Assembly: GCA_903873565.1 (NCBI GenBank)
Contig: CAIQOY010000043.1
Coordinates: 1-39,410, forward strand
Length of the DNA stretch: 39,410 nt
Reading direction: 5' to 3'
DNA from: an uncultured Actinomycetes bacterium
GTDB taxonomy: Bacteria; Actinomycetota; Thermoleophilia; Gaiellales; F1-60-MAGs149
Numbering within the stretch: position 1 is the first letter of the stretch; each line of letters begins with the position of its first letter. Below the pieces are notes generated by a model. That model saw only the letters and a list, made by a program, of their open reading frames with translations. It did no database searches and had not been told where the DNA came from. Shown piece by piece: positions 1 through 39,410 of this stretch. The translations under genes and the position numbers were made by a program.

Positions 1-564
1 ATCTGGCGCACGCCGCGGGTGCGCTCCTACACGTGGCTGAGCATCGCCTGGAACCTCGCCGCCGCCACGTCCGCGGCGCTGTCCGTCCCGCTCCTGCGCG
101 AGTCGCTCGGCCTGTCCTCGGTCGAGGCCGGCGTGGTGCTGGCGATCGGCAGCTTCGTGGCGATCGGCGTGCCCGCCCTGCTCGGGCGGCTCGTGCCGCG
201 GCATGGCCCCGGGCCGGTCGCCGCCGCGCTGACGGGGCTGAGCGCGGTCTCGATCGTGGCCACGGGCCTGGCGCCCGGCTTCGCGACGGTCGCGGTGGCC
301 AACGGGTTCCGCAACCTCGCGGACTTCGCCCTGCTCTCCACCATCATCGGCGAGCGCCAGCGCGGCGTGCCCGACCGGCTCCAGGCCCGCGTCGGCATCA
401 CCGGACGCATGATCGCGGTGGCCGCGATCGCCGGCGGCGGCCTGATCGGCGCGGCCCTGTCGGAGCCGCTCGGCGTGCGCGGCGTGTTCATCGTCTCGGG
501 GGTCGGCGTCGCCGTCGCCTTCGCGATCACGATCCCCGGCGTCCTGCGCGCCGGGCGCGGCTAG
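1..564 (+). CDS. MFS-type transporter, C-terminal portion (5' end outside window)
   Basis: The frame is open from nt 1. About six hydrophobic helices (GVVLAIGSFVAIGVPALLG, AVSIVATGLAPGF, GVFIVSGVGVAVAFAITIPG) resemble the C-terminal half of an MFS permease. Stop at 562-564. Confidence 0.6.
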   Translation: MWRTPRVRSYTWLSIAWNLAAATSAALSVPLLRESLGLSSVEAGVVLAIGSFVAIGVPALLGRLVPRHGPGPVAAALTGLSAVSIVATGLAPGFATVAVANGFRNLADFALLSTIIGERQRGVPDRLQARVGITGRMIAVAAIAGGGLIGAALSEPLGVRGVFIVSGVGVAVAFAITIPGVLRAGRG

Positions 565-2009
565 CCGAGCAGCTCGACGAGGGCGGCCACGAGGCCGTCG
601 AGGTCGTGGTCGGCCGCCTCGGCCGCGACGGGGATGCCGAGCTCGCGCATGGCGGCGCTCGTGGCGGGCCCGATCGCGACGCCGCGCACCCCGTCGAGGT
701 CGCGGCCCGCGAAGGCGGCCGCGAAGGCGCGCGCCGTCGAGGCCGAGGTGAAGGCCACGGCGTCGGCGCCGAGGGCGGCCTCCGAGTCGGGCACGACCGG
801 GACGGTGCGGTAGAGGACCGCGATCTCGACCTCGGCGCCCTGGGCGGCGAGCCCCTCCGGGAGCAGGTCGCGGGCCTCCTCGGCGCGGGCGATCAGGATG
901 CGCCGTCCCGCCGCCCGCTCGGCGAGCAGGTCGAGCAGCGCCTCGGCCACCGCCCGCTCCGAGACGAGGTCCGCGACGACGCCGATCTCGCGCAGGGCCG
1001 TGGCCGTGGCCGGGCCGATCGCCGCGACCTCGACGCCGTGCAGGGCGCGGGCGTCGCCGCCGATCCGCTCGAGGAGCAGGGCGGGCGCGTTGGGGCTGGT
1101 GACCACCACGACGTCGTAGGCCGCGGCGTCGATCGGGTCGCCGGGCACGGGCTCGGTGCGGATCAGGGGCGCCTGCACGACGCGGGCGCCGAGGTCGGCG
1201 AGCCGGCGGCTGAGGCCGTCGGCCTGGGCGCGGGGCCGGGTCACGGCGACCACGCGGCCGGCCAGCGGCACCCGCTCGGCCCAGCCGATCGCGTCGCGGA
1301 CGGCGACGACGTCGCCGACCACCGTCACCGCGGGCGACGACACGCCGGCGGCCGCGGCCGTGGCGGCGATCGTGGCCAGATCGCCGGTGGTCACGCGCTG
1401 GGTGGGCGAGGTGGCGCGCTCGACGATGGCGACGGGCGTGCGCGGATCGCGGCCGCCGGCCACCAGGGCGTCGGCGATGCCGGCCAGCCGGCCCACGCCC
1501 ATCAGCAGCACGAGCGTGCCGCTGGCGCGCGCGAGCGACGCCCAGTCGGTCTGCGTCTCGGGCTTCGCCGGGTCCTCGTGGCCGGTCACGATGGTCACGT
1601 GGGTGGCGAGGCCGCGGTGCGTGACGGGGACGCCCGCCGCCGAGGGCGCGGCGATCGCGCTGGAGACGCCCGGCACCACCTCGTACGGCACGCCGGCGGC
1701 GTGCAGGGCCTCCGCCTCCTCCGAGCCGCGCCCGAACACGAACGGGTCGCCGCCCTTGAGGCGCACCACGAAGCGCCCGGCCCGCCCGTGCTCCACCAGG
1801 CAGGCGTTGATCTCGTCCTGCGTCATCGCCACGCGCCCGGGCGCCTTGCCGGCGTCGATCACCAGGCAGCCCGCGGGGGCCTCGAGCGGCAGCTCGGGAC
1901 CGGCCAGCCGGTCGAGCACGAGCACCTCCGCGCGGCGCAGCAGGTCGAGGCCGCGGACGGTGATCAGGCCGGGGTCGCCCGGCCCGGAGCCGACGAGGAA
2001 GACGGTCAC
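561..2009 (-). CDS. cobA: Uroporphyrinogen-III C-methyltransferase / uroporphyrinogen-III synthase fusion (CobA/SirA-HemD)
   Basis: The N-terminal half carries SAM tetrapyrrole methylase motifs (VFLVGSGPGDPGLITVRG, GGDPFVFGRG, VVPGVSS). The C-terminal half is HemD-like. The GTG start at 2009 overlaps the hemC stop (GTGA). The upstream 194 aa of the 676-aa track ORF are Arg/Pro junk that overlaps hemC. Confidence 0.9.
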   Translation of the reverse strand: MTVFLVGSGPGDPGLITVRGLDLLRRAEVLVLDRLAGPELPLEAPAGCLVIDAGKAPGRVAMTQDEINACLVEHGRAGRFVVRLKGGDPFVFGRGSEEAEALHAAGVPYEVVPGVSSAIAAPSAAGVPVTHRGLATHVTIVTGHEDPAKPETQTDWASLARASGTLVLLMGVGRLAGIADALVAGGRDPRTPVAIVERATSPTQRVTTGDLATIAATAAAAGVSSPAVTVVGDVVAVRDAIGWAERVPLAGRVVAVTRPRAQADGLSRRLADLGARVVQAPLIRTEPVPGDPIDAAAYDVVVVTSPNAPALLLERIGGDARALHGVEVAAIGPATATALREIGVVADLVSERAVAEALLDLLAERAAGRRILIARAEEARDLLPEGLAAQGAEVEIAVLYRTVPVVPDSEAALGADAVAFTSASTARAFAAAFAGRDLDGVRGVAIGPATSAAMRELGIPVAAEAADHDLDGLVAALVELLG

Positions 2010-2902
2010 GCCCCGTCCTCCGCGAGCAGCCCGTCCGCGCCCGCCGCGCGCAGGCCCGCCACCACGTCGTCGACGAGGAGCGCGGGGTCGGGGCCCACCG
2101 CCTCGGCGCGCGCCTCCTCCGTGCCGTCGGGCGACCCGACCCAGCCCACGAGCCGCCAGCCGCCGTCGGCGGCGCAGGCGTGCGCGGCGACCGGGACGCG
2201 GCAGCCGCCGCCGAGGCGGCGCGTCACGCCGCGCTCCGCGAGCACCGCGCCGTGGGTCTCGACGTGGTCGACGGCGGCCACGGCGGCCTGCTCGCCGCTG
2301 CGGGTCTGCAGCGCGATCGCGCCCTGGCCGGCCTCGGGCAGCAGGGCGTCCGCCGCGAAGCGGAAGCCGATCGCGTCGGCCAGGCCGATCCGCTCCAGGC
2401 CGCAGGCGGCCAGCACGACGGCGTCGAGGCCGTCCGCGGCGCGCCGGTCGAGGCGCGTCTGCACGTTGCCGCGGATGGGGACGAGCTCGAGGTCGGGGCG
2501 CAGGCGCCCGAGCAGGGCGCAGCGGCGCAGGGACGACGTGCCGACGCGGGCGCCCGCGGGCACCGCGTCGAGCGAGGCGGCCGCACCGCACCAGGCGTCG
2601 CGCGGGTCGGCGCGGGGGAGGAACGCGGCGAGGGCGAGGCCGCCGGGCTGCTCGCCGGTCAGGTCCTTCGCGGAGTGGACGGCGACGTCGACCTCGCCGG
2701 CGAGGAGGGCCTCCTCGAGGGCGCTGGCGAAGGCGCCCGGGCCGAGGTCGGCGAGCGGCGCGGTGGGCGCCTCATCGCCGCGGGTCGAGATCACGACGAC
2801 CTCGCTGTCGACGCCCGCGGAGCGCAGGGCGAGGGCGGCGAGGTCGGCCTGCGCGCGGGCGAGCGGGGAGCCGCGGGTCCCGAGCCGGAGCGCCGCGCTC
2901 AC
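2006..2902 (-). CDS. hemC: Hydroxymethylbilane synthase (porphobilinogen deaminase)
   Basis: LRLGTRGSPLARAQ N-terminus, HSAKD, IRGNVQTRL, and a cofactor-Cys region GGGCRVPVAAH. The GTG start overlaps the stop of the upstream small ORF (GTGA). Confidence 0.95.
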   Translation of the reverse strand: MSAALRLGTRGSPLARAQADLAALALRSAGVDSEVVVISTRGDEAPTAPLADLGPGAFASALEEALLAGEVDVAVHSAKDLTGEQPGGLALAAFLPRADPRDAWCGAAASLDAVPAGARVGTSSLRRCALLGRLRPDLELVPIRGNVQTRLDRRAADGLDAVVLAACGLERIGLADAIGFRFAADALLPEAGQGAIALQTRSGEQAAVAAVDHVETHGAVLAERGVTRRLGGGCRVPVAAHACAADGGWRLVGWVGSPDGTEEARAEAVGPDPALLVDDVVAGLRAAGADGLLAEDGA

Positions 2903-3054
2903 GGCCGCGGCTCGCCGTCCCGCCCCTCGAGCTGGTCGAGCTGCCGCTCGAGCCGTCCGAGCTTGCGGCCGATGATGGCCACGTAGAGCAGGATCAGGAC
3001 CCAGACCGCGAGGTAGGCGGCGGCGACGTAGGGCACGGCGTCGCGGAGCGTCAC
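2899..3054 (-). CDS. ccmD: CcmD-like small membrane protein (51 aa, single TM plus charged tail)
   Basis: VTLRDAVPYVAAAYLAVWVLILLYVAIIGRKLGRLERQLDQLEGRDGEPRP. The GTG start overlaps the ccmC stop and its own stop overlaps the hemC start (GTGA on both sides). Position after ccmC and topology fit CcmD. The rest of the 254-aa track ORF is junk. Confidence 0.5.
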   Translation of the reverse strand: MTLRDAVPYVAAAYLAVWVLILLYVAIIGRKLGRLERQLDQLEGRDGEPRP

Positions 3055-3749
3055 GCGTCCTCCCCCCGGGCGGCGCGCTGGAGCTCGAGGACGCGCATCG
3101 CGGTGCGCTTGCCGCGCAGCTCGACGGCCATCAGGAGCGCCATCAGGCTGAGCATCCCGGCGAGGCCGACGAGGAAGGTGAGGAAGAAGGACGAGGGCAT
3201 GGCCGCGCCCGACGAGGTGAAGACGGTGGGGTGGATCAGGGTCTCGGCGATCCGGACCGCGAGGAACGAGAGCGGGATCAGGCCGACCCCGAGCAGGGCG
3301 TAGACCGCGGAGGCGGAGCGGCGGCGCTCGCCCTCGTCGAGGGAGAAGCGCAGCATGAAGTAGGCGCAGTAGTAGAGGAACAGGATCAGGAAGACGTTGA
3401 TCTGGCGGTCGCCCCAGTTCCACCAGACGCCCCAGGAGGCCTTCGCCCAGATCGGGCCGGTGAGCAGCACGAGGGTGCCGAAGATCGTGCCGGAGTGGAC
3501 CCCGACGTAGGAGCGCAGGTCCCACTCGGGGTCGCGGCGCCAGAGGTACATCGCGGCGCAGAAGGCCCCGTAGCCGAAGGCGGCGTAGGAGGTCAGCGCG
3601 ACGGGCACGTGCAGGTAGAAGATCTTCTGGCTGAAGCCCTGGTCGACGTCCTCGCCCGTCCACACGAAGGCGAGCACGACCGTCAGCGGGACGAGGATCA
3701 GGCTCAGGATCAGCGGGACGGTGGTGGAGGGGCGGCCGAGGGCGCGCAC
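3051..3749 (-). CDS. ccmC: Haem exporter / haem lyase-associated protein CcmC
   Basis: Six-TM protein with the Trp-rich motif WGVWWNWGDRQ and flanking conserved His residues (FYLHVPVA, ETLIHPTV). It lies 1 nt downstream of the ccmB stop and is preceded by GGGAGAC. Confidence 0.85.
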   Translation of the reverse strand: MRALGRPSTTVPLILSLILVPLTVVLAFVWTGEDVDQGFSQKIFYLHVPVALTSYAAFGYGAFCAAMYLWRRDPEWDLRSYVGVHSGTIFGTLVLLTGPIWAKASWGVWWNWGDRQINVFLILFLYYCAYFMLRFSLDEGERRRSASAVYALLGVGLIPLSFLAVRIAETLIHPTVFTSSGAAMPSSFFLTFLVGLAGMLSLMALLMAVELRGKRTAMRVLELQRAARGEDA

Positions 3750-3750
3750 G

Positions 3751-4425
3751 TCAGTCTCCCAACAGGTGCTCCGATGTCCCCCACGCGAGCGCGAGGAAGA
3801 TCAGGTCGTAGAGTGCCAGAAAGCCGAGGGGCCCGAGCGGTCCGAACCCGCCTCCCTCTTCGCCGAAGGCCCCGTAGGTGGCCGTCACGCCGGCGAGGAC
3901 CAGCGGGATCGCGAGCGGCAGGACGAGCACCGGCAGCAGCACGTCGCGGGTGCGCGCGCCGAGGGCGAGGCCCGCGGCGAGGGTGCCGACGAGCGCGATG
4001 CCGACGTTCGCGAGCAGGAGCGCCGCGATCACCGGCAGGGGCGCCGGGCCCTCCTCCTGGAAGAACAGGAGCCACCACAGCGGCACCGCGACGACCTCCA
4101 CGACCACCAGGAACCCGAACTGGGCGAGCGCCGACCCGAGCCAGATCGCCGCGCGGTCGACGGGGGCGAGGAGCAGCGCGTCGAGGGCGCCCTCCTCGGC
4201 CTCGGCCGCGAAGGCGCGCAGCAGGCCGAGCACGGCGGTGAAGACGACAGCGGCCCACAGCATCCCGGCCGCGGCGCGCGGGCCGGCGCCGTCGTCGGCG
4301 CGCAGCGCGAAGTGCACGATCACGATCGTCGCGGCGACGAAGAGCAGCATCGCGAAGACGACCTCGCGGCGACGCAGCTCGAGCACGAGCTTGACGCGGG
4401 CGATCGCGAGGGCGGCGCCGATCAC
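3751..4425 (-). CDS. ccmB: Haem exporter permease CcmB
   Basis: 224-aa polytopic membrane protein lying between the ABC ATPase and ccmC. The start overlaps the ccmA stop (GTGA). Length and hydrophobic pattern are CcmB-like. Confidence 0.8.
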   Translation of the reverse strand: MIGAALAIARVKLVLELRRREVVFAMLLFVAATIVIVHFALRADDGAGPRAAAGMLWAAVVFTAVLGLLRAFAAEAEEGALDALLLAPVDRAAIWLGSALAQFGFLVVVEVVAVPLWWLLFFQEEGPAPLPVIAALLLANVGIALVGTLAAGLALGARTRDVLLPVLVLPLAIPLVLAGVTATYGAFGEEGGGFGPLGPLGFLALYDLIFLALAWGTSEHLLGD

Positions 4426-5051
4426 GCGATCCGCCCCGTGTCGAGCCGGACGGCGCGGGCGCCGAGGCGCGCGGGCAGGTCCTGGTCGTGGCTGGCCACG
4501 AGCTGGGTGCGCCGGCCGCGGCCCTCCAGGAGCACGTGGTCGAGGAGCGTGCGGCCGTCGGCGTCGAGGCCGCTGGCGGGCTCGTCGAGCAGGAGCAGCA
4601 CCGGCTCGTGCGCGGTCGCCCGGGCCAGGGCGAGCCGCTGCAGCATCCCGCGCGAGAACCCGTCGATCCGCTCGTCGGCGCGGTCGGCGAGGCCGACCGC
4701 GGCCCGCGACCCGTCGAGGTCGAGCGCGCGGCCGTGCAGGCGCGCGTGCAGGGCCAGGTTCTCGCGCGCGGTGAGGCCGCGGTACAGCTGGCTGCGGTGG
4801 CCCGCGTAGGCCATCCCGGCCCGCAGCGCGCGGGGGGCGTCGACCGCGTCGATGCCGTCGATCCGCGCGTGCCCGGCGGTCGGGCGCAGGAGGCCGGCGG
4901 CCAGCCGCAGGAGCGTCGACTTGCCCGCCCCGTTCGGGCCCAGCAGCACCACGGTCTCGCCCGGCTCGACCGCGAGCGTGGCCTTGCGCAGGGCCAGGCG
5001 CTCACCGAAGCGCTTCGAGCACTCCTCGAGGGTCACCGCGGGCGGCTGCAC
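4422..5051 (-). CDS. ccmA: Haem exporter ABC ATPase CcmA
   Basis: Walker A GPNGAGKSTLL, signature FSRGMLQRLALA, Walker B LLLLDEP. The start is ambiguous: GTG at 5051, GTG at 5036, or ATG at 5105. ATG 5105 would overlap the divergent gene that starts at 5095. Confidence 0.85.
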   Translation of the reverse strand: MQPPAVTLEECSKRFGERLALRKATLAVEPGETVVLLGPNGAGKSTLLRLAAGLLRPTAGHARIDGIDAVDAPRALRAGMAYAGHRSQLYRGLTARENLALHARLHGRALDLDGSRAAVGLADRADERIDGFSRGMLQRLALARATAHEPVLLLLDEPASGLDADGRTLLDHVLLEGRGRRTQLVASHDQDLPARLGARAVRLDTGRIA

Positions 5052-5094
5052 ACGGGGAGGGTAGGCGACCTGAGGTTGCGTACCCTTCCGCCCG

Positions 5095-6522
5095 ATGGCG
5101 GACATCGTGCTCAGCGGCAGCGACCTCGACCTCGCGGCGCTCGTGCGCGCCGCGCGCGAGCCCGGCCGCGTCGAGCTGGCCCCGGGCGTCGTCGAGCGGA
5201 TGGCCGCCAACCGCGCCTTCGCGGAGCGGGTCGCCGAGCGCGGTGACGGCGTCTACGGCCTGACCCGGGGCGTGGGGGCGCGCAAGGAGCGCGACGTGGC
5301 CGCGGCGGAGTCCGCGGCCTTCAACCGGCGCCTCCTGCGCGAGCACGCGACCGGCCAGGGGCCGGCCCTGCCCGAGGAGGAGGTGCGCGCGGCCGCGCTG
5401 TGCCTGCTCAACCAGCTGGCCGCCGGACGCTCGAACGCCCGGCCCGAGGTCGCGCAGGCGCTCGCGGAGCGGCTCGGCACCGGCCCCCTGCCGCCGGTGC
5501 GCATGTACGGGGTGACGGGGATGGGCGACCTCGCCCCGCAGGCCGACCTCGTGATCGGCCTGATCGGCGACGTGGACCTCGCCCAGGGCGAGGCGCTGCC
5601 CCTGATCGGGCAGAGCTCGTTCGTGACGGCGCAGGCCGCGCTCGCCGTGCACGACGCCCGCGCCCTGCTCGACTGCCTGGCGGGGCTGGCGGCCCTCGAC
5701 GTCGAGGCCTACGCCGCCAACCCGTCGGCCTACGATCCGGCGGCCGGGGAGGTGCGGCCGTACCCGGGCTACCGCTGGGCGCTCGGGCGGCTGTGGGCGC
5801 TCCTCGAGGGCAGCCGCCTGCACGGCGAGGAGCCGCGCCACCTGCAGTCGCCGCTCAGCTACCGCGACGCGGCGCCCGTGCTCGGCGCGGCGCACGACGC
5901 CCTGGCCTACGCCGAGGGCCTGGTCTCGATCGAGCTCAACGCGCACCAGCAGAACCCGCTCGCCCTGCCCGAGCGCGACGTGATGCTGCCCGTCGCCAAC
6001 TTCGACCTGCAGGCGGTGGCGGCCGCGCTCGACCTCGTGCGCATCGCCCTCGCCCCGTGCCTGACCGCGCAGGTGGAGCGCTCGATCAAGCTGCTGCAGG
6101 CCTCCGAGACGGGTCTCACCACGGGGCTCGAGCCCCGCGGCGACCTCGGCGGGCACGGCTACTCCGAGATGGCGTGGCCGCTCCAGGGGATCGGGGCGGA
6201 GGCGCGCCTCCTGCATCAGCCCGTCAGCGCCGAGGTGGGCTCGGCGTCGCAGGCGGAGGGCATCGAGGACCGCATGACGATGGCGCACCTCGGGGCGCGG
6301 CGCACCCGCGAGATGGCCGCGCTGGGGTTCCGGGTCGCGGCGATCGGCGCCGTGTTCGCCTGCCAGGCGATCGACCTGCGCGGCGTCGAGCGGCTCGGGC
6401 CGCCGCTGGCCGACCGCCACGCCCGCGTGCGCGCGCTCGTGCCGGGCCTGGGCCCCGGCGACCCGCCGCCCGACGGCCTCGAGCCCCTGATCGCCGCCCT
6501 GCGCGACGGGCTGCTCGCCTAG
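5095..6522 (+). CDS. Aromatic amino acid ammonia-lyase (HAL/PAL) family protein lacking the canonical MIO triad
   Basis: The fold-level motifs are conserved: NRRLLREHATGQG (compare N..L..SH..G.G) and GDLAPQADL (compare GDLAPLAH). At the position of the Ala-Ser-Gly MIO precursor the sequence reads YGVTGMGDLAP (Gly-Met-Gly). The YG.NTGFG motif reads YGLTRGVG. Confidence 0.8.
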   Translation: MADIVLSGSDLDLAALVRAAREPGRVELAPGVVERMAANRAFAERVAERGDGVYGLTRGVGARKERDVAAAESAAFNRRLLREHATGQGPALPEEEVRAAALCLLNQLAAGRSNARPEVAQALAERLGTGPLPPVRMYGVTGMGDLAPQADLVIGLIGDVDLAQGEALPLIGQSSFVTAQAALAVHDARALLDCLAGLAALDVEAYAANPSAYDPAAGEVRPYPGYRWALGRLWALLEGSRLHGEEPRHLQSPLSYRDAAPVLGAAHDALAYAEGLVSIELNAHQQNPLALPERDVMLPVANFDLQAVAAALDLVRIALAPCLTAQVERSIKLLQASETGLTTGLEPRGDLGGHGYSEMAWPLQGIGAEARLLHQPVSAEVGSASQAEGIEDRMTMAHLGARRTREMAALGFRVAAIGAVFACQAIDLRGVERLGPPLADRHARVRALVPGLGPGDPPPDGLEPLIAALRDGLLA

Positions 6523-7334
6523 GCGCGCAGCGCGAGGATCTCCGCGACCCCCGCGGAGGCCCGCTCGGCGGCCGGCACGGGCGCCTCGCCCGCGTCGAGG
6601 GCGGCCGCGAACAGCGCCGTGAACATGTCGCCCGCGCCGACGGTGTCGGCGAGGCGCGGGATGCGGCGGGCGGGCACCCGCACGGGCTCCGCGTCGCCCG
6701 CCTGCCACACGTCGGCGCCGCGCTCGCCGTGCGTGACGACCACGATCGGGACCCCGGCCCGGCCCAGCGCCGTAGCGTCGAGCCCCCCGAGCAGGGCCTC
6801 GGCCTCGGCGTCGGAGAACTTGACGACGTCGACGCCGTCGAGCCACGCGGGGTCGAGCGGGCCCGCGGGGACGACCGGGCCGAGGCCCGGGCGGGCGAGG
6901 CCCTGCGCGTCGAACACGATCCGCCGGCCCGCGCGCCGCAGGGCGCGCAGGGTATCCGGGCCGACGTCGTCGCGCCACTGCGTGCCGATCACCACCGTCG
7001 ACGCGCCCTCCAGCGCGGAGGCGGCCCAGCCCGTCAGGTCGGCGGGCGCGAACGGCGTGCCGAGCGCGGCGATCTCGTGGTCACGGTGGCCGTCGGGGCG
7101 CAGCGCGAGGCGGCTGACGAACGTCGCGCCGGGGGGGCCGGCGAGCACGGGCAGCCCGGCGGCGGCGACGTCGCCGTGGAGGTCGTCCGCGCCGCGGGTC
7201 ACGACGATGCCCGGGATGCCGGCGGCGCCAAGCGCGCGCGCCGCGAACACGGGCGCGCCGCCGCAGCGCACCTCCTCGCTGCCGTCGGCGTGCACGATCT
7301 CGTCGCGCACCGTCTGCCCGAGGAGCGCGATCAC
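6519..7334 (-). CDS. PfkB-family carbohydrate/nucleoside kinase
   Basis: GGAPVFAARALGAAG N-terminal motif and C-terminal PfkB signature DTVGAGDMFTALF. The start overlaps the stop of the upstream membrane-protein gene (GTGA). Confidence 0.85.
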   Translation of the reverse strand: MIALLGQTVRDEIVHADGSEEVRCGGAPVFAARALGAAGIPGIVVTRGADDLHGDVAAAGLPVLAGPPGATFVSRLALRPDGHRDHEIAALGTPFAPADLTGWAASALEGASTVVIGTQWRDDVGPDTLRALRRAGRRIVFDAQGLARPGLGPVVPAGPLDPAWLDGVDVVKFSDAEAEALLGGLDATALGRAGVPIVVVTHGERGADVWQAGDAEPVRVPARRIPRLADTVGAGDMFTALFAAALDAGEAPVPAAERASAGVAEILALRA

Positions 7335-7765
7335 GGCTTCAGGGCCTGCCAGCCGAGGTACCCGTAGGCGGCGAGCGCGACGGCCCAGCCGGCCACGGCC
7401 AGGAGGTCAGGCGCCGTGCCGGCGCAGCCGTAGCCGTCGCCCGCCGCGCAGAGGCCGTGGGCCAGCACGCCGAAGCCGCCGGCGAGCCCGGCGACGGCGA
7501 AGACGCCGAGCGCCAGCCAGGTCGGGGCGTGGTCGCGCGCGCCGCCCCTGACCGCGAGCGCGCCGGCGGAGACGATCAGGGCGCCGAGCAGCCCGAAGGC
7601 CGCGACGGACCACTGGCCGAGCGCCGTCTGCACGGCCAGGAGCAGGATCCCGGCGGGCAGGGCGACCCGCGCCAGCCGGGTGCCGCTGCCGCGGACCAGG
7701 AGCACGATCACGGCGATCACGACTCCCGCGAGGACGGCGGAGGCGATGGTGAACGCGAACTCCAC
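7331..7765 (-). CDS. Hypothetical integral membrane protein (about 4 TM, 144 aa)
   Basis: GTG at 7765 gives VEFAFTIASAVLAGVVIAVIVLL..., which is hydrophobic throughout. It is coupled to the kinase gene. The upstream part of the 212-aa track ORF runs into the tatA promoter region and looks non-coding. Confidence 0.55.
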   Translation of the reverse strand: MEFAFTIASAVLAGVVIAVIVLLVRGSGTRLARVALPAGILLLAVQTALGQWSVAAFGLLGALIVSAGALAVRGGARDHAPTWLALGVFAVAGLAGGFGVLAHGLCAAGDGYGCAGTAPDLLAVAGWAVALAAYGYLGWQALKP

Positions 7766-7847
7766 GGCGGCGTGAGCGTAGCCGCACCGCTCGGCCCCCG
7801 CGTTCCCGTTCGGTGGTAGCCTTCGCCGAGCAAGGAGGTCAATCCTT

Positions 7848-8156
7848 ATGCCTTTCGACTTCTCTCTCTGGCAGATCGGGATCGTGCTGGTCATCGGTCT
7901 GCTCGTGTTCGGCCCCAAGAAGCTCCCCGAGCTCGGTCGCGGCCTCGGCTCCGGCATGCGCGACTTCAAGCGCGGCCTGTCCGGCGAGCCCGACGAGGCG
8001 CCGGCGCAGCCCGTCGTGGTGCAGTCGACGACGCCGGTCGTCGAGACGGCCGCCGCCGCCCCGGCCGCCGAGCCCGTCGCCGCTGCGGCCCCCGCCGCGG
8101 AGCCGGCTGCGGCCGCCGCGGAGGCGCCGACGGCCGAGCCGAAGCCCGCGGAGTAG
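7848..8156 (+). CDS. tatA: Twin-arginine translocase subunit TatA/E
   Basis: MPFDFSLWQIGIVLVIGLLVFGPKKLPELGRGLGSGMRDFKRG is the canonical TatA TM plus amphipathic helix. There is a strong RBS (AAGGAGG) 7 nt upstream and an Ala/Pro/Glu-rich tail. Confidence 0.95.
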   Translation: MPFDFSLWQIGIVLVIGLLVFGPKKLPELGRGLGSGMRDFKRGLSGEPDEAPAQPVVVQSTTPVVETAAAAPAAEPVAAAAPAAEPAAAAAEAPTAEPKPAE

Positions 8157-8181
8157 GGCGCACGGCGAGGAGGCTGCGCTG

Positions 8182-8973
8182 ATGCTGGCCGGTATCCGCA
8201 ACGTCAAGCGCGTCGGGCACGACGAGGAGGTCCCGCTCACGGACCACCTCGAGGAGCTCCGCAACCGCGTCATCATCAGCCTGCTCGCGCTCGCGGTCGG
8301 CTTCATCCTCTGCTTCTGGCAGCACGAGCTGATCATCGAGTTCCTCAACCGGCCGCTGCCGGCGAGCGTCCCGGAGCCGATCGTCCTGAACGTCGCCGAG
8401 CCGTTCATGATCGCGCTCAAGGTGTCGATCGCGGGGGCGGTGATCCTGACCCTGCCGGTCCTGATCTACCAGCTCTATGCGTACGTGATGCCGGCCTTCG
8501 ACCCGGAGCACGAGCGCAGCACCTGGCCCTACCTGACGGCGGCCTCGCTGCTCTTCCTCGTCGGGCTCGCGTTCGGCTACTTCCTGATGCTGCCGGCCGC
8601 CACGAACTTCCTCGTCAACTTCGACGCGGACCTCTACAACCGCCAGGTGCAGGCCGGTGACTACTACGGCTTCGCGGTCTGGATCCTGATCGGCTGCGGC
8701 CTGATCTTCCAGATGCCGACGGGCGTGTTCCTGCTGTCGGCCGCCGGGCTGATGACGCCGCAGTGGATGCGCAAGAACCGCCGCTACGCGATCTTCGTGA
8801 TGGCGGTCGTGTCCGCCGCACTGCCGGGCGGCGACCCGCTGTCGATGCTGATCGCCCTGGCGGCCCTGCTCGTCCTGTGGGAGGTCTCGATCTTCATCTC
8901 GGCCTTCGTCCAGAAGCGCCGCGGCGAGCTCGAGGATGAGGGCGAGGGCCTCGAGCCCGTCGAGGACGTGTGA
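8182..8973 (+). CDS. tatC: Twin-arginine translocase subunit TatC
   Basis: ATG at 8182 preceded by GAGGAGG. LTDHLEELRNR N-terminal motif and a six-TM TatC pattern. The upstream 123 aa of the track ORF are out-of-frame junk across tatA. Confidence 0.93.
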   Translation: MLAGIRNVKRVGHDEEVPLTDHLEELRNRVIISLLALAVGFILCFWQHELIIEFLNRPLPASVPEPIVLNVAEPFMIALKVSIAGAVILTLPVLIYQLYAYVMPAFDPEHERSTWPYLTAASLLFLVGLAFGYFLMLPAATNFLVNFDADLYNRQVQAGDYYGFAVWILIGCGLIFQMPTGVFLLSAAGLMTPQWMRKNRRYAIFVMAVVSAALPGGDPLSMLIALAALLVLWEVSIFISAFVQKRRGELEDEGEGLEPVEDV

Positions 8974-10310
8974 CGCAGGTCTACGCCGCCGACCACGTGC
9001 TTCCGGTCGGCGCCGAGCCCATCCGAGGCGGTGCCGTCGCGGTCGCCGACGGCGTGATCGTCGCCGTCGGGCCCCGTGACCGGGTGCTCGCCGACCATCC
9101 CGGCGCGACCGTCGAGGACCTCGGCGCCGCCGCGCTGATGCCGGCGCTCGTCAACGCGCACACGCACCTCGAGTACGCGGCCTACGGCGGCTTCGGCGAC
9201 GGGCTGCCGTTCGCCGACTGGCTGGCCGACCACATCGCGCGGCGCCCCCGCCAGGCGCCGGGCGACGTCGAGGCCCAGGCCGCGCTCGGCGCGCTCCTGT
9301 GCCTGCAGTCGGGAGTCGGCACGATCGGCGACGCCTCCTACGCCGGGGCCTCGCTCGCCGCGGCCACGGAGGCGGGGCTGCGGGGCACCGTGCACCTCGA
9401 GGGGTTCGGCGGGCCCGACGCGGACCCGGCCGCCGTCGCCGCCGCCCTCGCCGGCCGCCTCGATGCGCTGGCGCCCGCGGCGACGGGCCTCGTCCGCCTC
9501 GGCGTCTCGCCGCACAGCCCGTACACCGCCGCCCCGGCCGTCTTCGCGGCGCTCGTCGCGCTGGCCCGGGAGCGGGGGATGACGGCGATGGCCCACGTCG
9601 CCGAGTCCGTCGCCGAGCTGGAGGCGGTCGCCGACGGCACGGGCCCGATCGCGGACGCCCTGGCGGCCCTGACCCGGATCGAGGCCACGGGCCGCCACCC
9701 CGTCGACCTGCTCGACGCCGCGGGCCTGCTCGGGCCCGGGCTGGTCCTCGTGCACGCCGTGCAGCTCGATGCCGGGCAGGCCCGTCGCGTCGGCGCCGCC
9801 GGCGCGCCGGTCGTGCACTGCCCCCGCTCGAACGCGCTGCTCGGCTGCGGCATCGCGCCCGTCCGCGCCCTCGCCGATGCGGGGGCCGTCCTCGCGATCG
9901 GCACCGACTCGCCGGCGTCCGCCGGCGACTTCGACCTCTGGGCCGAGCTGCGCGCCGCGGTCCAGCTCGCCCGCGCCCGCGAGGGACGGGCCGACGCGCT
10001 GACGGCGGCGGAGGCGCTGCGCATGGCCACCCTCGGCGGGGCCCGCGCCCTGGGGCTCGAGGGCGCCGTCGGGGCGCTCGCGCCGGGGCTGCGCGCCGAC
10101 CTCGTGGCGGTCGACCTCGCCGACGCGGCGTTCGACCCCGTCGAGGACCCCGCGGTGGCCGTGCTGATGGCCGGGTCACCGGAGCGGGTCCTCCTCACCA
10201 TCGTGGACGGCGTCCTGCGCTACCGTAGGAGCGCCGACGCCCAGCGCCTGGCCGCGGCGATCGCCGCGGCGGAGCCCGCGCGTCGGCGGATGATCGAGGA
10301 CCGAGACTGA
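8970..10310 (+). CDS. Amidohydrolase-superfamily deaminase/chlorohydrolase-type enzyme (MtaD / aminofutalosine-deaminase / guanine-deaminase-like)
   Basis: Metal ligand pattern NAHTHLE, SPHSPY, HVAES, VHAV, GTDS. The GTG start overlaps the tatC stop (GTGA). Confidence 0.8.
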   Translation: MTQVYAADHVLPVGAEPIRGGAVAVADGVIVAVGPRDRVLADHPGATVEDLGAAALMPALVNAHTHLEYAAYGGFGDGLPFADWLADHIARRPRQAPGDVEAQAALGALLCLQSGVGTIGDASYAGASLAAATEAGLRGTVHLEGFGGPDADPAAVAAALAGRLDALAPAATGLVRLGVSPHSPYTAAPAVFAALVALARERGMTAMAHVAESVAELEAVADGTGPIADALAALTRIEATGRHPVDLLDAAGLLGPGLVLVHAVQLDAGQARRVGAAGAPVVHCPRSNALLGCGIAPVRALADAGAVLAIGTDSPASAGDFDLWAELRAAVQLARAREGRADALTAAEALRMATLGGARALGLEGAVGALAPGLRADLVAVDLADAAFDPVEDPAVAVLMAGSPERVLLTIVDGVLRYRRSADAQRLAAAIAAAEPARRRMIEDRD

Positions 10311-11209
10311 TGGCACAGGGCAAGCGCACCAGCAGCACGCGCAAGGGCGGAACCGGGTCGGGCCGCTCGGCGAAGCCGCGCCAGGAGGCGCCCGAGTCGT
10401 TCACGCCGACGCTCAACGAGCGCCTGCGCACGAAGGGCAAGTGGATCTTCGCCTTCCTCGCCGGCGTCTTCGCCCTCACCTTCGTCGTCGCCGGCGTCGG
10501 GACGGGCGGGCCGTCGTTCCTCGACATGCTCCAGCAGGAGCGCGCGGCCGAGACCCCCGAGACGGAGCCCGCGGACGACGCGGTCAAGACCGCGCTCGCC
10601 GGGACCGAGGAGACGCCCGACGACCCGCAGGCCTGGCTGGCGCTGGCCACCGCGTACGTCAACGCGGGGCAGCTCGACAAGGCGGGGGAGCCGGCGACGA
10701 AGGCGGCCGAGCTGGCCGGCGACGACGCGGCGGAGCAGTCGGCGGTCGCCGACCTCTACCTCGCGCTCGCCGCCGCGCTCCTGCAGAAGGCGCAGGAGGC
10801 CTACGCGGGGGCGGAGGGCGCCGGACTCGTCAACGGCCGACCGGCCGTGCCGCAGACCGTGATCCCCGGCCAGTCGCAGGGCGCGACGCCGTTCCAGACG
10901 GCCCAGGAGTCGATCGCCAGCGCCGGGTTCTCGGCGGCCTCGGAGGCCGCATCGCCGTTCCAGACGCAGGCCAGCGAGGCCTACCAGGAGGCGATCGCCG
11001 CGCAGGAGAAGGTGACGACGGCCTCGCCGGACGACCCGGCGGCCTGGTTCCGGCTCGGGCAGATCGCCGGCGCCGCGAACGACGGCGAGCTCGCGATCTC
11101 GTCGTACAAGAAGTTCGTCGAGCTGGCCCCCGACGACCCGCTGGTCAAGCAGGTCGAGGAGGAGATCGACCGCCTCGAGGAGGCGCTCAACCCGGTTCCG
11201 GTGCAGTAG
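10310..11209 (+). CDS. Membrane-anchored TPR-like repeat protein
   Basis: Basic N-terminus, one TM (WIFAFLAGVFALTFVVAGV), then TPR-like helices (DPQAWLALATAYVNAGQLDKA; DPAAWFRLGQIAGAANDGELAISSYKKFVELAPDDP). The start overlaps the preceding stop (TGATG). Confidence 0.6.
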   Translation: MAQGKRTSSTRKGGTGSGRSAKPRQEAPESFTPTLNERLRTKGKWIFAFLAGVFALTFVVAGVGTGGPSFLDMLQQERAAETPETEPADDAVKTALAGTEETPDDPQAWLALATAYVNAGQLDKAGEPATKAAELAGDDAAEQSAVADLYLALAAALLQKAQEAYAGAEGAGLVNGRPAVPQTVIPGQSQGATPFQTAQESIASAGFSAASEAASPFQTQASEAYQEAIAAQEKVTTASPDDPAAWFRLGQIAGAANDGELAISSYKKFVELAPDDPLVKQVEEEIDRLEEALNPVPVQ

Positions 11210-11260
11210 GCCGCCCGCTCGGCGCGACCGGGCGCGGGGTTCGGATAGGATCCCCGCCGC

Positions 11261-11333
<73 letters not shown>

Positions 11334-11347
11334 TCCGCAGGCCCGGT

Positions 11348-11382
11348 GGACGGGCGTGGCGGTGCGGCTCACCGCCCCGTCC
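11348..11382 (+). terminator. GC-rich stem-loop downstream of tRNA-Lys
   Basis: GGACGGG...CCCGTCC outer stem enclosing CGGTG-CGGCT-CACCG. No T-tract, which is common in high-GC genomes. Confidence 0.4.
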
Positions 11383-11402
11383 CGCCGGGCGAATCGCGGA
11401 TC

Positions 11403-11408
11403 TATACT
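11403..11408 (+). promoter_or_regulatory. -10 box TATACT placed to give a leaderless transcript starting at ATG 11416
   Basis: TATACT followed by 7 nt and then the ATG. There is no Shine-Dalgarno sequence between them. Confidence 0.45.
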
Positions 11409-11415
11409 CCCGTGC

Positions 11416-12747
11416 ATGGGGAGATCGACCGCTCGTCGCCGTGCCGTCGCGGCCGGCCTGGCGCTCGTCGGCGCATTCGCGATCGCCGTCGGCGTGGCCT
11501 CGGCACCCGCCGCGCCCGTGGATCCCCGGCTGACGTGCAACCCCGACGGCGTGGAGCGCGCACCGTCCGTGACCGTCGTCGAGGCGGTCGTGAAGCCCGT
11601 GGGTGCCGCCGACTGGCAGGCGTGGCCCTCCACGGTCCTGATCTGCTCGTCCGAGTCCCAGGCCATCGGCCCCCTGCCGGCCGGCGCCGCGGTGCGGTTC
11701 CGGTACGTCAGCGAGGACGGGCAGCTGACCGGCAGTGACGTGCGGGCGGCCATGCCGCCCGGTACGCGCTACCGCCTCCGGCTGCAGACCTCCGCGTCGC
11801 TCGAGCCCATGACCAGCCTGTCGGGCTGGATCGCCAACCCGGAGTTCACGTTCTCGGGCCGTGACGTCACCATCGAGGGCGACGTGGTCGAGACCCTGAT
11901 CGCGGGATCCGGCGGCGATCCGAGCACCCGCCCCTGTCCCCCGGCGGGCACACAGGGGAACGTCTCCGTGGACCTCCTGCTGCGCCCGCGCGTGCTGGAG
12001 GTGCCCGGCACCGTCTACTACAACAGCGACGGCATCGTCTACGGCACGAACGCCTGGATGTACGGCCACCCCGCCATCAGCTCCGCGGGCCTGTTCTTCT
12101 CGATCACCGGCTGCGGTGACGCCGATCCGGCGACGAAGGAGGGCTTCGCCCACGGATTCCTCCCCGCCGCGCGCCTCGCGGAGATGGGCATCCCGCAGGC
12201 GGTGTTCGAGACCGCCCCGCCCGAGGCGATCGACGGCTTCCTGCAGATGCTCAACAACTCCGTGCCCGACGGGGGCGCCGTGTTCAGCCGCGTGACCCGC
12301 GGCGGCGTGATCGGCGCGGCCTTCGAGTACCGCACGAGCTACTCCGCCCACGACCTCGGGGTCCGGCCCGACGCGGACAACCTCAACGCGATCCGGGTCT
12401 GCGCCGCCCTCGGCAAGCCCGTGGCGTCGACGCCCGGCGCCGAGGGCCGGACGGTCGTGACCTGCTCGGCCAAGCTGCGCTACATCAAGCGCCCCGCCTG
12501 GGCCCTGAGCGGCAGCAAGGGCGCGAAGCGGCGGACGGCCACCCTCGAGTTCGCGGCGACGACCGGGGTGCGCTACCGGGTCTCCGCCGTCAGGGGCGCG
12601 ACGACCCGGACGGGGACCTGCGTCGTCAGGAAGGGCGCCGGCCGCTGCACGGTGCGCCTCGTCGGCAAGGGCCGGTGGGCGGTCGCGGTCACGCCGACGA
12701 AGGACGACCTCGTCGGCGAGGTGGTCCGTCGGTTCTTCACGCTCTGA
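11416..12747 (+). CDS. Secreted hypothetical protein (443 aa, Cys-rich, possible Tat signal)
   Basis: N-terminus MGRSTARRRAVAAGLALVGAFAIAVGVASA|PAAP, with an RRR n-region, a hydrophobic core and an AxA site. Ten Cys residues in the mature part. Basic beta-rich C-terminal roughly 90 aa. I recognise no family motif. Confidence 0.7.
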   Translation: MGRSTARRRAVAAGLALVGAFAIAVGVASAPAAPVDPRLTCNPDGVERAPSVTVVEAVVKPVGAADWQAWPSTVLICSSESQAIGPLPAGAAVRFRYVSEDGQLTGSDVRAAMPPGTRYRLRLQTSASLEPMTSLSGWIANPEFTFSGRDVTIEGDVVETLIAGSGGDPSTRPCPPAGTQGNVSVDLLLRPRVLEVPGTVYYNSDGIVYGTNAWMYGHPAISSAGLFFSITGCGDADPATKEGFAHGFLPAARLAEMGIPQAVFETAPPEAIDGFLQMLNNSVPDGGAVFSRVTRGGVIGAAFEYRTSYSAHDLGVRPDADNLNAIRVCAALGKPVASTPGAEGRTVVTCSAKLRYIKRPAWALSGSKGAKRRTATLEFAATTGVRYRVSAVRGATTRTGTCVVRKGAGRCTVRLVGKGRWAVAVTPTKDDLVGEVVRRFFTL

Positions 12748-12771
12748 CGCGGCCGGGCGTCGACCGCGTCA
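12745..12771. terminator. Bidirectional hairpin between convergent genes
   Basis: TGACGCGG (12745-12752) pairs with CCGCGTCA (12764-12771). Both stop codons (TGA on each strand) lie inside the stem arms. Confidence 0.45.
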
Positions 12772-13806
12772 GCGCGACAGCTCGTGGAAGCGGTCCCGCG
12801 CCGGCAGCGGGATCGTGACGACGTCGGTGAGGCCCGCGGAGATCCCGGCGATGTCGATCCGCGTCCAGCCCTGGTGGGCGAATGTGTTGACGTAGACCGC
12901 CCGGCTCGTGCAGTCGGCGATGATCGACCACTCGGTCATCTCCCAGCCGCCCTCGCCGCCGCTCTCGCCGGTGCCGGCCGGCGTCATCACGGACCCGGGC
13001 GGGATGTCGAAGCCGTTGAGGATGTGGCGCGCGTACTCGACGCCCTGCGCGGGCGCGTCGAAGGCGGGCGCGGAGCGCGCGGCCCAGAAGGCGCGCACGA
13101 AGCGGTTGGTGGCGAGGAACCCGCCCGGCAGGGCCTGCATGCCGCCGCCGGAGCTCGGGGCGGCCAGGGTCAGGCCGGCCAGCTCGAGTGGCGCCGGCGG
13201 CTCAGCGGACAGGTAGGCGTACTCGGCGAGGTGCGCGAGCTGCATCGGGAACGGCGGCTCGTTCGTGAGCACCGTGGTCGGGTTGTCGTAGACGTCCAGC
13301 CGCCCCCGCGTCCACTCGAGGACGATCGAGGCCCCCGTGGCGTCGTGGACGGCGAAGTGGATCATCGGCACCTGGCCGCCGTACGCGGCCATGTGCGGCC
13401 CGTGGACCCGGACGTCGGCGAGCGCCGCGCGGCACTCGGCCACCGTCGAGCAGGTCGTGAGCAGGTACAGCGGCACCTCGTGGCACCCGATCGCCTGCGC
13501 CGCGTCGGCCTCCGCGACGGTCTCGAACTCGGCCGAGACGGGGAAGTTGAAGGCGGCGGCGACGAGCCCCGCGTCGTTCGCGCCGTCGATGATCATGCGC
13601 AGGCCGAGGCCGTTCATCCCGACCGCCGTGTGCGTCGCCGTCCACGTGCGGCCTCCGACCGAGGGCTCGCCGGCGAGTCCCGTGCCGGTCAGCTCGACGC
13701 CGGCCGGCACGACGATCACCTCGGATCGCAGCTGCAGGGTGAACTCGAGGGTGCGTCCGTAGACGACGTCCCCCTGCGTGCTGGTGAGCGTGAACGACGT
13801 GCACAT
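12769..13806 (-). CDS. Ntn-hydrolase, choloylglycine hydrolase / penicillin V acylase (linear amide C-N hydrolase) family
   Basis: Starts MCTSFTL, so the nucleophile Cys immediately follows Met1. 345 aa. RBS GGGGAG. The upstream 150 aa of the track ORF are junk across the divergent promoter. Confidence 0.85.
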   Translation of the reverse strand: MCTSFTLTSTQGDVVYGRTLEFTLQLRSEVIVVPAGVELTGTGLAGEPSVGGRTWTATHTAVGMNGLGLRMIIDGANDAGLVAAAFNFPVSAEFETVAEADAAQAIGCHEVPLYLLTTCSTVAECRAALADVRVHGPHMAAYGGQVPMIHFAVHDATGASIVLEWTRGRLDVYDNPTTVLTNEPPFPMQLAHLAEYAYLSAEPPAPLELAGLTLAAPSSGGGMQALPGGFLATNRFVRAFWAARSAPAFDAPAQGVEYARHILNGFDIPPGSVMTPAGTGESGGEGGWEMTEWSIIADCTSRAVYVNTFAHQGWTRIDIAGISAGLTDVVTIPLPARDRFHELSR

Positions 13807-13891
13807 GGTGGCTCCCCGATCGTGGTGGACCGACTCTAGGGCAGTCGGCGCAATGAGGCGGACACGTGTGCGCGCACAGCCCGCCGTCCGC

Positions 13892-13900
13892 TGGTATACA
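13892..13900 (+). promoter_or_regulatory. Extended -10 promoter element TGGTATACA
   Basis: TGn plus TATACA, with GTG 13907 six nt downstream. This is consistent with a leaderless MFS mRNA. Confidence 0.45.
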
Positions 13901-13906
13901 CCTCTC

Positions 13907-15523
13907 GTGGCCCAGCCCGCCCAACCCGCCCAGGCCGCCCAGCCCGCCCAGTCCACGCAGCCCGCCCTGCGCGTCCCGCGCGCGGTGGCGATCGTCTTCC
14001 TCGGCCTGCTCGGCGCCGTCCAGGGCTCGGCGCCCAACATCTCGAGCACCGCGCTCGTCAGCGCGAGCCGCGGCCTCGACATGGTCGGCGGCACGCTCGC
14101 GCTCGCGGCCAGCATCCAGACCCTGGCCATCGCCGCGACCGTGATCTCGACGGGGCTCCTCGCCGACCGCTTCGGGCGCCGCAACATCCTGATGCTGGCG
14201 CTGCTCGTCGGCATCGCCGGCAACCTGATCATCGCCGCGGCACCCGCCACGATCATCTACCTGCTCGGGCAGGCCGTGACCGGCATCGGCCTCGGCGCGG
14301 TCTATGGCGCGGCGTTCGCGTACGTGCGGGTCGTCGCCGAGCCGAAGAAGCTGGCCAGCGCCGTCGGCCTGTTCTCGGCGGTCATCAGCCTCTCGACCCT
14401 GATCCTGACCTTCGCCGGCGGCGCGCTCTCGAGCATCGACTGGCGCATCGCCTTCCTCGCGATCCCCGCCGTCGGCGCCGTCTGCCTGCTCCTGACGCCG
14501 ATCATCCTGCCCAAGCAGGGGCGGATGGCGAACCCCAAGTCCGACTACCTCGGCCAGCTGCTCCTGATCGTCGCGATCGTGGGGTTCCTGTTCGGGGTCA
14601 GCCAGCTCGGGCGCAGCCTGACCGCGCCGACCACCATCGTGCCGATCGCGCTGGGCATCGTGGTGATGGCGGTCTTCTTCTGGCACGAGTCGCGCAGCGC
14701 GCACCGCTTCTTCCCGGTCTCGCTGTTCCGCGACCCGCTGTTCGTGGCCGCGATCCTCGCGGGCCTGATCTACAACTTCGGGACGGCCGTCTCGTTCCTG
14801 CAGGTGACGAACCTGTGGCAGTACGTCAACGGCATCAAGACCAGCGAGGTCGCGATCTGGCAGCTGCCGCTGATCGCCGCGGGCATCGTCAGCGCGCTGC
14901 TCTTCGGGCGCCTGATGACGAAGGGCATGTCGAACCGCCTCGCGCTCCTGATCGGCACCATCACGACGGCGACCGGCTTCGCCCTGCTCGCGCTGTTCCA
15001 CTCGTCGCACGGGATCGTCGGCTTCCTGCCGGGCCTGATCCTGACGGGCGGCGGCGTCGTGATCTGCGCGATCCCCTTCGGCAACCTGATCCTCAAGGAG
15101 GCGCCGGCCGAGTACTACGGGCCGGTGACGAGCTCGCGCACCACGATGGGCCAGTTCTTCTACTCGATCGGCTTCGCCGTCTCGACGGTCGTGATCGACA
15201 AGCTCACGCTCGGCGGCACCGTCGCCAAGCTCGAGGCCGCCGGGGTGCCGCCGCAGCAGATCGGCACGGGCCTCGACGCCGTCACGGCGTACGCCTCGAG
15301 CAGCACCGCGCCCCAGACGTCGCTCGGCAAGAAGGCGCTGGCCGACGCCGTCGGCTCCTACGGCGGCGCCTTCGCCACGATGATGATCATCGCCGCCGCC
15401 GTCTGCCTCGCCGCCGGCCTCGTCGGCTTCCTGATCCTGAAGCGCAACGCGCACCGCGCGGACGCGCATCCCGCCCCGGTGGTCGACCCGTCGCAGGTCG
15501 CCGCCGGACCCGCCACCGCCTGA
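13907..15523 (+). CDS. MFS transporter, DHA2 (14-TM EmrB/QacA-like) type
   Basis: MFS motif GLLADRFGRRN between TM2 and TM3 and about 14 hydrophobic segments. The start is either GTG 13907 (leaderless model) or ATG 13853. Confidence 0.85.
   Translation: MAQPAQPAQAAQPAQSTQPALRVPRAVAIVFLGLLGAVQGSAPNISSTALVSASRGLDMVGGTLALAASIQTLAIAATVISTGLLADRFGRRNILMLALLVGIAGNLIIAAAPATIIYLLGQAVTGIGLGAVYGAAFAYVRVVAEPKKLASAVGLFSAVISLSTLILTFAGGALSSIDWRIAFLAIPAVGAVCLLLTPIILPKQGRMANPKSDYLGQLLLIVAIVGFLFGVSQLGRSLTAPTTIVPIALGIVVMAVFFWHESRSAHRFFPVSLFRDPLFVAAILAGLIYNFGTAVSFLQVTNLWQYVNGIKTSEVAIWQLPLIAAGIVSALLFGRLMTKGMSNRLALLIGTITTATGFALLALFHSSHGIVGFLPGLILTGGGVVICAIPFGNLILKEAPAEYYGPVTSSRTTMGQFFYSIGFAVSTVVIDKLTLGGTVAKLEAAGVPPQQIGTGLDAVTAYASSSTAPQTSLGKKALADAVGSYGGAFATMMIIAAAVCLAAGLVGFLILKRNAHRADAHPAPVVDPSQVAAGPATA
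13910..13963 (+). repeat. Imperfect 9-bp tandem repeat (GCCCAGCCC) x6 encoding (AQP)n
   Basis: gcccagccc gcccaaccc gcccaggcc gcccagccc gcccagtcc acgcagccc, immediately after GTG 13907. Confidence 0.8.
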
Positions 15524-15536
15524 GGAGGACCCTGAC

Positions 15537-17297
15537 ATGGCCGCTGACCTGATCCTGAAGGCGTCGACCGTCATCACGATGGACGCCCGCAACCCCCGTG
15601 CCGAGGCGATCGCCGTCGACACCGCGACCGGCCTGATCGCGGCGATCGGCAGCGCCGACGACTGCGCCGCGGCCGCGCCGGGCGCGACGGTCAGGGACCT
15701 CGGCGCCACCGTGCTGATGCCCGGCTTCATCGACCCGCACAGCCACCCGCTGCTCGGCGGCGTGGTCACGCAGGAGCCGGCGCACTGGATCGCCCCCTAC
15801 ACGGGCTTCCCGACCTTCGCCGACGTCGAGGCGCTGTGGCGCACGCTCGACAAGGAGCTGCCGCCGGACCAGGTCGTGATCTGCAACGGCCTCGACCGCC
15901 TCAACCAGGGCGCGCCCGAGCTGACCAACGCCGACCTCGACCGCTACTTCCCGACGCGGCGGGCCGTGATCCTCGACAACTCGGGGCACGAGGTCTACTT
16001 CAACAGCGCCGTGATCGCCCACAACGGCTGGGCGGACGGCAAGCCGCCGGCGGACCCGGTCGGCGCCCGCTTCGGCCGCAATGACGACGGCACCTCGAAC
16101 GGCCGCGCCTACGAGACCGCGGCCTGCCTCGCCGCGGTCGGCGGCTCGATCGCCGACGGCGTGCCGCACCCGCTGCTCTCGGCCGCGCGCTGGTACGCCC
16201 TGATGGCCAAGAACGGCGTCACGGCGACGACGGAGCACACCTACGAGGCCCAGCTCCTCAAGCCCTACGTGGCGCTGGCCTCGGCGCAGGACTGCCCGCT
16301 CCGGCTCGCGCTGTACCACATGTCGATCGACGCCGGCTGCGGCGAGCCGGTGCAGACGCCGATCGACGAGTCGCTGCTCTGGAAGCAGGGCATCAAGCTG
16401 TGGGCCGACGGCTCGCCATGGGTCGGCACGATCGCGGCGTCGTTCCCGTACCTCGACAACCCGACGACCGAGGCCGCGCAGATCCCGCTCGGCCCGGCCG
16501 GCGAGGCGATGCTCAACTACTCGCGCTCCGACCTCGACAAGGTGCTCGACGCGCACACGCCCGAGGGCTGGCAGATGGCCTTCCACGTCAACGGCGACGT
16601 CGGCCTCGACGTCGTCCTCGACGCCTACGAGCGCGCGCTCGACAAGCACGGCCTGACCGGCTCCGACCACCGCTGGCGGATGGAGCACTGCGGCGCCGGC
16701 CGCGGCGACCAGTTCGGCCGCGCCGCCCGCCTCGGGGTCGCGGTGTCGCTCCTGCCCGCCCAGTTCATCTACTGGGGCGACCTGCTCGACGGCACGATGT
16801 TCGAGCCGGAGATCGGCGGCCAGTGGCAGCGCGGCGGCGACGCCGTGCGCGCCGGCGCCAACGTGTCGTTCCACAACGACGGCTGCGTGAGCCCGCCGAT
16901 CCCGCTGCTCAACGTGCAGGCGATGGTCACGCGCCAGACGCCGTCGGGGAAGGTGCACGGGGCGAACCAGGCGATGACGCTCGAGGATGCCTTCCGGGCC
17001 ACCACCGTCAACGCCGCCTTCCAGATCGGCCGCGACCACGACCTCGGCACCCTCGAGGTGGGCAAGCTCGCCGACCTCGTCGAGCTGTCGGCCGACCCGT
17101 GGGCCGTGGACCCGCGCCACCTGACCGACGAGGTCATGGTGCAGGGCACCTGGCGCGGGGGGCAGCGGATCGACCTGGACGCGTTCCTCGCGGCCGTCGA
17201 GGCGATGGACCCGACCGAGCACCACCACCTCTCCAAGAAGGCGGTCGGGCGGCACGTCTGCTCGCACGGCGGCAAGGGCCACGACCACGCGCACTGA
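15537..17297 (+). CDS. Amidohydrolase-3 (YtcJ-like metal-dependent hydrolase) with His-rich C-terminal tail
   Basis: RBS GAGGAGG. MPGFIDPHSHP metal motif, FHVNGD and MEHCG motifs. Tail HHHLSKKAVGRHVCSHGGKGHDHAH. Confidence 0.85.
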   Translation: MAADLILKASTVITMDARNPRAEAIAVDTATGLIAAIGSADDCAAAAPGATVRDLGATVLMPGFIDPHSHPLLGGVVTQEPAHWIAPYTGFPTFADVEALWRTLDKELPPDQVVICNGLDRLNQGAPELTNADLDRYFPTRRAVILDNSGHEVYFNSAVIAHNGWADGKPPADPVGARFGRNDDGTSNGRAYETAACLAAVGGSIADGVPHPLLSAARWYALMAKNGVTATTEHTYEAQLLKPYVALASAQDCPLRLALYHMSIDAGCGEPVQTPIDESLLWKQGIKLWADGSPWVGTIAASFPYLDNPTTEAAQIPLGPAGEAMLNYSRSDLDKVLDAHTPEGWQMAFHVNGDVGLDVVLDAYERALDKHGLTGSDHRWRMEHCGAGRGDQFGRAARLGVAVSLLPAQFIYWGDLLDGTMFEPEIGGQWQRGGDAVRAGANVSFHNDGCVSPPIPLLNVQAMVTRQTPSGKVHGANQAMTLEDAFRATTVNAAFQIGRDHDLGTLEVGKLADLVELSADPWAVDPRHLTDEVMVQGTWRGGQRIDLDAFLAAVEAMDPTEHHHLSKKAVGRHVCSHGGKGHDHAH

Positions 17298-17326
17298 CGC
17301 CCCGCCGGCCGCGGTAGGGTTCTGAC

Positions 17327-18031
17327 GTGGCCGGGGCGCGACGCGAGCTGTCCCTCCTCCTGGGCGCGATCTGCGCCTACCCGCTGCTGACGGCGCTCCT
17401 CGTCGGCCTCGCGGTCCTGATCGTCGGCTTCGGCCTGCTCGTCGGCGGCGTGCAGATGTTCGGGTTCTACGCGGTCCTGGTCGTGGCGATCTCGCTGGCG
17501 GTCCTGCGCTGGCGCTGGGGACGGGTCGGCCCCGAGTCGCGGGCCGAGCGCCGGCGGGCGGCCCTCGTGACCGCCGTCCTGACGGGGCTGGGGGTGTTCG
17601 CGCTGATCCAGCTGGTGCCCTACGGGCGGGCCCACGCCAACCCGCCGGTCACGGGCGAGCCGCAGTGGGCCAGCCCGGAGACCCGGCAGCTGATGGTGGA
17701 CGCCTGCTACCAGTGCCACTCGAACCTCGTCGAGTACCCCTGGTACTCGGACGTCGCCCCGATGTCGTGGACCGTCCAGCACCACATCGAGGAGGGCCGG
17801 GGCGCGGTCAACTACTCCGAGTTCGCGACCGATCCGGGCGAGGCGCACGAGTCGATCGAGGAGATCGAGCACGGCTCGATGCCGCCCGCCTACTTCACGC
17901 GCCTCGGGCTCAACGCGGCCGCGGACCTGACGGACGCGGAGATCGCGACGCTGGTCGCGGGCCTGCGCGCCACGCCCGGCTTCGAGGAGCGGGACGGGTA
18001 CGGGGAGGACGGCGAGCGCGACGACGACTAG
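17327..18031 (+). CDS. Membrane-anchored haem-binding-domain (Haem_bd-type, CXXCH) protein
   Basis: Three N-terminal TM segments, then CYQCHSNLVEYPWYSDVAPMSWTVQHHIEEGRGAVNYSEF...HGSMPPAYF. This matches the pattern C..CHS...WYS..AP.SW...H...G...N(F/Y)SE...MPP..Y. Confidence 0.75.
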   Translation: MAGARRELSLLLGAICAYPLLTALLVGLAVLIVGFGLLVGGVQMFGFYAVLVVAISLAVLRWRWGRVGPESRAERRRAALVTAVLTGLGVFALIQLVPYGRAHANPPVTGEPQWASPETRQLMVDACYQCHSNLVEYPWYSDVAPMSWTVQHHIEEGRGAVNYSEFATDPGEAHESIEEIEHGSMPPAYFTRLGLNAAADLTDAEIATLVAGLRATPGFEERDGYGEDGERDDD

Positions 18032-18043
18032 GCGTCCGCTGCG

Positions 18044-18066
18044 CCGCGCGGGCGGACCCGCGCGGC
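18044..18066. terminator. GC-rich palindrome between convergent genes (coordinates approximate)
   Basis: CCGCGCGGG-CGGA-CCCGCGCGG between the stops at 18031 (+) and 18080 (-). Confidence 0.4.
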
Positions 18067-18079
18067 GACGGGCGGCGTC

Positions 18080-19189
18080 CTAGCGGCTGGCGGCCCAGGC
18101 CTCGGCCGAGTCGAGGTCGGCGAGCGGGCTGAACATCCCGAAGTCGAACTCCTCGAGCGCCTCGCCCGCGCGGACCCTGTTCGGCCAGTCGGGGTTGGCC
18201 AGCGCCGACTTGCCCTGGGCGATGATGTCGGCGTCGCCGTGGGCCACGACGCCGGCGGCCGTCTCGGGCGCGCCGAGGCCGCCGTTGACGATCACCTTGG
18301 CGTTCGAGTGCTTGCGCGCGAGGCCCGCGAGCGAGTGCCCCGACCCGAACACCTCGGCGGTGGCGTCGTGCTCGGTGATGTGGATGAAGGCCATCCCGGC
18401 CGCGTCGAGCACGGGGAAGATGTCGGCCGCATCCTGCTCGCCGCCGACCCACTGGTACTCGAAGTCGTTGACCTTGCTCTGCGAGAGGCGCAGGCCGATC
18501 GGCACGGCCCCGTTCGTGGCCGCGATCGCCTCCCGGATGATCTCCTCGTCGAGGCGGATCCGGTTGCGGGCGTCGCCGCCGTACTCGTCGGTGCGCTGGT
18601 TCGTGTACGCGGTCCAGAACTGGTCGAGCAGGTAGCCGTTGGCCCCGTGGATCTCGATCAGGTCGAAGCCGGCGGCGACGGCGCGCACGCAGCTGTCGAC
18701 GAAGGCCTGCTTGACCGCGGCGATCTCGTCGCGCGTGATCTCGCGGGGGGTCGGGTAGCCGCCCTCGCCGCGGTAGAAGGTGAGCATCGTGCCGAGCGGC
18801 TCCACGGCCGACGGGGCGATCGCGCCCTCGGCGTAGGAGGAGTGGCGGCCCTGGTTGAGGGCGCCGGCGTGCACGAACTGCATGCAGGCCTTCGCGCCGC
18901 CCGCGTGGATCGCGTCGACCACCGTCGCCCAGGCCGCGGTCTGGGCCTCGTCGGTGAGGCCGGGCTGGTGCAGGTAGCCCTGCGCGTACTGCTTGTCGAC
19001 GTAGGTGGCCTCGACGATCACGAGGCCGAAGCCGCCGTCGGCGTAGCGCCCGTAGTAGCGGGCCATCTGGTCGGTCGCCCGGCCGTCCTCGGTCGCGCTG
19101 ACGCGGGTCATCGGCGCCACCGCCATGCGGTTGCGCAGGCCGACCGGCCCGATCGCGGTCTCCTCGAACAGGATCGACGTGTCCGTCAT
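18080..19189 (-). CDS. NADH:flavin oxidoreductase, Old Yellow Enzyme family
   Basis: MAVAPMTRVSA, HGANGYLLDQF, YGGDARNR motifs. ATG at 19189 preceded by GGAGGGGGA. The upstream 208 aa of the track ORF are junk. Confidence 0.9.
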   Translation of the reverse strand: MTDTSILFEETAIGPVGLRNRMAVAPMTRVSATEDGRATDQMARYYGRYADGGFGLVIVEATYVDKQYAQGYLHQPGLTDEAQTAAWATVVDAIHAGGAKACMQFVHAGALNQGRHSSYAEGAIAPSAVEPLGTMLTFYRGEGGYPTPREITRDEIAAVKQAFVDSCVRAVAAGFDLIEIHGANGYLLDQFWTAYTNQRTDEYGGDARNRIRLDEEIIREAIAATNGAVPIGLRLSQSKVNDFEYQWVGGEQDAADIFPVLDAAGMAFIHITEHDATAEVFGSGHSLAGLARKHSNAKVIVNGGLGAPETAAGVVAHGDADIIAQGKSALANPDWPNRVRAGEALEEFDFGMFSPLADLDSAEAWAASR

Positions 19190-19251
19190 GGGTCCCCCTC
19201 CGTGGTCGCTCCCCAACGCGGCAAACGTAGCCGATGCCGCCGGCCGGCGGG

Positions 19252-20448
19252 TCACGCCGCGCGGGACGGCAGGCCGCGCTCGAGGCGCCGGCGCCCGAGC
19301 GGCAGCGCCGCAGCGGTGAACAGGAGCGCGGCGAGCGGGAACACGGCGAGGACGAGGTCGAAGTCGCCGGTCAGGTCGCGGACGCCGCCGAGCAGCGCGG
19401 GGGCGAGCGCCGTCAGCAGGTAGCCGCAGAACATCATCATCGCGGCCATCGCGCCCACGTCGAGCGGGTGCTCGGAGAGGTCGAGCGGCAGGCTCAGCGT
19501 GAGCGTGAACATCGCCCCGTTGGCGAGGCCCGCCAGCAGCATCCAGGCCGGGGCGCCCGCCGGGTGCAGGATCAGCAGCACCGTCGCGGTGGTCATCGCG
19601 GCCCCGCCGAGGACGAGCCCGCGGCGGCGCGAGAGGCGGTCGCCGATCACGCCGAGGGCGAGGCTGGAGGGGACGGTGCCGATGTTGTAGATCGCCGCCA
19701 GCCAGCCCGTCGCCGCGAGCGAGTAGCCCTGGTCGGCGTAGGCCGCCGGCAGCCACGCCGCGAGGCCGTAGTAGATGACGCCGAGCAGGCCGAACAGCGC
19801 CACCAGCAGCCACGCCGTGCCGCTGCGCAGCGGGAAGCGGGGCAGGCTCGCCGCCGGCCGCTCGTTCGGGGCGCGGCGCGTGCAGGCGATCCAGCCGATC
19901 AGGCAGGCGAGGGCGGCGAGGGAGATCGCGAACAGGGACGCCCGCCAGCCGGCGAAGGCCACGGCCAGCGGCACCGCCACCACCGCGGCCGCGGTCGAGC
20001 CGACCTGCATCCCGGTCGAGTAGATCGCCGTCACCAGCACGGGGCGCTCGGCGAAGCGCTGCTTGACGGCGACCACCATCAGGGTGTTGCCGATGCCCAT
20101 GCCGGCGCCGATCGCGAAGGTGAGGGCGAGCACGCCCTCGGCGCCCGGGACGGCGACCCGCGCGAGCCCGCCGATCGCGATCAGCGCGAGGGCCGCGGTG
20201 ACGGAGCGCAGCGCCCCGAAGCGCCCGGCGAGGAACGGCCCGAGCGGTGCGAAGACCGCCATGCAGAGCACCGGGATCGTGACCAGGAGGCCCGCCGTGG
20301 CGTACGAGATCCCGAGCGAGTCCCGGATCGTCGGGATCAGGGGCCCGACCGCGACGACCTGGGGCCGGAGCGTCAGCGACGCGAGCAGGAGCCCGGCGAG
20401 GAGCGGGGCGCGGCCGGCGAGGCGCGCGCCTCTCGGCGGCCGCGTCAT
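19252..20448 (-). CDS. MFS transporter, CynX/cyanate-permease-like family (paralog 1)
   Basis: 12-TM pattern. It aligns without gaps to the ORF at 37192-38394. The start is ATG 20448 or ATG 20493. Confidence 0.8.
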   Translation of the reverse strand: MTRPPRGARLAGRAPLLAGLLLASLTLRPQVVAVGPLIPTIRDSLGISYATAGLLVTIPVLCMAVFAPLGPFLAGRFGALRSVTAALALIAIGGLARVAVPGAEGVLALTFAIGAGMGIGNTLMVVAVKQRFAERPVLVTAIYSTGMQVGSTAAAVVAVPLAVAFAGWRASLFAISLAALACLIGWIACTRRAPNERPAASLPRFPLRSGTAWLLVALFGLLGVIYYGLAAWLPAAYADQGYSLAATGWLAAIYNIGTVPSSLALGVIGDRLSRRRGLVLGGAAMTTATVLLILHPAGAPAWMLLAGLANGAMFTLTLSLPLDLSEHPLDVGAMAAMMMFCGYLLTALAPALLGGVRDLTGDFDLVLAVFPLAALLFTAAALPLGRRRLERGLPSRAA

Positions 20449-20636
20449 CGGCCGCCGGTCGTGCCGACGCGGGTCACGGGGCGCCTGCCGCATGGTCAGG
20501 CGGGACCGCGGGGCCGGTCGGGACCTCCTCGCTCCGGATCGCGGTGTCCGTCATCAGGGGCTCCTCCCGTCGCCACGCCGCCGCTCGGCTGGCGGCAGCC
20601 TATCCGGGTGCGCGCCTCCGGCGGCGCGGTGGTGGA

Positions 20637-20649
20637 TTGGTCGGACCGA
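20637..20649. promoter_or_regulatory. Candidate GntR/FadR-type operator (TTGGTCGGACCGA)
   Basis: GGTC-G-GACC inverted repeat about 20 nt upstream of the SDR start codon, in the divergent region shared with the CynX-like gene. Confidence 0.5.
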
Positions 20650-20668
20650 TCGTGGTACGAATCCCCGC

Positions 20669-21421
20669 ATGCCCGAACTCCACTTCGACTTCACGGGGCG
20701 CGTCGCCCTGATCACCGGCGCCGCGAGCGGCGTCGGCCTGGCCACCGCCCGCCTCCTGCAGGACGCGGGCGCCAAGGTCGCCCTGCTCGACCTCTCCGCC
20801 GACGCCCTCGAGGCCGCGACGGCCGAGCTCGGCGGCGACGCCCTCGCCTGCCCGGCCGACGTCACCGACTCGGCGCAGATCGACGCGGCCGTGGCCGCCG
20901 TCGCGGCCGCGCACGGGCCGGTCGACGTGCTGGTCTGCTCGGCCGGCATCGCCGGCGCCTCGCTGCCCACCCTCGAGGTGACCGACGAGGAGTGGCGGCG
21001 CGTGATGGCGATCAACGCCGACGGCACCTTCTTCGCCATGCGCGCCGTCCTGCCCGGCATGACCGCCAAGGGCTACGGGCGGATCGTCAACGTGGCGTCG
21101 GTGGCCGGCAAGGAGGGCAACCCGATGGCGGCCGCGTACTCCGCCTCCAAGGCGGCGGTGATCGGCATGACCAAGTCCGTCGGCAAGGACGTCGCGGGCA
21201 CCGGCGTGCTCGTCAACTGCGTCTGCCCGGCCCCGATCGACACCCCGATGGTGCGCGGCCTCTCCGAGGAGCACGTCCAGTACATGCTCTCGCGGGTGCC
21301 GCTGGCGAGGCTCGCCACCGTCGACGAGGCCGCCACGCTGATCGCGTTCATGGCCAGCGACGGCATGACCTTCTCGACGGGCGCCGCGTTCGACCTGTCG
21401 GGCGGGCGGCTCACCTACTAG
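20669..21421 (+). CDS. Short-chain dehydrogenase/reductase (classical SDR)
   Basis: TGAASGVGLA cofactor motif, NVASVAG, catalytic YSASK. ATG at 20669. Confidence 0.9.
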   Translation: MPELHFDFTGRVALITGAASGVGLATARLLQDAGAKVALLDLSADALEAATAELGGDALACPADVTDSAQIDAAVAAVAAAHGPVDVLVCSAGIAGASLPTLEVTDEEWRRVMAINADGTFFAMRAVLPGMTAKGYGRIVNVASVAGKEGNPMAAAYSASKAAVIGMTKSVGKDVAGTGVLVNCVCPAPIDTPMVRGLSEEHVQYMLSRVPLARLATVDEAATLIAFMASDGMTFSTGAAFDLSGGRLTY

Positions 21422-21424
21422 CGC

Positions 21425-21457
21425 GACGGCCCGGGCGCGGCGCGCCCGGGCCCCGTC
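21425..21457. terminator. Bidirectional GC-rich hairpin between convergent SDR and ABM genes
   Basis: GACGGCCCGGGCGC-GGC-GCGCCCGGGCCCCGTC (9-bp perfect core plus an extended stem with a bulge). Confidence 0.45.
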
Positions 21458-21460
21458 GCC

Positions 21461-21748
21461 TCACAGCGGCGCGTAGAACTCGCGCCGGCGCTCCTCGAGG
21501 CGCGGGATCGCGTGCCCGAAGCCCCACTCCTGGAAGTGGGGCGACTCGACGTGGGCCTCGTAGGCCGCGGCGTCGGTGTAGACCTCGAACATGAAGAAGA
21601 CGTTCGGGTCCTCGACGTCGCGGTGCGCGCGGTACTCGAGGATGCCGGGCTCGGCCAGCGACGGCTCGAGCAGCTCGCCGAGGGCGCGCGCGACCTCGTC
21701 GGCCTCACCCTCCTTGGCCACCCAGCGGACGGCGACGACGTGGGTCAT
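21461..21748 (-). CDS. ABM-domain (antibiotic biosynthesis monooxygenase-like) protein
   Basis: 95-aa ferredoxin-like pattern: VVAVRWVAKEG...ILEYRAHRD..DPNVFFMFEVYTDAAAYEAHVESPHF. Confidence 0.8.
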   Translation of the reverse strand: MTHVVAVRWVAKEGEADEVARALGELLEPSLAEPGILEYRAHRDVEDPNVFFMFEVYTDAAAYEAHVESPHFQEWGFGHAIPRLEERRREFYAPL

Positions 21749-21770
21749 GGTCGTTCCCCTCTCTGGCGCC

Positions 21771-22184
21771 TCAGGCGCCGGTCCGGCCGGGCACGTACGC
21801 CACGGCCTCCATCTCGACGAGCATCCCGGGGACCGGGAGCTCCCTGACCCCGACCAGCGTGGAGGCGGGCCGGGTCTCCCCGAAGAACGCCTGCCGCTGC
21901 GGGTTGATGCGCGGGCGGTCGTCGACCTCGACGAGGTAGACGTTGACCTTGACGACGTCGGCCGGGGTCGCGCCCGCCGCGGCGAGGATCGCGGCGAGGT
22001 TCTCCAGGACCTGCGCGAACTGCGCCTCGACGTCGCCCGGTCCGGTCAGCGACCCGTCGGGGGCGAGCGCGGGCACGCCCGACACGAACAGGTGGTCGCC
22101 GGCCCAGACGGCGTCCGTGTAGTGGCTGAGGGGCGGCGCGAGCCCCGCGACGCTGACCTCCTCGCGTGCGGGGCCCGGCGCCAT
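21771..22184 (-). CDS. RidA/YjgF/L-PSP family (enamine/imine deaminase-like) protein
   Basis: LSHYTDAV..GDHLFVSG, VKVNVYL, PASTLVGV..LP..MLVEMEAVA C-terminal signature. Confidence 0.85.
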   Translation of the reverse strand: MAPGPAREEVSVAGLAPPLSHYTDAVWAGDHLFVSGVPALAPDGSLTGPGDVEAQFAQVLENLAAILAAAGATPADVVKVNVYLVEVDDRPRINPQRQAFFGETRPASTLVGVRELPVPGMLVEMEAVAYVPGRTGA

Positions 22185-22187
22185 CCG

Positions 22188-22805
22188 TCAGCCGATCGCC
22201 GCGATGACCTCGTCGGTCGTGGCGACCTCGGCGAGGTTGGGGATCGCGTACTCGAGGGCCGCCTTCTGCCACTCGTCGTCGATCGTCGAGGTGCCGTCGG
22301 AGACGACCACGACCTCGTAGCCGTTGTCGGCGCCCTGCCGGGTCGTCATCTCCACCGACATGTTGGTCCACGCGCCCGTGACGATGATCTTCTCGGCGCC
22401 GAGGCCGCGCAGCTTGATGTCGAGCGGCGTGTGCGAGAAGCCGCCCATGCGCTGCTTCTGGATCACGATGTCGCCGTCCTGCGGCTCGAGGCCCTCGACG
22501 GGCGCGGCGCCCCAGGAGCCGGCCTGCAGGGCGCCGACCTCGCGCACGCTGCGGTAGAGGCCGGCGTTCTGCTTCGAGTCGCGGTCGTGGCTCGAGCCCT
22601 GGTTGCCGAAGTGGTGGATGTGGACGACCTGGCCGCCCTTCTCGCGCATCGCGGCGGCCAGGCGCTTGACGTTCTCGACGACGTTCTGGCTCTTGGCGTG
22701 GGCGGGGGCGCCGGAGTCGGCGAAGGCGCCGCCCTCCATGATCACGTCGTTCTGCAGGTCGAGGATGATCAGCGCGGTCTTCGCGGGGTCGATCTTCGCG
22801 GGCAT
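22188..22805 (-). CDS. Isochorismatase-family hydrolase with Ser at the nucleophile position
   Basis: Asp in ALIILDLQND and Lys in VIQKQRMGGF are conserved. The G..T..C-V..T.R motif reads VTGAWTNMSVEMTTRQ, so Cys is replaced by Ser. Confidence 0.85.
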   Translation of the reverse strand: MPAKIDPAKTALIILDLQNDVIMEGGAFADSGAPAHAKSQNVVENVKRLAAAMREKGGQVVHIHHFGNQGSSHDRDSKQNAGLYRSVREVGALQAGSWGAAPVEGLEPQDGDIVIQKQRMGGFSHTPLDIKLRGLGAEKIIVTGAWTNMSVEMTTRQGADNGYEVVVVSDGTSTIDDEWQKAALEYAIPNLAEVATTDEVIAAIG

Positions 22806-22814
22806 CGGTGGCTC

Positions 22815-23714
22815 CTAGCGGAAGGCGGCCGAGCGGTGCCCGGCGACCGTGGTCTTGAGGACGTGGACGGTGGTCGAGGTGCAGAGGAACAGCGAGTGCC
22901 AGTCGTCGCCCCAGCAGAGGTTGCCGACGACCTCCGCCGAGTTGACGGTGCCGAGGTGCTCGCCCTCCTGGGAGATCACCCACACGCCGCCGGGGCCGGT
23001 GCACCAGAGGTTGCCGGCCTCGTCCATCTTCATGCCGTCCGGCACGCCGTCGGCGTAGACGGGCTCGCCCGGCCACTGGTAGAGCACCTCGCCGCCCGAC
23101 AGGCTGCCGTCGGCGTTGACGGAGAAGCGGCGGATGTTGAGGTCCTCGGTGTCGTTGATCCAGACGGTCTTCTCGTCGTGCGAGAAGCAGAGGCCGTTGG
23201 GCTTGTTGAAGTCGTCGACGACCAGCTGCAGGCCGCCGTCGCTCGTGTAGCGGTAGACGCCGCAGAAGTCGAGCTCGGGCTCGCGCTCCTCGCCGAAGCC
23301 GGGCCAGCGCCCGTACGGCGGGTCCGTGAACCAGATCGCCCCGTCGGAGGTGACCACGACGTCGTTCGGGCTGTTCAGCTCCTTGTCGCCGTAGTGCGAG
23401 GCGATCACCTTGCGCTCCCCGTCCTCGAGGACGACGACGGAGGAGGTCACGTGCTCGCAGAGGATGTGGTTGCCCGCCAGGCAGAGCGTGGTGCCGTTGC
23501 ACTTGTTGGACGGGTGCGCGACCACCTCGACGCCGCCCGCGCGCGTCCAGCGCCGGCGCGTGTCGGCGGGCATGTCGGAGAAGTACAGCGCCTGCTCGGA
23601 GGCCACCCACAGCGGCCCCTCGGTGAAGGTGCACCCACTGGCGATCTGCTCCCACGTGGCGTCGAGATCCACGAGGTCGGCCATGGCCGGGGACACCGCG
23701 GTGACGAGACTCAT
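22815..23714 (-). CDS. SMP-30/gluconolactonase/LRE-family beta-propeller (lactonase-like)
   Basis: TEGPLW, NSPNDVVVTSDGAIWFTDP, PNGLCFS, PDGMKMDEAGNLW motifs. RBS GAGGAGGGAAGAGG. Confidence 0.88.
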   Translation of the reverse strand: MSLVTAVSPAMADLVDLDATWEQIASGCTFTEGPLWVASEQALYFSDMPADTRRRWTRAGGVEVVAHPSNKCNGTTLCLAGNHILCEHVTSSVVVLEDGERKVIASHYGDKELNSPNDVVVTSDGAIWFTDPPYGRWPGFGEEREPELDFCGVYRYTSDGGLQLVVDDFNKPNGLCFSHDEKTVWINDTEDLNIRRFSVNADGSLSGGEVLYQWPGEPVYADGVPDGMKMDEAGNLWCTGPGGVWVISQEGEHLGTVNSAEVVGNLCWGDDWHSLFLCTSTTVHVLKTTVAGHRSAAFR

Positions 23715-23793
23715 CGGTCCTCTTCCCTCCTCGGTCCACCCGGCGGATCCGGGGCGGACCGGGTAGGTCTAGCGCATCGGGGGCGCCCGCGCA

Positions 23794-23806
23794 ATGGTCG
23801 GACCAT
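23794..23806. promoter_or_regulatory. Candidate GntR/FadR-type operator (ATGGTCGGACCAT)
   Basis: Perfect 6+1+6 inverted repeat in the divergent intergenic region between the lactonase operon and the ABC-transporter operon. Confidence 0.6.
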
Positions 23807-23824
23807 CCGGGCCGCGGCAGCCCA

Positions 23825-23853
23825 TTGACACGGCAAAAGGTCAGACCTATTGT
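23825..23853 (+). promoter_or_regulatory. Sigma-70/SigA-type promoter for the ABC-transporter operon
   Basis: TTGACA (23825-23830), a 17-nt spacer, then TATTGT (23848-23853). The spacer contains operator copy AGGTCAGACCT. The downstream 5' UTR holds a C(UUCG)G-capped hairpin (23866-23885) and the RBS GAGGAGGGGAG. Confidence 0.6.
23838..23848. promoter_or_regulatory. Candidate GntR/FadR-type operator (AGGTCAGACCT) overlapping the promoter spacer and -10
   Basis: Perfect 5+1+5 inverted repeat with the same GGTC-N-GACC core as the other copies. Confidence 0.55.
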
Positions 23854-23908
23854 CCCCCCCTGAGGGACGGGCCTTCGGGGTCGTCACGGGAGCAGAGGAG
23901 GGGAGCCG

Positions 23909-24958
23909 GTGTCGGCCAACGAGGGGCTGAAGGCCAAGCATGTCGCGACCGCCGGTCCCCGCGTGTCCTGGTCGAAGGGCACGATCTTCCTTCTCGCCGT
24001 CCTCGCCGTCGCGGTCCTCGGCATCGGCATCCAGGCCGCGAGCGACGCGACCCTGTTCGCCCAGATCACCCTCAACGGCCTCACCCTCGCCGGCCTCTAC
24101 TTCATCGTCGCGAGCGGCTTCACCCTGATCTTCGGGCTGATGCGCGTCGTCAACATGGCGCACGGCTCGTTCTACATGCTCGGCGGCATCATCGCCTTCC
24201 TGGTCCAGGAGCGGATGCTGAAGCCCGACCCGACCAGCTTCGACCTGCCGACGGCGACCTTCGGCTCCTTCGTGCTCCCGCTCGTGATCGCCACGTTCTC
24301 CGTCGCCCTGCTCGGCCTGATCATCCAGCAGGTCTTCCTGCGCTGGAACCAGGGCCAGGAGCTGCGCCAGGCGCTGATCACGATCGCGATCTCGATCATC
24401 GTCGCCGACCAGGCGGTGGCCCGCTTCGGCGGCATCGCGAAGGAGATCTCGGTCCCGATCGAGCGCTCCATCGAGCTGCCGATCGTGGGCAACTACGGGA
24501 CGATGCGGCTGGTCATGCTGCTGGTCGCGGTCGTCGTCGGCCTCCTGCTCCTCGGCCTGATCACCCGCACCCGCTTCGGCATGATCGTGCGCGCCGGCGT
24601 CGACGACCGCCAGATGGTCACCGCGCTCGGCATCGACATCCAGAAGGTGTTCGCCGTCGCCTTCCTCCTCGGCGCCTTCCTCGCCGGCCTGGCCGGCGTC
24701 CTCGGCGGCAGCGTCAACTCGGTCAACAAGGCCGACGACGGCAAGTTCCTGCTGATCTCGCTGGTGATCGTGATCGTCGGCGGGATGGGCTCGCTGACGG
24801 GCGCCGCGATCGGCGCGCTCCTGCTCGGCCTGATCGACTCCTACTCGGACGTCTACCTCCCCGACGCCATCACCAACTACGGCGTGCTCCTGACGTTCTT
24901 CCTGCTCGTGTTCGTGCTCGCGGTGCGGCCCTACGGTCTGTTCGGGAGGCCGGGGTGA
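23909..24958 (+). CDS. HAAT-family (LivH-like) ABC transporter permease
   Basis: LNGLTLAGLYFIVASGFTLIFGLMRVVNMAHGSFYMLGG is the LivH-type N-terminal signature. GTG start after the RBS. Confidence 0.88.
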   Translation: MSANEGLKAKHVATAGPRVSWSKGTIFLLAVLAVAVLGIGIQAASDATLFAQITLNGLTLAGLYFIVASGFTLIFGLMRVVNMAHGSFYMLGGIIAFLVQERMLKPDPTSFDLPTATFGSFVLPLVIATFSVALLGLIIQQVFLRWNQGQELRQALITIAISIIVADQAVARFGGIAKEISVPIERSIELPIVGNYGTMRLVMLLVAVVVGLLLLGLITRTRFGMIVRAGVDDRQMVTALGIDIQKVFAVAFLLGAFLAGLAGVLGGSVNSVNKADDGKFLLISLVIVIVGGMGSLTGAAIGALLLGLIDSYSDVYLPDAITNYGVLLTFFLLVFVLAVRPYGLFGRPG

Positions 24959-25989
24959 TCCCCGCCCGCCTGCAGTGGCCCGTCGGGATCGCGGTCGTGG
25001 CCGTGGCCTGCGTGCTGCCGTTCGTGGTCTCCGGCTTCACGACCAGCCAGATCCTGACGCGCGCGATGATCCTCGGGATCGCCGCCGCGAGCCTGATCTT
25101 CCTGGCCAGCCTCGGCGGCTGGGTCTCGCTCGGCCAGACCGGCCTCTACGGCGTCGCGGGCTTCGCCGTCGGCAACTTCGTCGAGGCGGACGGCGGCTCC
25201 AAGACGTTCGGCATGAACATCTGGCTGGCCACGATCCTGGCCCTGCTCGTGACGGTCGCCGTGGGCCTCCTGATCGGCGCGATCGCGAGCCGCAGCGAGG
25301 GCATCTACTTCCTGATGATCACCCTCGCCTTCGGCGTGATCATCAAGCTCCTGTTCGAGAAGGCGACGGACCTGTCGGGCTTCGGCGGCATCAACCAGAT
25401 CGTGCAGCCGGAGATCTTCGGGTCGGCGCAGCTCCAGCCGGAGCGGATCTACTTCGTCTGCCTCGTCGTCTCGATCGCCGTCTACCTCGGGGTGCGCTAC
25501 TTCGCCCGCACCCCGTTCGGGCTCGCCTTCCAGGGGATCCGCGACAACGCGACCCGCATGAAGGCGCTGGGCTACAACGTGACGCTGATCCGCACGATCG
25601 CCTTCGGCATCGGCGCCCTGATCGCGGGCCTCGCCGGCGTGCTCAACGTCTGGTGGAACACGCAGATCTCGCCGGGCACGATCGACATCGGCCCGCTCAT
25701 CTTCCTCCTGATGATCGCGATCATCGGGGGCCTCTACCGGATCGAGGGCGCCTGGATCGGCGCGCTCATCTACGTGATCCTGGACAACCGCCTGCGCTCG
25801 GTCGAGCTCGTGGGCGAGCGCGTCGCGACCGCGCTCGGGATCATCTTCCTGCTCATCGTGCTGCTCTCCCCGGGCGGCGTGATGGGCATCTACGAATCCA
25901 TCTCCCGCCGCGTGCGACGACCCCCCTCGGGGGACGACGCGCCCGCGGGGGGCGAGGGAGCCGCGGCGCCCGGCGTCGCGGGGGACTGA
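24955..25989 (+). CDS. HAAT-family (LivM-like) ABC transporter permease
   Basis: The GTG start overlaps the preceding stop (GTGA). SLGQTGLYGVAGF, FGLAFQGIRDNATRMKALGYN motifs. The upstream 387 aa of the track ORF are junk. Confidence 0.88.
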   Translation: MIPARLQWPVGIAVVAVACVLPFVVSGFTTSQILTRAMILGIAAASLIFLASLGGWVSLGQTGLYGVAGFAVGNFVEADGGSKTFGMNIWLATILALLVTVAVGLLIGAIASRSEGIYFLMITLAFGVIIKLLFEKATDLSGFGGINQIVQPEIFGSAQLQPERIYFVCLVVSIAVYLGVRYFARTPFGLAFQGIRDNATRMKALGYNVTLIRTIAFGIGALIAGLAGVLNVWWNTQISPGTIDIGPLIFLLMIAIIGGLYRIEGAWIGALIYVILDNRLRSVELVGERVATALGIIFLLIVLLSPGGVMGIYESISRRVRRPPSGDDAPAGGEGAAAPGVAGD

Positions 25990-26032
25990 CGGGGAAAGGA
26001 GGACGGGCCTGAACGATGGGAGATGCGAAGCG

Positions 26033-26061
26033 GACGGGCCCGTGGGACCACGGGACCCGTC
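26033..26061 (+). other. Intra-operon stem-loop 1
   Basis: GACGGGCCCGTGG / CCACGGG(A)CCCGTC, about 12 bp with one bulge. Confidence 0.5.
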
Positions 26062-26074
26062 GGACAACCGAACG

Positions 26075-26094
26075 GGGGCGCACGGGAGCGCCCC
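26075..26094 (+). other. Intra-operon stem-loop 2
   Basis: GGGGCGC-ACGGGA-GCGCCCC. Confidence 0.5.
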
Positions 26095-26125
26095 GCAGCA
26101 CGACCAACCACCACGAGGAGGGAAT

Positions 26126-27568
26126 GTGAGTACAGACAAGAGGCGATGGAAGTGGCTCAGCGCCGCGTTCCTCGCGATCCTGATCGGCGTCGTCGCCGCC
26201 GCGTGCGGTGGCAGCGACTCCGAGACCACCACGGCGGCGGAGGACACCGCGGCGGCTGACACCGCCGCTGCGGACACCGCGGCCGCGGAGGACACGGCGG
26301 CCGCCGCCGGTGGCGAGACGAAGATCGTCATGGGCTTCCTCTCGAACTGCGAGGGCCCGTTCGGTCCCTTCTGGGATGCCACCCTGGCCGGCTACTACAC
26401 CGCGCTGGTGCAGTACGCCGGGGCGACGCCCGTCGATCCCGCCGACCCGAAGGCCGGCGTGACCGGCGCGATGGTCCCGGGCACGGACGTGCCGATCGAG
26501 CTGAACACGAACTACGGCTGCTCGGACGACAAGGCCGACAAGGCCCTGGCGGAGGCCAAGCGCCTCGTCGAGCAGGAGGGCGTCAACGTCCTGATCGGCC
26601 CGCTGTCGGGCGATGAGGGCATCGCCGTGGCGAACTACGCCCTGACGCAGCCCGACGTCACGTTCCTGAACGGCATCTCCGGTGCCCAGGACACGACGCT
26701 GAAGGTGCAGGCCCCGAACTTCTACCGCTTCTTCTCTGACGGTGCTCAGTGGACGGCGGGTCTCGGCGCCTACGCCTACAACGTGCTCGGCTGGCGCACG
26801 GCCGTCACCATCGGTGACGACTACTCGTTCCCGTACACGCAGACCGCCGGCTTCGTCAGCGAGTTCTGCTCCCTGGGCGGGACCATCGAGGAGCGCATCT
26901 GGCCGGCCCTCGGCGAGACGGACTACTCGTCCTACATCGCCAAGCTGCCGAAGGACGTCGACGGGTTCTTCCTCGACGTCGGCGGCACGGGCACGGTCCA
27001 GTTCGTCAACCAGTACACCGAGGTGAACGGCGAGGACTCGCTCCAGGGCAAGGTCATGGGCGGCGCCTTCATCTCGAACCCGCAGATCATCGCGGAGCTG
27101 GGCAACAAGGTGAAGGGCGTCGTGGCCGGCTCGGCCCTGCCGTCCGACGCCACCACGCCGGAGTGGGAGGCCTACGTGGCCGCCATCGAGGCGGCGTTCC
27201 CCGACCAGACGGCCAACGCGGCCAACATCTTCCTGGCCGGCTACTACAACAACACCGTTGCCGCGATCAAGGGCCTCGAGGCCGTGGCCGGCAACATCGA
27301 CGACGCTGCTGCGTACCACGCCGCGCTGAACGGGACGGAGATCGAGACGGGCGTTGGCCCGGTCACGATCGACGGCAACCGCAACGCGGTCATGGACAAC
27401 TTCGTCGTCGAGGTCACCGACACCGGCACCAAGACCCTGTTCGTGGTGCCCGCGGTCGACCAGTCGTTCGGTGGCGCGTTCAGCACCGAGACGCCGAATC
27501 CGGATCGCGAGAACCCGGAGTGCGTCGCGGGCAACCCGCCGCCCTGGGCTGCGTCGATCACCGGCTAG
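26126..27568 (+). CDS. ABC transporter substrate-binding lipoprotein (type-1 periplasmic binding fold, LivJ/Peripla_BP_6-like)
   Basis: GTG 26126 after GAGGAGGG. Signal peptide with lipobox VVAAAC|GG. Ala/Asp/Thr-rich linker. LivJ-like core (KIVMGFLS..., VNVLIGPLSGDEG). Confidence 0.85.
   Translation: MSTDKRRWKWLSAAFLAILIGVVAAACGGSDSETTTAAEDTAAADTAAADTAAAEDTAAAAGGETKIVMGFLSNCEGPFGPFWDATLAGYYTALVQYAGATPVDPADPKAGVTGAMVPGTDVPIELNTNYGCSDDKADKALAEAKRLVEQEGVNVLIGPLSGDEGIAVANYALTQPDVTFLNGISGAQDTTLKVQAPNFYRFFSDGAQWTAGLGAYAYNVLGWRTAVTIGDDYSFPYTQTAGFVSEFCSLGGTIEERIWPALGETDYSSYIAKLPKDVDGFFLDVGGTGTVQFVNQYTEVNGEDSLQGKVMGGAFISNPQIIAELGNKVKGVVAGSALPSDATTPEWEAYVAAIEAAFPDQTANAANIFLAGYYNNTVAAIKGLEAVAGNIDDAAAYHAALNGTEIETGVGPVTIDGNRNAVMDNFVVEVTDTGTKTLFVVPAVDQSFGGAFSTETPNPDRENPECVAGNPPPWAASITG
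26234..26314 (+). repeat. Coding low-complexity repeat (roughly 15-bp units, AAEDT/AAADT) in the lipoprotein linker
   Basis: Encodes AAEDTAAADTAAADTAAAEDTAAAAGG. Confidence 0.7.
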
Positions 27569-27602
27569 GAATCGGGAATTCGAAGGACTGAATGACCGAC
27601 TG

Positions 27603-28403
27603 ATGGCAACGATGTCCGATCCATCGAGCATCGGAGCCGCACCAGGCGCCGCGCCGATCCTCCGCTTGCGGGGGATCGGCCGGCGCTTCGGCGGCGTCCA
27701 CGCCGTCCGCGACGTCGACCTCGACGTGCACGCGGGCGAGCGCCGCGCCGTGCTCGGCCCCAACGGGGCCGGCAAGACCACGCTGTTCAACGTCATCGCC
27801 GGCGAGTTCCCGCCCACCGCGGGCACGGTCGAGCTCTTCGGCGTCGACGTCACCGACAAGCCCGCGCGCGCCCGGGTCCCGCTCGGGGTGACGCGCACGT
27901 ACCAGATCTCCCGCCTGTTCGGCGGGCTGTCCGTGGCCGACAACCTCTACGTCGCCGTGATCGGCGCGGAGGGCGGCCACCTGCGCCCGCTGCGCCTCGG
28001 CAAGGACCGGGCGTTCCGGGCCACGGCCCGCGAGATCGGCGAGCGGGTCGGGCTCGGGCCCGTCCTCGACACCGCCGTCGGCGAGCTCTCGCACGGCGAG
28101 CAGCGCCAGCTCGAGATCGGGATGGCGCTGGCCGGCGAGCCGCGCCTGTTGATGCTCGACGAGCCGGCCGCGGGCCTCGCCCGCGCCGAGCGCGTGAAGC
28201 TGACGGAGATGCTGCTCGGCTTCGACCGCTCGATCACGGTGATCCTGATCGAGCACGACATGGACGTCGCGCTGACCGTCGCCGAGCACGTGACGATGAT
28301 GCACGACGGCCGCGTCGTGGTGGAGGGCACGCCCGACGAGATCCGCCGCAACCAGATGGTCCACGACCTCTACCTCGGACGGGGGCACGGCGGCGATGAG
28401 TGA
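27603..28403 (+). CDS. HAAT-family ABC ATPase (LivG-like)
   Basis: Walker A GPNGAGKTTLF, signature LSHGEQRQLEIG, Walker B LLMLDEP. Confidence 0.9.
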   Translation: MATMSDPSSIGAAPGAAPILRLRGIGRRFGGVHAVRDVDLDVHAGERRAVLGPNGAGKTTLFNVIAGEFPPTAGTVELFGVDVTDKPARARVPLGVTRTYQISRLFGGLSVADNLYVAVIGAEGGHLRPLRLGKDRAFRATAREIGERVGLGPVLDTAVGELSHGEQRQLEIGMALAGEPRLLMLDEPAAGLARAERVKLTEMLLGFDRSITVILIEHDMDVALTVAEHVTMMHDGRVVVEGTPDEIRRNQMVHDLYLGRGHGGDE

Positions 28404-29115
28404 GCCCATCCTCTCGATCCGGGGCCTCAACGCCCACTACGGCGCCGCGCACGTCGTGCAGGACGTCTCCTTCGACGTCCTCGACGAGCCCGTGTGCGTG
28501 ATCGGCCGCAACGGCATGGGCAAGACGTCGCTGTGCCGCGCGCTGATGAACCTCGACCCGCCGACCGCGAGCGGCACGGTGCTCCTGGACGGCCAGGAGA
28601 TCAGCGGCAAGGCGCCGTACGCGATCGCCCGCGCCGGGATCGGCTACGTGCCGCAGGGCCGCAAGCTGTTCCAGTCCCTGTCCGTCGACGAGCACCTGCG
28701 GATGATCAAGTCGCCGCGGCAGGGCCGCTGGTCGCCCGCCGCGATCTACGAGCTGTTCCCGCGCCTCGCGGAGCGCAAGAAGATCAGCGCCACGCAGCTG
28801 TCGGGCGGCGAGCAGCAGATGCTCGCGATCGGCCGCGCCCTGCTCCTGCAGCCGCGCCTGCTCCTGATGGACGAGCCCTCCGAGGGCCTCGCGCCGCGCA
28901 TCGTCGAGGAGCTGGTCGAGTCGTTGAAGGGCTTCGTGCGCGAGGGCACCGGCGTGCTCCTCGTCGAGCAGAACCTCGGCGTGGCCACCTCCGTCGCCGA
29001 GCGCCTGGTCGTGATGGTCGCGGGCGCCGTCTTCACCGAGACGACCGCCACCGCGATGAACGCCGACCCCGAGCTGCAGCAGCGCTTCCTCGGCGTCACC
29101 CGGGTCGAGGGCTAG
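28396..29115 (+). CDS. HAAT-family ABC ATPase (LivF-like)
   Basis: Walker A GRNGMGKTS, signature LSGGEQQMLAIG, Walker B LLLMDEP. It overlaps the preceding gene by 8 nt (ATGAGTGA). Confidence 0.9.
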   Translation: MSEPILSIRGLNAHYGAAHVVQDVSFDVLDEPVCVIGRNGMGKTSLCRALMNLDPPTASGTVLLDGQEISGKAPYAIARAGIGYVPQGRKLFQSLSVDEHLRMIKSPRQGRWSPAAIYELFPRLAERKKISATQLSGGEQQMLAIGRALLLQPRLLLMDEPSEGLAPRIVEELVESLKGFVREGTGVLLVEQNLGVATSVAERLVVMVAGAVFTETTATAMNADPELQQRFLGVTRVEG

Positions 29116-29122
29116 GGTCCCG

Positions 29123-30340
29123 ATGGCCACCGTCGTCCTGATCGGCACCCTCGACACGAAGGGCGCCGAGTACGGCTTCGTGCGCGAGCGCCTGCACGCG
29201 GCCGGCGTCGACACCGTCCTCGTCGACTGCGGCACCGCCGGCGCCCCCGTGATCGAGCCCGACGTCCCCGCGTCGGAGGTCGCGGCCGCGGTCGGCGCCG
29301 ACCTCGCCGCCCTGACCGCCGCCGGCGACCGCGGCGACGCGGTCACCACGATGGCGCGCGGGGCGGAGGCGGTCGCGCTGCGCCTGCACGCCGAGGGCCG
29401 TCTCGACGGCCTGCTGGCGATCGGCGGCTCGGGCGGCACCTCGATCGCCTCGGCGGCCGCGCGCGCCCTGCCGATCGGCGTCCCCAAGCTGATCGTCTCC
29501 ACGATGGCCGCCTCCGACACGCGCCCGATCATCGGCGAGAGCGACCTGATCCTCGCGGCCAGCGTCGTCGACGTCGCCGGCCTCAACTCCCTGTCGCGGC
29601 GGATCCTCGCCAACGCCGCCGCGGCGATGGCCGGGATGGTGTCGCAGCCGGCGCTGGAGCGGGGCGCGGACCGCCCGCTCATCGCCGCCTCGATGTTCGG
29701 GGTCACGACCCCGTCCGTCACGCAGGCGCGCGAGCAGCTCGAGGCGTCGGGCTTCGAGGTCCTCACCTTCCACATGACGGGCACCGGCGGGCGCTCGATG
29801 GAGTCCCTGATCGACGGCGGCTTCGTCGCGGGCGTCCTCGACGTCACCACCACCGAGCTCTGCGACGAGCTGGTCGGCGGCGTGCTGACGGCGGGCCCCG
29901 ACCGCCTGACCGCGGCGGGCCGGCGCGGGATCCCGCAGGCCGTCTCCCTCGGCGCCCTCGACATGGTCAACTTCGGGCCGCGCGAGACCGTGCCGGCCGC
30001 GTTCGACGACCGCACCCTCTACGTGCACAACGACCAGATCACGCTGATGCGCACCACGCCCGAGGAGTGCGCGGCGCTCGGCCGCGAGGTGGCGGCCAAG
30101 CTCAGCGCGGCGACGGGGCCGACCGCCCTGTTCGTGCCGCTCCGGGGCGTCTCGATGATCGCCGTCGAGGGCGGCCCGTTCCACGACGCGGCCGCCGACG
30201 AGGCGCTGTTCGCCGCGGTCCGCGAGGGCGTCGGCCCGAACGTGGAGCTGATCGAGCTCGACCTCGACGTCAACGACCCCGCCTTCTCGAAGGCGATGGC
30301 CGACTGGCTGGAGGCGAGGCTGCGGGAGGCCGGCGCGTGA
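29123..30340 (+). CDS. UPF0261 / Tm-1-like ATP-binding protein
   Basis: [19 protein letters not shown]-terminus, [17 protein letters not shown], and [11 protein letters not shown] are motifs I recognise from UPF0261. About 405 aa. Confidence 0.8.
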
Positions 30341-31164
30341 ACCGCGCGGAGGCCCTCGAGCGCCTCAACGCGACGCGCGCCACGGGCCGCGCGATCATCG
30401 GCGCCGGCGCGGGCACCGGCCTGTCGGCCAAGTGCGCGGAGCTGGGCGGCGTCGACCTGATCATCATCTACAACTCGGGCCGCTTCCGGATGGCGGGCCG
30501 CGGGTCGCTGTCCGGCCTGATGCCCTACGGCGACGCCAACGCGATCGTCGTCGACATGGCCCGCGAGGTGCTGCCGATCGTGCGCGACGTGCCGGTCCTG
30601 GCCGGCGTCTGCGGCACCGATCCCTTCCGGATGATGGACCGCTTCATCCCGGAGCTCGGGCGGATCGGCTTCTCCGGCGTCCAGAACTTCCCCACGGTCG
30701 GCCTGATCGACGGCGTCTTCCGCCAGAACCTCGAGGAGACCGACATGGGCTACGCCCTCGAGGTCGAGGCGATCCGGATCGCGCGCCAGCACGACCTCCT
30801 GACCGCGCCCTACGTCTTCGACGTGGCGTCGGCCGTGGCGATGGCCGAGGCCGGGGCGGACGTGCTCGTGCCGCACATGGGCCTGACCACGAAGGGCTCG
30901 ATCGGCGCCCACACCGCGCGCACCCTCGAGGACTGCGTGCCGCTGATCCAGCAGATGCGGGACGCGGCGGTGGCCGTCAACCCGGACGTGATCGTGCTCT
31001 GCCACGGCGGGCCGATCGCCGAGCCGGAGGACGCCGCCTTCATCTTCGAGCGCACGACGGGGATCGACGGCTTCTTCGGGGCCTCCTCGATGGAGCGCCT
31101 GCCGACCGAGGTCGCGATGACCGAGAACATGCGCCGCTTCAAGGCGCTGGAGATCCGAGGCTAG
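30337..31164 (+). CDS. PEP-hydrolase-like TIM-barrel protein (PF09370-type, the Tm-1 C-terminal-domain homolog)
   Basis: The GTG start overlaps the UPF0261 stop (GTGA). [62 protein letters not shown] motifs. Confidence 0.78.
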
Positions 31165-31173
31165 GAGGAGAGC

Positions 31174-31575
31174 ATGGCCAGCAGGTTCATCATGCACAGC
31201 GAGGTGCCCGTCACGGAGTTCGACTGGGGCAGCGCCGGGATGCGCTGCTCGAAGGACAACACGGGCTGCCAGACGTTCGTCGTCCTGGACGTCGTGCTCG
31301 CGCCCGGCGCGTGCCACGACTTCCACAAGCACCCCGACCAGGACGAGATGATCATCGTCAAGCAGGGGTCGATCACGCAGCACATCGAGGGCGAGTCCTG
31401 CACGCTCAACGCGGGCGACTCCGTCTACCTCGACAAGGACGTCGTCCACGGGTCGTTCAACGACGGCAGCGAGGACGCGCACCTGCAGGTCGTGCTCGCC
31501 CCCGCCATGGGCGAGGGCGGCTACGAGCTCGTCGACGTCTCGGGCGACGAGCCCTGGGCGTCGATGCGCGCCTGA
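31174..31575 (+). CDS. Cupin-domain protein
   Basis: Cupin motif 1 FHKHPDQDEMIIVKQG and motif 2 GDSVYLDKDVVHGSFN. RBS GGAGGAGAG. Confidence 0.8.
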   Translation: MASRFIMHSEVPVTEFDWGSAGMRCSKDNTGCQTFVVLDVVLAPGACHDFHKHPDQDEMIIVKQGSITQHIEGESCTLNAGDSVYLDKDVVHGSFNDGSEDAHLQVVLAPAMGEGGYELVDVSGDEPWASMRA

Positions 31576-31589
31576 CCCGGATCGGCGAT

Positions 31590-31625
31590 GGGGCCCGGTC
31601 GGACCGCGCGGTCCGGCCGGGCCCC
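31590..31625. terminator. 36-nt near-perfect palindrome, bidirectional terminator between convergent cupin genes
   Basis: GGGGCCCGGTCGGACCGC|GCGGTCCGGCCGGGCCCC. All positions pair except one G-U wobble. Confidence 0.6.
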
Positions 31626-31635
31626 GCGCACGCCG

Positions 31636-32028
31636 CTAGCGCTCGACGTGGCCCGCGCCGCCCTGGTCGCCCAGGACGAGGTCGCGCTCGCGGTCGGGCA
31701 CGTGGTCGAGCGGGACGGGGGCGAGGCCCTCGATGAACGTGACCCCGGTCTCGGAGATGAGCTCGTGCTCGAGGCCGCGGTTGATGCAGACGACGTCGCC
31801 CGCACGCACGGTGCGGGTCTCATCCTCGACGGTGATGGTGACCTCGCCGTCGAGGATCACCATCAGCTGCTCGGTCTCGTCGTGGGAGTGGCGCGGCACG
31901 GTCTTGCCGGGCTCGTAGGTGACGCGGCAGAGCAGCATCTGGTCGCCGCCGAACGCGTTCAGGCGCACGCCGGGGAAGAGCTCGAGCGGCTCCTGGCCGT
32001 TCCAGGTCCCGAAGGGGGAGTCGGCCAT
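31636..32028 (-). CDS. Cupin-domain protein
   Basis: ATG at 32028, 3 nt after the upstream stop. Cupin motifs PRHSHDETEQLMVILDG and GDVVCINRGLEHELI. Confidence 0.8.
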   Translation of the reverse strand: MADSPFGTWNGQEPLELFPGVRLNAFGGDQMLLCRVTYEPGKTVPRHSHDETEQLMVILDGEVTITVEDETRTVRAGDVVCINRGLEHELISETGVTFIEGLAPVPLDHVPDRERDLVLGDQGGAGHVER

Positions 32029-32030
32029 CC

Positions 32031-33137
32031 CTACGGGGCGAACAGGACCGCGCTGTCGGCGGAGGCGACCGCGTTGATCGAGAGCTCCTCGTCGTAGCGG
32101 ATGTACTTGCCGTCCGTCCGCGACTCGGGCCTGCCCTCCTCCTTGGCGCGCAGGGCGCGCAGGACCTTCTCGGGCGTGATCGGCATCTCGGTCACCCACA
32201 CGCCGACCGCGTCGTAGATCGCGGTGGCGATCGCCGGCGGCTGGGCGTTGTTGGCCATCTCGCCGATCGACTTGGCCCCGAACGGGCCGTCGGACGACGG
32301 GTTCTCGATGATGATGCACTCGAGCTCGGGGAGCTCCTCCATCGAGGGCACGAAGTACGAGCCGTAGCCGGAGCCGCGGTGGTCGGGGCTCGGGTAGTAC
32401 GGGTACACCGTCTCGAGCAGGCCGAGCCCGAGGCCCTGCATGGCCCCGCCCTCGATCTGGCCCTCGACCATCGTCGGGTTGATCGCGCGGCCGACGTCGT
32501 AGACCTGCGACATCTTGAGCACGCGGACGTCGCCCGTCTCCGTGTCCACCTCGACCTCGGCGGCGCAGGCCGCGTACGAGATCGCCGAGTGCGGCGGCAC
32601 CGTGACGGCCCCCGTCTCGGGGTCGAGGGTGGCGTACTCCTTGAGGGCGGTGCCCTGGCCGGAGATCAGCTCGCCCTTCACGAAGGTGGCGAAGCCGGCG
32701 ATGTCGCCCATCCCGACCTTCTTGTCGGGGGAGCCCTTGACGTGCACCTCGCCGTCGGCGATCTCGAGGTCGCCGGCGTCCACCTCGAGCAGCTCGCCGC
32801 CGATCTCGAGGATGCGCGAGCGCACCTTCTCGGCCGCGAGGCGCACGGCGTTGCCGCCGATGAACGTGCCGCGCGAGGCGAACGTGCCCATGCAGAACGC
32901 GGACGAGTCCGTGTTCGAGGTGTCCATCGTGACCCAGTCCATCGGCACGCCGATGGCGTCGGCGACGATCTGGGAGTGGACCGTCTTGGAGCCCTGGCCG
33001 ATGTCGACGGTGCCGGCGAAGACGTCCACGCGGCCGTCCATCTTGAGCTTGATCCAGGCCTGCGACGGGTCGCCGTTCTGGTTCATGCCCGTCGGGTACT
33101 CGATCGCCGCGATCCCGCGGCCGACTGCCTTGGCCAT
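32031..33137 (-). CDS. Molybdenum hydroxylase (xanthine dehydrogenase/aldehyde oxidase family), C-terminal Moco-binding subunit (NdhM-like, 368 aa)
   Basis: Starts MAKAVGRGIA. VDIGQGSKT and FGAKSIGEMAN (active-site Glu region) motifs. The ATG shares its A with the TGA of the upstream subunit gene (TGATG). The first 424 aa of the 792-aa track ORF are out-of-frame junk. Confidence 0.85.
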   Translation of the reverse strand: MAKAVGRGIAAIEYPTGMNQNGDPSQAWIKLKMDGRVDVFAGTVDIGQGSKTVHSQIVADAIGVPMDWVTMDTSNTDSSAFCMGTFASRGTFIGGNAVRLAAEKVRSRILEIGGELLEVDAGDLEIADGEVHVKGSPDKKVGMGDIAGFATFVKGELISGQGTALKEYATLDPETGAVTVPPHSAISYAACAAEVEVDTETGDVRVLKMSQVYDVGRAINPTMVEGQIEGGAMQGLGLGLLETVYPYYPSPDHRGSGYGSYFVPSMEELPELECIIIENPSSDGPFGAKSIGEMANNAQPPAIATAIYDAVGVWVTEMPITPEKVLRALRAKEEGRPESRTDGKYIRYDEELSINAVASADSAVLFAP

Positions 33138-34507
33138 CAGTGGTCCTCCGGGTTGCCGAGCTGGCCCACGAGGTGCTCGGGCAGGTCGTCGCCCGAGCGC
33201 ATCGCGGCGGTCATGGTGCGGTAGTCGGCCGGCAGCTCGTGGCCGGTCGCCTCCGCGATCGCCTTGACGACCGGGACGGTCGAGGGGTCGGTGTAGACGA
33301 CGCCGTTCGGCGAGGTGTCGCCGAGCCGGTTCGCGTTCTTGAGCCGGAACTCGAGCGGGTCCATGCCGATCGCGCGCGCGCAGCGCTCGATGTGGATCTC
33401 CGTCGCGAACGAGACGCTGGTCACGCCGAATCCCCGCATGGCGGTCGACGGGACCCGGTTCGTGTAGACGACGTACCCGTTGAACTCGAGGTTCGGGATC
33501 GTGTACGCGCCCGTGTGGTGGAAGGAGTGCTTGGTGACGCCGTACGGCGAGAAGCGCGAGTACGCGCCCGCGTCGTGCAGGGTCAGCATCTTGCGGCCGA
33601 GGATCCAGCCGTCCTTCGTGATCGCGTCGGCGACCTCCATGTGCCAGCCGGCGCGGGTCGACGAGCAGAGGAACTCCTCCTCGCGGGTCCAGCGCCAGCG
33701 CACGGGGCGCTGGGCCTTGACGGCGAGGAGGACCGTGATCGTCTCGGAGGCCGTGTCGACCTTGCCGCCGAAGCCGGAGCCGGTCGTGCCGCCGATGAAC
33801 TTGAGCCGGTTGAGCGGCCAGTCCAGGTGCGCGGCGACGACGCCCATCGAGAAGTACATCGCCTGCGTGGCCGAGTAGACCGTGTAGCGGCCGTCGGCCT
33901 CGGGCACGACCTGCGTGACCTGGGTCTCCATCGGCACGTGCTCCATCGGGTACGGCCGGTAGACGCCCGTCACGATGTGGTCCGCCTGCTCGAAGGCCCA
34001 GTCGACGTCGCCCTTGCGGATCTGGCGGCGGTCCATCTGGCCCTCGAAGTCGGGGTACCAGTTCTGGTTGTCGTGCGCCTGCGGGGCGTTCGGCTCGAAC
34101 GCCCTGCGGATGTCGAAGAGCGGCTCGAGCTCCCTGTAGGTGACCTCGATCGCCTCGGTCGCGCGCAGGGCGGTCGCCTCGTCGACGGCCGCCACGGCGG
34201 CGATCGGCTGGCCGAGGTAGCGGACGTGCGTCGCGGCGAGCAGCGGCTCGTCGCCGGGGACGCCGAGCCCCTCGATGTGGCCGTGGACGTTCTTGTGGAC
34301 GTCCGCGTGGGTGACGACGGCGAACACGCCCTCCATCGCCTCGGCCTTCGAGGTGTCGATCGAGAGGATCTCCGCGTTGTGGTGCGGCGAGCGCAGCGCC
34401 TTCGCCCACAGCGTCCCCGGGATGCGCACGTCGTCGACGTAGCGGGTCCCGGCGGTGACGTGGGCGCCGGCGTCGTAGCGCGGCAGCCGCTGGCCGACGA
34501 CCTTCAC
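33137..34507 (-). CDS. Molybdenum hydroxylase, N-terminal Moco-binding subunit (NdhL-like, 456 aa)
   Basis: VGQRLPRYDAGAHVTAGTRYVDD a/b-hammerhead N-terminus, GGTTGSGFGGK, STAMRGFG motifs. The GTG start overlaps the stop of the 2Fe-2S subunit gene (GTGA). Confidence 0.85.
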   Translation of the reverse strand: MKVVGQRLPRYDAGAHVTAGTRYVDDVRIPGTLWAKALRSPHHNAEILSIDTSKAEAMEGVFAVVTHADVHKNVHGHIEGLGVPGDEPLLAATHVRYLGQPIAAVAAVDEATALRATEAIEVTYRELEPLFDIRRAFEPNAPQAHDNQNWYPDFEGQMDRRQIRKGDVDWAFEQADHIVTGVYRPYPMEHVPMETQVTQVVPEADGRYTVYSATQAMYFSMGVVAAHLDWPLNRLKFIGGTTGSGFGGKVDTASETITVLLAVKAQRPVRWRWTREEEFLCSSTRAGWHMEVADAITKDGWILGRKMLTLHDAGAYSRFSPYGVTKHSFHHTGAYTIPNLEFNGYVVYTNRVPSTAMRGFGVTSVSFATEIHIERCARAIGMDPLEFRLKNANRLGDTSPNGVVYTDPSTVPVVKAIAEATGHELPADYRTMTAAMRSGDDLPEHLVGQLGNPEDH

Positions 34508-35025
34508 CGCTCCACCCCCTTGATGGTCGTGTTGGCGCCGACGGCGGTCTCCTCGAGGTCGAAGGTCTCGCCGCGGGCGGCGGCCTGGACGGCCGCGATG
34601 ATCTTGACGTAGCCGGTGCAGCGGCAGGCGTGCCCGCCGAGCGCCTCGACGATCGCGTCGCGGTCGTCGGTCCCGCCCTGCTCGAGGTAGGCCGTGGCGG
34701 CCATCAGGAAGCCGCTGGCGCAGAACCCGCACTGGGCGGCGTAGTGGTGGATCCAGGCCTGCTGGAGCGGCGTCAGCTCGCCGCCGGCGGGGGCGAGGCC
34801 CTCGACGGTGCGGATCGCGGTGCCGCGCGCGGCCTCGACGGGCATCAGGCAGGAGCGGCGCGCCTCGCCGTCGACGATGACGGTGCAGGCGCCGCAGCCG
34901 CCGTGCTGGCAGGAGGCCTTGGGGCTGGTGATCGAGAGATCCTCCCGCAGCACGTGCAGGAGCGGCGTGAGGGGCTCGGCCTCCACGACCTGGGCCGTGC
35001 CGTTGACGGTGAACTCGATGCTCAT
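34504..35025 (-). CDS. (2Fe-2S)-binding small subunit of the molybdenum hydroxylase
   Basis: CQHGGCGACTV...C (plant-type cluster) plus QCGFCASG...CRCTGY (second cluster). The ATG overlaps the stop of the FAD-subunit gene (ATGA). Confidence 0.92.
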   Translation of the reverse strand: MSIEFTVNGTAQVVEAEPLTPLLHVLREDLSITSPKASCQHGGCGACTVIVDGEARRSCLMPVEAARGTAIRTVEGLAPAGGELTPLQQAWIHHYAAQCGFCASGFLMAATAYLEQGGTDDRDAIVEALGGHACRCTGYVKIIAAVQAAARGETFDLEETAVGANTTIKGVER

Positions 35026-35801
35026 GCGGCCTCCCGGAGCTGCTCGAGCGCGCGGCGGACGAGGATGGGCAGGGTCTGCTCGCGGTACCAGGCGGAGGCG
35101 ACCGCGTCGTCGGCGAGCTGGACGTCGGCGAGCGCCGCCCGCCCGGCGGCCTCGGGGTCGTCGGCCTTCGCCTCGGCCGAGGGGAGGCGCAGCCCGTGCG
35201 GGCCGGCGCCGGTCGCGGCGAGGCGGATGCCGTCCGCGCCGCGGACGGCGCTGACCGCGAGGGCCGTGTACTCGTGCGTGTGCTGGCGGTCGAGGTAGGC
35301 GTAGGCGCCGGGCGCCTCGTCGTACGCGACGTCGAGGACCAGCCGGCCGGCCCGCTGCGCCAGGAAGTCCTCGACGGGCTCGGTGCGCTCGCCGCCCTTG
35401 CCGGCGGAGCGGACGTGCGCCCCGAGGGCGATCATCACGCCCTGCAGGTCGCCGCGCGGCGCCTCGAAGTTGGCGGCGCAGAGGTTGCCGCCGACGGTGG
35501 CCTGGCGGCGCACCTCGCCGTCGGCGATGTGCGCGACGCACGACGCGACCGGGTCGGGCAGGCCCGCGAGCTCCGCCAGCGGCGTGCCGGCGCCGATCGT
35601 GACGCGGCCCCCGTCGCGGGCGATGCCGCCGAGGCCGGCGCGGTGGAGCATCAGCGCGGTGGCCGGGCGCTCGAAGCCGAGCTGGATGTTGGGGACGACG
35701 ATCGTGCCGCCCCCGACGACGAGCGTGCCGTCGCCGTCGCCGAACATCTCCACGGCCTCAGCCGGGGACGTCGGGATCAGTACTGCTGGTCCGTGAGCCA
35801 T
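35022..35801 (-). CDS. FAD-binding subunit of the molybdenum hydroxylase (CoxM/XdhB-like)
   Basis: LVVGGGTIVVPN FAD motif, RRQATVGGNL. 259 aa. RBS GGGAGA. Confidence 0.85.
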   Translation of the reverse strand: MAHGPAVLIPTSPAEAVEMFGDGDGTLVVGGGTIVVPNIQLGFERPATALMLHRAGLGGIARDGGRVTIGAGTPLAELAGLPDPVASCVAHIADGEVRRQATVGGNLCAANFEAPRGDLQGVMIALGAHVRSAGKGGERTEPVEDFLAQRAGRLVLDVAYDEAPGAYAYLDRQHTHEYTALAVSAVRGADGIRLAATGAGPHGLRLPSAEAKADDPEAAGRAALADVQLADDAVASAWYREQTLPILVRRALEQLREAA

Positions 35802-35819
35802 TCTCCCTACCCATGTCCG

Positions 35820-35837
35820 GCGGGGCTCGCGCCCCGC
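35820..35837 (-). other. GC-rich stem-loop between gntR and the hydroxylase operon (possible terminator/attenuator)
   Basis: GCGGGGC-TCGC-GCCCCGC in the 67-nt gap. Confidence 0.4.
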
Positions 35838-35868
35838 TCCTCCTCACCGCACAGGCGGCAGGGGCAGA

Positions 35869-36624
35869 CTACGGATTGGACTGACCACTTTCAAGTCGGG
35901 CGCGCGCCTCGATGGCCCGCTGGAGCCAGCGGCGGATGTCCTCGAGGTGCTCGCGCATGGCCTGCCCCGCGACCGCGGGGTCGCCCGTCTCGATCGCCGC
36001 GATGATGTCCTCGTGGGCCTCGAGCGTGCGGTCGAGGATGTCCTCGCCCTCCATGATCCGCTCGCGCAGGCTGGCCCCGAGGTGCCAGACCGAGTCGATC
36101 AGCTCGAGCAGGAGCGCGTTGCCGGCCAGCTCGTGGATCGCGCGGTGGAACTTGCGGTCCGCCGCGAGGTTCGCGATGCCGTCCTGGTCGCGGGTGATCC
36201 CCGCGGCGAGGCGGCGCAGGCGCTGCACGTCGCGCTTGGTGGCGCGCTGCGCCGCGAGCTCGGCGGCGCCCACCTCGAGCATGCCGCGCACGTCCATCAG
36301 CTGGCTGGCCGAGGTCGCGTTGCGCTCCACCGCGAAGATCAGCGGCGTGGCGAGGCGCTCGGTGGAGAGGTCGGTGACGTAGGTGCCGGAGCCCTGCCGC
36401 GCGGTCAGGACGCCCATCGACGACAGCGTCCGGATCGCCTCGCGCACGGTGGAGCGCGACACGTTGAGCTGGACGGCGAGGTCCCGCTCGACCGGGAGCC
36501 GGTCGCCGGGGCGCAGGCCGAGGCGCTCGATCATCTCGAGCAGGAGGTCGGCCGTCGCGGTGCCCGTGGCGCCGCGCGGGGCGGCCGGCGCGGTGGGACG
36601 GGTGCTGCGCGTGGACGGCGGCAT
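35869..36624 (-). CDS. GntR-family transcriptional regulator, FadR subfamily (FCD effector domain)
   Basis: HTH region ERDLAVQLNVSRSTVREAIRTLSSMGVLTARQGSGTYV. All-helical C-terminal domain with FHRAIHELAGN. ATG at 36624. Confidence 0.9.
   Translation of the reverse strand: MPPSTRSTRPTAPAAPRGATGTATADLLLEMIERLGLRPGDRLPVERDLAVQLNVSRSTVREAIRTLSSMGVLTARQGSGTYVTDLSTERLATPLIFAVERNATSASQLMDVRGMLEVGAAELAAQRATKRDVQRLRRLAAGITRDQDGIANLAADRKFHRAIHELAGNALLLELIDSVWHLGASLRERIMEGEDILDRTLEAHEDIIAAIETGDPAVAGQAMREHLEDIRRWLQRAIEARARLESGQSNP
35877..35887. promoter_or_regulatory. Imperfect operator-like copy (TGGACTGACCA; one mismatch to the palindrome)
   Basis: Lies in the last codons of gntR, about 75 nt upstream of the FAD-subunit start. 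Confidence 0.3.
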
Positions 36625-36629
36625 CGGCG

Positions 36630-37112
36630 TCAGCGGGCGCCCTGCTCGAGCGCGTCGAGGAAGAGCGAGGCGCGCAGGTTCCACTCGGACTGGGGGAACG
36701 CCTCCTCGAGCCGGCGCAGCGGCACCTTCGCCTGGTCGACGCCGGTGACGTCGCGGCAGACCAGTTCGATCAGGTTGCCGCCCGGGTCGACCAGGTACAT
36801 CTGGCCGGCGCCGTCCGGCAGGAGGTTCGCCGCCGCGAAGCCCGGCACCTCGACCAGGCAGCCCCGGCGGACCGCCTCGACGAACAGCTCCTCGAAGTTG
36901 TCGACCTCGAGGCCGAGATGGTGGCGGCTGGTCGGCGGCTCGCCCTCGGGGAACAGGTGGACCTGGCGCTGGCCGGCGCGCAGCCACTCCGTGCGCACGC
37001 CGAAGTTCGGTCCGGGGATGTGCTCCATGCCGAGGAAGTCGACGTAGAACGCGAGGGACTCGTCGAAGTCCTTGACGGAGATGCTGACGTGGTTGAGGTC
37101 GGTGACGCCCAT
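36630..37112 (-). CDS. VOC-family (glyoxalase/bleomycin-resistance/dioxygenase) protein
   Basis: LNHVSISVKDFDESLAFYVDFLGME and HHLGLEV metal-ligand pattern. 160 aa. Confidence 0.85.
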   Translation of the reverse strand: MGVTDLNHVSISVKDFDESLAFYVDFLGMEHIPGPNFGVRTEWLRAGQRQVHLFPEGEPPTSRHHLGLEVDNFEELFVEAVRRGCLVEVPGFAAANLLPDGAGQMYLVDPGGNLIELVCRDVTGVDQAKVPLRRLEEAFPQSEWNLRASLFLDALEQGAR

Positions 37113-37137
37113 CGCCGTACGGGGGGGTACGCGGGAA

Positions 37138-37150
37138 ATGGTCTGACCAC
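37138..37150. promoter_or_regulatory. Candidate GntR/FadR-type operator (ATGGTCTGACCAC)
   Basis: Perfect TGGTC-T-GACCA inverted repeat about 27 nt upstream of the VOC-gntR operon start codon. This implies autoregulation. Confidence 0.6.
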
Positions 37151-37191
37151 GATAGTGGCTCTCGCCGGTGCTGGGAAGGGGCGGGTTCCGG

Positions 37192-38394
37192 CTAGCCCGA
37201 CCGGTCGCGGACCCCGCGGCGCAGGCGCGCCGCGGACAGGGTCGACGCGCACGCCGCGATCGCCAGGGCGCCGATGGGGAAGGTCAGCAGCACGAGGTCG
37301 AAGTTCCCGGTCAGATCGCGCAGGGCGCCGAGCAGGGTCGGCGCGAGCGCGGTCACGATGTAGCCGATGAAGAGCATCATCCCGGCGACGGCGCCGACGT
37401 CCACGGGGTGGTCGGCGACGTCGAGGGGCAGGCTCATCGAGATCGTGAACATCGCCCCGTTGGCGAGGCCGGCGAAGATGATCCACGCGCCGGCGCCACC
37501 GGGGGCGAGGGCCAGGAGCAGGGAGGAGACGGCCATCGTCGAGGCGGCGATCAGCATCCCGCGCCGGCGCGAGACCCGCGCCCCGGCGATCCCGACCGCG
37601 ATCGCCGCGGGCACGGTGGCGATGTTGAAGGCGGCGGCCAGCCAGCCGGTGGTCGCCTGCGACCAGCCGAGCTCGACGTAGGCGGCGGGGAGCCACGCGG
37701 TCAGGCCGTAGTAGATGATCCCCATCACGCTGAACATCGCCACGAACACCCAGGCGATGCCGCTGCGCAGCGGGAAGCGCGGGAACACCCCGGGCGGGCG
37801 GGCGCGGGGCGCGGAGCGGGCCATCAGCGCCCAGCCCGCCAGCGACACGACGGCGGCGAGCGAGAACGCCAGCAGGGTGAAGCGCCAGCCGTCCAGCCAG
37901 ACGGCGAGGGGCACGGCGAGGACGGCGGCCAGCGAGGATCCGAGCTGGATGGCCGCGGTGTAGACGCTGGTCAGGAGCAGCGGGTGGTCGGCGAAGCGCT
38001 CCTTGACCGCGACCACCATCAGGGCGTTGCCGAGGCCCATCCCGGCGCCCACGATGAAGGTCAGCGCCAGCAGGCTGACCGCGCCCGGGGCGACGACGCG
38101 CAGGAGGCCCGCGATGGCGATCAGCGCCACGGCGACGGTGACGGCGCGGACGGCGCCGACGCGGCCGGCCAGGACCGGGGCGATCGGCGCGAAGACGCCC
38201 ATGCAGAGCAGGGGGATCGTGAGCAGGAGGCCCGCGACCGCGTGCGAGATGCCGAGGGAGGCCTGGATGTCGGGGAGGAGCGGCCCGAGCCCCACGATCT
38301 GCGGGCGCAGGGTCAGCGCGGCCAGCGAGAGGCCGATCAGGAGCGGCATCCGCTCGCCGATGCGGGCGGGCGCGTCCGCGGCGAGGTGGCCCAC
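37192..38394 (-). CDS. MFS transporter, CynX/cyanate-permease-like family (paralog 2)
   Basis: Colinear, gapless similarity to 19252-20448 (for example LTLRPQ, SLGIS, GLANGAMFT, LRDLTG.FDLVL). The start is 4 nt after the upstream stop. Confidence 0.8.
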   Translation of the reverse strand: MGHLAADAPARIGERMPLLIGLSLAALTLRPQIVGLGPLLPDIQASLGISHAVAGLLLTIPLLCMGVFAPIAPVLAGRVGAVRAVTVAVALIAIAGLLRVVAPGAVSLLALTFIVGAGMGLGNALMVVAVKERFADHPLLLTSVYTAAIQLGSSLAAVLAVPLAVWLDGWRFTLLAFSLAAVVSLAGWALMARSAPRARPPGVFPRFPLRSGIAWVFVAMFSVMGIIYYGLTAWLPAAYVELGWSQATTGWLAAAFNIATVPAAIAVGIAGARVSRRRGMLIAASTMAVSSLLLALAPGGAGAWIIFAGLANGAMFTISMSLPLDVADHPVDVGAVAGMMLFIGYIVTALAPTLLGALRDLTGNFDLVLLTFPIGALAIAACASTLSAARLRRGVRDRSG

Positions 38395-38398
38395 GGCG

Positions 38399-39367
38399 CT
38401 AGCGCTGCGGGACGATGACGGCGCCCGCGGCGATGAGGGCGCGGAAGCGCCCGATCGTCTCGGCGACGCCCTCGTCCAGGGGGTAGCGGGGGACCGCCCC
38501 GACCACGCGGTCGAACCCGGAGGCGTCGACCGACGGCGGGAACGGCAGCTGCACGTCGTCGAGGGTGATCTCGGCCTCCGGCACCACCGCGCGGATCGCG
38601 GCGATGATGTCCTGCATCGACACCTCGTCGCCCGGCAGGTTGACCACGCAGGCGCCGTCGTAGTCGCTGCGGGCCGCGGCGATGAACGCGCGGGCCGCGT
38701 CGCGGCCGTGCTGGTAGACGGCGCGGCCGCCGTAGCTGATGTGGAAGGGCTCGCCCTGCGCGGCGGCCAGCATCGCCATGTTCGGGGACGAGGTGACGCC
38801 CTGGTCGCGGCCGACGCCGTAGACCACGTACGGGCGCAGCCCGATCGACGAGAGGCCGCGGTCGGCGTGGTAGACGGCGGCCGACTCCTCGTTGGCCCGC
38901 TTGTAGACGCCGTAGAGGGTGTGCGGCTTGCCCTGCGGGTCGGCGGCGGCGACGCCGTCGACGGTGGGCTCGTCCTCGCCCCCGTAGGCGGCGACGGAGC
39001 TCGCGTACGAGAAGACGCGATCGGGGAGGTGCTCGGCCATCGCCTCGAGCAGCGCGACCGTGCCGACCACGTTGACGCGCGCCCCGCCGACGGGGTCGGC
39101 CTTGCAGAACGGCACCTGCAGCGCGGCGAGGTGGACGACGTGCGTGGGGCGGTGCTCGGCGAAGCAGGCCATCACCTGATCGGCGTCCGTGATGTCGAGC
39201 GCGACGCGGGTCAGGCCGGACGGGTGCTCCCCGACGAGGTTGCGCAGGCGGTGGTCGCTCGACCCGAGGTCGGCGACGATCACCTCGCAGCCCTCGGCGA
39301 GCAGCTCGTGCGCGGCCCAGGCGCCGATGCAGCCGAGGCCGCCGGTGACGAGGAAGCGATCCGCCAT
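38399..39367 (-). CDS. NAD-dependent epimerase/dehydratase (extended SDR)
   Basis: FLVTGGLGCIGAW Rossmann motif and catalytic YGVYK. Confidence 0.88.
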   Translation of the reverse strand: MADRFLVTGGLGCIGAWAAHELLAEGCEVIVADLGSSDHRLRNLVGEHPSGLTRVALDITDADQVMACFAEHRPTHVVHLAALQVPFCKADPVGGARVNVVGTVALLEAMAEHLPDRVFSYASSVAAYGGEDEPTVDGVAAADPQGKPHTLYGVYKRANEESAAVYHADRGLSSIGLRPYVVYGVGRDQGVTSSPNMAMLAAAQGEPFHISYGGRAVYQHGRDAARAFIAAARSDYDGACVVNLPGDEVSMQDIIAAIRAVVPEAEITLDDVQLPFPPSVDASGFDRVVGAVPRYPLDEGVAETIGRFRALIAAGAVIVPQR

Positions 39368-39410
39368 GGTCGGGGGAGGATGGCAGACGCGGCGGGTCCG
39401 TGCGACCGGC

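Follow-up and report, generated by a model that had tools for sequence, protein, structure and literature searches.

A proposed FadR/LldR-type GntR regulon for the catabolism of small cyclic compounds in an uncultured soil actinobacterium

The window, the whole 39.4-kb stretch of DNA analysed here, comes from an uncultured Gaiellales/Thermoleophilia-like soil actinobacterium. It carries a catabolic island that is probably a lineage-specific regulon of a FadR/LldR-type regulator, GntR1: some 22 genes would import and degrade one or more small cyclic compounds, among which an N-heteroaromatic acid or amide seems the likeliest. Control by a single FCD-type GntR protein, already supposed in a first-pass annotation of this DNA, is the best reading of the sequence because the island motif is the LldR operator, the nearest named relative of the regulator is LldR, each of five transcription units has one site in its promoter core, and five lineages have the sites together with the GntR orthologue.

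Genes and module structure

Gene families were assigned with Pfam, which confirmed all the gene assignments of the first-pass annotation, and 18 proteins were scanned for NCBIfam equivalogs (June 2026).

18080..19189 (-): Old Yellow Enzyme-type FMN ene-reductase (OYE); PF00724, E = 1.8e-64
19252..20493 (-): CynX/NimT-like MFS transporter 1, divergent from the SDR gene; PF07690
20669..21421 (+): SDR oxidoreductase; PF00106/PF13561, no NCBIfam cut-off reached
21461..21748 (-): ABM-fold protein, last gene of the lactonase operon; PF03992, E = 2.7e-21
21771..22184 (-): RidA-family imine/enamine deaminase; PF01042
22188..22805 (-): isochorismatase-like hydrolase; PF00857
22815..23714 (-): SMP-30/gluconolactonase-family hydrolase, first gene of the lactonase operon; PF08450
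23909..29115 (+): HAAT-family ABC importer, whole; PF02653 twice, PF13458, PF00005 twice
23909-24958 and 24955-25989 (+): its LivH-like and LivM-like proteins
26126-27568 (+): its lipoprotein binding protein
27603-28403 and 28396-29115 (+): its ATPases
29123..30340 (+): UPF0261 (Tm-1/MarK family) ATP-dependent kinase-like protein; PF06792, PF23189
30337..31164 (+): PEP-hydrolase-like TIM barrel, its start overlapping the UPF0261 stop; PF09370, 430 bits
31174..31575 (+): cupin 1, last gene of the ABC operon; PF07883
31636..35801 (-): Mo-hydroxylase operon, whole; Pfam
31636-32028 (-): its cupin 2
32031-33137 and 33137-34507 (-): its MoCoBD_2 and hammerhead/MoCoBD_1 subunits
34504-35025 and 35022-35801 (-): its 2x[2Fe-2S] and FAD subunits
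35869..36624 (-): GntR1, FadR-subfamily (GntR wHTH + FCD), proposed repressor; PF00392, PF07729
36630..37112 (-): VOC (glyoxalase/dioxygenase-fold) protein, first gene of the VOC-gntR unit; PF00903
37192-38394 (-): CynX/NimT-like MFS transporter 2; NCBIfam
38399-39367 (-): NAD-dependent epimerase/dehydratase (Epim); NCBIfam

The island had first been drawn at 20637-37150. Its core genes stand, while the left boundary probably moves to about 18080, taking in OYE and the CynX/NimT-type MFS transporter divergent from SDR. OYE is a probable member of the regulon: the divergent OYE/SDR pair is kept, with an operator in between, in L171 and L173, and the start ATG of OYE at 19189 agrees with that of the L171 orthologue. 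On the right, the Epim-MFS genes (37192..39367) are probably associated with the regulon, although their membership is uncertain. Epim, MFS and gntR are contiguous in L173, TGGTCGCACCA lies upstream of Epim in L084, and in the lineage of the window a second GntR, located past the window end, precedes the Epim-MFS genes.

The island combines two modules that are each conserved on their own and that only this lineage has brought together. The first comprises the ABC importer, UPF0261, the PEP-hydrolase-like protein and a cupin; the second, a split nicotinate-dehydrogenase-type Mo hydroxylase with a cupin, the lactonase, the isochorismatase-like hydrolase and SDR. Among 79 related genome loci with the first module, 72 have the UPF0261-PF09370 pairing, 43 have cupin 1 behind the PEP-hydrolase-like gene, 76 are without the Mo enzyme, and 39 have ABC and UPF0261 without Mo, SGL or isochorismatase-like genes. 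All 18 distant loci with the Mo operon are without UPF0261 and HAAT and have cupin 2 beside the Mo subunit; SGL, the isochorismatase-like hydrolase and SDR recur with this operon in distant genomes, SDR adjoining it in 8/18. The island, for which the first-pass annotation had put forward the conservation of a UPF0261, PF09370, split Moco enzyme and GntR combination for checking, is not one co-evolving unit; no GntR1 orthologue was found in the 79 loci or the 18.

Because each module is conserved separately (76/79; 18/18), the two may act on different compounds. One repressor could thus govern several pathways, with two or three autonomous modules serving different co-occurring compounds instead of successive steps; the ABC/UPF0261/PF09370/cupin module may then take a 2-hydroxy or 2-oxo acid and the Mo-hydroxylase module a ring compound. 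We regard this as a tentative possibility. Apart from the separate conservation of the modules, it draws on the LarA-like, FAD-linked oxidase and LuxR-type genes that neighbour the ABC/UPF0261 module elsewhere, and on L173, in which only OYE/SDR and gntR-MFS-Epim are left, with the same operators. Yet the fused arrangement and all five operators are stable across the window, L164, L084-L086 and L171 (73-90% amino-acid identity), the ABC/UPF0261 operon separates the two halves of the Mo-hydroxylase module on the DNA, and three more distant genomes (L019, L029, L046) also have both modules within 10 kb.

Enzyme families and the likely substrate

Since no enzyme reaches a curated equivalog cut-off (none of the 18 proteins scanned did), roles are given at family level only. 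Degradation of an N-heterocycle is our best guess, drawn from enzyme classes and unproven; a hydrolase resembling RutB/BiuH, a RidA protein resembling RutC and transporters of CynX/NimT type point to it.

The compound would enter through the HAAT ABC system and the CynX/NimT-type MFS pumps. MFS transporter 2 scores 210 bits (E = 4e-62) against TIGR00896 CynX/NimT, short of the 406-bit cut-off, and transporter 1 is 60% identical to it. Solved relatives of the HAAT binding protein include 4EY3/4EYG/4EYK (E = 2.5e-10), which are aromatic-acid binders. The split Mo hydroxylase would add a hydroxyl beside the ring heteroatom. The solved structure nearest to its Mo subunit is the large Mo subunit of E. 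barkeri nicotinate dehydrogenase (3HRD, E = 2e-60), an enzyme of four subunits with the same split Mo architecture; no protein of the operon reached an NCBIfam cut-off, and the top NCBIfam matches of the FAD and Fe-S subunits include glyceraldehyde dehydrogenase subunits. A translationally coupled metal cupin may act on the product; a fold search with cupin 2 gave generic small metal cupins only, with KdgF among the neighbours.

OYE and SDR may then reduce and re-oxidise the ring, and the SMP-30 hydrolase, whose closest solved structures are two putative gluconolactonases (3E5Z and 3DR2), could open it together with the Ser-type isochorismatase-like hydrolase, with removal of an amide. In the latter, a triad Asp-Lys-Ser replaces Asp-Lys-Cys and Ser150 is kept in 9 orthologous copies (51-72% identity); RutB and BiuH match it at about 80 bits, far under cut-offs of 370-378. 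RidA (82 bits to TIGR00004 and 48 to RutC, neither cut-off reached) would quench the enamine or imine so formed. The ABM-fold protein is possibly a cofactor-less monooxygenase or tautomerase, and the VOC protein matched no specific NCBIfam family. Finally, the UPF0261/PF09370 pair may spend ATP to phosphorylate a ring hydroxyl or enol. UPF0261 has Tm-1 (E = 2e-79) and MarK (9MPY, E = 3e-68) as solved relatives, the latter a demonstrated ATP-dependent aryl-hydroxyl kinase with lignin-derived monomers as substrates (PMC12624787). The island protein retains the ATP-binding Lys in D11-T12-K13 and Gly195, His219 and His304 of MarK, with the phenol-binding His conserved; His348, Phe283 and Ile285 are replaced. 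The PEP-hydrolase-like protein has as its solved relative Mll9387 (2P10), a structure without assigned function.

The nicotinate pathway of A. nidulans has the same enzyme classes in the order proposed here (Mo hydroxylase, OYE, SDR, ring hydrolase, amidase; PMC9304392).

Regulation could also be as proposed while the substrate contains no nitrogen, which we consider unlikely; candidates would be sugar acids or lactones, aldehydes, and phenolic or lignin-derived acids. The Mo enzyme would then be an aldehyde/aryl oxidoreductase, SDR would work with SMP-30 as dehydrogenase and lactonase, ring cleavage or isomerisation would fall to the cupins and VOC, and UPF0261 would be a MarK-like phenol kinase. 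The gluconolactonase relatives, the glyceraldehyde dehydrogenase matches, KdgF, the weak kinship of the binding protein to aromatic-acid binders and the lignin-derived substrates of MarK are consistent with such a substrate. So are the JGI name of several SDR orthologues (2-dehydro-3-deoxy-L-rhamnonate dehydrogenase), the resemblance of Epim to GalE and D-erythronate dehydrogenase (NCBIfam), and the GFO/IDH/MocA, AP_endonuc_2 and TPP enzymes that adjoin the Mo operon in L167-L170. However, the importer is of HAAT type and not a sugar ABC system, RidA and the RutB/BiuH-like hydrolase belong to the conserved set, the MFS pumps are of CynX/NimT type, nicotinate dehydrogenase is the nearest solved Mo enzyme and has the same architecture, and neither sugar-acid dehydratase, aldolase nor kinase was found with Pfam among the island genes. 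The named relatives of GntR1 sense 2-hydroxy or 2-oxo acids; these ligands, together with the LarA-like and FAD-linked oxidase neighbours, are a pointer away from heterocycles.

The claim that the island matches no characterised pathway held: the defining Nic, Hnr/Ena and Rut enzymes were not found in the gene set, and no curated family, solved structure, plasmid record or searchable paper places the gene combination in a known pathway. Several four-component Mo hydroxylases for pyridine carboxylates have been reported from Alcaligenes and Bacillus, and the cluster might be an already characterised pathway outside the searched libraries, such as that of a pyridine or pyrimidine carboxylate degrader. 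This is improbable, given that 0/18 proteins reached an equivalog cut-off, that homologues of the four proteins searched bear generic or automated names only, that plasmid homologues of the Mo subunit reach 43% identity at most, and that a full-text literature search for the domain combination, with most subscription journals outside its reach, gave nothing relevant.

Operators and the regulator

The five exact matches to GGTC-N-GACC reported in the first-pass annotation are all present (core GGTCNGACC at 20639, 23796, 23839, 31597 and 37140), with none elsewhere in the window, and the one-mismatch copy noted before the Mo-hydroxylase operon is located at 35878. The accompanying estimate of far less than one chance match per 39 kb was wrong: because the core has 8 specified bases in DNA of 73.5% G+C, 2.49 matches are expected, and 11/100 shuffles reached at least 5. 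The core count alone is within chance, and one-mismatch copies are rarer than in shuffles (28 seen vs 44 expected). Significance rests on the extended palindrome TGGTCNGACCA, on site position and on conservation at orthologous promoters. With at most one mismatch, TGGTCNGACCA has 4 matches vs 1.12 expected, a number reached by 2/100 shuffles. Related DNA (2.0 Mb) has it at a background rate of 1.0 exact site and 18 one-mismatch sites per Mb, which predicts 0.04 exact and 0.71 one-mismatch sites for the window, vs 2 and 4 observed (P = 7.5e-4 and 6e-3). Of the five operator sites, four fall within the island's intergenic DNA, 841 nt in all; the remaining one (35877) overlaps the final gntR codons, 76 nt upstream of the Mo operon start.

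20638..20648 (no strand): operator O1 (TGGTCGGACCG), between the divergent MFS and SDR genes, 21 nt upstream of where SDR starts
23795..23805 (no strand): operator O2 (TGGTCGGACCA), which overlaps the -35 proposed for the lactonase operon
23825..23853 (+): promoter of the ABC operon, TTGACA-17-TATTGT; its spacer contains operator O3 (AGGTCAGACCT, 23838-23848)
31589..31626 (no strand): bidirectional terminator hairpin between the convergent cupin genes, containing the fifth GGTCGGACC match
35866..35894 (-): proposed promoter of the Mo operon, TTGAAA-17-TAGTCT; its spacer contains operator O4 (TGGTCAGTCCA, 35877-35887)
37139..37154 (-): operator O5 (minus strand TGGTCAGACCA, 37139-37149), directly against the -10 of the VOC-gntR promoter (TATCGT, 37149-37154)

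Five transcription units have one site each (SDR, lactonase operon, ABC operon, Mo-hydroxylase operon and VOC-gntR). The ABC-operon promoter was called by a promoter scan (10/12 matches vs 0.0 expected) and the others were read by eye. The match at 31597 was ruled out as an operator: it has C/G flanks and lies within the stem of the hairpin (17-bp stem, -50.1 kcal/mol, z = -4.67), a terminator palindrome already suspected at about 31598, and the orthologous cupin-cupin spacer of L003 has a different hairpin without the motif.

Operators of TGGTCNGACCA type are conserved at the five promoters in up to five diverged lineages with the GntR orthologue, and accompany that orthologue wherever it is present, including L173. 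Across 20 site instances GGTC is kept and GACC mostly so, the central base is free and flanks have diverged, and each promoter retains its own operator variant. Downstream of each counterpart of O1 (CGGTCTGACCA in L171/L172, TGGTCCGACCT in L173) come the invariant block cgtggTACGAATcc and the ATG. O2 is kept in L171, L085 and L086 despite diverging flanking DNA, and in the same three the ABC-operon promoter and O3 are identical. O4, the 17-nt spacing and both hexamers are retained in L164, L084, L085, L003 and L173, with zero synonymous changes in the last five gntR codons; the gntR stop codon supplies the TAG of the -10, and conservation of O4, being in coding DNA, could partly reflect the protein. 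O5 is kept in L164, L084, L085 and L173 with A, C or T as central base, and the -10 of L164 is TATAAT.

The best NCBIfam match of GntR1 is LldR (133 bits, below the 311 cut-off), and its solved relatives include C. glutamicum LldR (2DI3). The high-affinity operator of the latter, TGGTCTGACCA (Kd 81 nM; PMC2602784, cited too in PMC11472048), is experimentally defined and identical to the island motif, to which binding by GntR1 is predicted. The L173 orthologue of GntR1 is 77% identical, and identical in the recognition-helix region. No exact core match lies upstream of livH in the related genome loci. It is very improbable that the palindromes are chance or serve another FadR-type regulator, for example the second FCD-type GntR encoded in the same gene string about 3 kb past the window end: the core count and a TNGTNNNACNA consensus common to many FadR-family proteins would allow this, but the extended motif is enriched, set in promoter cores and conserved across five lineages while its central base varies freely, a site apt for autoregulation immediately precedes VOC-gntR1 (in L173, gntR1 itself), and the second GntR is preceded by a different, AT-rich palindrome and was not found in the 10 kb retrieved for L173, where GntR1 and the operators are present.

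Under the single GntR1 regulon that we favour, a GntR1 dimer would bind the 11-bp palindrome at five promoters: within the 17-nt spacer of the ABC- and Mo-operon promoters, on the proposed -35 of the lactonase-operon promoter, just ahead of the -10-like block in the SDR promoter, within the region common to the divergent MFS/OYE genes, and against the VOC-gntR -10, which makes O5 a putative autoregulation site. With operators sitting in promoter cores, bound GntR1 would block RNA polymerase until a small-molecule effector frees the repressor.

Gene content and borders of the island

Pfam searches bore out every gene assignment of the first-pass annotation, and two further genes (OYE, an Old Yellow Enzyme, and an MFS transporter) lie at the left, outside the range it had considered. 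The island and its right-hand neighbours read as follows:

18080-19189, minus strand: OYE, divergent from the SDR gene
19252-20493, minus strand: CynX/NimT-like MFS transporter, divergent from the SDR gene
20669-21421, plus strand: SDR
21461-23714, minus strand: ABM, RidA, isochorismatase-like hydrolase and SMP-30/SGL hydrolase
23909-31575, plus strand: HAAT ABC importer, UPF0261, PEP_hydrolase (PF09370) and cupin 1
35801-31636, minus strand: FAD, 2Fe-2S, hammerhead/MoCoBD_1 and MoCoBD_2 subunits of the Mo hydroxylase, and cupin 2, in overlapping or abutting frames
37112-35869, minus strand: VOC protein and GntR/FCD regulator (GntR1)
37192-38394: paralogous MFS transporter, accompanied on the right side by an NAD-dependent epimerase/dehydratase (Epim)

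The left 18 kb (1-18031) carries housekeeping and nitrogen-compound metabolism genes unrelated to the island:

561-2591: HemD/uroporphyrin methylase fusion
3051-3749: cytochrome c assembly protein
5095-6522: histidine ammonia-lyase-like protein
6519-7334: PfkB kinase
7813-8973: TatC
8970-10310: HutI-like amidohydrolase
11261-11333: tRNA-Lys(CTT)
12769-14256: choloylglycine-hydrolase-family amidase
13778-15523: MFS transporter
15537-17297: Amidohydro_3 protein
17327-18031: haem-binding-domain protein

Rfam and tRNA scans returned only this tRNA-Lys, with no riboswitch in the island. Within the ABC operon, neighbouring genes overlap or stand 7-34 nt apart, save for 136 nt before the binding-protein gene. 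This G+C-rich gap (25990-26125), which follows the LivM-like permease gene and is without an operator, might serve as an internal promoter, or else act in RNA processing or stabilisation, to raise binding-protein expression. The two CynX/NimT-type MFS transporters bracket the island, each beside an operator-bearing region, and share 60% identity across 390 residues. The related loci L171 and L173 are without the left copy and have OYE and the SDR gene directly divergent from each other; the left copy thus seems to have arisen by recent duplication and insertion.

In three ENA metagenome contigs (L081-L083) GntR1 is identical and the neighbouring products are 98-100% identical to those of the window. 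Identical metagenomic contigs extend to at most 39 kb, while a 98%-identical MoCoBD_2 protein cluster reaches a 58-kb contig. The nearest genomes are Gaiellales and Thermoleophilia MAGs. Among syntenic loci, L164 has a Mo subunit about 90% identical, and L003, L084, L085 and L086 are 73-88% identical; the SDR is 82% identical in L171 and L172, and L173 shares 78% (SDR) and 77% (GntR) identity.

A predicted GntR1 regulon

GntR1 (35869-36624) joins PF00392 (E = 1.3e-20) to PF07729 (E = 6.9e-27), that is, a GntR wHTH to an all-helical FCD domain. Its top NCBIfam match is LldR (NF007741), and the C. glutamicum LldR structure 2DI3 is among its solved relatives. With 133 bits against a cut-off of 311, and with lldD and lldP missing from the regulon, GntR1 was rejected as an LldR equivalog. 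The two proteins share the same wHTH and FCD architecture, and the predicted 11-bp operator of GntR1 is identical to TGGTCTGACCA, which LldR binds with high affinity (Kd 81 nM) (PMC2602784). The LldR operator overlaps the promoter or transcription start, and LldR hence acts as a repressor (PMC2602784). GntR1 differs in being proposed for five units and about 22 genes, not for a lactate permease/dehydrogenase operon. Five sites, all in promoter cores, fit the operator pattern TNGTNNNACNA (for LldR, TGGTCTGACCA):

20638: O1, SDR
23795: O2, lactonase operon
23838: O3, ABC operon
35877: O4, Mo operon
37139: O5, VOC-gntR

We rescanned the whole 39.4-kb window for the core motif GGTCNGACC and found the five exact matches reported earlier (20639, 23796, 23839, 31597 and 37140), together with the one-mismatch copy at 35878; the remaining ~22 kb of the window contains no exact match. 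The first-pass annotation had expected such a palindrome far less than once per 39 kb by chance. This estimate proved wrong, because only 8 bases are specified: 2.49 matches are expected in the window, whose G+C content is 73.5%. Five or more arose in 11 of 100 shuffles, and one-mismatch copies were fewer than in shuffles (28 vs 44). Enrichment of the exact core is within chance (5 vs 2.49), and we dropped it as evidence.

The four intergenic sites and the 35878 copy have flanks of the type (A/T)(A/T)T-GGTC-N-GACC-A, which shows the true motif unit to be longer than the core. For the extended palindrome TGGTCNGACCA, four matches at up to one mismatch were observed vs 1.12 expected, a number reached in 2 of 100 shuffles. 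An empirical background of 2.0 Mb of related, not closely related DNA contains 1.0 exact and 18 one-mismatch sites per Mb; the corresponding predictions for the window are 0.04 exact sites, against 2 observed (P = 7.5e-4), and 0.71 one-mismatch sites, against 4 (P = 6e-3). Two of the five candidate sites are exact copies of TGGTCNGACCA. Intergenic DNA makes up just 841 nt of the island and contains four of the five, and no operator-like site at up to one mismatch occurs in window positions 1-18031. The match at 31597 has different flanks (CCC-GGTCGGACC-GCG) and sits, as had been noted before, in a terminator palindrome, a perfect 17-bp stem (-50.1 kcal/mol, z = -4.7) in the spacer of the two convergent cupin genes. 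In L003, the corresponding spacer forms a different hairpin, from which the motif is missing; as part of a terminator stem that is not conserved, the 31597 match was ruled out as an operator.

All five candidate sites are kept at orthologous promoters in up to five lineages whose neighbouring intergenic DNA has diverged. Across 20 site instances, positions 2-5 (GGTC), 7, 9 and 10 are invariant, any of the four bases occurs at the centre, and promoter-specific variants are retained (AGGTCAGACCT at the ABC operon, TGGTCAGTCCA at the Mo operon). O3 lies within the 17-nt spacer of TTGACA-17-TATTGT, a promoter called by scan (0.0 expected) and identical in L171, L085 and L086. O4 lies within the spacer of TTG(A/C)AA-17-TA(G/A)(T/C)CT, and gntR has its stop codon in the TAG/TAA of this -10; its five final codons are without synonymous change in five lineages, the proteins being only 73-77% identical. 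O5 adjoins a -10 (TATCGT in the window, TATAAT in L164), O2 overlaps a proposed -35, and O1 is followed by an invariant GTGGTACGAATCC block and then by the SDR start codon. There are thus five operators for five transcription units, and a dimer bound at each should occlude RNA polymerase.

The candidate operators accompany GntR1. Although the Mo operon has been lost from L173, this locus retains GntR1 and three operators, including a relic O4. There (L173:1962-2216; GCA_038911075.1), the FAD-subunit gene persists as its 5' end, which matches the first eight codons in the window (ATGGCTCACGGNCCAGCAGTAC...), and the relic O4 operator lies with its promoter inside the gntR 3' end. The remnant documents a contraction of the predicted regulon in one lineage. 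A GntR1 orthologue is found in none of 79 genome loci centred on PF09370 and in none of 18 distant Mo-operon loci. No exact core match lies upstream of livH in the genome loci, and TGGTCNGACCA at up to one mismatch is absent from the distant Mo-operon locus L167. Other FadR-type palindromes occur near other GntR/FCD genes in two distant Mo loci (TGGTACCACC in L170, GGTCGCACCA in L168). The exact operator is hence lineage-specific.

The closest regulatory precedent is DipR of A. faecalis JQ135, a FadR-type autoregulating repressor with one palindrome in each of six promoters; the dip cluster is a multi-operon cluster for dipicolinate catabolism, and the substrate serves as the inducer of DipR (PMC11472048). 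Both cases would combine a FadR-type repressor, an N-heterocycle cluster and one palindrome per unit, but DipR recognises GWATAC and not TGGTCNGACCA. A second GntR/FCD gene, beyond the right end of the window, heads a GntR2-Cupin_7-SDR-Epim-MFS string that runs into VOC-gntR1. The AT-rich palindrome upstream of it, TATATGATC..GATCATATA, is unlike GGTCNGACC (L081:5200-5270, L164:1515-1625). In L084, a TGGTCGCACCA site lies directly upstream of Epim (position 2164).

To the extent that sequence analysis can tell, the predicted regulon is real. The earlier proposal of a single regulon under one FCD-type GntR protein holds as a prediction, with five promoter-core operators conserved in up to five lineages. 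The type of system is already known, namely a FadR/LldR-type repressor over a multi-operon catabolic cluster.

Two modules with separate histories of conservation

The island is a composite of two modules. Module A consists of the HAAT ABC importer, UPF0261, PF09370 and cupin 1. Among the 79 genome loci centred on PF09370, UPF0261 is present in 72, cupin 1 in 43 and the ABC genes in 39; the Mo enzyme lies within 10 kb in only 3, and the SGL and isochorismatase-like genes, like GntR1, are found in none. Module B consists of the four-subunit Mo hydroxylase and cupin 2. In the 18 distant loci sampled for it (each at least 9 kb), cupin 2 is always present, accompanied by SGL (8/18), SDR (8/18), isochorismatase-like (7/18) and epimerase (5/18) genes, and UPF0261 or HAAT genes are found in none. 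The first-pass annotation had made its reading depend on co-conservation of the genes. They are indeed co-conserved within each module, but the fusion of the modules is found only in the window's own clade; since the modules are conserved separately, co-conservation fails in part.

Module A adjoins LarA-like, FAD-linked oxidase, AP_endonuc_2 and LuxR-type genes in the three genomes examined, and these neighbours may hint at a 2-hydroxy or 2-oxo acid as its native substrate. In Thermoleophilia genomes other than that of the window (L015:1598-3178, L011:1038-2504, L038:11156-13609), a LarA-like gene (PF09861, lactate racemase family) is divergent from livH. Longer contexts of the Mo operon contain CoxD/CoxE-type maturation genes, NIPSNAP or ABM proteins, a TPP enzyme fused to RidA, aldehyde dehydrogenase, Amidohydro_1 and other GntR/FCD genes. 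In L168:1352-5952 and L170:2597-7191, the split Mo hydroxylase stands back to back with an unsplit three-subunit Mo hydroxylase, which is accompanied by CoxG and a GntR/FCD gene. A conserved -10-like GTTAGAATCGCCGC block lies upstream of the split enzyme's FAD subunit in both, with GGTCGCACCA and TGGTACCACC close by.

The Mo hydroxylase is encoded by four overlapping genes (PF00941; PF00111 and PF01799; PF01315 and PF02738; PF20256). The closest solved relative of the hammerhead/MoCoBD_1 subunit is E. barkeri NdhL (3HRD chain A, E = 2e-60), and the island enzyme shares with NdhFSLM the four-subunit layout with the Mo subunit split in two, into parts of ~50 and ~37 kDa. The translated MoCoBD_2 subunit contains K-S-I-G-E, which presumably fits the family K-x-[VI]-G-E context of the catalytic Glu (equivalent to bovine Glu1261). 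The operon of Mo hydroxylase and cupin is abundant in soil, with more than 1,800 homologues at E <= 1e-60, all generically named, and the best match of the Mo subunit in a plasmid collection is 43% identical and generically annotated.

Unlike in E. barkeri, the invariant partner of the Mo hydroxylase here is a small metal cupin. The gene for cupin 2 (31636-32028, ~130 residues) comes after that for MoCoBD_2 in each of the 18 distant loci, as it does in all other contexts with annotation. For a protein of this size, its conservation is unusually strong: identity is about 70-75% among the best 120 of roughly 1,900 metagenomic homologues, with an invariant H-x-H...E...H metal motif, and a 24-sequence sample has 46 invariant columns. 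A PDB fold search with its AlphaFold model (pLDDT 83) returned only generic small metal cupins (Sthe2323, KdgF, TM1459 and a cellulose-oxidising cupin), from which no substrate could be inferred. Cupin 2 may thus work together with the Mo hydroxylase, or even form its fifth subunit, instead of catalysing a pathway step of its own.

The UPF0261 protein has full-length homology to tomato Tm-1 (E = 2e-79) and MarK (E = 3e-68). MarK, from Novosphingobium, is an ATP-dependent aryl-hydroxyl kinase that works alone with a biotin-dependent carboxylase (AcvCDE) and a phosphatase (AcvF) (PMC12624787). In the UPF0261 protein, the equivalents of the MarK ATP lysine (D11-T12-K13), of Gly195 and His219, which contact the phenolic oxygen, and of the stacking His304 are conserved, while other residues, resembling those of Tm-1, take the place of the ketone-binding His348 and of the hydrophobic wall (Phe283, Ile285). 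Pfam detected no AcvCDE-type carboxylase or AcvF-type phosphatase domain in the island. The likeness to Tm-1 extends to the partnership with a PF09370 TIM barrel, which is fused in the plant protein and here has its own, overlapping gene; in bacteria the pair is widespread. To our knowledge, a single activity has been described for UPF0261 (that of MarK, in 2025) and none for PF09370, which has a solved structure (2P10); a search of the PF09370 and 'TIM-barrel signal transduction' literature yielded no functional study. One speculative reading, which we consider improbable, is that the pair is a two-component ATP-dependent enzyme phosphorylating the lactam or enol oxygen that the Mo hydroxylase has introduced into a heterocycle, so activating the ring for opening or substitution. 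If true, it would represent a new ring-activation strategy within a new N-heterocycle pathway abundant in soil, and would give PF09370 its first physiological role.

Known pathways and the likely substrate

The earlier statement that the cluster matches no characterised pathway withstood our searches. Among the 18 proteins scanned, none reached an NCBIfam equivalog cut-off, and the sole cut-off reached was that of a UPF0261 subfamily model titled 'hypothetical protein'; homologues bear generic names or automated KO-style labels. Neither NicC/NicX/NicD/NicF/NicE, Hnr, enamidase nor enzymes of the 2-methyleneglutarate branch were found (20 proteins by Pfam, 18 by NCBIfam), and the island is likewise without the enzymes that define the Rut pathway, the acetovanillone system and the dip cluster. 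Full-text literature searches found no description of the gene set from its domain combination and nothing matching it under the oxidative pyrimidine pathway; a search for NdhL/NdhM gave mostly unrelated cyanobacterial NDH-1 papers.

The hxn nicotinate route of A. nidulans is parallel in outline, with a Mo hydroxylase, an OYE ene-reductase, an SDR, a ring-opening hydrolase and an amidase (PMC9304392). The island would offer the same succession of enzyme classes, though as no more than an analogy: it has no equivalent of the cyclic imidase HxnM or of the two flavin monooxygenases, HxnX and HxnV, and hxn is without cupins, VOC protein, RidA, SMP-30 protein and UPF0261/PF09370 pair. The resemblance to E. 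barkeri nicotinate dehydrogenase is remote, with all named NCBIfam models for the Mo hydroxylase far below their cut-offs, and Hnr, enamidase and the other downstream enzymes are missing. Adjacent isochorismatase-family and RidA-family genes recall RutB and RutC, but at 79 vs 378 and 48 vs 169 bits, respectively, and RutA, RutF, RutD, RutE and RutG are missing; Pfam found no luciferase-like or flavin reductase gene in the island. The isochorismatase-like protein (22188-22805), whose nearest named relatives are RutB and biuret hydrolase, has an Asp-Lys-Ser arrangement, with Ser in place of the nucleophile Cys (GAWTNMS[VI]E) in every orthologue compared (L086, L095, L099, L101, L103, L124, L126, L157 and L167), and thus does not belong to the classical cysteine hydrolases. 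The additional copies found in L099 and L101 carry Ala at this position. The dip cluster was ruled out as a match, having a monooxygenase first step with no need for molybdenum cofactor and nothing specific in common between the enzyme sets.

The CynX/NimT transporters, RidA and the RutB-like hydrolase lead us to favour a nitrogen-containing ring as the probable substrate. A sugar-lactone, aldehyde or phenolic compound is a live rival to such a ring, and a regulon for several substrates is another.

The set of enzymes, drawn from two soil-abundant modules, is undescribed. The island is a sound lead that can readily be tested, since the ligand of GntR1 should reveal the substrate, but it is not so far a proven new pathway. 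Two uncharacterised units, the Mo-hydroxylase-cupin operon and UPF0261/PF09370, stand under one predicted repressor with a textbook operator, so that GntR1 should respond to the substrate itself or to an intermediate formed early in its breakdown. Screening ligands on this single purified protein would thus lead directly to the substrate and, if it works, to a new catabolic route in uncultured Thermoleophilia and a function for two domains.

Follow-up and report, generated by a model that had tools for sequence, protein, structure and literature searches.

We analysed a window of 39,410 nt (contig CAIQOY010000043.1 of assembly GCA_903873565.1, from an uncultured Actinomycetes bacterium) in which a UPF0261 gene and a PF09370 gene lie at the distal end of a gene run for an ABC importer. 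This run and its flanking signals comprise the following features:

23825-23853, plus strand: sigma70-like promoter TTGACA-17-TATTGT upstream of livH (consensus match only)
23909-24958, plus strand: HAAT-family ABC permease, LivH-like (PF02653, E = 1.2e-32)
24975-26012, plus strand: second ABC permease, LivM-like (42% identity to the gene of the syntenic locus L001 that carries PF02653; a Pfam search of the ORF itself gave no match)
26042-27568, plus strand: solute-binding protein, Peripla_BP_6 type (PF13458, E = 8e-36)
27594-28403, plus strand: ABC ATPase, LivG-like (PF00005 and PF12399; start codon approximate)
28396-29115, plus strand: ABC ATPase, LivF-like (PF00005)
29123-30340, plus strand: UPF0261 / Tm-1-like ATP-binding protein (ATG start, 405 aa; Pfam, NCBIfam and PDB matches, residue mapping, AF2 model)
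30337-31164, plus strand: PF09370 TIM barrel, 'PEP hydrolase-like' (GTG start, 275 aa; Pfam, PDB 2P10, AF2 model, conservation)
31174-31575, plus strand: small metal-binding Cupin_2 protein (Pfam), starting 9 nt after the PF09370 stop
31589-31625, unstranded: 17-bp perfect GC hairpin between convergent cupin genes, a terminator-like end of both operons

The original prediction had described a 405-aa UPF0261-type ORF and a 275-aa PF09370-type ORF joined by a GTGA overlap, directly 3' of the ABC importer genes and 5' of a cupin in one predicted transcription unit, and the ORF coordinates, the junction sequence, the flanking genes and a promoter and terminator scan all agreed with this description. 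At the junction (gcgcGTGAacc, 30334-30344) the PF09370 start GTG at 30337 overlaps the UPF0261 stop TGA at 30338-30340, and a Shine-Dalgarno-like GGGAGG run lies 9 nt 5' of the GTG. The two family assignments were confirmed by HMM searches with scores far above all cutoffs. The UPF0261 protein matched PF06792 (E = 1.8e-60, 204 bits) and PF23189 (E = 5.8e-90, 301 bits; cutoff 27) in Pfam and NF002674 in NCBIfam (550 bits, cutoff 335), and its partner matched PF09370 (E = 2.8e-129, 430 bits; gathering cutoff 33.8). The gene order, UPF0261 followed by PF09370, is the domain order of the fusion, as in a split Tm-1-type pair, and the two ORFs are ordinary bacterial counterparts of the Tm-1 halves. 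A UPF0261 homologue (P0014) is 96% identical to the protein encoded at 29123-30340.

The LivF-type ATPase gene stops at 29115, 7 nt ahead of the UPF0261 start. The promoter at 23825-23853 was the sole sigma70-like match within 21.5-37.5 kb (16 kb; shuffles averaged 0.6), no terminator-like sites were found inside 23909-31575, and none of 200 shuffles was as stable as the hairpin (dG -50.2 kcal/mol, z -4.95). Since the lone promoter lies upstream of livH, no internal terminator interrupts the run and the hairpin follows the cupin, the eight-gene operon livHM-SBP-livGF-UPF0261-PF09370-cupin (23909-31575) is well supported by sequence as a single transcription unit. The best PDB match of the solute-binding protein was 4ZPJ, at just 9e-21, and naming its ligand from PDB relatives was rejected because these are too distant. 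The sequence GGTCGGACC at 31597 was likewise rejected as an operator, since it belongs to the terminator-like hairpin.

Operator-like palindromes and further catabolic genes surround this operon:

20638-20648, unstranded: operator-like palindrome TGGTCGGACCG, followed by an SDR gene (20669-21421, plus strand)
21771-22184, minus strand: RidA (Pfam; NCBIfam Rid family, below cutoff)
22188-22805, minus strand: isochorismatase-family hydrolase (Pfam; NCBIfam RutB/BiuH-like, below cutoff)
22815-23714, minus strand: SMP30/gluconolactonase (Pfam), in the divergent operon 21771-23714
23795-23805, unstranded: operator-like palindrome of FadR/GntR type, TGGTCGGACCA, in the divergent promoter region between SMP30 and livH
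23839-23847, unstranded: operator-like palindrome of FadR/GntR type, GGTCAGACC, in the same promoter region
31636-32052, minus strand: second cupin (Pfam), of the convergent operon 31636-35801
32031-33140, minus strand: Mo hydroxylase large subunit, NdhM-like part (Pfam, PDB)
33137-34510, minus strand: Mo hydroxylase large subunit, NdhL-like part (Pfam, PDB)
34504-35025, minus strand: Mo hydroxylase 2Fe-2S subunit (Pfam)
35022-35801, minus strand: Mo hydroxylase FAD subunit (Pfam)
35869-36600, minus strand: GntR/FCD regulator, LldR/PdhR/GlcC-like (PF00392 and PF07729; start codon approximate)
36630-37112, minus strand: VOC/glyoxalase-fold protein (PF00903), first gene after the operator-like site at 37139
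37139-37149, unstranded: operator-like palindrome TGGTCTGACCA, upstream of the glyoxalase-GntR-Mo hydroxylase genes

The putative TGGTCnGACCA operators are confined to promoter regions, and the palindrome at 23839-23847 overlaps the spacer and -10 element of the sigma70-like promoter. L001 carries palindromes at the same two positions between SMP30 and livH, at the equivalent of 37139 and upstream of the SDR gene, and this conservation at orthologous promoters supports the earlier view that the pair is embedded in a local regulon. A FadR-type GntR protein appears to control the importer operon, the nicotinate-dehydrogenase-like Mo hydroxylase operon and the lactonase/amidohydrolase/RidA operon, with the GntR/FCD protein at 35869-36600 (best NCBIfam match LldR at 8e-39, below cutoff) as the candidate repressor. 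The Mo hydroxylase is of the NdhFSLM type, its large subunit being split into L and M chains, and its top PDB matches were 3HRD_A (2e-60) and 3HRD_B (6e-53). All NCBIfam equivalog scores for this enzyme were far below cutoffs, and specific names for the context enzymes were rejected because every equivalog fell below its cutoff.

We surveyed species-level loci from bacteria and archaea, taking the best 80 of at least 599 matches, and the counts out of 80 given here refer to this set. PF09370 accompanied UPF0261 in 73 of the 80 loci, shared a tight same-strand run with it in 62 and in 59 was the next gene (+1) on the same strand. A 4-bp overlap was present at 32 of these 59 tandem junctions, which establishes the proposed translational coupling as a conserved feature, and the Rosetta-stone argument also held, with natural UPF0261-PF09370 fusions (P0121, 754 aa). 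PF09370 is also fused, independently, to an APH-family kinase. The idea of a two-component ATP-dependent enzyme was upheld in part: the fusion, the coupling and a plausible ATP role favour it, but the conserved unit is a trio of UPF0261, PF09370 and a small metal cupin. A cupin was present in 47 of the best 80 loci, flanked the pair in 39 and lay in the same tight run in 33, so that the downstream cupin, originally read as a mere boundary of the pair, is instead a conserved third partner; it was absent from 41% of these loci and is poorly conserved, with a median identity of 35%. The trio occurs in rhizobia and, in the order PF09370-cupin-UPF0261, in haloarchaea. For the cupin at 31174-31575 a metal site is predicted at H51/H53/E58/H92, and H48, Q69 and N96 are invariant among 38 flanking cupins.

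The anticipated co-occurrence of the pair with Mo hydroxylases, HAAT importers and GntR regulators was rejected as a general rule, with linkage in 10, 18 and 8 of the best 80 loci, respectively. This context is lineage-specific and therefore cannot alone define the chemistry of the pair. Transporters near the pair included HAAT, sugar, peptide and FtsX types, and the enzymes included both sugar-like and N-heterocycle-like ones. The best 80 loci included Gfo/Idh/MocA proteins (14), xylose-isomerase-like TIM barrels (16), CUT1 sugar permeases (7), TPP enzymes (8), MR/MLE dehydratases (4), transketolase/transaldolase (2), ALDH (5) and amidases (7), and malate synthase with an FAD oxidase was also found among the neighbours; given such heterogeneity, the neighbourhoods do not constrain the substrate class. 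In 5 loci the partner of a UPF0261 paralogue was a cyclic amidohydrolase of the creatininase family. Cluster c30, a candidate divergent PF09370 group, was rejected as such and belongs to the creatininase family.

Against the PDB, the UPF0261 protein matched Tm-1 (2e-79, phmmer) and MarK (3e-68), and its AF2 model gave TM 0.81-0.86 to Tm-1 and 0.65 to MarK. A fold search for kinase relatives beyond these two returned weak matches only (TM 0.2-0.3), to enzymes with two Rossmann domains (GT-B glycosyltransferases and UDP-GlcNAc 2-epimerases) and to monoglyceride lipases. Residue mapping gave D11-T12-K13, G193, H217 and H302 as key residues. The ATP-site Lys of the D-T-K motif (K20 in Tm-1, K16 in MarK) is present as K13, which shows no variation in A1 and at least 90% conservation in A3, and G193, H217 and H302 are invariant among 25 orthologues. 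An ATP-dependent role is plausible, and the protein is predicted to be a small-molecule kinase subunit.

MarK of Novosphingobium aromaticivorans (Saro_1862, JBC 2025; PDB 9MPY) is a UPF0261 member with a crystal structure, an ATP-dependent phenol kinase that produces ADP (PMC12624787). Wild-type MarK has Glu at the Lys position; kinase activity was demonstrated only for the engineered variant E16K, in which activity rose about 1600-fold, and the ATP and acceptor sites lie about 25 A apart in the crystal (PMC12624787). Phosphorylation with ATP by MarK is the sole catalytic activity known for the UPF0261 family, and the statement that neither family has an assigned function in bacteria is accordingly outdated for UPF0261 (PMC12624787). 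PF09370 is not known to have a ligand or an activity. The UPF0261 fold and the D-T-K ATP site are common to both proteins, and the acceptor-oxygen ligands G195/H219 and the stacking H304 of MarK are conserved as G193/H217 and H302. These are the only three of seven acceptor-pocket residues that are kept; T196, F283, I285 and H348 are replaced by V, M, N and I, and the Asn at the I285 position is invariant. The UPF0261 protein thus lacks the full acceptor pocket of a MarK-type aromatic (acetovanillone) kinase. The MarK-type operon setting (acvCDEF/hpeCBAD carboxylase and phosphatase with a stand-alone kinase) is absent as well: MarK is a stand-alone homodimer without a PF09370 or cupin partner, encoded within the acvCDEF carboxylase/phosphatase operon, whereas the UPF0261 gene is coupled to PF09370, and Pfam found no biotin-carboxylase-type genes among the called ORFs of the window. 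Because it is stand-alone and shares 37.5% identity with the UPF0261 protein, MarK is not a close orthologue.

The PF09370 protein matched PDB entry 2P10 at 1e-106, and its AF2 model (pLDDT 97) gave TM 0.95 to this structure. The entry is Mll9387 of Mesorhizobium loti, a PF09370 barrel that is about 60% identical when aligned by Foldseek, deposited by structural genomics under the label 'putative phosphonopyruvate hydrolase'; we know of no assay, ligand or publication for it. Judging by locus numbering and UniProt naming, Mll9387 presumably adjoins Mll9388 in the same kind of gene pair. Across 68 orthologues, about 105 of the 275 PF09370 residues reach at least 97% invariance, and the barrel has HGGP and GASS loops at beta7 and beta8 and many invariant Arg/Lys. 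Both His223 and Tyr45 are retained in 79 of 95 representatives and in the Tm-1-type fusions, whose fused forms also keep H180, D95 and R129. All eight long forms examined (403-616 aa) carry His223->Tyr and Tyr45->Leu; seven have AraC or sigma54 output domains, and P0260 has an uncharacterised C-terminal extension. DNA-binding regulators of the PF09370 type adjoin UPF0261(-PF09370) operons in 4 of 4 evaluable cases, and sigma54 promoters lie upstream in L095 and L092. Because His223 and Tyr45 are missing specifically from the regulator-fused copies, whereas partner copies keep both almost always, PF09370 looks like a catalytic partner, with these two as candidate residues, rather than a sensor, and the AraC/sigma54-fused copies follow the pattern expected of pseudoenzyme sensors derived from an enzyme. 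Proteins of 403-414 aa, considered as PF09370-cupin fusions and hence a Rosetta stone for the cupin, were rejected as AraC fusions or a truncated UPF0261 fusion.

Outside its own family, the best fold match of PF09370 was the PEP mutase / isocitrate lyase superfamily (PrpB, phosphonopyruvate hydrolase, PEP mutase), with Foldseek E of about 1e-9 to 1e-10 and probability 1.0, but with TM only 0.56-0.61 at 15-17% identity; NanE, TIM and Pdx1 matched the model at similar levels. An N-terminal GAxxxxSAK...SG pattern also looks similar by eye. No Pfam, NCBIfam or PDB-profile match to the ICL/PEP-mutase/phosphonopyruvate hydrolase superfamily was found for the protein, and the Mg2+-binding Asp/Glu and catalytic loop of that superfamily were not recognisable in it. 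By inspection, the equivalent strands read GTDP and QNFP instead of DxD and ED, and the barrel differs further in its HGGP/GASS loops, which are typical of phosphate-binding barrels. A profile search of the PDB gave weak matches to NMO, FabK and an archaeal TIM (E 0.006-0.04), and from these and the loop motifs PF09370 is predicted to bind phosphate.

With slightly less than even confidence, we favour a stepwise mechanism in which the kinase-like UPF0261 protein, the PF09370 TIM barrel and the cupin form a three-gene enzyme cassette at the distal end of the importer operon. UPF0261 would bind ATP in its N-terminal domain (D11-T12-K13) and use the gamma-phosphate to phosphorylate the imported compound, or an early product, at a hydroxyl or enol oxygen. 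This acceptor would sit in the C-terminal domain pocket (Gly193 N-H, His217, His302), and the reaction would yield ADP and a phospho-intermediate, as that of the paralogue MarK does. The barrel would receive this anionic or phosphorylated intermediate and perform the next chemical step via His223 and Tyr45, and the cupin, with its 3-His-1-Glu metal site, may catalyse an isomerisation or oxygenation that depends on the metal and directly precedes or follows the kinase and barrel steps. The family memberships, the coupled genes, the conserved trio and the conservation of residues and operators are shown directly; we infer the kinase activity of UPF0261, the step order, the catalytic role of PF09370 and the substrate, whose class is at a best guess that of small anionic compounds of hydroxy or oxo type, or of hydroxylated N-heterocycles. 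AcvAB/HpeHI, phenylphosphate synthase, 5-oxoprolinase and IolB/IolC/IolJ are functional analogues only, with unrelated folds. In such systems ATP is spent on activating an OH, an enol or a lactam, and a second enzyme then uses the phospho-intermediate; the Iol and Kdu systems bring together a cupin isomerase, a kinase and a TIM-barrel lyase.

The same parts could work as an isomerase-kinase-lyase module on a keto acid that resembles a sugar acid, by IolB/IolC/IolJ or KduI/KdgK/KdgA logic, which we think unlikely. Here the cupin would isomerise, UPF0261 would phosphorylate an alcohol OH, and PF09370, as a barrel distantly related to isocitrate lyase and PEP mutase, would cleave the phospho-keto-acid to central metabolites. 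The closest PF09370 folds after 2P10 (2-methylisocitrate lyase, phosphonopyruvate hydrolase, PEP mutase) fit this, as do the frequent sugar-type neighbours (Gfo/Idh/MocA, xylose-isomerase-like TIM, CUT1 and others), a Tyr223-type PF09370 protein that ends an acid-sugar operon with a DUF1537 kinase, the SMP30 lactonase, SDR and LldR/GlcC-like GntR of the window regulon, and the weak similarity of the cupin to KdgF. However, PF09370 lacks an invariant Lys for a Schiff base, it shows neither recognisable ICL/PEPM Asp/Glu metal ligands and K(K/R)CGH loop nor an ICL/PEP-mutase Pfam match, the MarK acceptor is a phenol rather than a sugar, and the window has no sugar permeases and neighbours that look N-heterocycle-oriented. 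Those neighbours would suit a pathway that opens a lactam or cyclic amide at the expense of ATP by 5-oxoprolinase or N-methylhydantoinase logic, in which UPF0261 O-phosphorylates the lactim of an N-heterocycle hydroxylated by the NdhLM-like Mo hydroxylase and PF09370 hydrolyses the activated ring. The hydroxylase is split as in Eubacterium barkeri nicotinate dehydrogenase, which both halves match best in the PDB, and it is apparently co-regulated with the operon through the shared putative operators; an isochorismatase-type amidohydrolase and RidA lie nearby, amidases and the creatininase-linked UPF0261 paralogue recur in the survey, and the planar ring OH accepted by MarK is resembled by a pyridone or lactim. 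We nevertheless hold this to be quite unlikely, as a Mo hydroxylase accompanied the pair in just 10 of the 80 species, many loci are devoid of N-heterocycle enzymes, including two-gene sigma54-controlled operons in Firmicutes, and PF09370 bears no resemblance to known amidohydrolases.

Very unlikely, in our judgement, is a MarK-like transient phenol activation, in which UPF0261 would phosphorylate a phenolic or aromatic substrate, PF09370 would be a phospho-aryl processing enzyme or phosphatase or a PEP-carboxylase-like carboxylase, and the cupin would be a ring-cleaving dioxygenase. Peripla_BP_6 binding proteins are known to bind aromatic acids, which counts for it, and so do the conserved G193, H217 and stacking H302, a ComB-like phosphatase in one sigma54-controlled operon and the weak similarity of the cupin to quercetinase. 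The MarK precedent (PMC12624787) points the same way, but the hydrophobic F283 and I285 of the MarK pocket have become Met and an invariant Asn, the window contains no acvCDEF-type biotin carboxylase or aromatic ring-cleavage pathway, and the family also occurs in plants, fungi and gut anaerobes. We give least credence to PF09370 as a non-catalytic ligand-sensing subunit that gates an ATPase or kinase, which would make the pair regulatory, not metabolic. In AraC and sigma54 regulators the barrel does serve as an N-terminal sensor, and it was historically named 'TIM-barrel signal transduction protein' (PMC5028733), yet His223 and Tyr45 are lost specifically in these regulator-fused copies and kept almost without exception in partner-type copies, and the pair ends importer operons together with the cupin.

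UPF0261 and PF09370 are large families spanning all three domains of life (3343 PF09370 clusters at 50% identity, E <= 0.001) that together form the plant virus-resistance protein Tm-1. Tomato Tm-1 (PDB 3WRV/3WRW/3WRX/3WRY) and the plant and fungal Tm-1-like fusions contain both families, arranged from N to C in the order of the two genes, and the ATP-contacting K20 of Tm-1 corresponds to K13, but Tm-1 is one eukaryotic polypeptide, whereas the halves described here are separate genes, translationally coupled within an importer operon of a bacterium. To our knowledge, the sole known activity of Tm-1 is binding of the ToMV replication protein. Linkage of the UPF0261-PF09370 pair was known before (PMC5028733), and COG5441-COG5564 have a STRING score of 0.988 (PMC8963296). 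A literature search for a published function of the pair turned up nothing beyond MarK, which concerns UPF0261 alone, one paper on evolution and a mention in phylogenetic profiling. The locus adds a member to this already known, uncharacterised pair and, since the pair belongs to a widespread three-gene cassette, offers a sound lead, though not a unique one. The comparisons narrow the question of the native reaction without solving it: the unit is a trio with a metal cupin, the kinase-like half retains MarK phosphotransfer residues, the barrel very probably catalyses through His223 and Tyr45, and its pseudoenzyme copies serve as dedicated sensors.

Beyond the cassette mechanism that we favour, a wider claim is possible, if rather doubtful: UPF0261, PF09370 and the cupin may be one unrecognised ATP-dependent catabolic or salvage module with a single small metabolite as its conserved substrate in bacteria, archaea, fungi and plants alike, and dead copies of its barrel (His223->Tyr, Tyr45->Leu) may repeatedly have become AraC/sigma54 sensors that switch the module on in bacteria. 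If so, the reaction of the module would be the native function of Tm-1, and the sensor domains would offer a direct biochemical handle, via ligand fishing, for de-orphaning both families; pseudoenzyme barrel copies as dedicated sensors suggest a practical route to the ligand. At the level of the MAG, the conserved palindromes define a putative FadR-type regulon that links the importer, the cassette and the nicotinate-dehydrogenase-like hydroxylase.

Sequence inspection and ORF calling confirmed every detail of the originally predicted gene pair, a 405-aa UPF0261 ORF joined to a 275-aa PF09370 ORF by a GTGA overlap:

29123-30340, + strand, UPF0261 ORF, ATG start, 405 aa
30337-31164, + strand, PF09370 ORF, GTG start, 275-aa product

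The GTG start at 30337 (gcgcGTGAacc) overlaps the TGA stop of the UPF0261 ORF and follows a GGGAGG run 9 nt upstream, within a window of ~73% G+C. HMM searches placed both ORFs in the proposed families, as the first protein matched PF06792 (E 1.8e-60) and PF23189 (E 5.8e-90), the N and C domains of UPF0261, and the second matched PF09370 (E 2.8e-129). The UPF0261 protein also scored 550 bits against NCBIfam NF002674 (cutoff 335), a UPF0261 subfamily whose sole name there is "hypothetical protein". A 2016 paper (PMC5028733) had already reported that UPF0261 pairs with the TIM barrel and that plant Tm-1-like proteins carry the two as a fusion, and the COG5441-COG5564 link has a STRING score of 0.988 (PMC8963296). 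Our literature search found no published function for PF09370 or for the UPF0261-PF09370 pair, and the pair studied here is a typical member of this known, widely distributed, uncharacterised gene pair.

For UPF0261, the 2025 report of MarK (Saro_1862) describes a stand-alone homodimer that phosphorylates acetovanillone and other phenols, converting ATP to ADP, which its authors present as the first catalytic activity of the family; the activity was demonstrated with an E16K variant ~1600-fold more active than wild type (PMC12624787). Using phmmer, the window protein matched the tomato fusion protein Tm-1 at 2e-79 and MarK at 3e-68 (37.5% identity, 392 columns), and its native D11-T12-K13 aligned with MarK E16K and Tm-1 K20. 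The MarK acceptor-oxygen ligands Gly195 N and His219 and the stacking His304 correspond to G193, H217 and H302, while MarK T196, F283, I285 and H348 are replaced by V, M, N and I, and all seven window residues were invariant across 25 orthologues. An AF2 model (pLDDT 85) superposed on Tm-1 with TM 0.81-0.86 and on MarK with TM 0.65, and a PDB fold search with this model found no other match with TM > 0.3. On the basis of residue mapping, orthologue invariance and superpositions, we assign the window protein to the Tm-1 clade of UPF0261, with an intact predicted phosphotransfer apparatus and an acceptor pocket more polar than that of MarK. Whereas MarK stands alone with acvCDEF partners, the window protein is coupled to PF09370.

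The PF09370 protein matched PDB 2P10 (Mll9387, an unpublished structure) at 1e-106, and its AF2 model (pLDDT 97) superposed on 2P10 with TM 0.95. The next folds were 2-methylisocitrate lyase, carboxy-PEP mutase, phosphonopyruvate hydrolase and PEP mutase (E ~1e-9, TM 0.56-0.61, 15-17% identity), with NanE, archaeal TIM and Pdx1 fitting about as well; in a profile search of PDB sequences, the sole matches were weak ones of the beta5-beta8 half, with E values of 0.006-0.04, to nitronate monooxygenase, FabK and archaeal TIM. Since no ICL or PEP-mutase family model of Pfam matched the protein, the "PEP hydrolase" label is a fold-level analogy at best. Among 68 orthologues, ~105 of the 275 positions were ≥97% invariant, including K32, R49, R51, R129, R254, D95, N117, D125, E133, E142, D175 and H180, an H223-G-G-P motif and G-A-S-S at beta8, and the predicted site is strongly cationic and phosphate-barrel-like.

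Representatives of 3343 clusters at 50% identity matched PF09370 (E ≤ 0.001), and fusion partners of four kinds were seen for the barrel (P numbers denote cluster representatives):

UPF0261, Tm-1 type (e.g. P0121, 754 aa)
APH-family kinase (PF01636, at the PF09370 C-terminus; P0137, P0178)
AraC HTH domain (P0176, P0196, P0252)
sigma54 enhancer-binding modules (P0254, P0189, P0207, P0250)

Because the barrel has been independently fused to a second, unrelated kinase family (APH), a kinase-plus-barrel division of labour is supported. His223 was found in 79 of the 95 representatives alignable at this position, and together with Tyr45 was retained in the Tm-1-type and APH fusions. Tyr223 and Leu45 were combined in eight representatives, every one a long form of 403-616 aa; seven carried AraC or sigma54 output domains, and the eighth, P0260, was extended at its C-terminus by 145 residues that no Pfam model matched. 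All four evaluable DNA-binding PF09370 regulators directly adjoined a UPF0261(-PF09370) operon (relatives' loci L090, 5726-9728; L091, 8001-11367; L092, 46-4074; L095, 70-4179), and canonical sigma54 -24/-12 promoters lay 5' of UPF0261 in L095 (TGGCATTGATTTTGCA, 49 nt before the start) and L092. We infer that the partner barrel is probably an enzyme, with His223 and Tyr45 required for its chemistry, and that bacteria have turned a dead copy of it into the sensor for the inducer of that same operon. The P0260 gene closes an operon of acid-sugar type (L093 and L094, 1642-8245) that encodes a DUF1537 kinase, class II aldolase-like decarboxylase, xylose-isomerase-like protein, 3HCDH and IlvD/Edd dehydratase and adjoins a TRAP binding protein, and one sigma54-controlled operon contained a ComB-like 2-phospho-acid phosphatase; these single cases are hints of small hydroxy- or oxo-acid ligands. 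Cultured organisms and the sensor paralogues are better experimental entry points than the present locus.

A second UPF0261 paralogue (38-45% identical, TLDTKG kept) occurred beside the main trio in five loci, in a separate module of xylose-isomerase-like TIM, UPF0261, creatininase-family (PF02633) hydrolase and FAD-linked oxidase genes, often with 4-bp overlaps:

L015, 3924-9117
L033, 4354-8884
L031, 12473-16942
L029, 2-2902
L042, 3-1151

Considered alongside MarK with its acvCDEF partners, the creatininase module fits a view of UPF0261 as a family of ATP-using activators handing their product to varied second enzymes.

Of at least 599 relatives identified by scanning one genome per GTDB species, the 80 best (52-68% identical) were tabulated, spanning Actinomycetota, Chloroflexota, Acidobacteriota, Planctomycetota, Gemmatimonadota, Poribacteria, Bacillota, Bacteroidota and Halobacteria. 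Genes were called by a locus-trained codon model that matched database calls for the syntenic locus L001, and proteins were clustered and cluster representatives annotated.

Genes near UPF0261 in the best 80 loci (loci with gene; loci with gene in the same tight same-strand run)
PF09370: 73 (69 intact, 4 fragments); 62
Small Cupin_2: 47 (flanking the pair in 39); 33
Any ABC ATPase: 28; 20
HAAT permease / binding protein: 18; 12 / 15
Xylose-isomerase-like TIM: 16; 6
SDR: 15; 3
Gfo/Idh/MocA: 14; 3
Zn-ADH: 12; 7
Mo hydroxylase: 10; 2
VOC: 9; 4
GntR: 8; 3
TPP enzyme: 8; 1
FAD oxidase: 8; 1
Amidase: 7; 2
CUT1 permeases: 7; 2

Among these best 80 of at least 599 relatives, PF09370 was the +1 gene in 59 loci, with a 4-bp overlap at 32 of the 59 junctions, and the UPF0261, PF09370 and cupin proteins had median identities to those of the window of 60%, 72% and 35%, respectively. 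Annotated records contained the trio in Halostagnicola (PF09370-cupin-UPF0261), S. meliloti pSymA and Mesorhizobium (cupin-UPF0261-PF09370), adjoining sugar-type or peptide-type ABC systems, and in Verrucomicrobiota the order HAAT-cassette-cupin-ZnADH recurred without any Mo hydroxylase. The conserved unit is the UPF0261/PF09370/cupin trio, usually attached to some importer, and the Mo hydroxylase, HAAT and GntR surroundings are one lineage's arrangement. The catabolic linkage proposed in the original prediction is a local and not a general feature (Mo hydroxylase 10/80, HAAT 18/80, GntR 8/80). The cupin has a canonical metal site (H51/H53/E58/H92) and invariant W18, H48, Q69 and N96, and a sequence comparison with the PDB placed it closest to uncharacterised cupins, quercetinase and KdgF (E 1e-4 to 1e-5). 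The Verrucomicrobiota-type loci L003 and L004 (1869-13393) share a syntenic block of LarA_N-like, VOC, HAAT importer, PD40 beta-propeller, UPF0261, PF09370, cupin and Zn-ADH genes, near malate synthase and glycolate-oxidase-like genes and without Mo hydroxylase. Several Thermoleophilia loci contain this block too, a distribution suggestive of lateral transfer of the complete cassette.

Codon-position G+C and Pfam gave the following gene map around the pair:

20669-21421, + strand, SDR
21771-23714, - strand, RidA, isochorismatase-type hydrolase, SMP30 lactonase
23909-29115, + strand, two HAAT permeases, Peripla_BP_6 binding protein, two ATPases
31174-31575, + strand, Cupin_2
31636-35801, - strand, second cupin and four-ORF Mo hydroxylase
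35869-37112, - strand, GntR/FCD regulator and VOC protein
37192-39367, - strand, MFS transporter and epimerase

Intergenic gaps across 23909-31575 ranged from -8 to +32 nt, the single sigma70-like match of the 21.5-37.5 kb region (23825-23853) lay 5' of livH, and no terminator-like sites were found inside this unit. FadR/GntR-type palindromes (TGGTCnGACCA) occurred at 20638-20648, 23795-23805, 23839-23847 and 37139-37149, all in promoter-bearing intergenic regions, the one at 23839 overlapping the livH promoter-like site at its spacer and -10 element. In L001, whose proteins are ~80% identical, the palindrome occupied the same four promoter positions, which we read as a phylogenetic footprint. 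Because of this recurrence, the proposed embedding of the pair in a regulon gains inferential support for this lineage. The nearest NCBIfam relatives of the GntR/FCD regulator are LldR, PdhR and GlcC. A 17-bp perfect GC hairpin without a T tract (31589-31625, dG -50 kcal/mol, z -4.95) between the convergent cupin genes is probably a bidirectional terminator; a fifth exact core match at 31597 belongs to it and was rejected as an operator, and L001 has a shorter palindrome at the equivalent position, GGGGTCAGACCCC (6-bp arms). In the PDB, the Mo-subunit ORFs (32031-34510, - strand) best matched the NdhL and NdhM chains of the nicotinate dehydrogenase from Eubacterium barkeri (2e-60 and 6e-53), sharing its unusual NdhL/NdhM split of the large subunit, and all NCBIfam equivalogs scored far under cutoff.

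Our best explanation, with slightly less than an even chance as a whole, is a cassette of kinase, barrel and cupin. UPF0261 would transfer phosphate to an oxygen, hydroxyl or enol, on the compound taken up or on an early product, the tightly coupled barrel would transform the anionic or phosphorylated intermediate via His223 and Tyr45, and the cupin would add a metal-dependent isomerisation or oxygenation; in the MAG, the FadR-type regulator would co-repress the operon with the NdhLM-like hydroxylase and hydrolases. The two-component ATP-dependent enzyme of the original prediction is thus reasonable, with MarK as literature precedent, but needs extension to three components. Weaknesses of the cassette explanation are that kinase activity was seen solely in an engineered distant paralogue, whose two binding sites are 25 Å apart, and that neighbourhoods are heterogeneous.

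The present data do not tell apart several more specific versions. A route by isomerase, kinase and lyase for a keto acid resembling a sugar acid is unlikely. ATP-dependent lactam opening downstream of the Mo hydroxylase has a rather small chance, that enzyme being present at a minority of the tabulated loci. Phenol activation of the MarK type is improbable; its acceptor ligands are kept in a pocket of altered composition. A purely regulatory barrel, as in the sensor fusions, is disfavoured by the His223/Tyr45 pattern and seems very improbable.

The second permease ORF (24975-26012, + strand) had no Pfam match at E ≤ 0.001, and its L001 counterpart (42% identical) carries PF02653, so the ORF may be divergent or its boundaries imperfect. 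The regulon is adjoined by an OYE flavoprotein (18080 to ~19200, - strand) and an MFS transporter (19252-20493, - strand). Positions 1-18000 hold unrelated housekeeping genes by Pfam, including hemC, a hemD/cobA fusion, ccm cytochrome c maturation genes and tatC, as well as histidine ammonia-lyase, imidazolonepropionase-like and choloylglycine-hydrolase-family proteins and two large amidohydrolases.

Follow-up and report, generated by a model that had tools for sequence, protein, structure and literature searches.

A probable five-gene operon for a split molybdenum hydroxylase and an adjoining cupin in an uncultured Gaiellales bacterium

The window, meaning the whole 39,410-nucleotide stretch of DNA analysed here, carries what is probably a translationally coupled operon of five genes (F, S, L, M and a cupin) that, judged from its sequence, would encode a cytoplasmic molybdenum hydroxylase of the xanthine oxidase family, for which a mechanism and a substrate class can be proposed. 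The enzyme is almost certainly a genuine four-subunit protein whose Moco subunit is divided between L and M, and this split is the fixed state of a family present in at least 480 species-level genomes. The cofactor and catalytic motifs of the four subunits are all intact. The features discussed below are the following.

35869..36624, minus strand: GntR/FCD regulator (PF00392 and PF07729), candidate local regulator
35022..35801, minus strand: F, FAD-binding subunit, 259 aa (PF00941, E=1.7e-22)
34504..35025, minus strand: S, 2x[2Fe-2S] subunit, 173 aa (PF00111 and PF01799)
33137..34507, minus strand: L, N-terminal Moco half, 456 aa, GTG start (PF01315 and PF02738)
33133..33157, minus strand: L/M junction, with a GGAGGA Shine-Dalgarno within the 3' end of L, then TGATG
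32031..33137, minus strand: M, C-terminal Moco half, 368 aa, ATG start (PF20256 only)
31636..32028, minus strand: predicted monocupin, fifth operon gene, 130 aa (PF07883)
22815-23714, minus strand: SMP-30/gluconolactonase-like hydrolase (Pfam)
22188-22805, minus strand: isochorismatase-family amidohydrolase (Pfam)

The divided Moco subunit

The ORF list places the four subunit genes on the minus strand in the order F-S-L-M at 32031-35801, and reading of the sequence shows that every junction between them overlaps. F and S meet at GCATGAGC (ATGA overlap) and S and L at CGGTGAAG (GTGA overlap, preceded by GGGGGTGGAG), while L and M meet at GGAGGACCACTGATGGCC, where the stop and start codons share one base in TGATG and a GGAGGA Shine-Dalgarno lies 6 nt upstream. 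The reading frames, gene order and junctions given by the first-pass annotation, as well as its assignment of GSGFGGK/MRGFG to L and of the FGAKSIGE glutamate region to M, were thus recovered. Its coordinates were correct for the four subunit genes but missed the translationally coupled cupin gene at 31636-32028, which is new in this follow-up. GC3 is 0.97-1.00 across the four frames, reaching 1.00 in both Moco halves, in a genome of about 72% GC, which indicates that all four are real coding sequence. Because L holds PF01315 and PF02738 and M holds PF20256, all far above their cut-offs, the break falls exactly between MoCoBD_1 and MoCoBD_2.

The earlier annotation had argued for a four-subunit enzyme rather than a frameshifted pseudogene, and had pointed to 33130-33145 as the place where read support mattered. 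Contigs from four independent runs, belonging to four studies of lake metagenomes, cross this junction with no indels. One metagenome contig of 7063 nt spans 32000-35850 with 4 substitutions and no gaps, a metatranscriptome contig also spans the L/M junction, and the gene structure recurs unchanged in three independent NCBI MAG assemblies (98% identity). L and M are separate genes in all 80 Thermoleophilia loci compared, a sample that is confined to one bacterial class and comes from the at least 480 species-level genomes containing a relative, and all of the 120 closest M homologues have 364-374 aa with PF20256 as the sole domain, so that a single uninterrupted large-subunit gene was met in neither set. 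The one-base overlap of L and M recurs in 60-65 of 75-80 related loci, with mostly a gap of 0-3 nt in the remainder. A frameshifted pseudogene, or an assembly or sequencing error in a single large-subunit gene, has nothing in its favour besides the a priori expectation of a fused subunit, as in most family members, and is already refuted by the indel-free contigs, the agreeing MAGs, the conserved split, the Shine-Dalgarno ahead of the M start and the GC3 of both halves.

The motifs of the active site are distributed over both halves. Motif definitions for molybdenum hydroxylase active sites, and the AYRCSF(R) loop of CoxL, are listed in PMC8305194. L contains GSGFGGK (GFGGK being G245-K249) and AMRGFG at 356-361, and among 57 family L subunits Gln215, GFGGK 245-249 with the following Val250, and AMRGFG 356-361 are invariant. 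M contains GAKSIGE, which includes the catalytic Glu293. In S, all eight cysteines are present with canonical spacing, as C39-x4-C44-x2-C47-x11-C59 for the first cluster and C99-x2-C102-x31-C134-x-C136 for the second, and F has both glycine motifs, GGG at residue 30 and TVGG at residue 102. The domains, the Gln, GFGGK, the AxRGxG loop, the Glu and the FeS and FAD motifs together place the enzyme in the xanthine oxidase/molybdenum hydroxylase family.

The cupin, the gene neighbourhood and the proposed mechanism

The cupin gene starts 2 nt past the stop codon of M. A cupin gene lies directly downstream of M in 77 of the 80 loci (52 of the 53 with full flanks), and in 42 of 58 loci the two reading frames share 1-14 nt. 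Its product is predicted to be a small metal-binding protein with a His/His/Glu/His site, formed by the invariant His47, His49, Glu53 and His88. The AF2 model (pLDDT 84) has Sthe2323, CelOCE, KdgF and TM1459 as its nearest folds. The sole cupin fusion seen (P0128) may be an artefact. It is likely that the cupin is functionally coupled to the enzyme.

Beyond the operon, the GntR/FCD regulator gene lies 67 nt upstream and is syntenic only in the closest clade (L001-L005 and the 98%-identical MAGs). In 29 of 53 full-flank loci, both the lactonase and the amidohydrolase gene lie no more than 10 kb from the operon, in three arrangements. The nearest structures to the amidohydrolase are biuret hydrolase, RutB and triuret hydrolase, and a RidA gene follows its gene. 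Common neighbours are SDRs (57/80), aldehyde dehydrogenase (49/80), B12 diol dehydratase (44/80) and FAH-family hydrolase (34/80), along with SMP-30 lactonase and an epimerase. Since all 80 loci belong to one bacterial class, some of this synteny may reflect shared ancestry and not shared function.

In the mechanism proposed, a Moco subunit of about 800 aa would be produced in two chains that part at the surface linker joining MoCoBD_1 to MoCoBD_2. Equimolar amounts of L and M would be ensured by the internal GGAGGA and by the single base that the stop and start codons share. From what is known of the family, L and M would assemble round one molybdopterin cofactor, probably the cytosine dinucleotide. 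L would provide Gln215, the pterin-stacking GFGGK motif and the AMRGFG active-site loop and M the general base Glu293, so that the active site would lie at the L/M interface. The Mo-OH group would attack a C-H of the substrate, and two electrons would leave Mo by way of the pair of [2Fe-2S] clusters in S, reach the FAD in F and go on to an acceptor. The cupin may work on either the substrate or the product of the enzyme, and the frequently linked lactonase-like and RutB/biuret-hydrolase-like enzymes might go on to open and de-amidate an oxidised N-heterocyclic ring. A bolder and quite doubtful extension is that the cupin sits on the family-specific C-terminal tail of M as a stoichiometric fifth component and takes the hydroxylated product straight from the Mo site, forming with the lactonase-like, RutB/biuret-hydrolase-like and RidA enzymes a pathway that oxidises a small N-heterocycle resembling a pyrimidine or pyridone. 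If true, this would amount to a Moco-hydroxylase/cupin metabolon and to an oxidative route not described before, in Thermoleophilia that are abundant in soil and fresh water.

Substrate class and alternative identities

The most likely substrate class, tentatively proposed from the sequence comparisons, is a non-purine N-heterocycle. L and M score highest against NdhLM, PucD, E. coli XdhA and HcrA, and the RutB/biuret-hydrolase-like amidase and RidA point to nitrogen-containing intermediates. The neighbourhood as a whole would also fit sugar-acid, diol or aldehyde metabolism, and KdgF is among the nearest characterised folds of the cupin.

The main rival, an unlikely but credible one, is oxidation of an aldehyde, derived from a sugar or a diol, to the acid, with a KdgF-like cupin opening or tautomerising a cyclic precursor and so exposing the aldehyde. 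The SDRs, aldehyde dehydrogenase, diol dehydratase, FAH hydrolase, lactonase and epimerase among the neighbours would suit such a role, as would the fold of the cupin, the label 'unsaturated pyranuronate lyase' given to one homologue by its source, and the best NCBIfam match of F, glyceraldehyde dehydrogenase beta. Against it, the aldehyde enzymes PaoC, MOP and glyceraldehyde dehydrogenase score below the heterocycle and aromatic enzymes for both L and M, the window's own clade does not keep the wider neighbours, and the amidase and RidA suggest intermediates that contain nitrogen. Hydroxylation of an N-heterocycle, which the first-pass annotation held to be probable, is tentatively preferred.

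Among N-heterocycles, a true orthologue of the nicotinate dehydrogenase of E. barkeri, converting nicotinate to 6-hydroxynicotinate, is improbable. The best PDB matches are indeed NdhL for L (3HRD_A, E=2e-60, 34% identity; residues 3-406 against 7-399) and NdhM for M (3HRD_B, E=6e-53, 35% identity; residues 4-333 against 3-329), the two systems share both the split point and the F-S-L-M order, and IMG labels one related cluster 'nicotinate dehydrogenase medium molybdopterin subunit'. Nonetheless, the fused proteins P0129 (260 bits) and P0133 (254 bits) outscore NdhM (183 bits), and NdhM falls within the window's clade in just 17.5% of 200 NJ bootstraps. The 3HRD FAD chain (NdhF) is not among the PDB matches of F at E<=1e-5, the best solved relatives of F being KdhM and CutM, and the family-invariant N-terminal loop of M is IEYPTGMNQNGDPSQ, where NdhM has WYGIGNTGLPNPAAA. 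Within the window, Pfam found no B12 mutase, enamidase-cluster, dimethylmalate lyase or NicCDEFX-type genes, which bears out the first-pass remark that the fermentation genes of E. barkeri are absent. Given the low identity, the higher scores of fused enzymes and an F that is not NdhF-like, the Ndh architecture is common to the window enzyme but orthology to nicotinate dehydrogenase is not established; the earlier description as NdhFSLM-like holds for the closest structures, the homologous split linker and the gene order, and only weakly for specific kinship.

No NCBIfam equivalog was reached at or above its own cut-off, the pucD, XdhA and xdhB models giving 104-303 bits against cut-offs of 780-916. 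A purine-type XDH is rejected, the invariant Val250 replacing the Glu after GFGGK, which in bovine XDH is the purine-binding Glu802. In form II CoxL, the active-site loop is AYRGAGR. An aerobic CO dehydrogenase of the CoxSML type, form I or form II, is highly improbable: of 80 related loci, 46 have a CoxD-like AAA gene beside the operon and 41 a CoxE-like VWA gene, and sources call homologues 'CO/xanthine dehydrogenase Mo-binding subunit', but the signature that the earlier annotation named as grounds for such an identity is absent. The AMRGFG loop has no Cys, against AYRCSF(R) in CoxL (PMC8305194), CoxL structures rank beneath NdhLM and HcrA, and the window has neither CoxD nor CoxE.

Significance and comparison with known enzymes

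'CO/xanthine dehydrogenase Mo-binding subunit' is the routine label of these genes in MAGs of Gaiellales and Solirubrobacterales, and because of it they could be miscounted as markers of CO oxidation or flagged as broken. They form a distinct, intact, split enzyme family without the CO dehydrogenase loop. The class to which the family belongs is abundant in soil and lake communities and has almost no cultured members. The partner cupin is highly conserved, and knowing the substrate would supply a missing piece of how this group handles carbon and nitrogen. The arrangement is no rarity: it is fixed throughout the family, and about one third of the nearest 50%-identity clusters are split too, at least two of them with F-S-L-M order, the split forms being scattered among fused ones. 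Questions such as why the Moco subunit splits, and with what frequency, could be addressed with this large set of natural sequences. With the split fixed in hundreds of Thermoleophilia genomes, and the cupin nearly always alongside, the operon architecture is an ordinary, known type.

Among characterised systems, NdhFSLM of E. barkeri (3HRD) shares the four subunits and their order, the cut in the same MoCoBD_1/MoCoBD_2 linker, the AxRGFG loop, the Gln, and the catalytic Glu on M. Apart from the low identity, the dissimilar F and the M loop, it differs in that the window M has an additional C-terminal tail of about 35 aa and the window L about 30 aa more, that the window operon has a coupled downstream cupin, and that its host belongs to an aerobic-type Actinomycetota lineage without nicotinate fermentation genes.

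Uncharacterised split F-S-L-M operons of other phyla (P0125-P0139, for example a Synergistales 'aldehyde oxidase' of 335 aa) have 44-46% identity to M, and the NJ tree groups them with the window family; where the gene context was examined, at P0126 and P0136, split and gene order agree with those of the window. These operons differ in lacking the downstream cupin and the C-terminal tail, their M having 331-341 aa, and some adjoin XdhC, MocA or Moco-biosynthesis genes. HcrABC (1RM6), PucCDE and XdhABC-type enzymes are the next-best matches to both halves and have the same three cofactor modules, with a Moco subunit that is instead one chain of about 760 aa. CoxSML likewise shares the FAD, FeS and Moco modules, and CoxD/CoxE-like maturation genes adjoin many members of the window family, but CoxL is unsplit, less similar, and carries the AYRCSF(R) loop that the window enzyme lacks.

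The operon and the reality of the L/M split

The window has a GC content of ~72%, and the GC content of third codon positions is a clear marker of its real genes. The four consecutive minus-strand reading frames described in the first-pass annotation match exactly those found in the window, and a fifth gene, outside the coordinates of that annotation, follows them:

35022-35801, minus strand: F, FAD subunit, 259 aa, with Pfam FAD_binding_5 and both FAD glycine motifs
34504-35025, minus strand: S, 2x[2Fe-2S] subunit, 173 aa, with Pfam Fer2 and Fer2_2 and all eight [2Fe-2S] cysteines intact
33137-34507, minus strand: L, N-terminal Moco half, 456 aa, GTG start, with Pfam Ald_Xan_dh_C and MoCoBD_1
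32031-33137, minus strand: M, C-terminal Moco half, 368 aa, with Pfam MoCoBD_2 alone
32031-32135, within M: conserved C-terminal tail of ~35 aa (M residues 334-368)
31636-32028, minus strand, as M: monocupin, 130 aa, starting 2 nt past the M stop

The overlaps previously reported at all junctions were read directly from the sequence, namely ATGA at F/S, GTGA at S/L and TGATG at L/M, where one base is common to the stop and the start. The M ATG is preceded, at a distance of 6 nt, by a GGAGGA Shine-Dalgarno sequence within the 3' end of L. As L bears MoCoBD_1 and M only MoCoBD_2, the Moco subunit is broken exactly between its two Moco-binding domains. L carries Gln215, GFGGK (245-249) and the AMRGFG loop (356-361), while M has the general base Glu293. 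A scan of 31400-36700 for promoters and terminators found none.

Four independent lines of evidence show that the L/M split is real, and they rule out a frameshift or assembly artefact of a single large-subunit gene. Metagenomes of lakes, drinking water and other aquatic sites, from at least 12 studies, contain the sequence. Contigs of four runs, each from a different study, were aligned to 32000-35850 and differ from the window only by substitutions, with no inserted or deleted letter; one contig of 7063 nt takes in the complete operon, with 4 substitutions and no gaps, and shorter contigs from the remaining three runs span position 33137, so that no indel is seen there in any of these independent runs. 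A 98%-identical M protein occurs in three NCBI MAG assemblies, two of which have the 259/173/456/368/130-aa gene series complete on the contig; the third contig starts within L, and its L/M junction, M and cupin are identical in arrangement. The best 120 M homologues in a collection of 5.8 billion proteins, from 98% down to 68% identity, are all 364-374 aa long and contain MoCoBD_2 only. A relative is encoded in 480 genomes (one genome per GTDB species), the best 80 of which are all Thermoleophilia or unclassified Actinomycetota MAGs (Gaiellales, Gaiellaceae, Solirubrobacteraceae). L is terminated by a stop codon in every one of these 80 loci, with the one-base overlap with the M start (TGATG or TAATG) in 60-65 of them and a gap of 0-3 nt in most of the others. 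The first-pass view of a genuine four-subunit enzyme is therefore upheld by contigs, MAGs, homologues and loci alike, and no uninterrupted large-subunit gene appears among these close relatives. One metatranscriptome also yields contigs spanning the L/M and S/L junctions, which is compatible with co-transcription, DNA carry-over being another possible source.

From what is known of the family, L and M would fold round one Mo-pterin cofactor, with the active site at their interface. Glu293 of M would deprotonate the Mo-OH, which would then attack the substrate carbon, with hydride passing to Mo=S (Se instead of S is possible) and electrons to the two [2Fe-2S] clusters of S and on to the FAD of F. 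The stop/start overlap and the internal Shine-Dalgarno sequence would couple the synthesis of L to that of M and keep the two equimolar.

The coupled cupin and the tail of M

The cupin gene lies directly 3' of M in 77 of the 80 related loci (52 of the 53 with at least 9 kb on either side), and the two genes overlap by 1-14 nt in 42 of 58 loci. Its conservation, at 60-87% identity, is on par with that of L and M, whereas F and S reach just 45-70%. No cupin was found beside the split relatives of 44-46% identity. From this linkage, overlap, conservation and absence in split relatives, it follows that the conserved unit is F-S-L-M-cupin. The invariant His47, His49, Glu53 and His88 of the cupin make up a predicted metal site of the classical cupin type, and an invariant PVPLDH..PD motif is found at its C-terminus. 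The AlphaFold model (pLDDT 84) is most like the small monocupins Sthe2323, the cellulose-oxidising CelOCE, KdgF and TM1459; the fold search with this model found only generic small monocupins, whose functions are unknown or diverse, and led to no functional assignment.

In the tail of M, Gly343, Asp349, Glu350 and Ser353 are invariant and Phe366 is nearly so. A counterpart was sought in NdhM, of the Eubacterium barkeri nicotinate dehydrogenase NdhFSLM (PDB 3HRD), and in the split relatives of 44-46% identity (331-341 aa), and it is absent from both. The tail and the downstream cupin are found together, and the tail may serve for docking.

Two unusual proteins were met in the cluster search with M, each in one instance that may be a frameshift artefact: P0128 (479 aa), an apparent fusion of an M subunit with a cupin segment, and P0238 (646 aa), an apparent fusion of an FAD domain with an M-type domain. 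As a single instance, the former is not trusted; if real, it would argue, as a Rosetta-stone fusion, that M and the cupin interact. A second cupin of 133 aa, unrelated to that of the operon, is encoded at 31174-31575 on the plus strand; the two genes converge, and no terminator-like hairpin was detected in the 60 nt between their stop codons.

Enzyme class, neighbourhood and substrate

The active-site loop AFRGFG marks the XDH/NDH type and AYRCSF the CO dehydrogenase type (PMC8305194). With AMRGFG, L is of the XDH/NDH type, and CO dehydrogenase is ruled out. The position after GFGGK is an invariant Val250, in place of Glu802 of bovine XDH, which is required for purine binding; this, together with equivalog scores under threshold, rules out a purine XDH. 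All NCBIfam equivalog scores stay far under their cut-offs, the best being 303 bits for pucD, whose cut-off is 784. Genes of the E. barkeri nicotinate fermentation, already noted as missing, and of the aerobic Nic pathway were not found in the window.

Epimerase, CynX-type MFS, VOC and GntR/FCD genes precede the operon, in its own orientation, both in the window and in the nearest freshwater relatives. The genes facing it from the opposite side are the second cupin, the PEP-hydrolase-like/UPF0261 pair and a Liv-type ABC transporter, with SMP-30/gluconolactonase-like, isochorismatase-family, RidA and ABM genes farther out. The operon of soil Gaiellaceae is found between divergent CoxD-like AAA and CoxE-like VWA genes, which the SMP-30-like/isochorismatase pair adjoins, and the loci also hold NIPSNAP, SDRs, aldehyde dehydrogenase, B12 diol dehydratase and FAH hydrolase. 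The cupin aside, this SMP-30-like/isochorismatase pair, present in 29 of the 53 loci with full flanks, is the only linkage kept across three arrangements. The structures nearest to the isochorismatase-family amidohydrolase are biuret hydrolase, RutB and triuret hydrolase, and in the window the RidA gene follows it, as RutC follows RutB. NCBIfam gave no equivalog-level assignment for the neighbour genes.

A non-purine N-heterocycle is tentatively preferred as the substrate, although this reading falls somewhat short of an even chance; the balance is tipped by the SMP-30-like/isochorismatase linkage, the RutB-like amidohydrolase with RidA, and how closely L and M resemble heterocycle or aromatic enzymes. 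An aldehyde oxidoreductase would suit the sugar-acid/diol-type neighbours and the KdgF-like cupin, but L and M are less similar to aldehyde enzymes than to heterocycle or aromatic ones, and this role is the less likely alternative.

Several further features of these loci were observed. The UPF0261 gene (405 aa) and the overlapping PEP-hydrolase-like TIM-barrel gene (275 aa), at 29123-31164 on the plus strand, are a two-gene version of the plant Tm-1-like fusion, and only loci of the closest freshwater clade (L001-L008) have the pair beside the Moco operon. UPF0261 has a single characterised member, MarK, which is an ATP-dependent kinase acting on phenolic aromatics (PMC12624787). One locus of this clade, L005 (CAMDVX010000031.1), comes from a MAG record with the title 'Bifidobacterium breve', yet is a copy of this high-GC Thermoleophilia locus, with 85% identity and complete synteny; the bin is evidently mislabelled. 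A B12-type diol/glycerol dehydratase, with large and medium subunits fused (759 aa) and the small subunit separate, lies 2-6 kb from the operon in 44 of the 80 related loci (e.g., L027:13477-15756 and L055:17239-17652). In a Gaiellaceae-type genome, the divergent gene cluster next to the operon includes a TPP_enzyme N/M/C thiamine-diphosphate enzyme fused to a RidA domain (L081:1-1715).

Elsewhere in the window, two MFS_1 transporters are encoded within 20 kb on the minus strand, at 19252-20493 (413 aa) and 37192-38394 (400 aa), the latter of CynX/NimT type and part of the same-strand gene string running into the Moco operon. A 443-aa reading frame at 11416-12747 (plus strand) has high GC3 and no match in the Pfam search, and its N-terminal sequence, MGRSTARRRAVAAGLALVGAF..., is similar to a Tat or signal peptide. 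A housekeeping block at 561-10310 holds a CobA/HemD fusion, HemC, CcmB- and CcmC-like proteins, a PfkB kinase, TatA, TatC and an amidohydrolase, with a histidine/phenylalanine ammonia-lyase-family gene at 5095-6522.

Relation to NdhFSLM and other Moco enzymes

The best solved-structure matches are 3HRD_A (NdhL) for L (E=2e-60, 34% identity) and 3HRD_B (NdhM) for M (E=6e-53, 35% identity), followed by 4-hydroxybenzoyl-CoA reductase and then MOP, CoxL, Qor and Kdh. The alignments extend end to end (L 3-406 with NdhL 7-399; M 4-333 with NdhM 3-329), indicating that L and M are cut at a linker homologous to that of NdhL/NdhM. Among solved structures, F had no match to NdhF at E<=1e-5, its nearest structures being KdhM and CutM.

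M was also searched against 15 billion proteins clustered at 50% identity, with a single representative for each cluster; its own family forms one of these clusters. The next matches are split M-type proteins (331-341 aa, 44-46% identity) interleaved with fused subunits (750-790 aa, ~41% identity), both at 250-300 bits and well over the 183 bits of NdhM. The 121 matches covering most of M comprise 33 split, 59 fused and 29 truncated proteins; split forms are common and scattered over the phylogeny. A neighbour-joining tree places the window's family within a group of 13 clusters, all split, and the two members viewed in genomic context both have the F-S-L-M order. Of 200 bootstrap replicates, 36% reproduce this group exactly; the smallest outgroup-free clade around it counts 15 members at the median, and NdhM falls within that clade in only 17.5% of replicates. 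The tree is too weakly resolved to tell a single from a multiple origin of the split. A literature search on split Moco subunits and on ndhFSLM in metagenomes found nothing bearing on the split.

Given the 34-35% identity, the higher-scoring cluster matches, the low bootstrap for NdhM and the lack of an NdhF match, specific kinship with Ndh is weak. The first-pass interpretation is supported in part, with the intact split enzyme and its NdhLM-like cut upheld. The split arrangement is a fixed, widespread state in an uncharacterised Thermoleophilia enzyme family, its architecture is already known, and the sole distinctive feature of the window operon is its obligatory cupin partner. The operon differs from NdhFSLM of E. 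barkeri in an F unlike NdhF and in the extra tail of M, and resembles it in the split of the Moco subunit at a homologous linker. Judged by these comparisons, the enzyme is built like NdhFSLM and probably works like it, which does not imply membership of the nicotinate dehydrogenase family.
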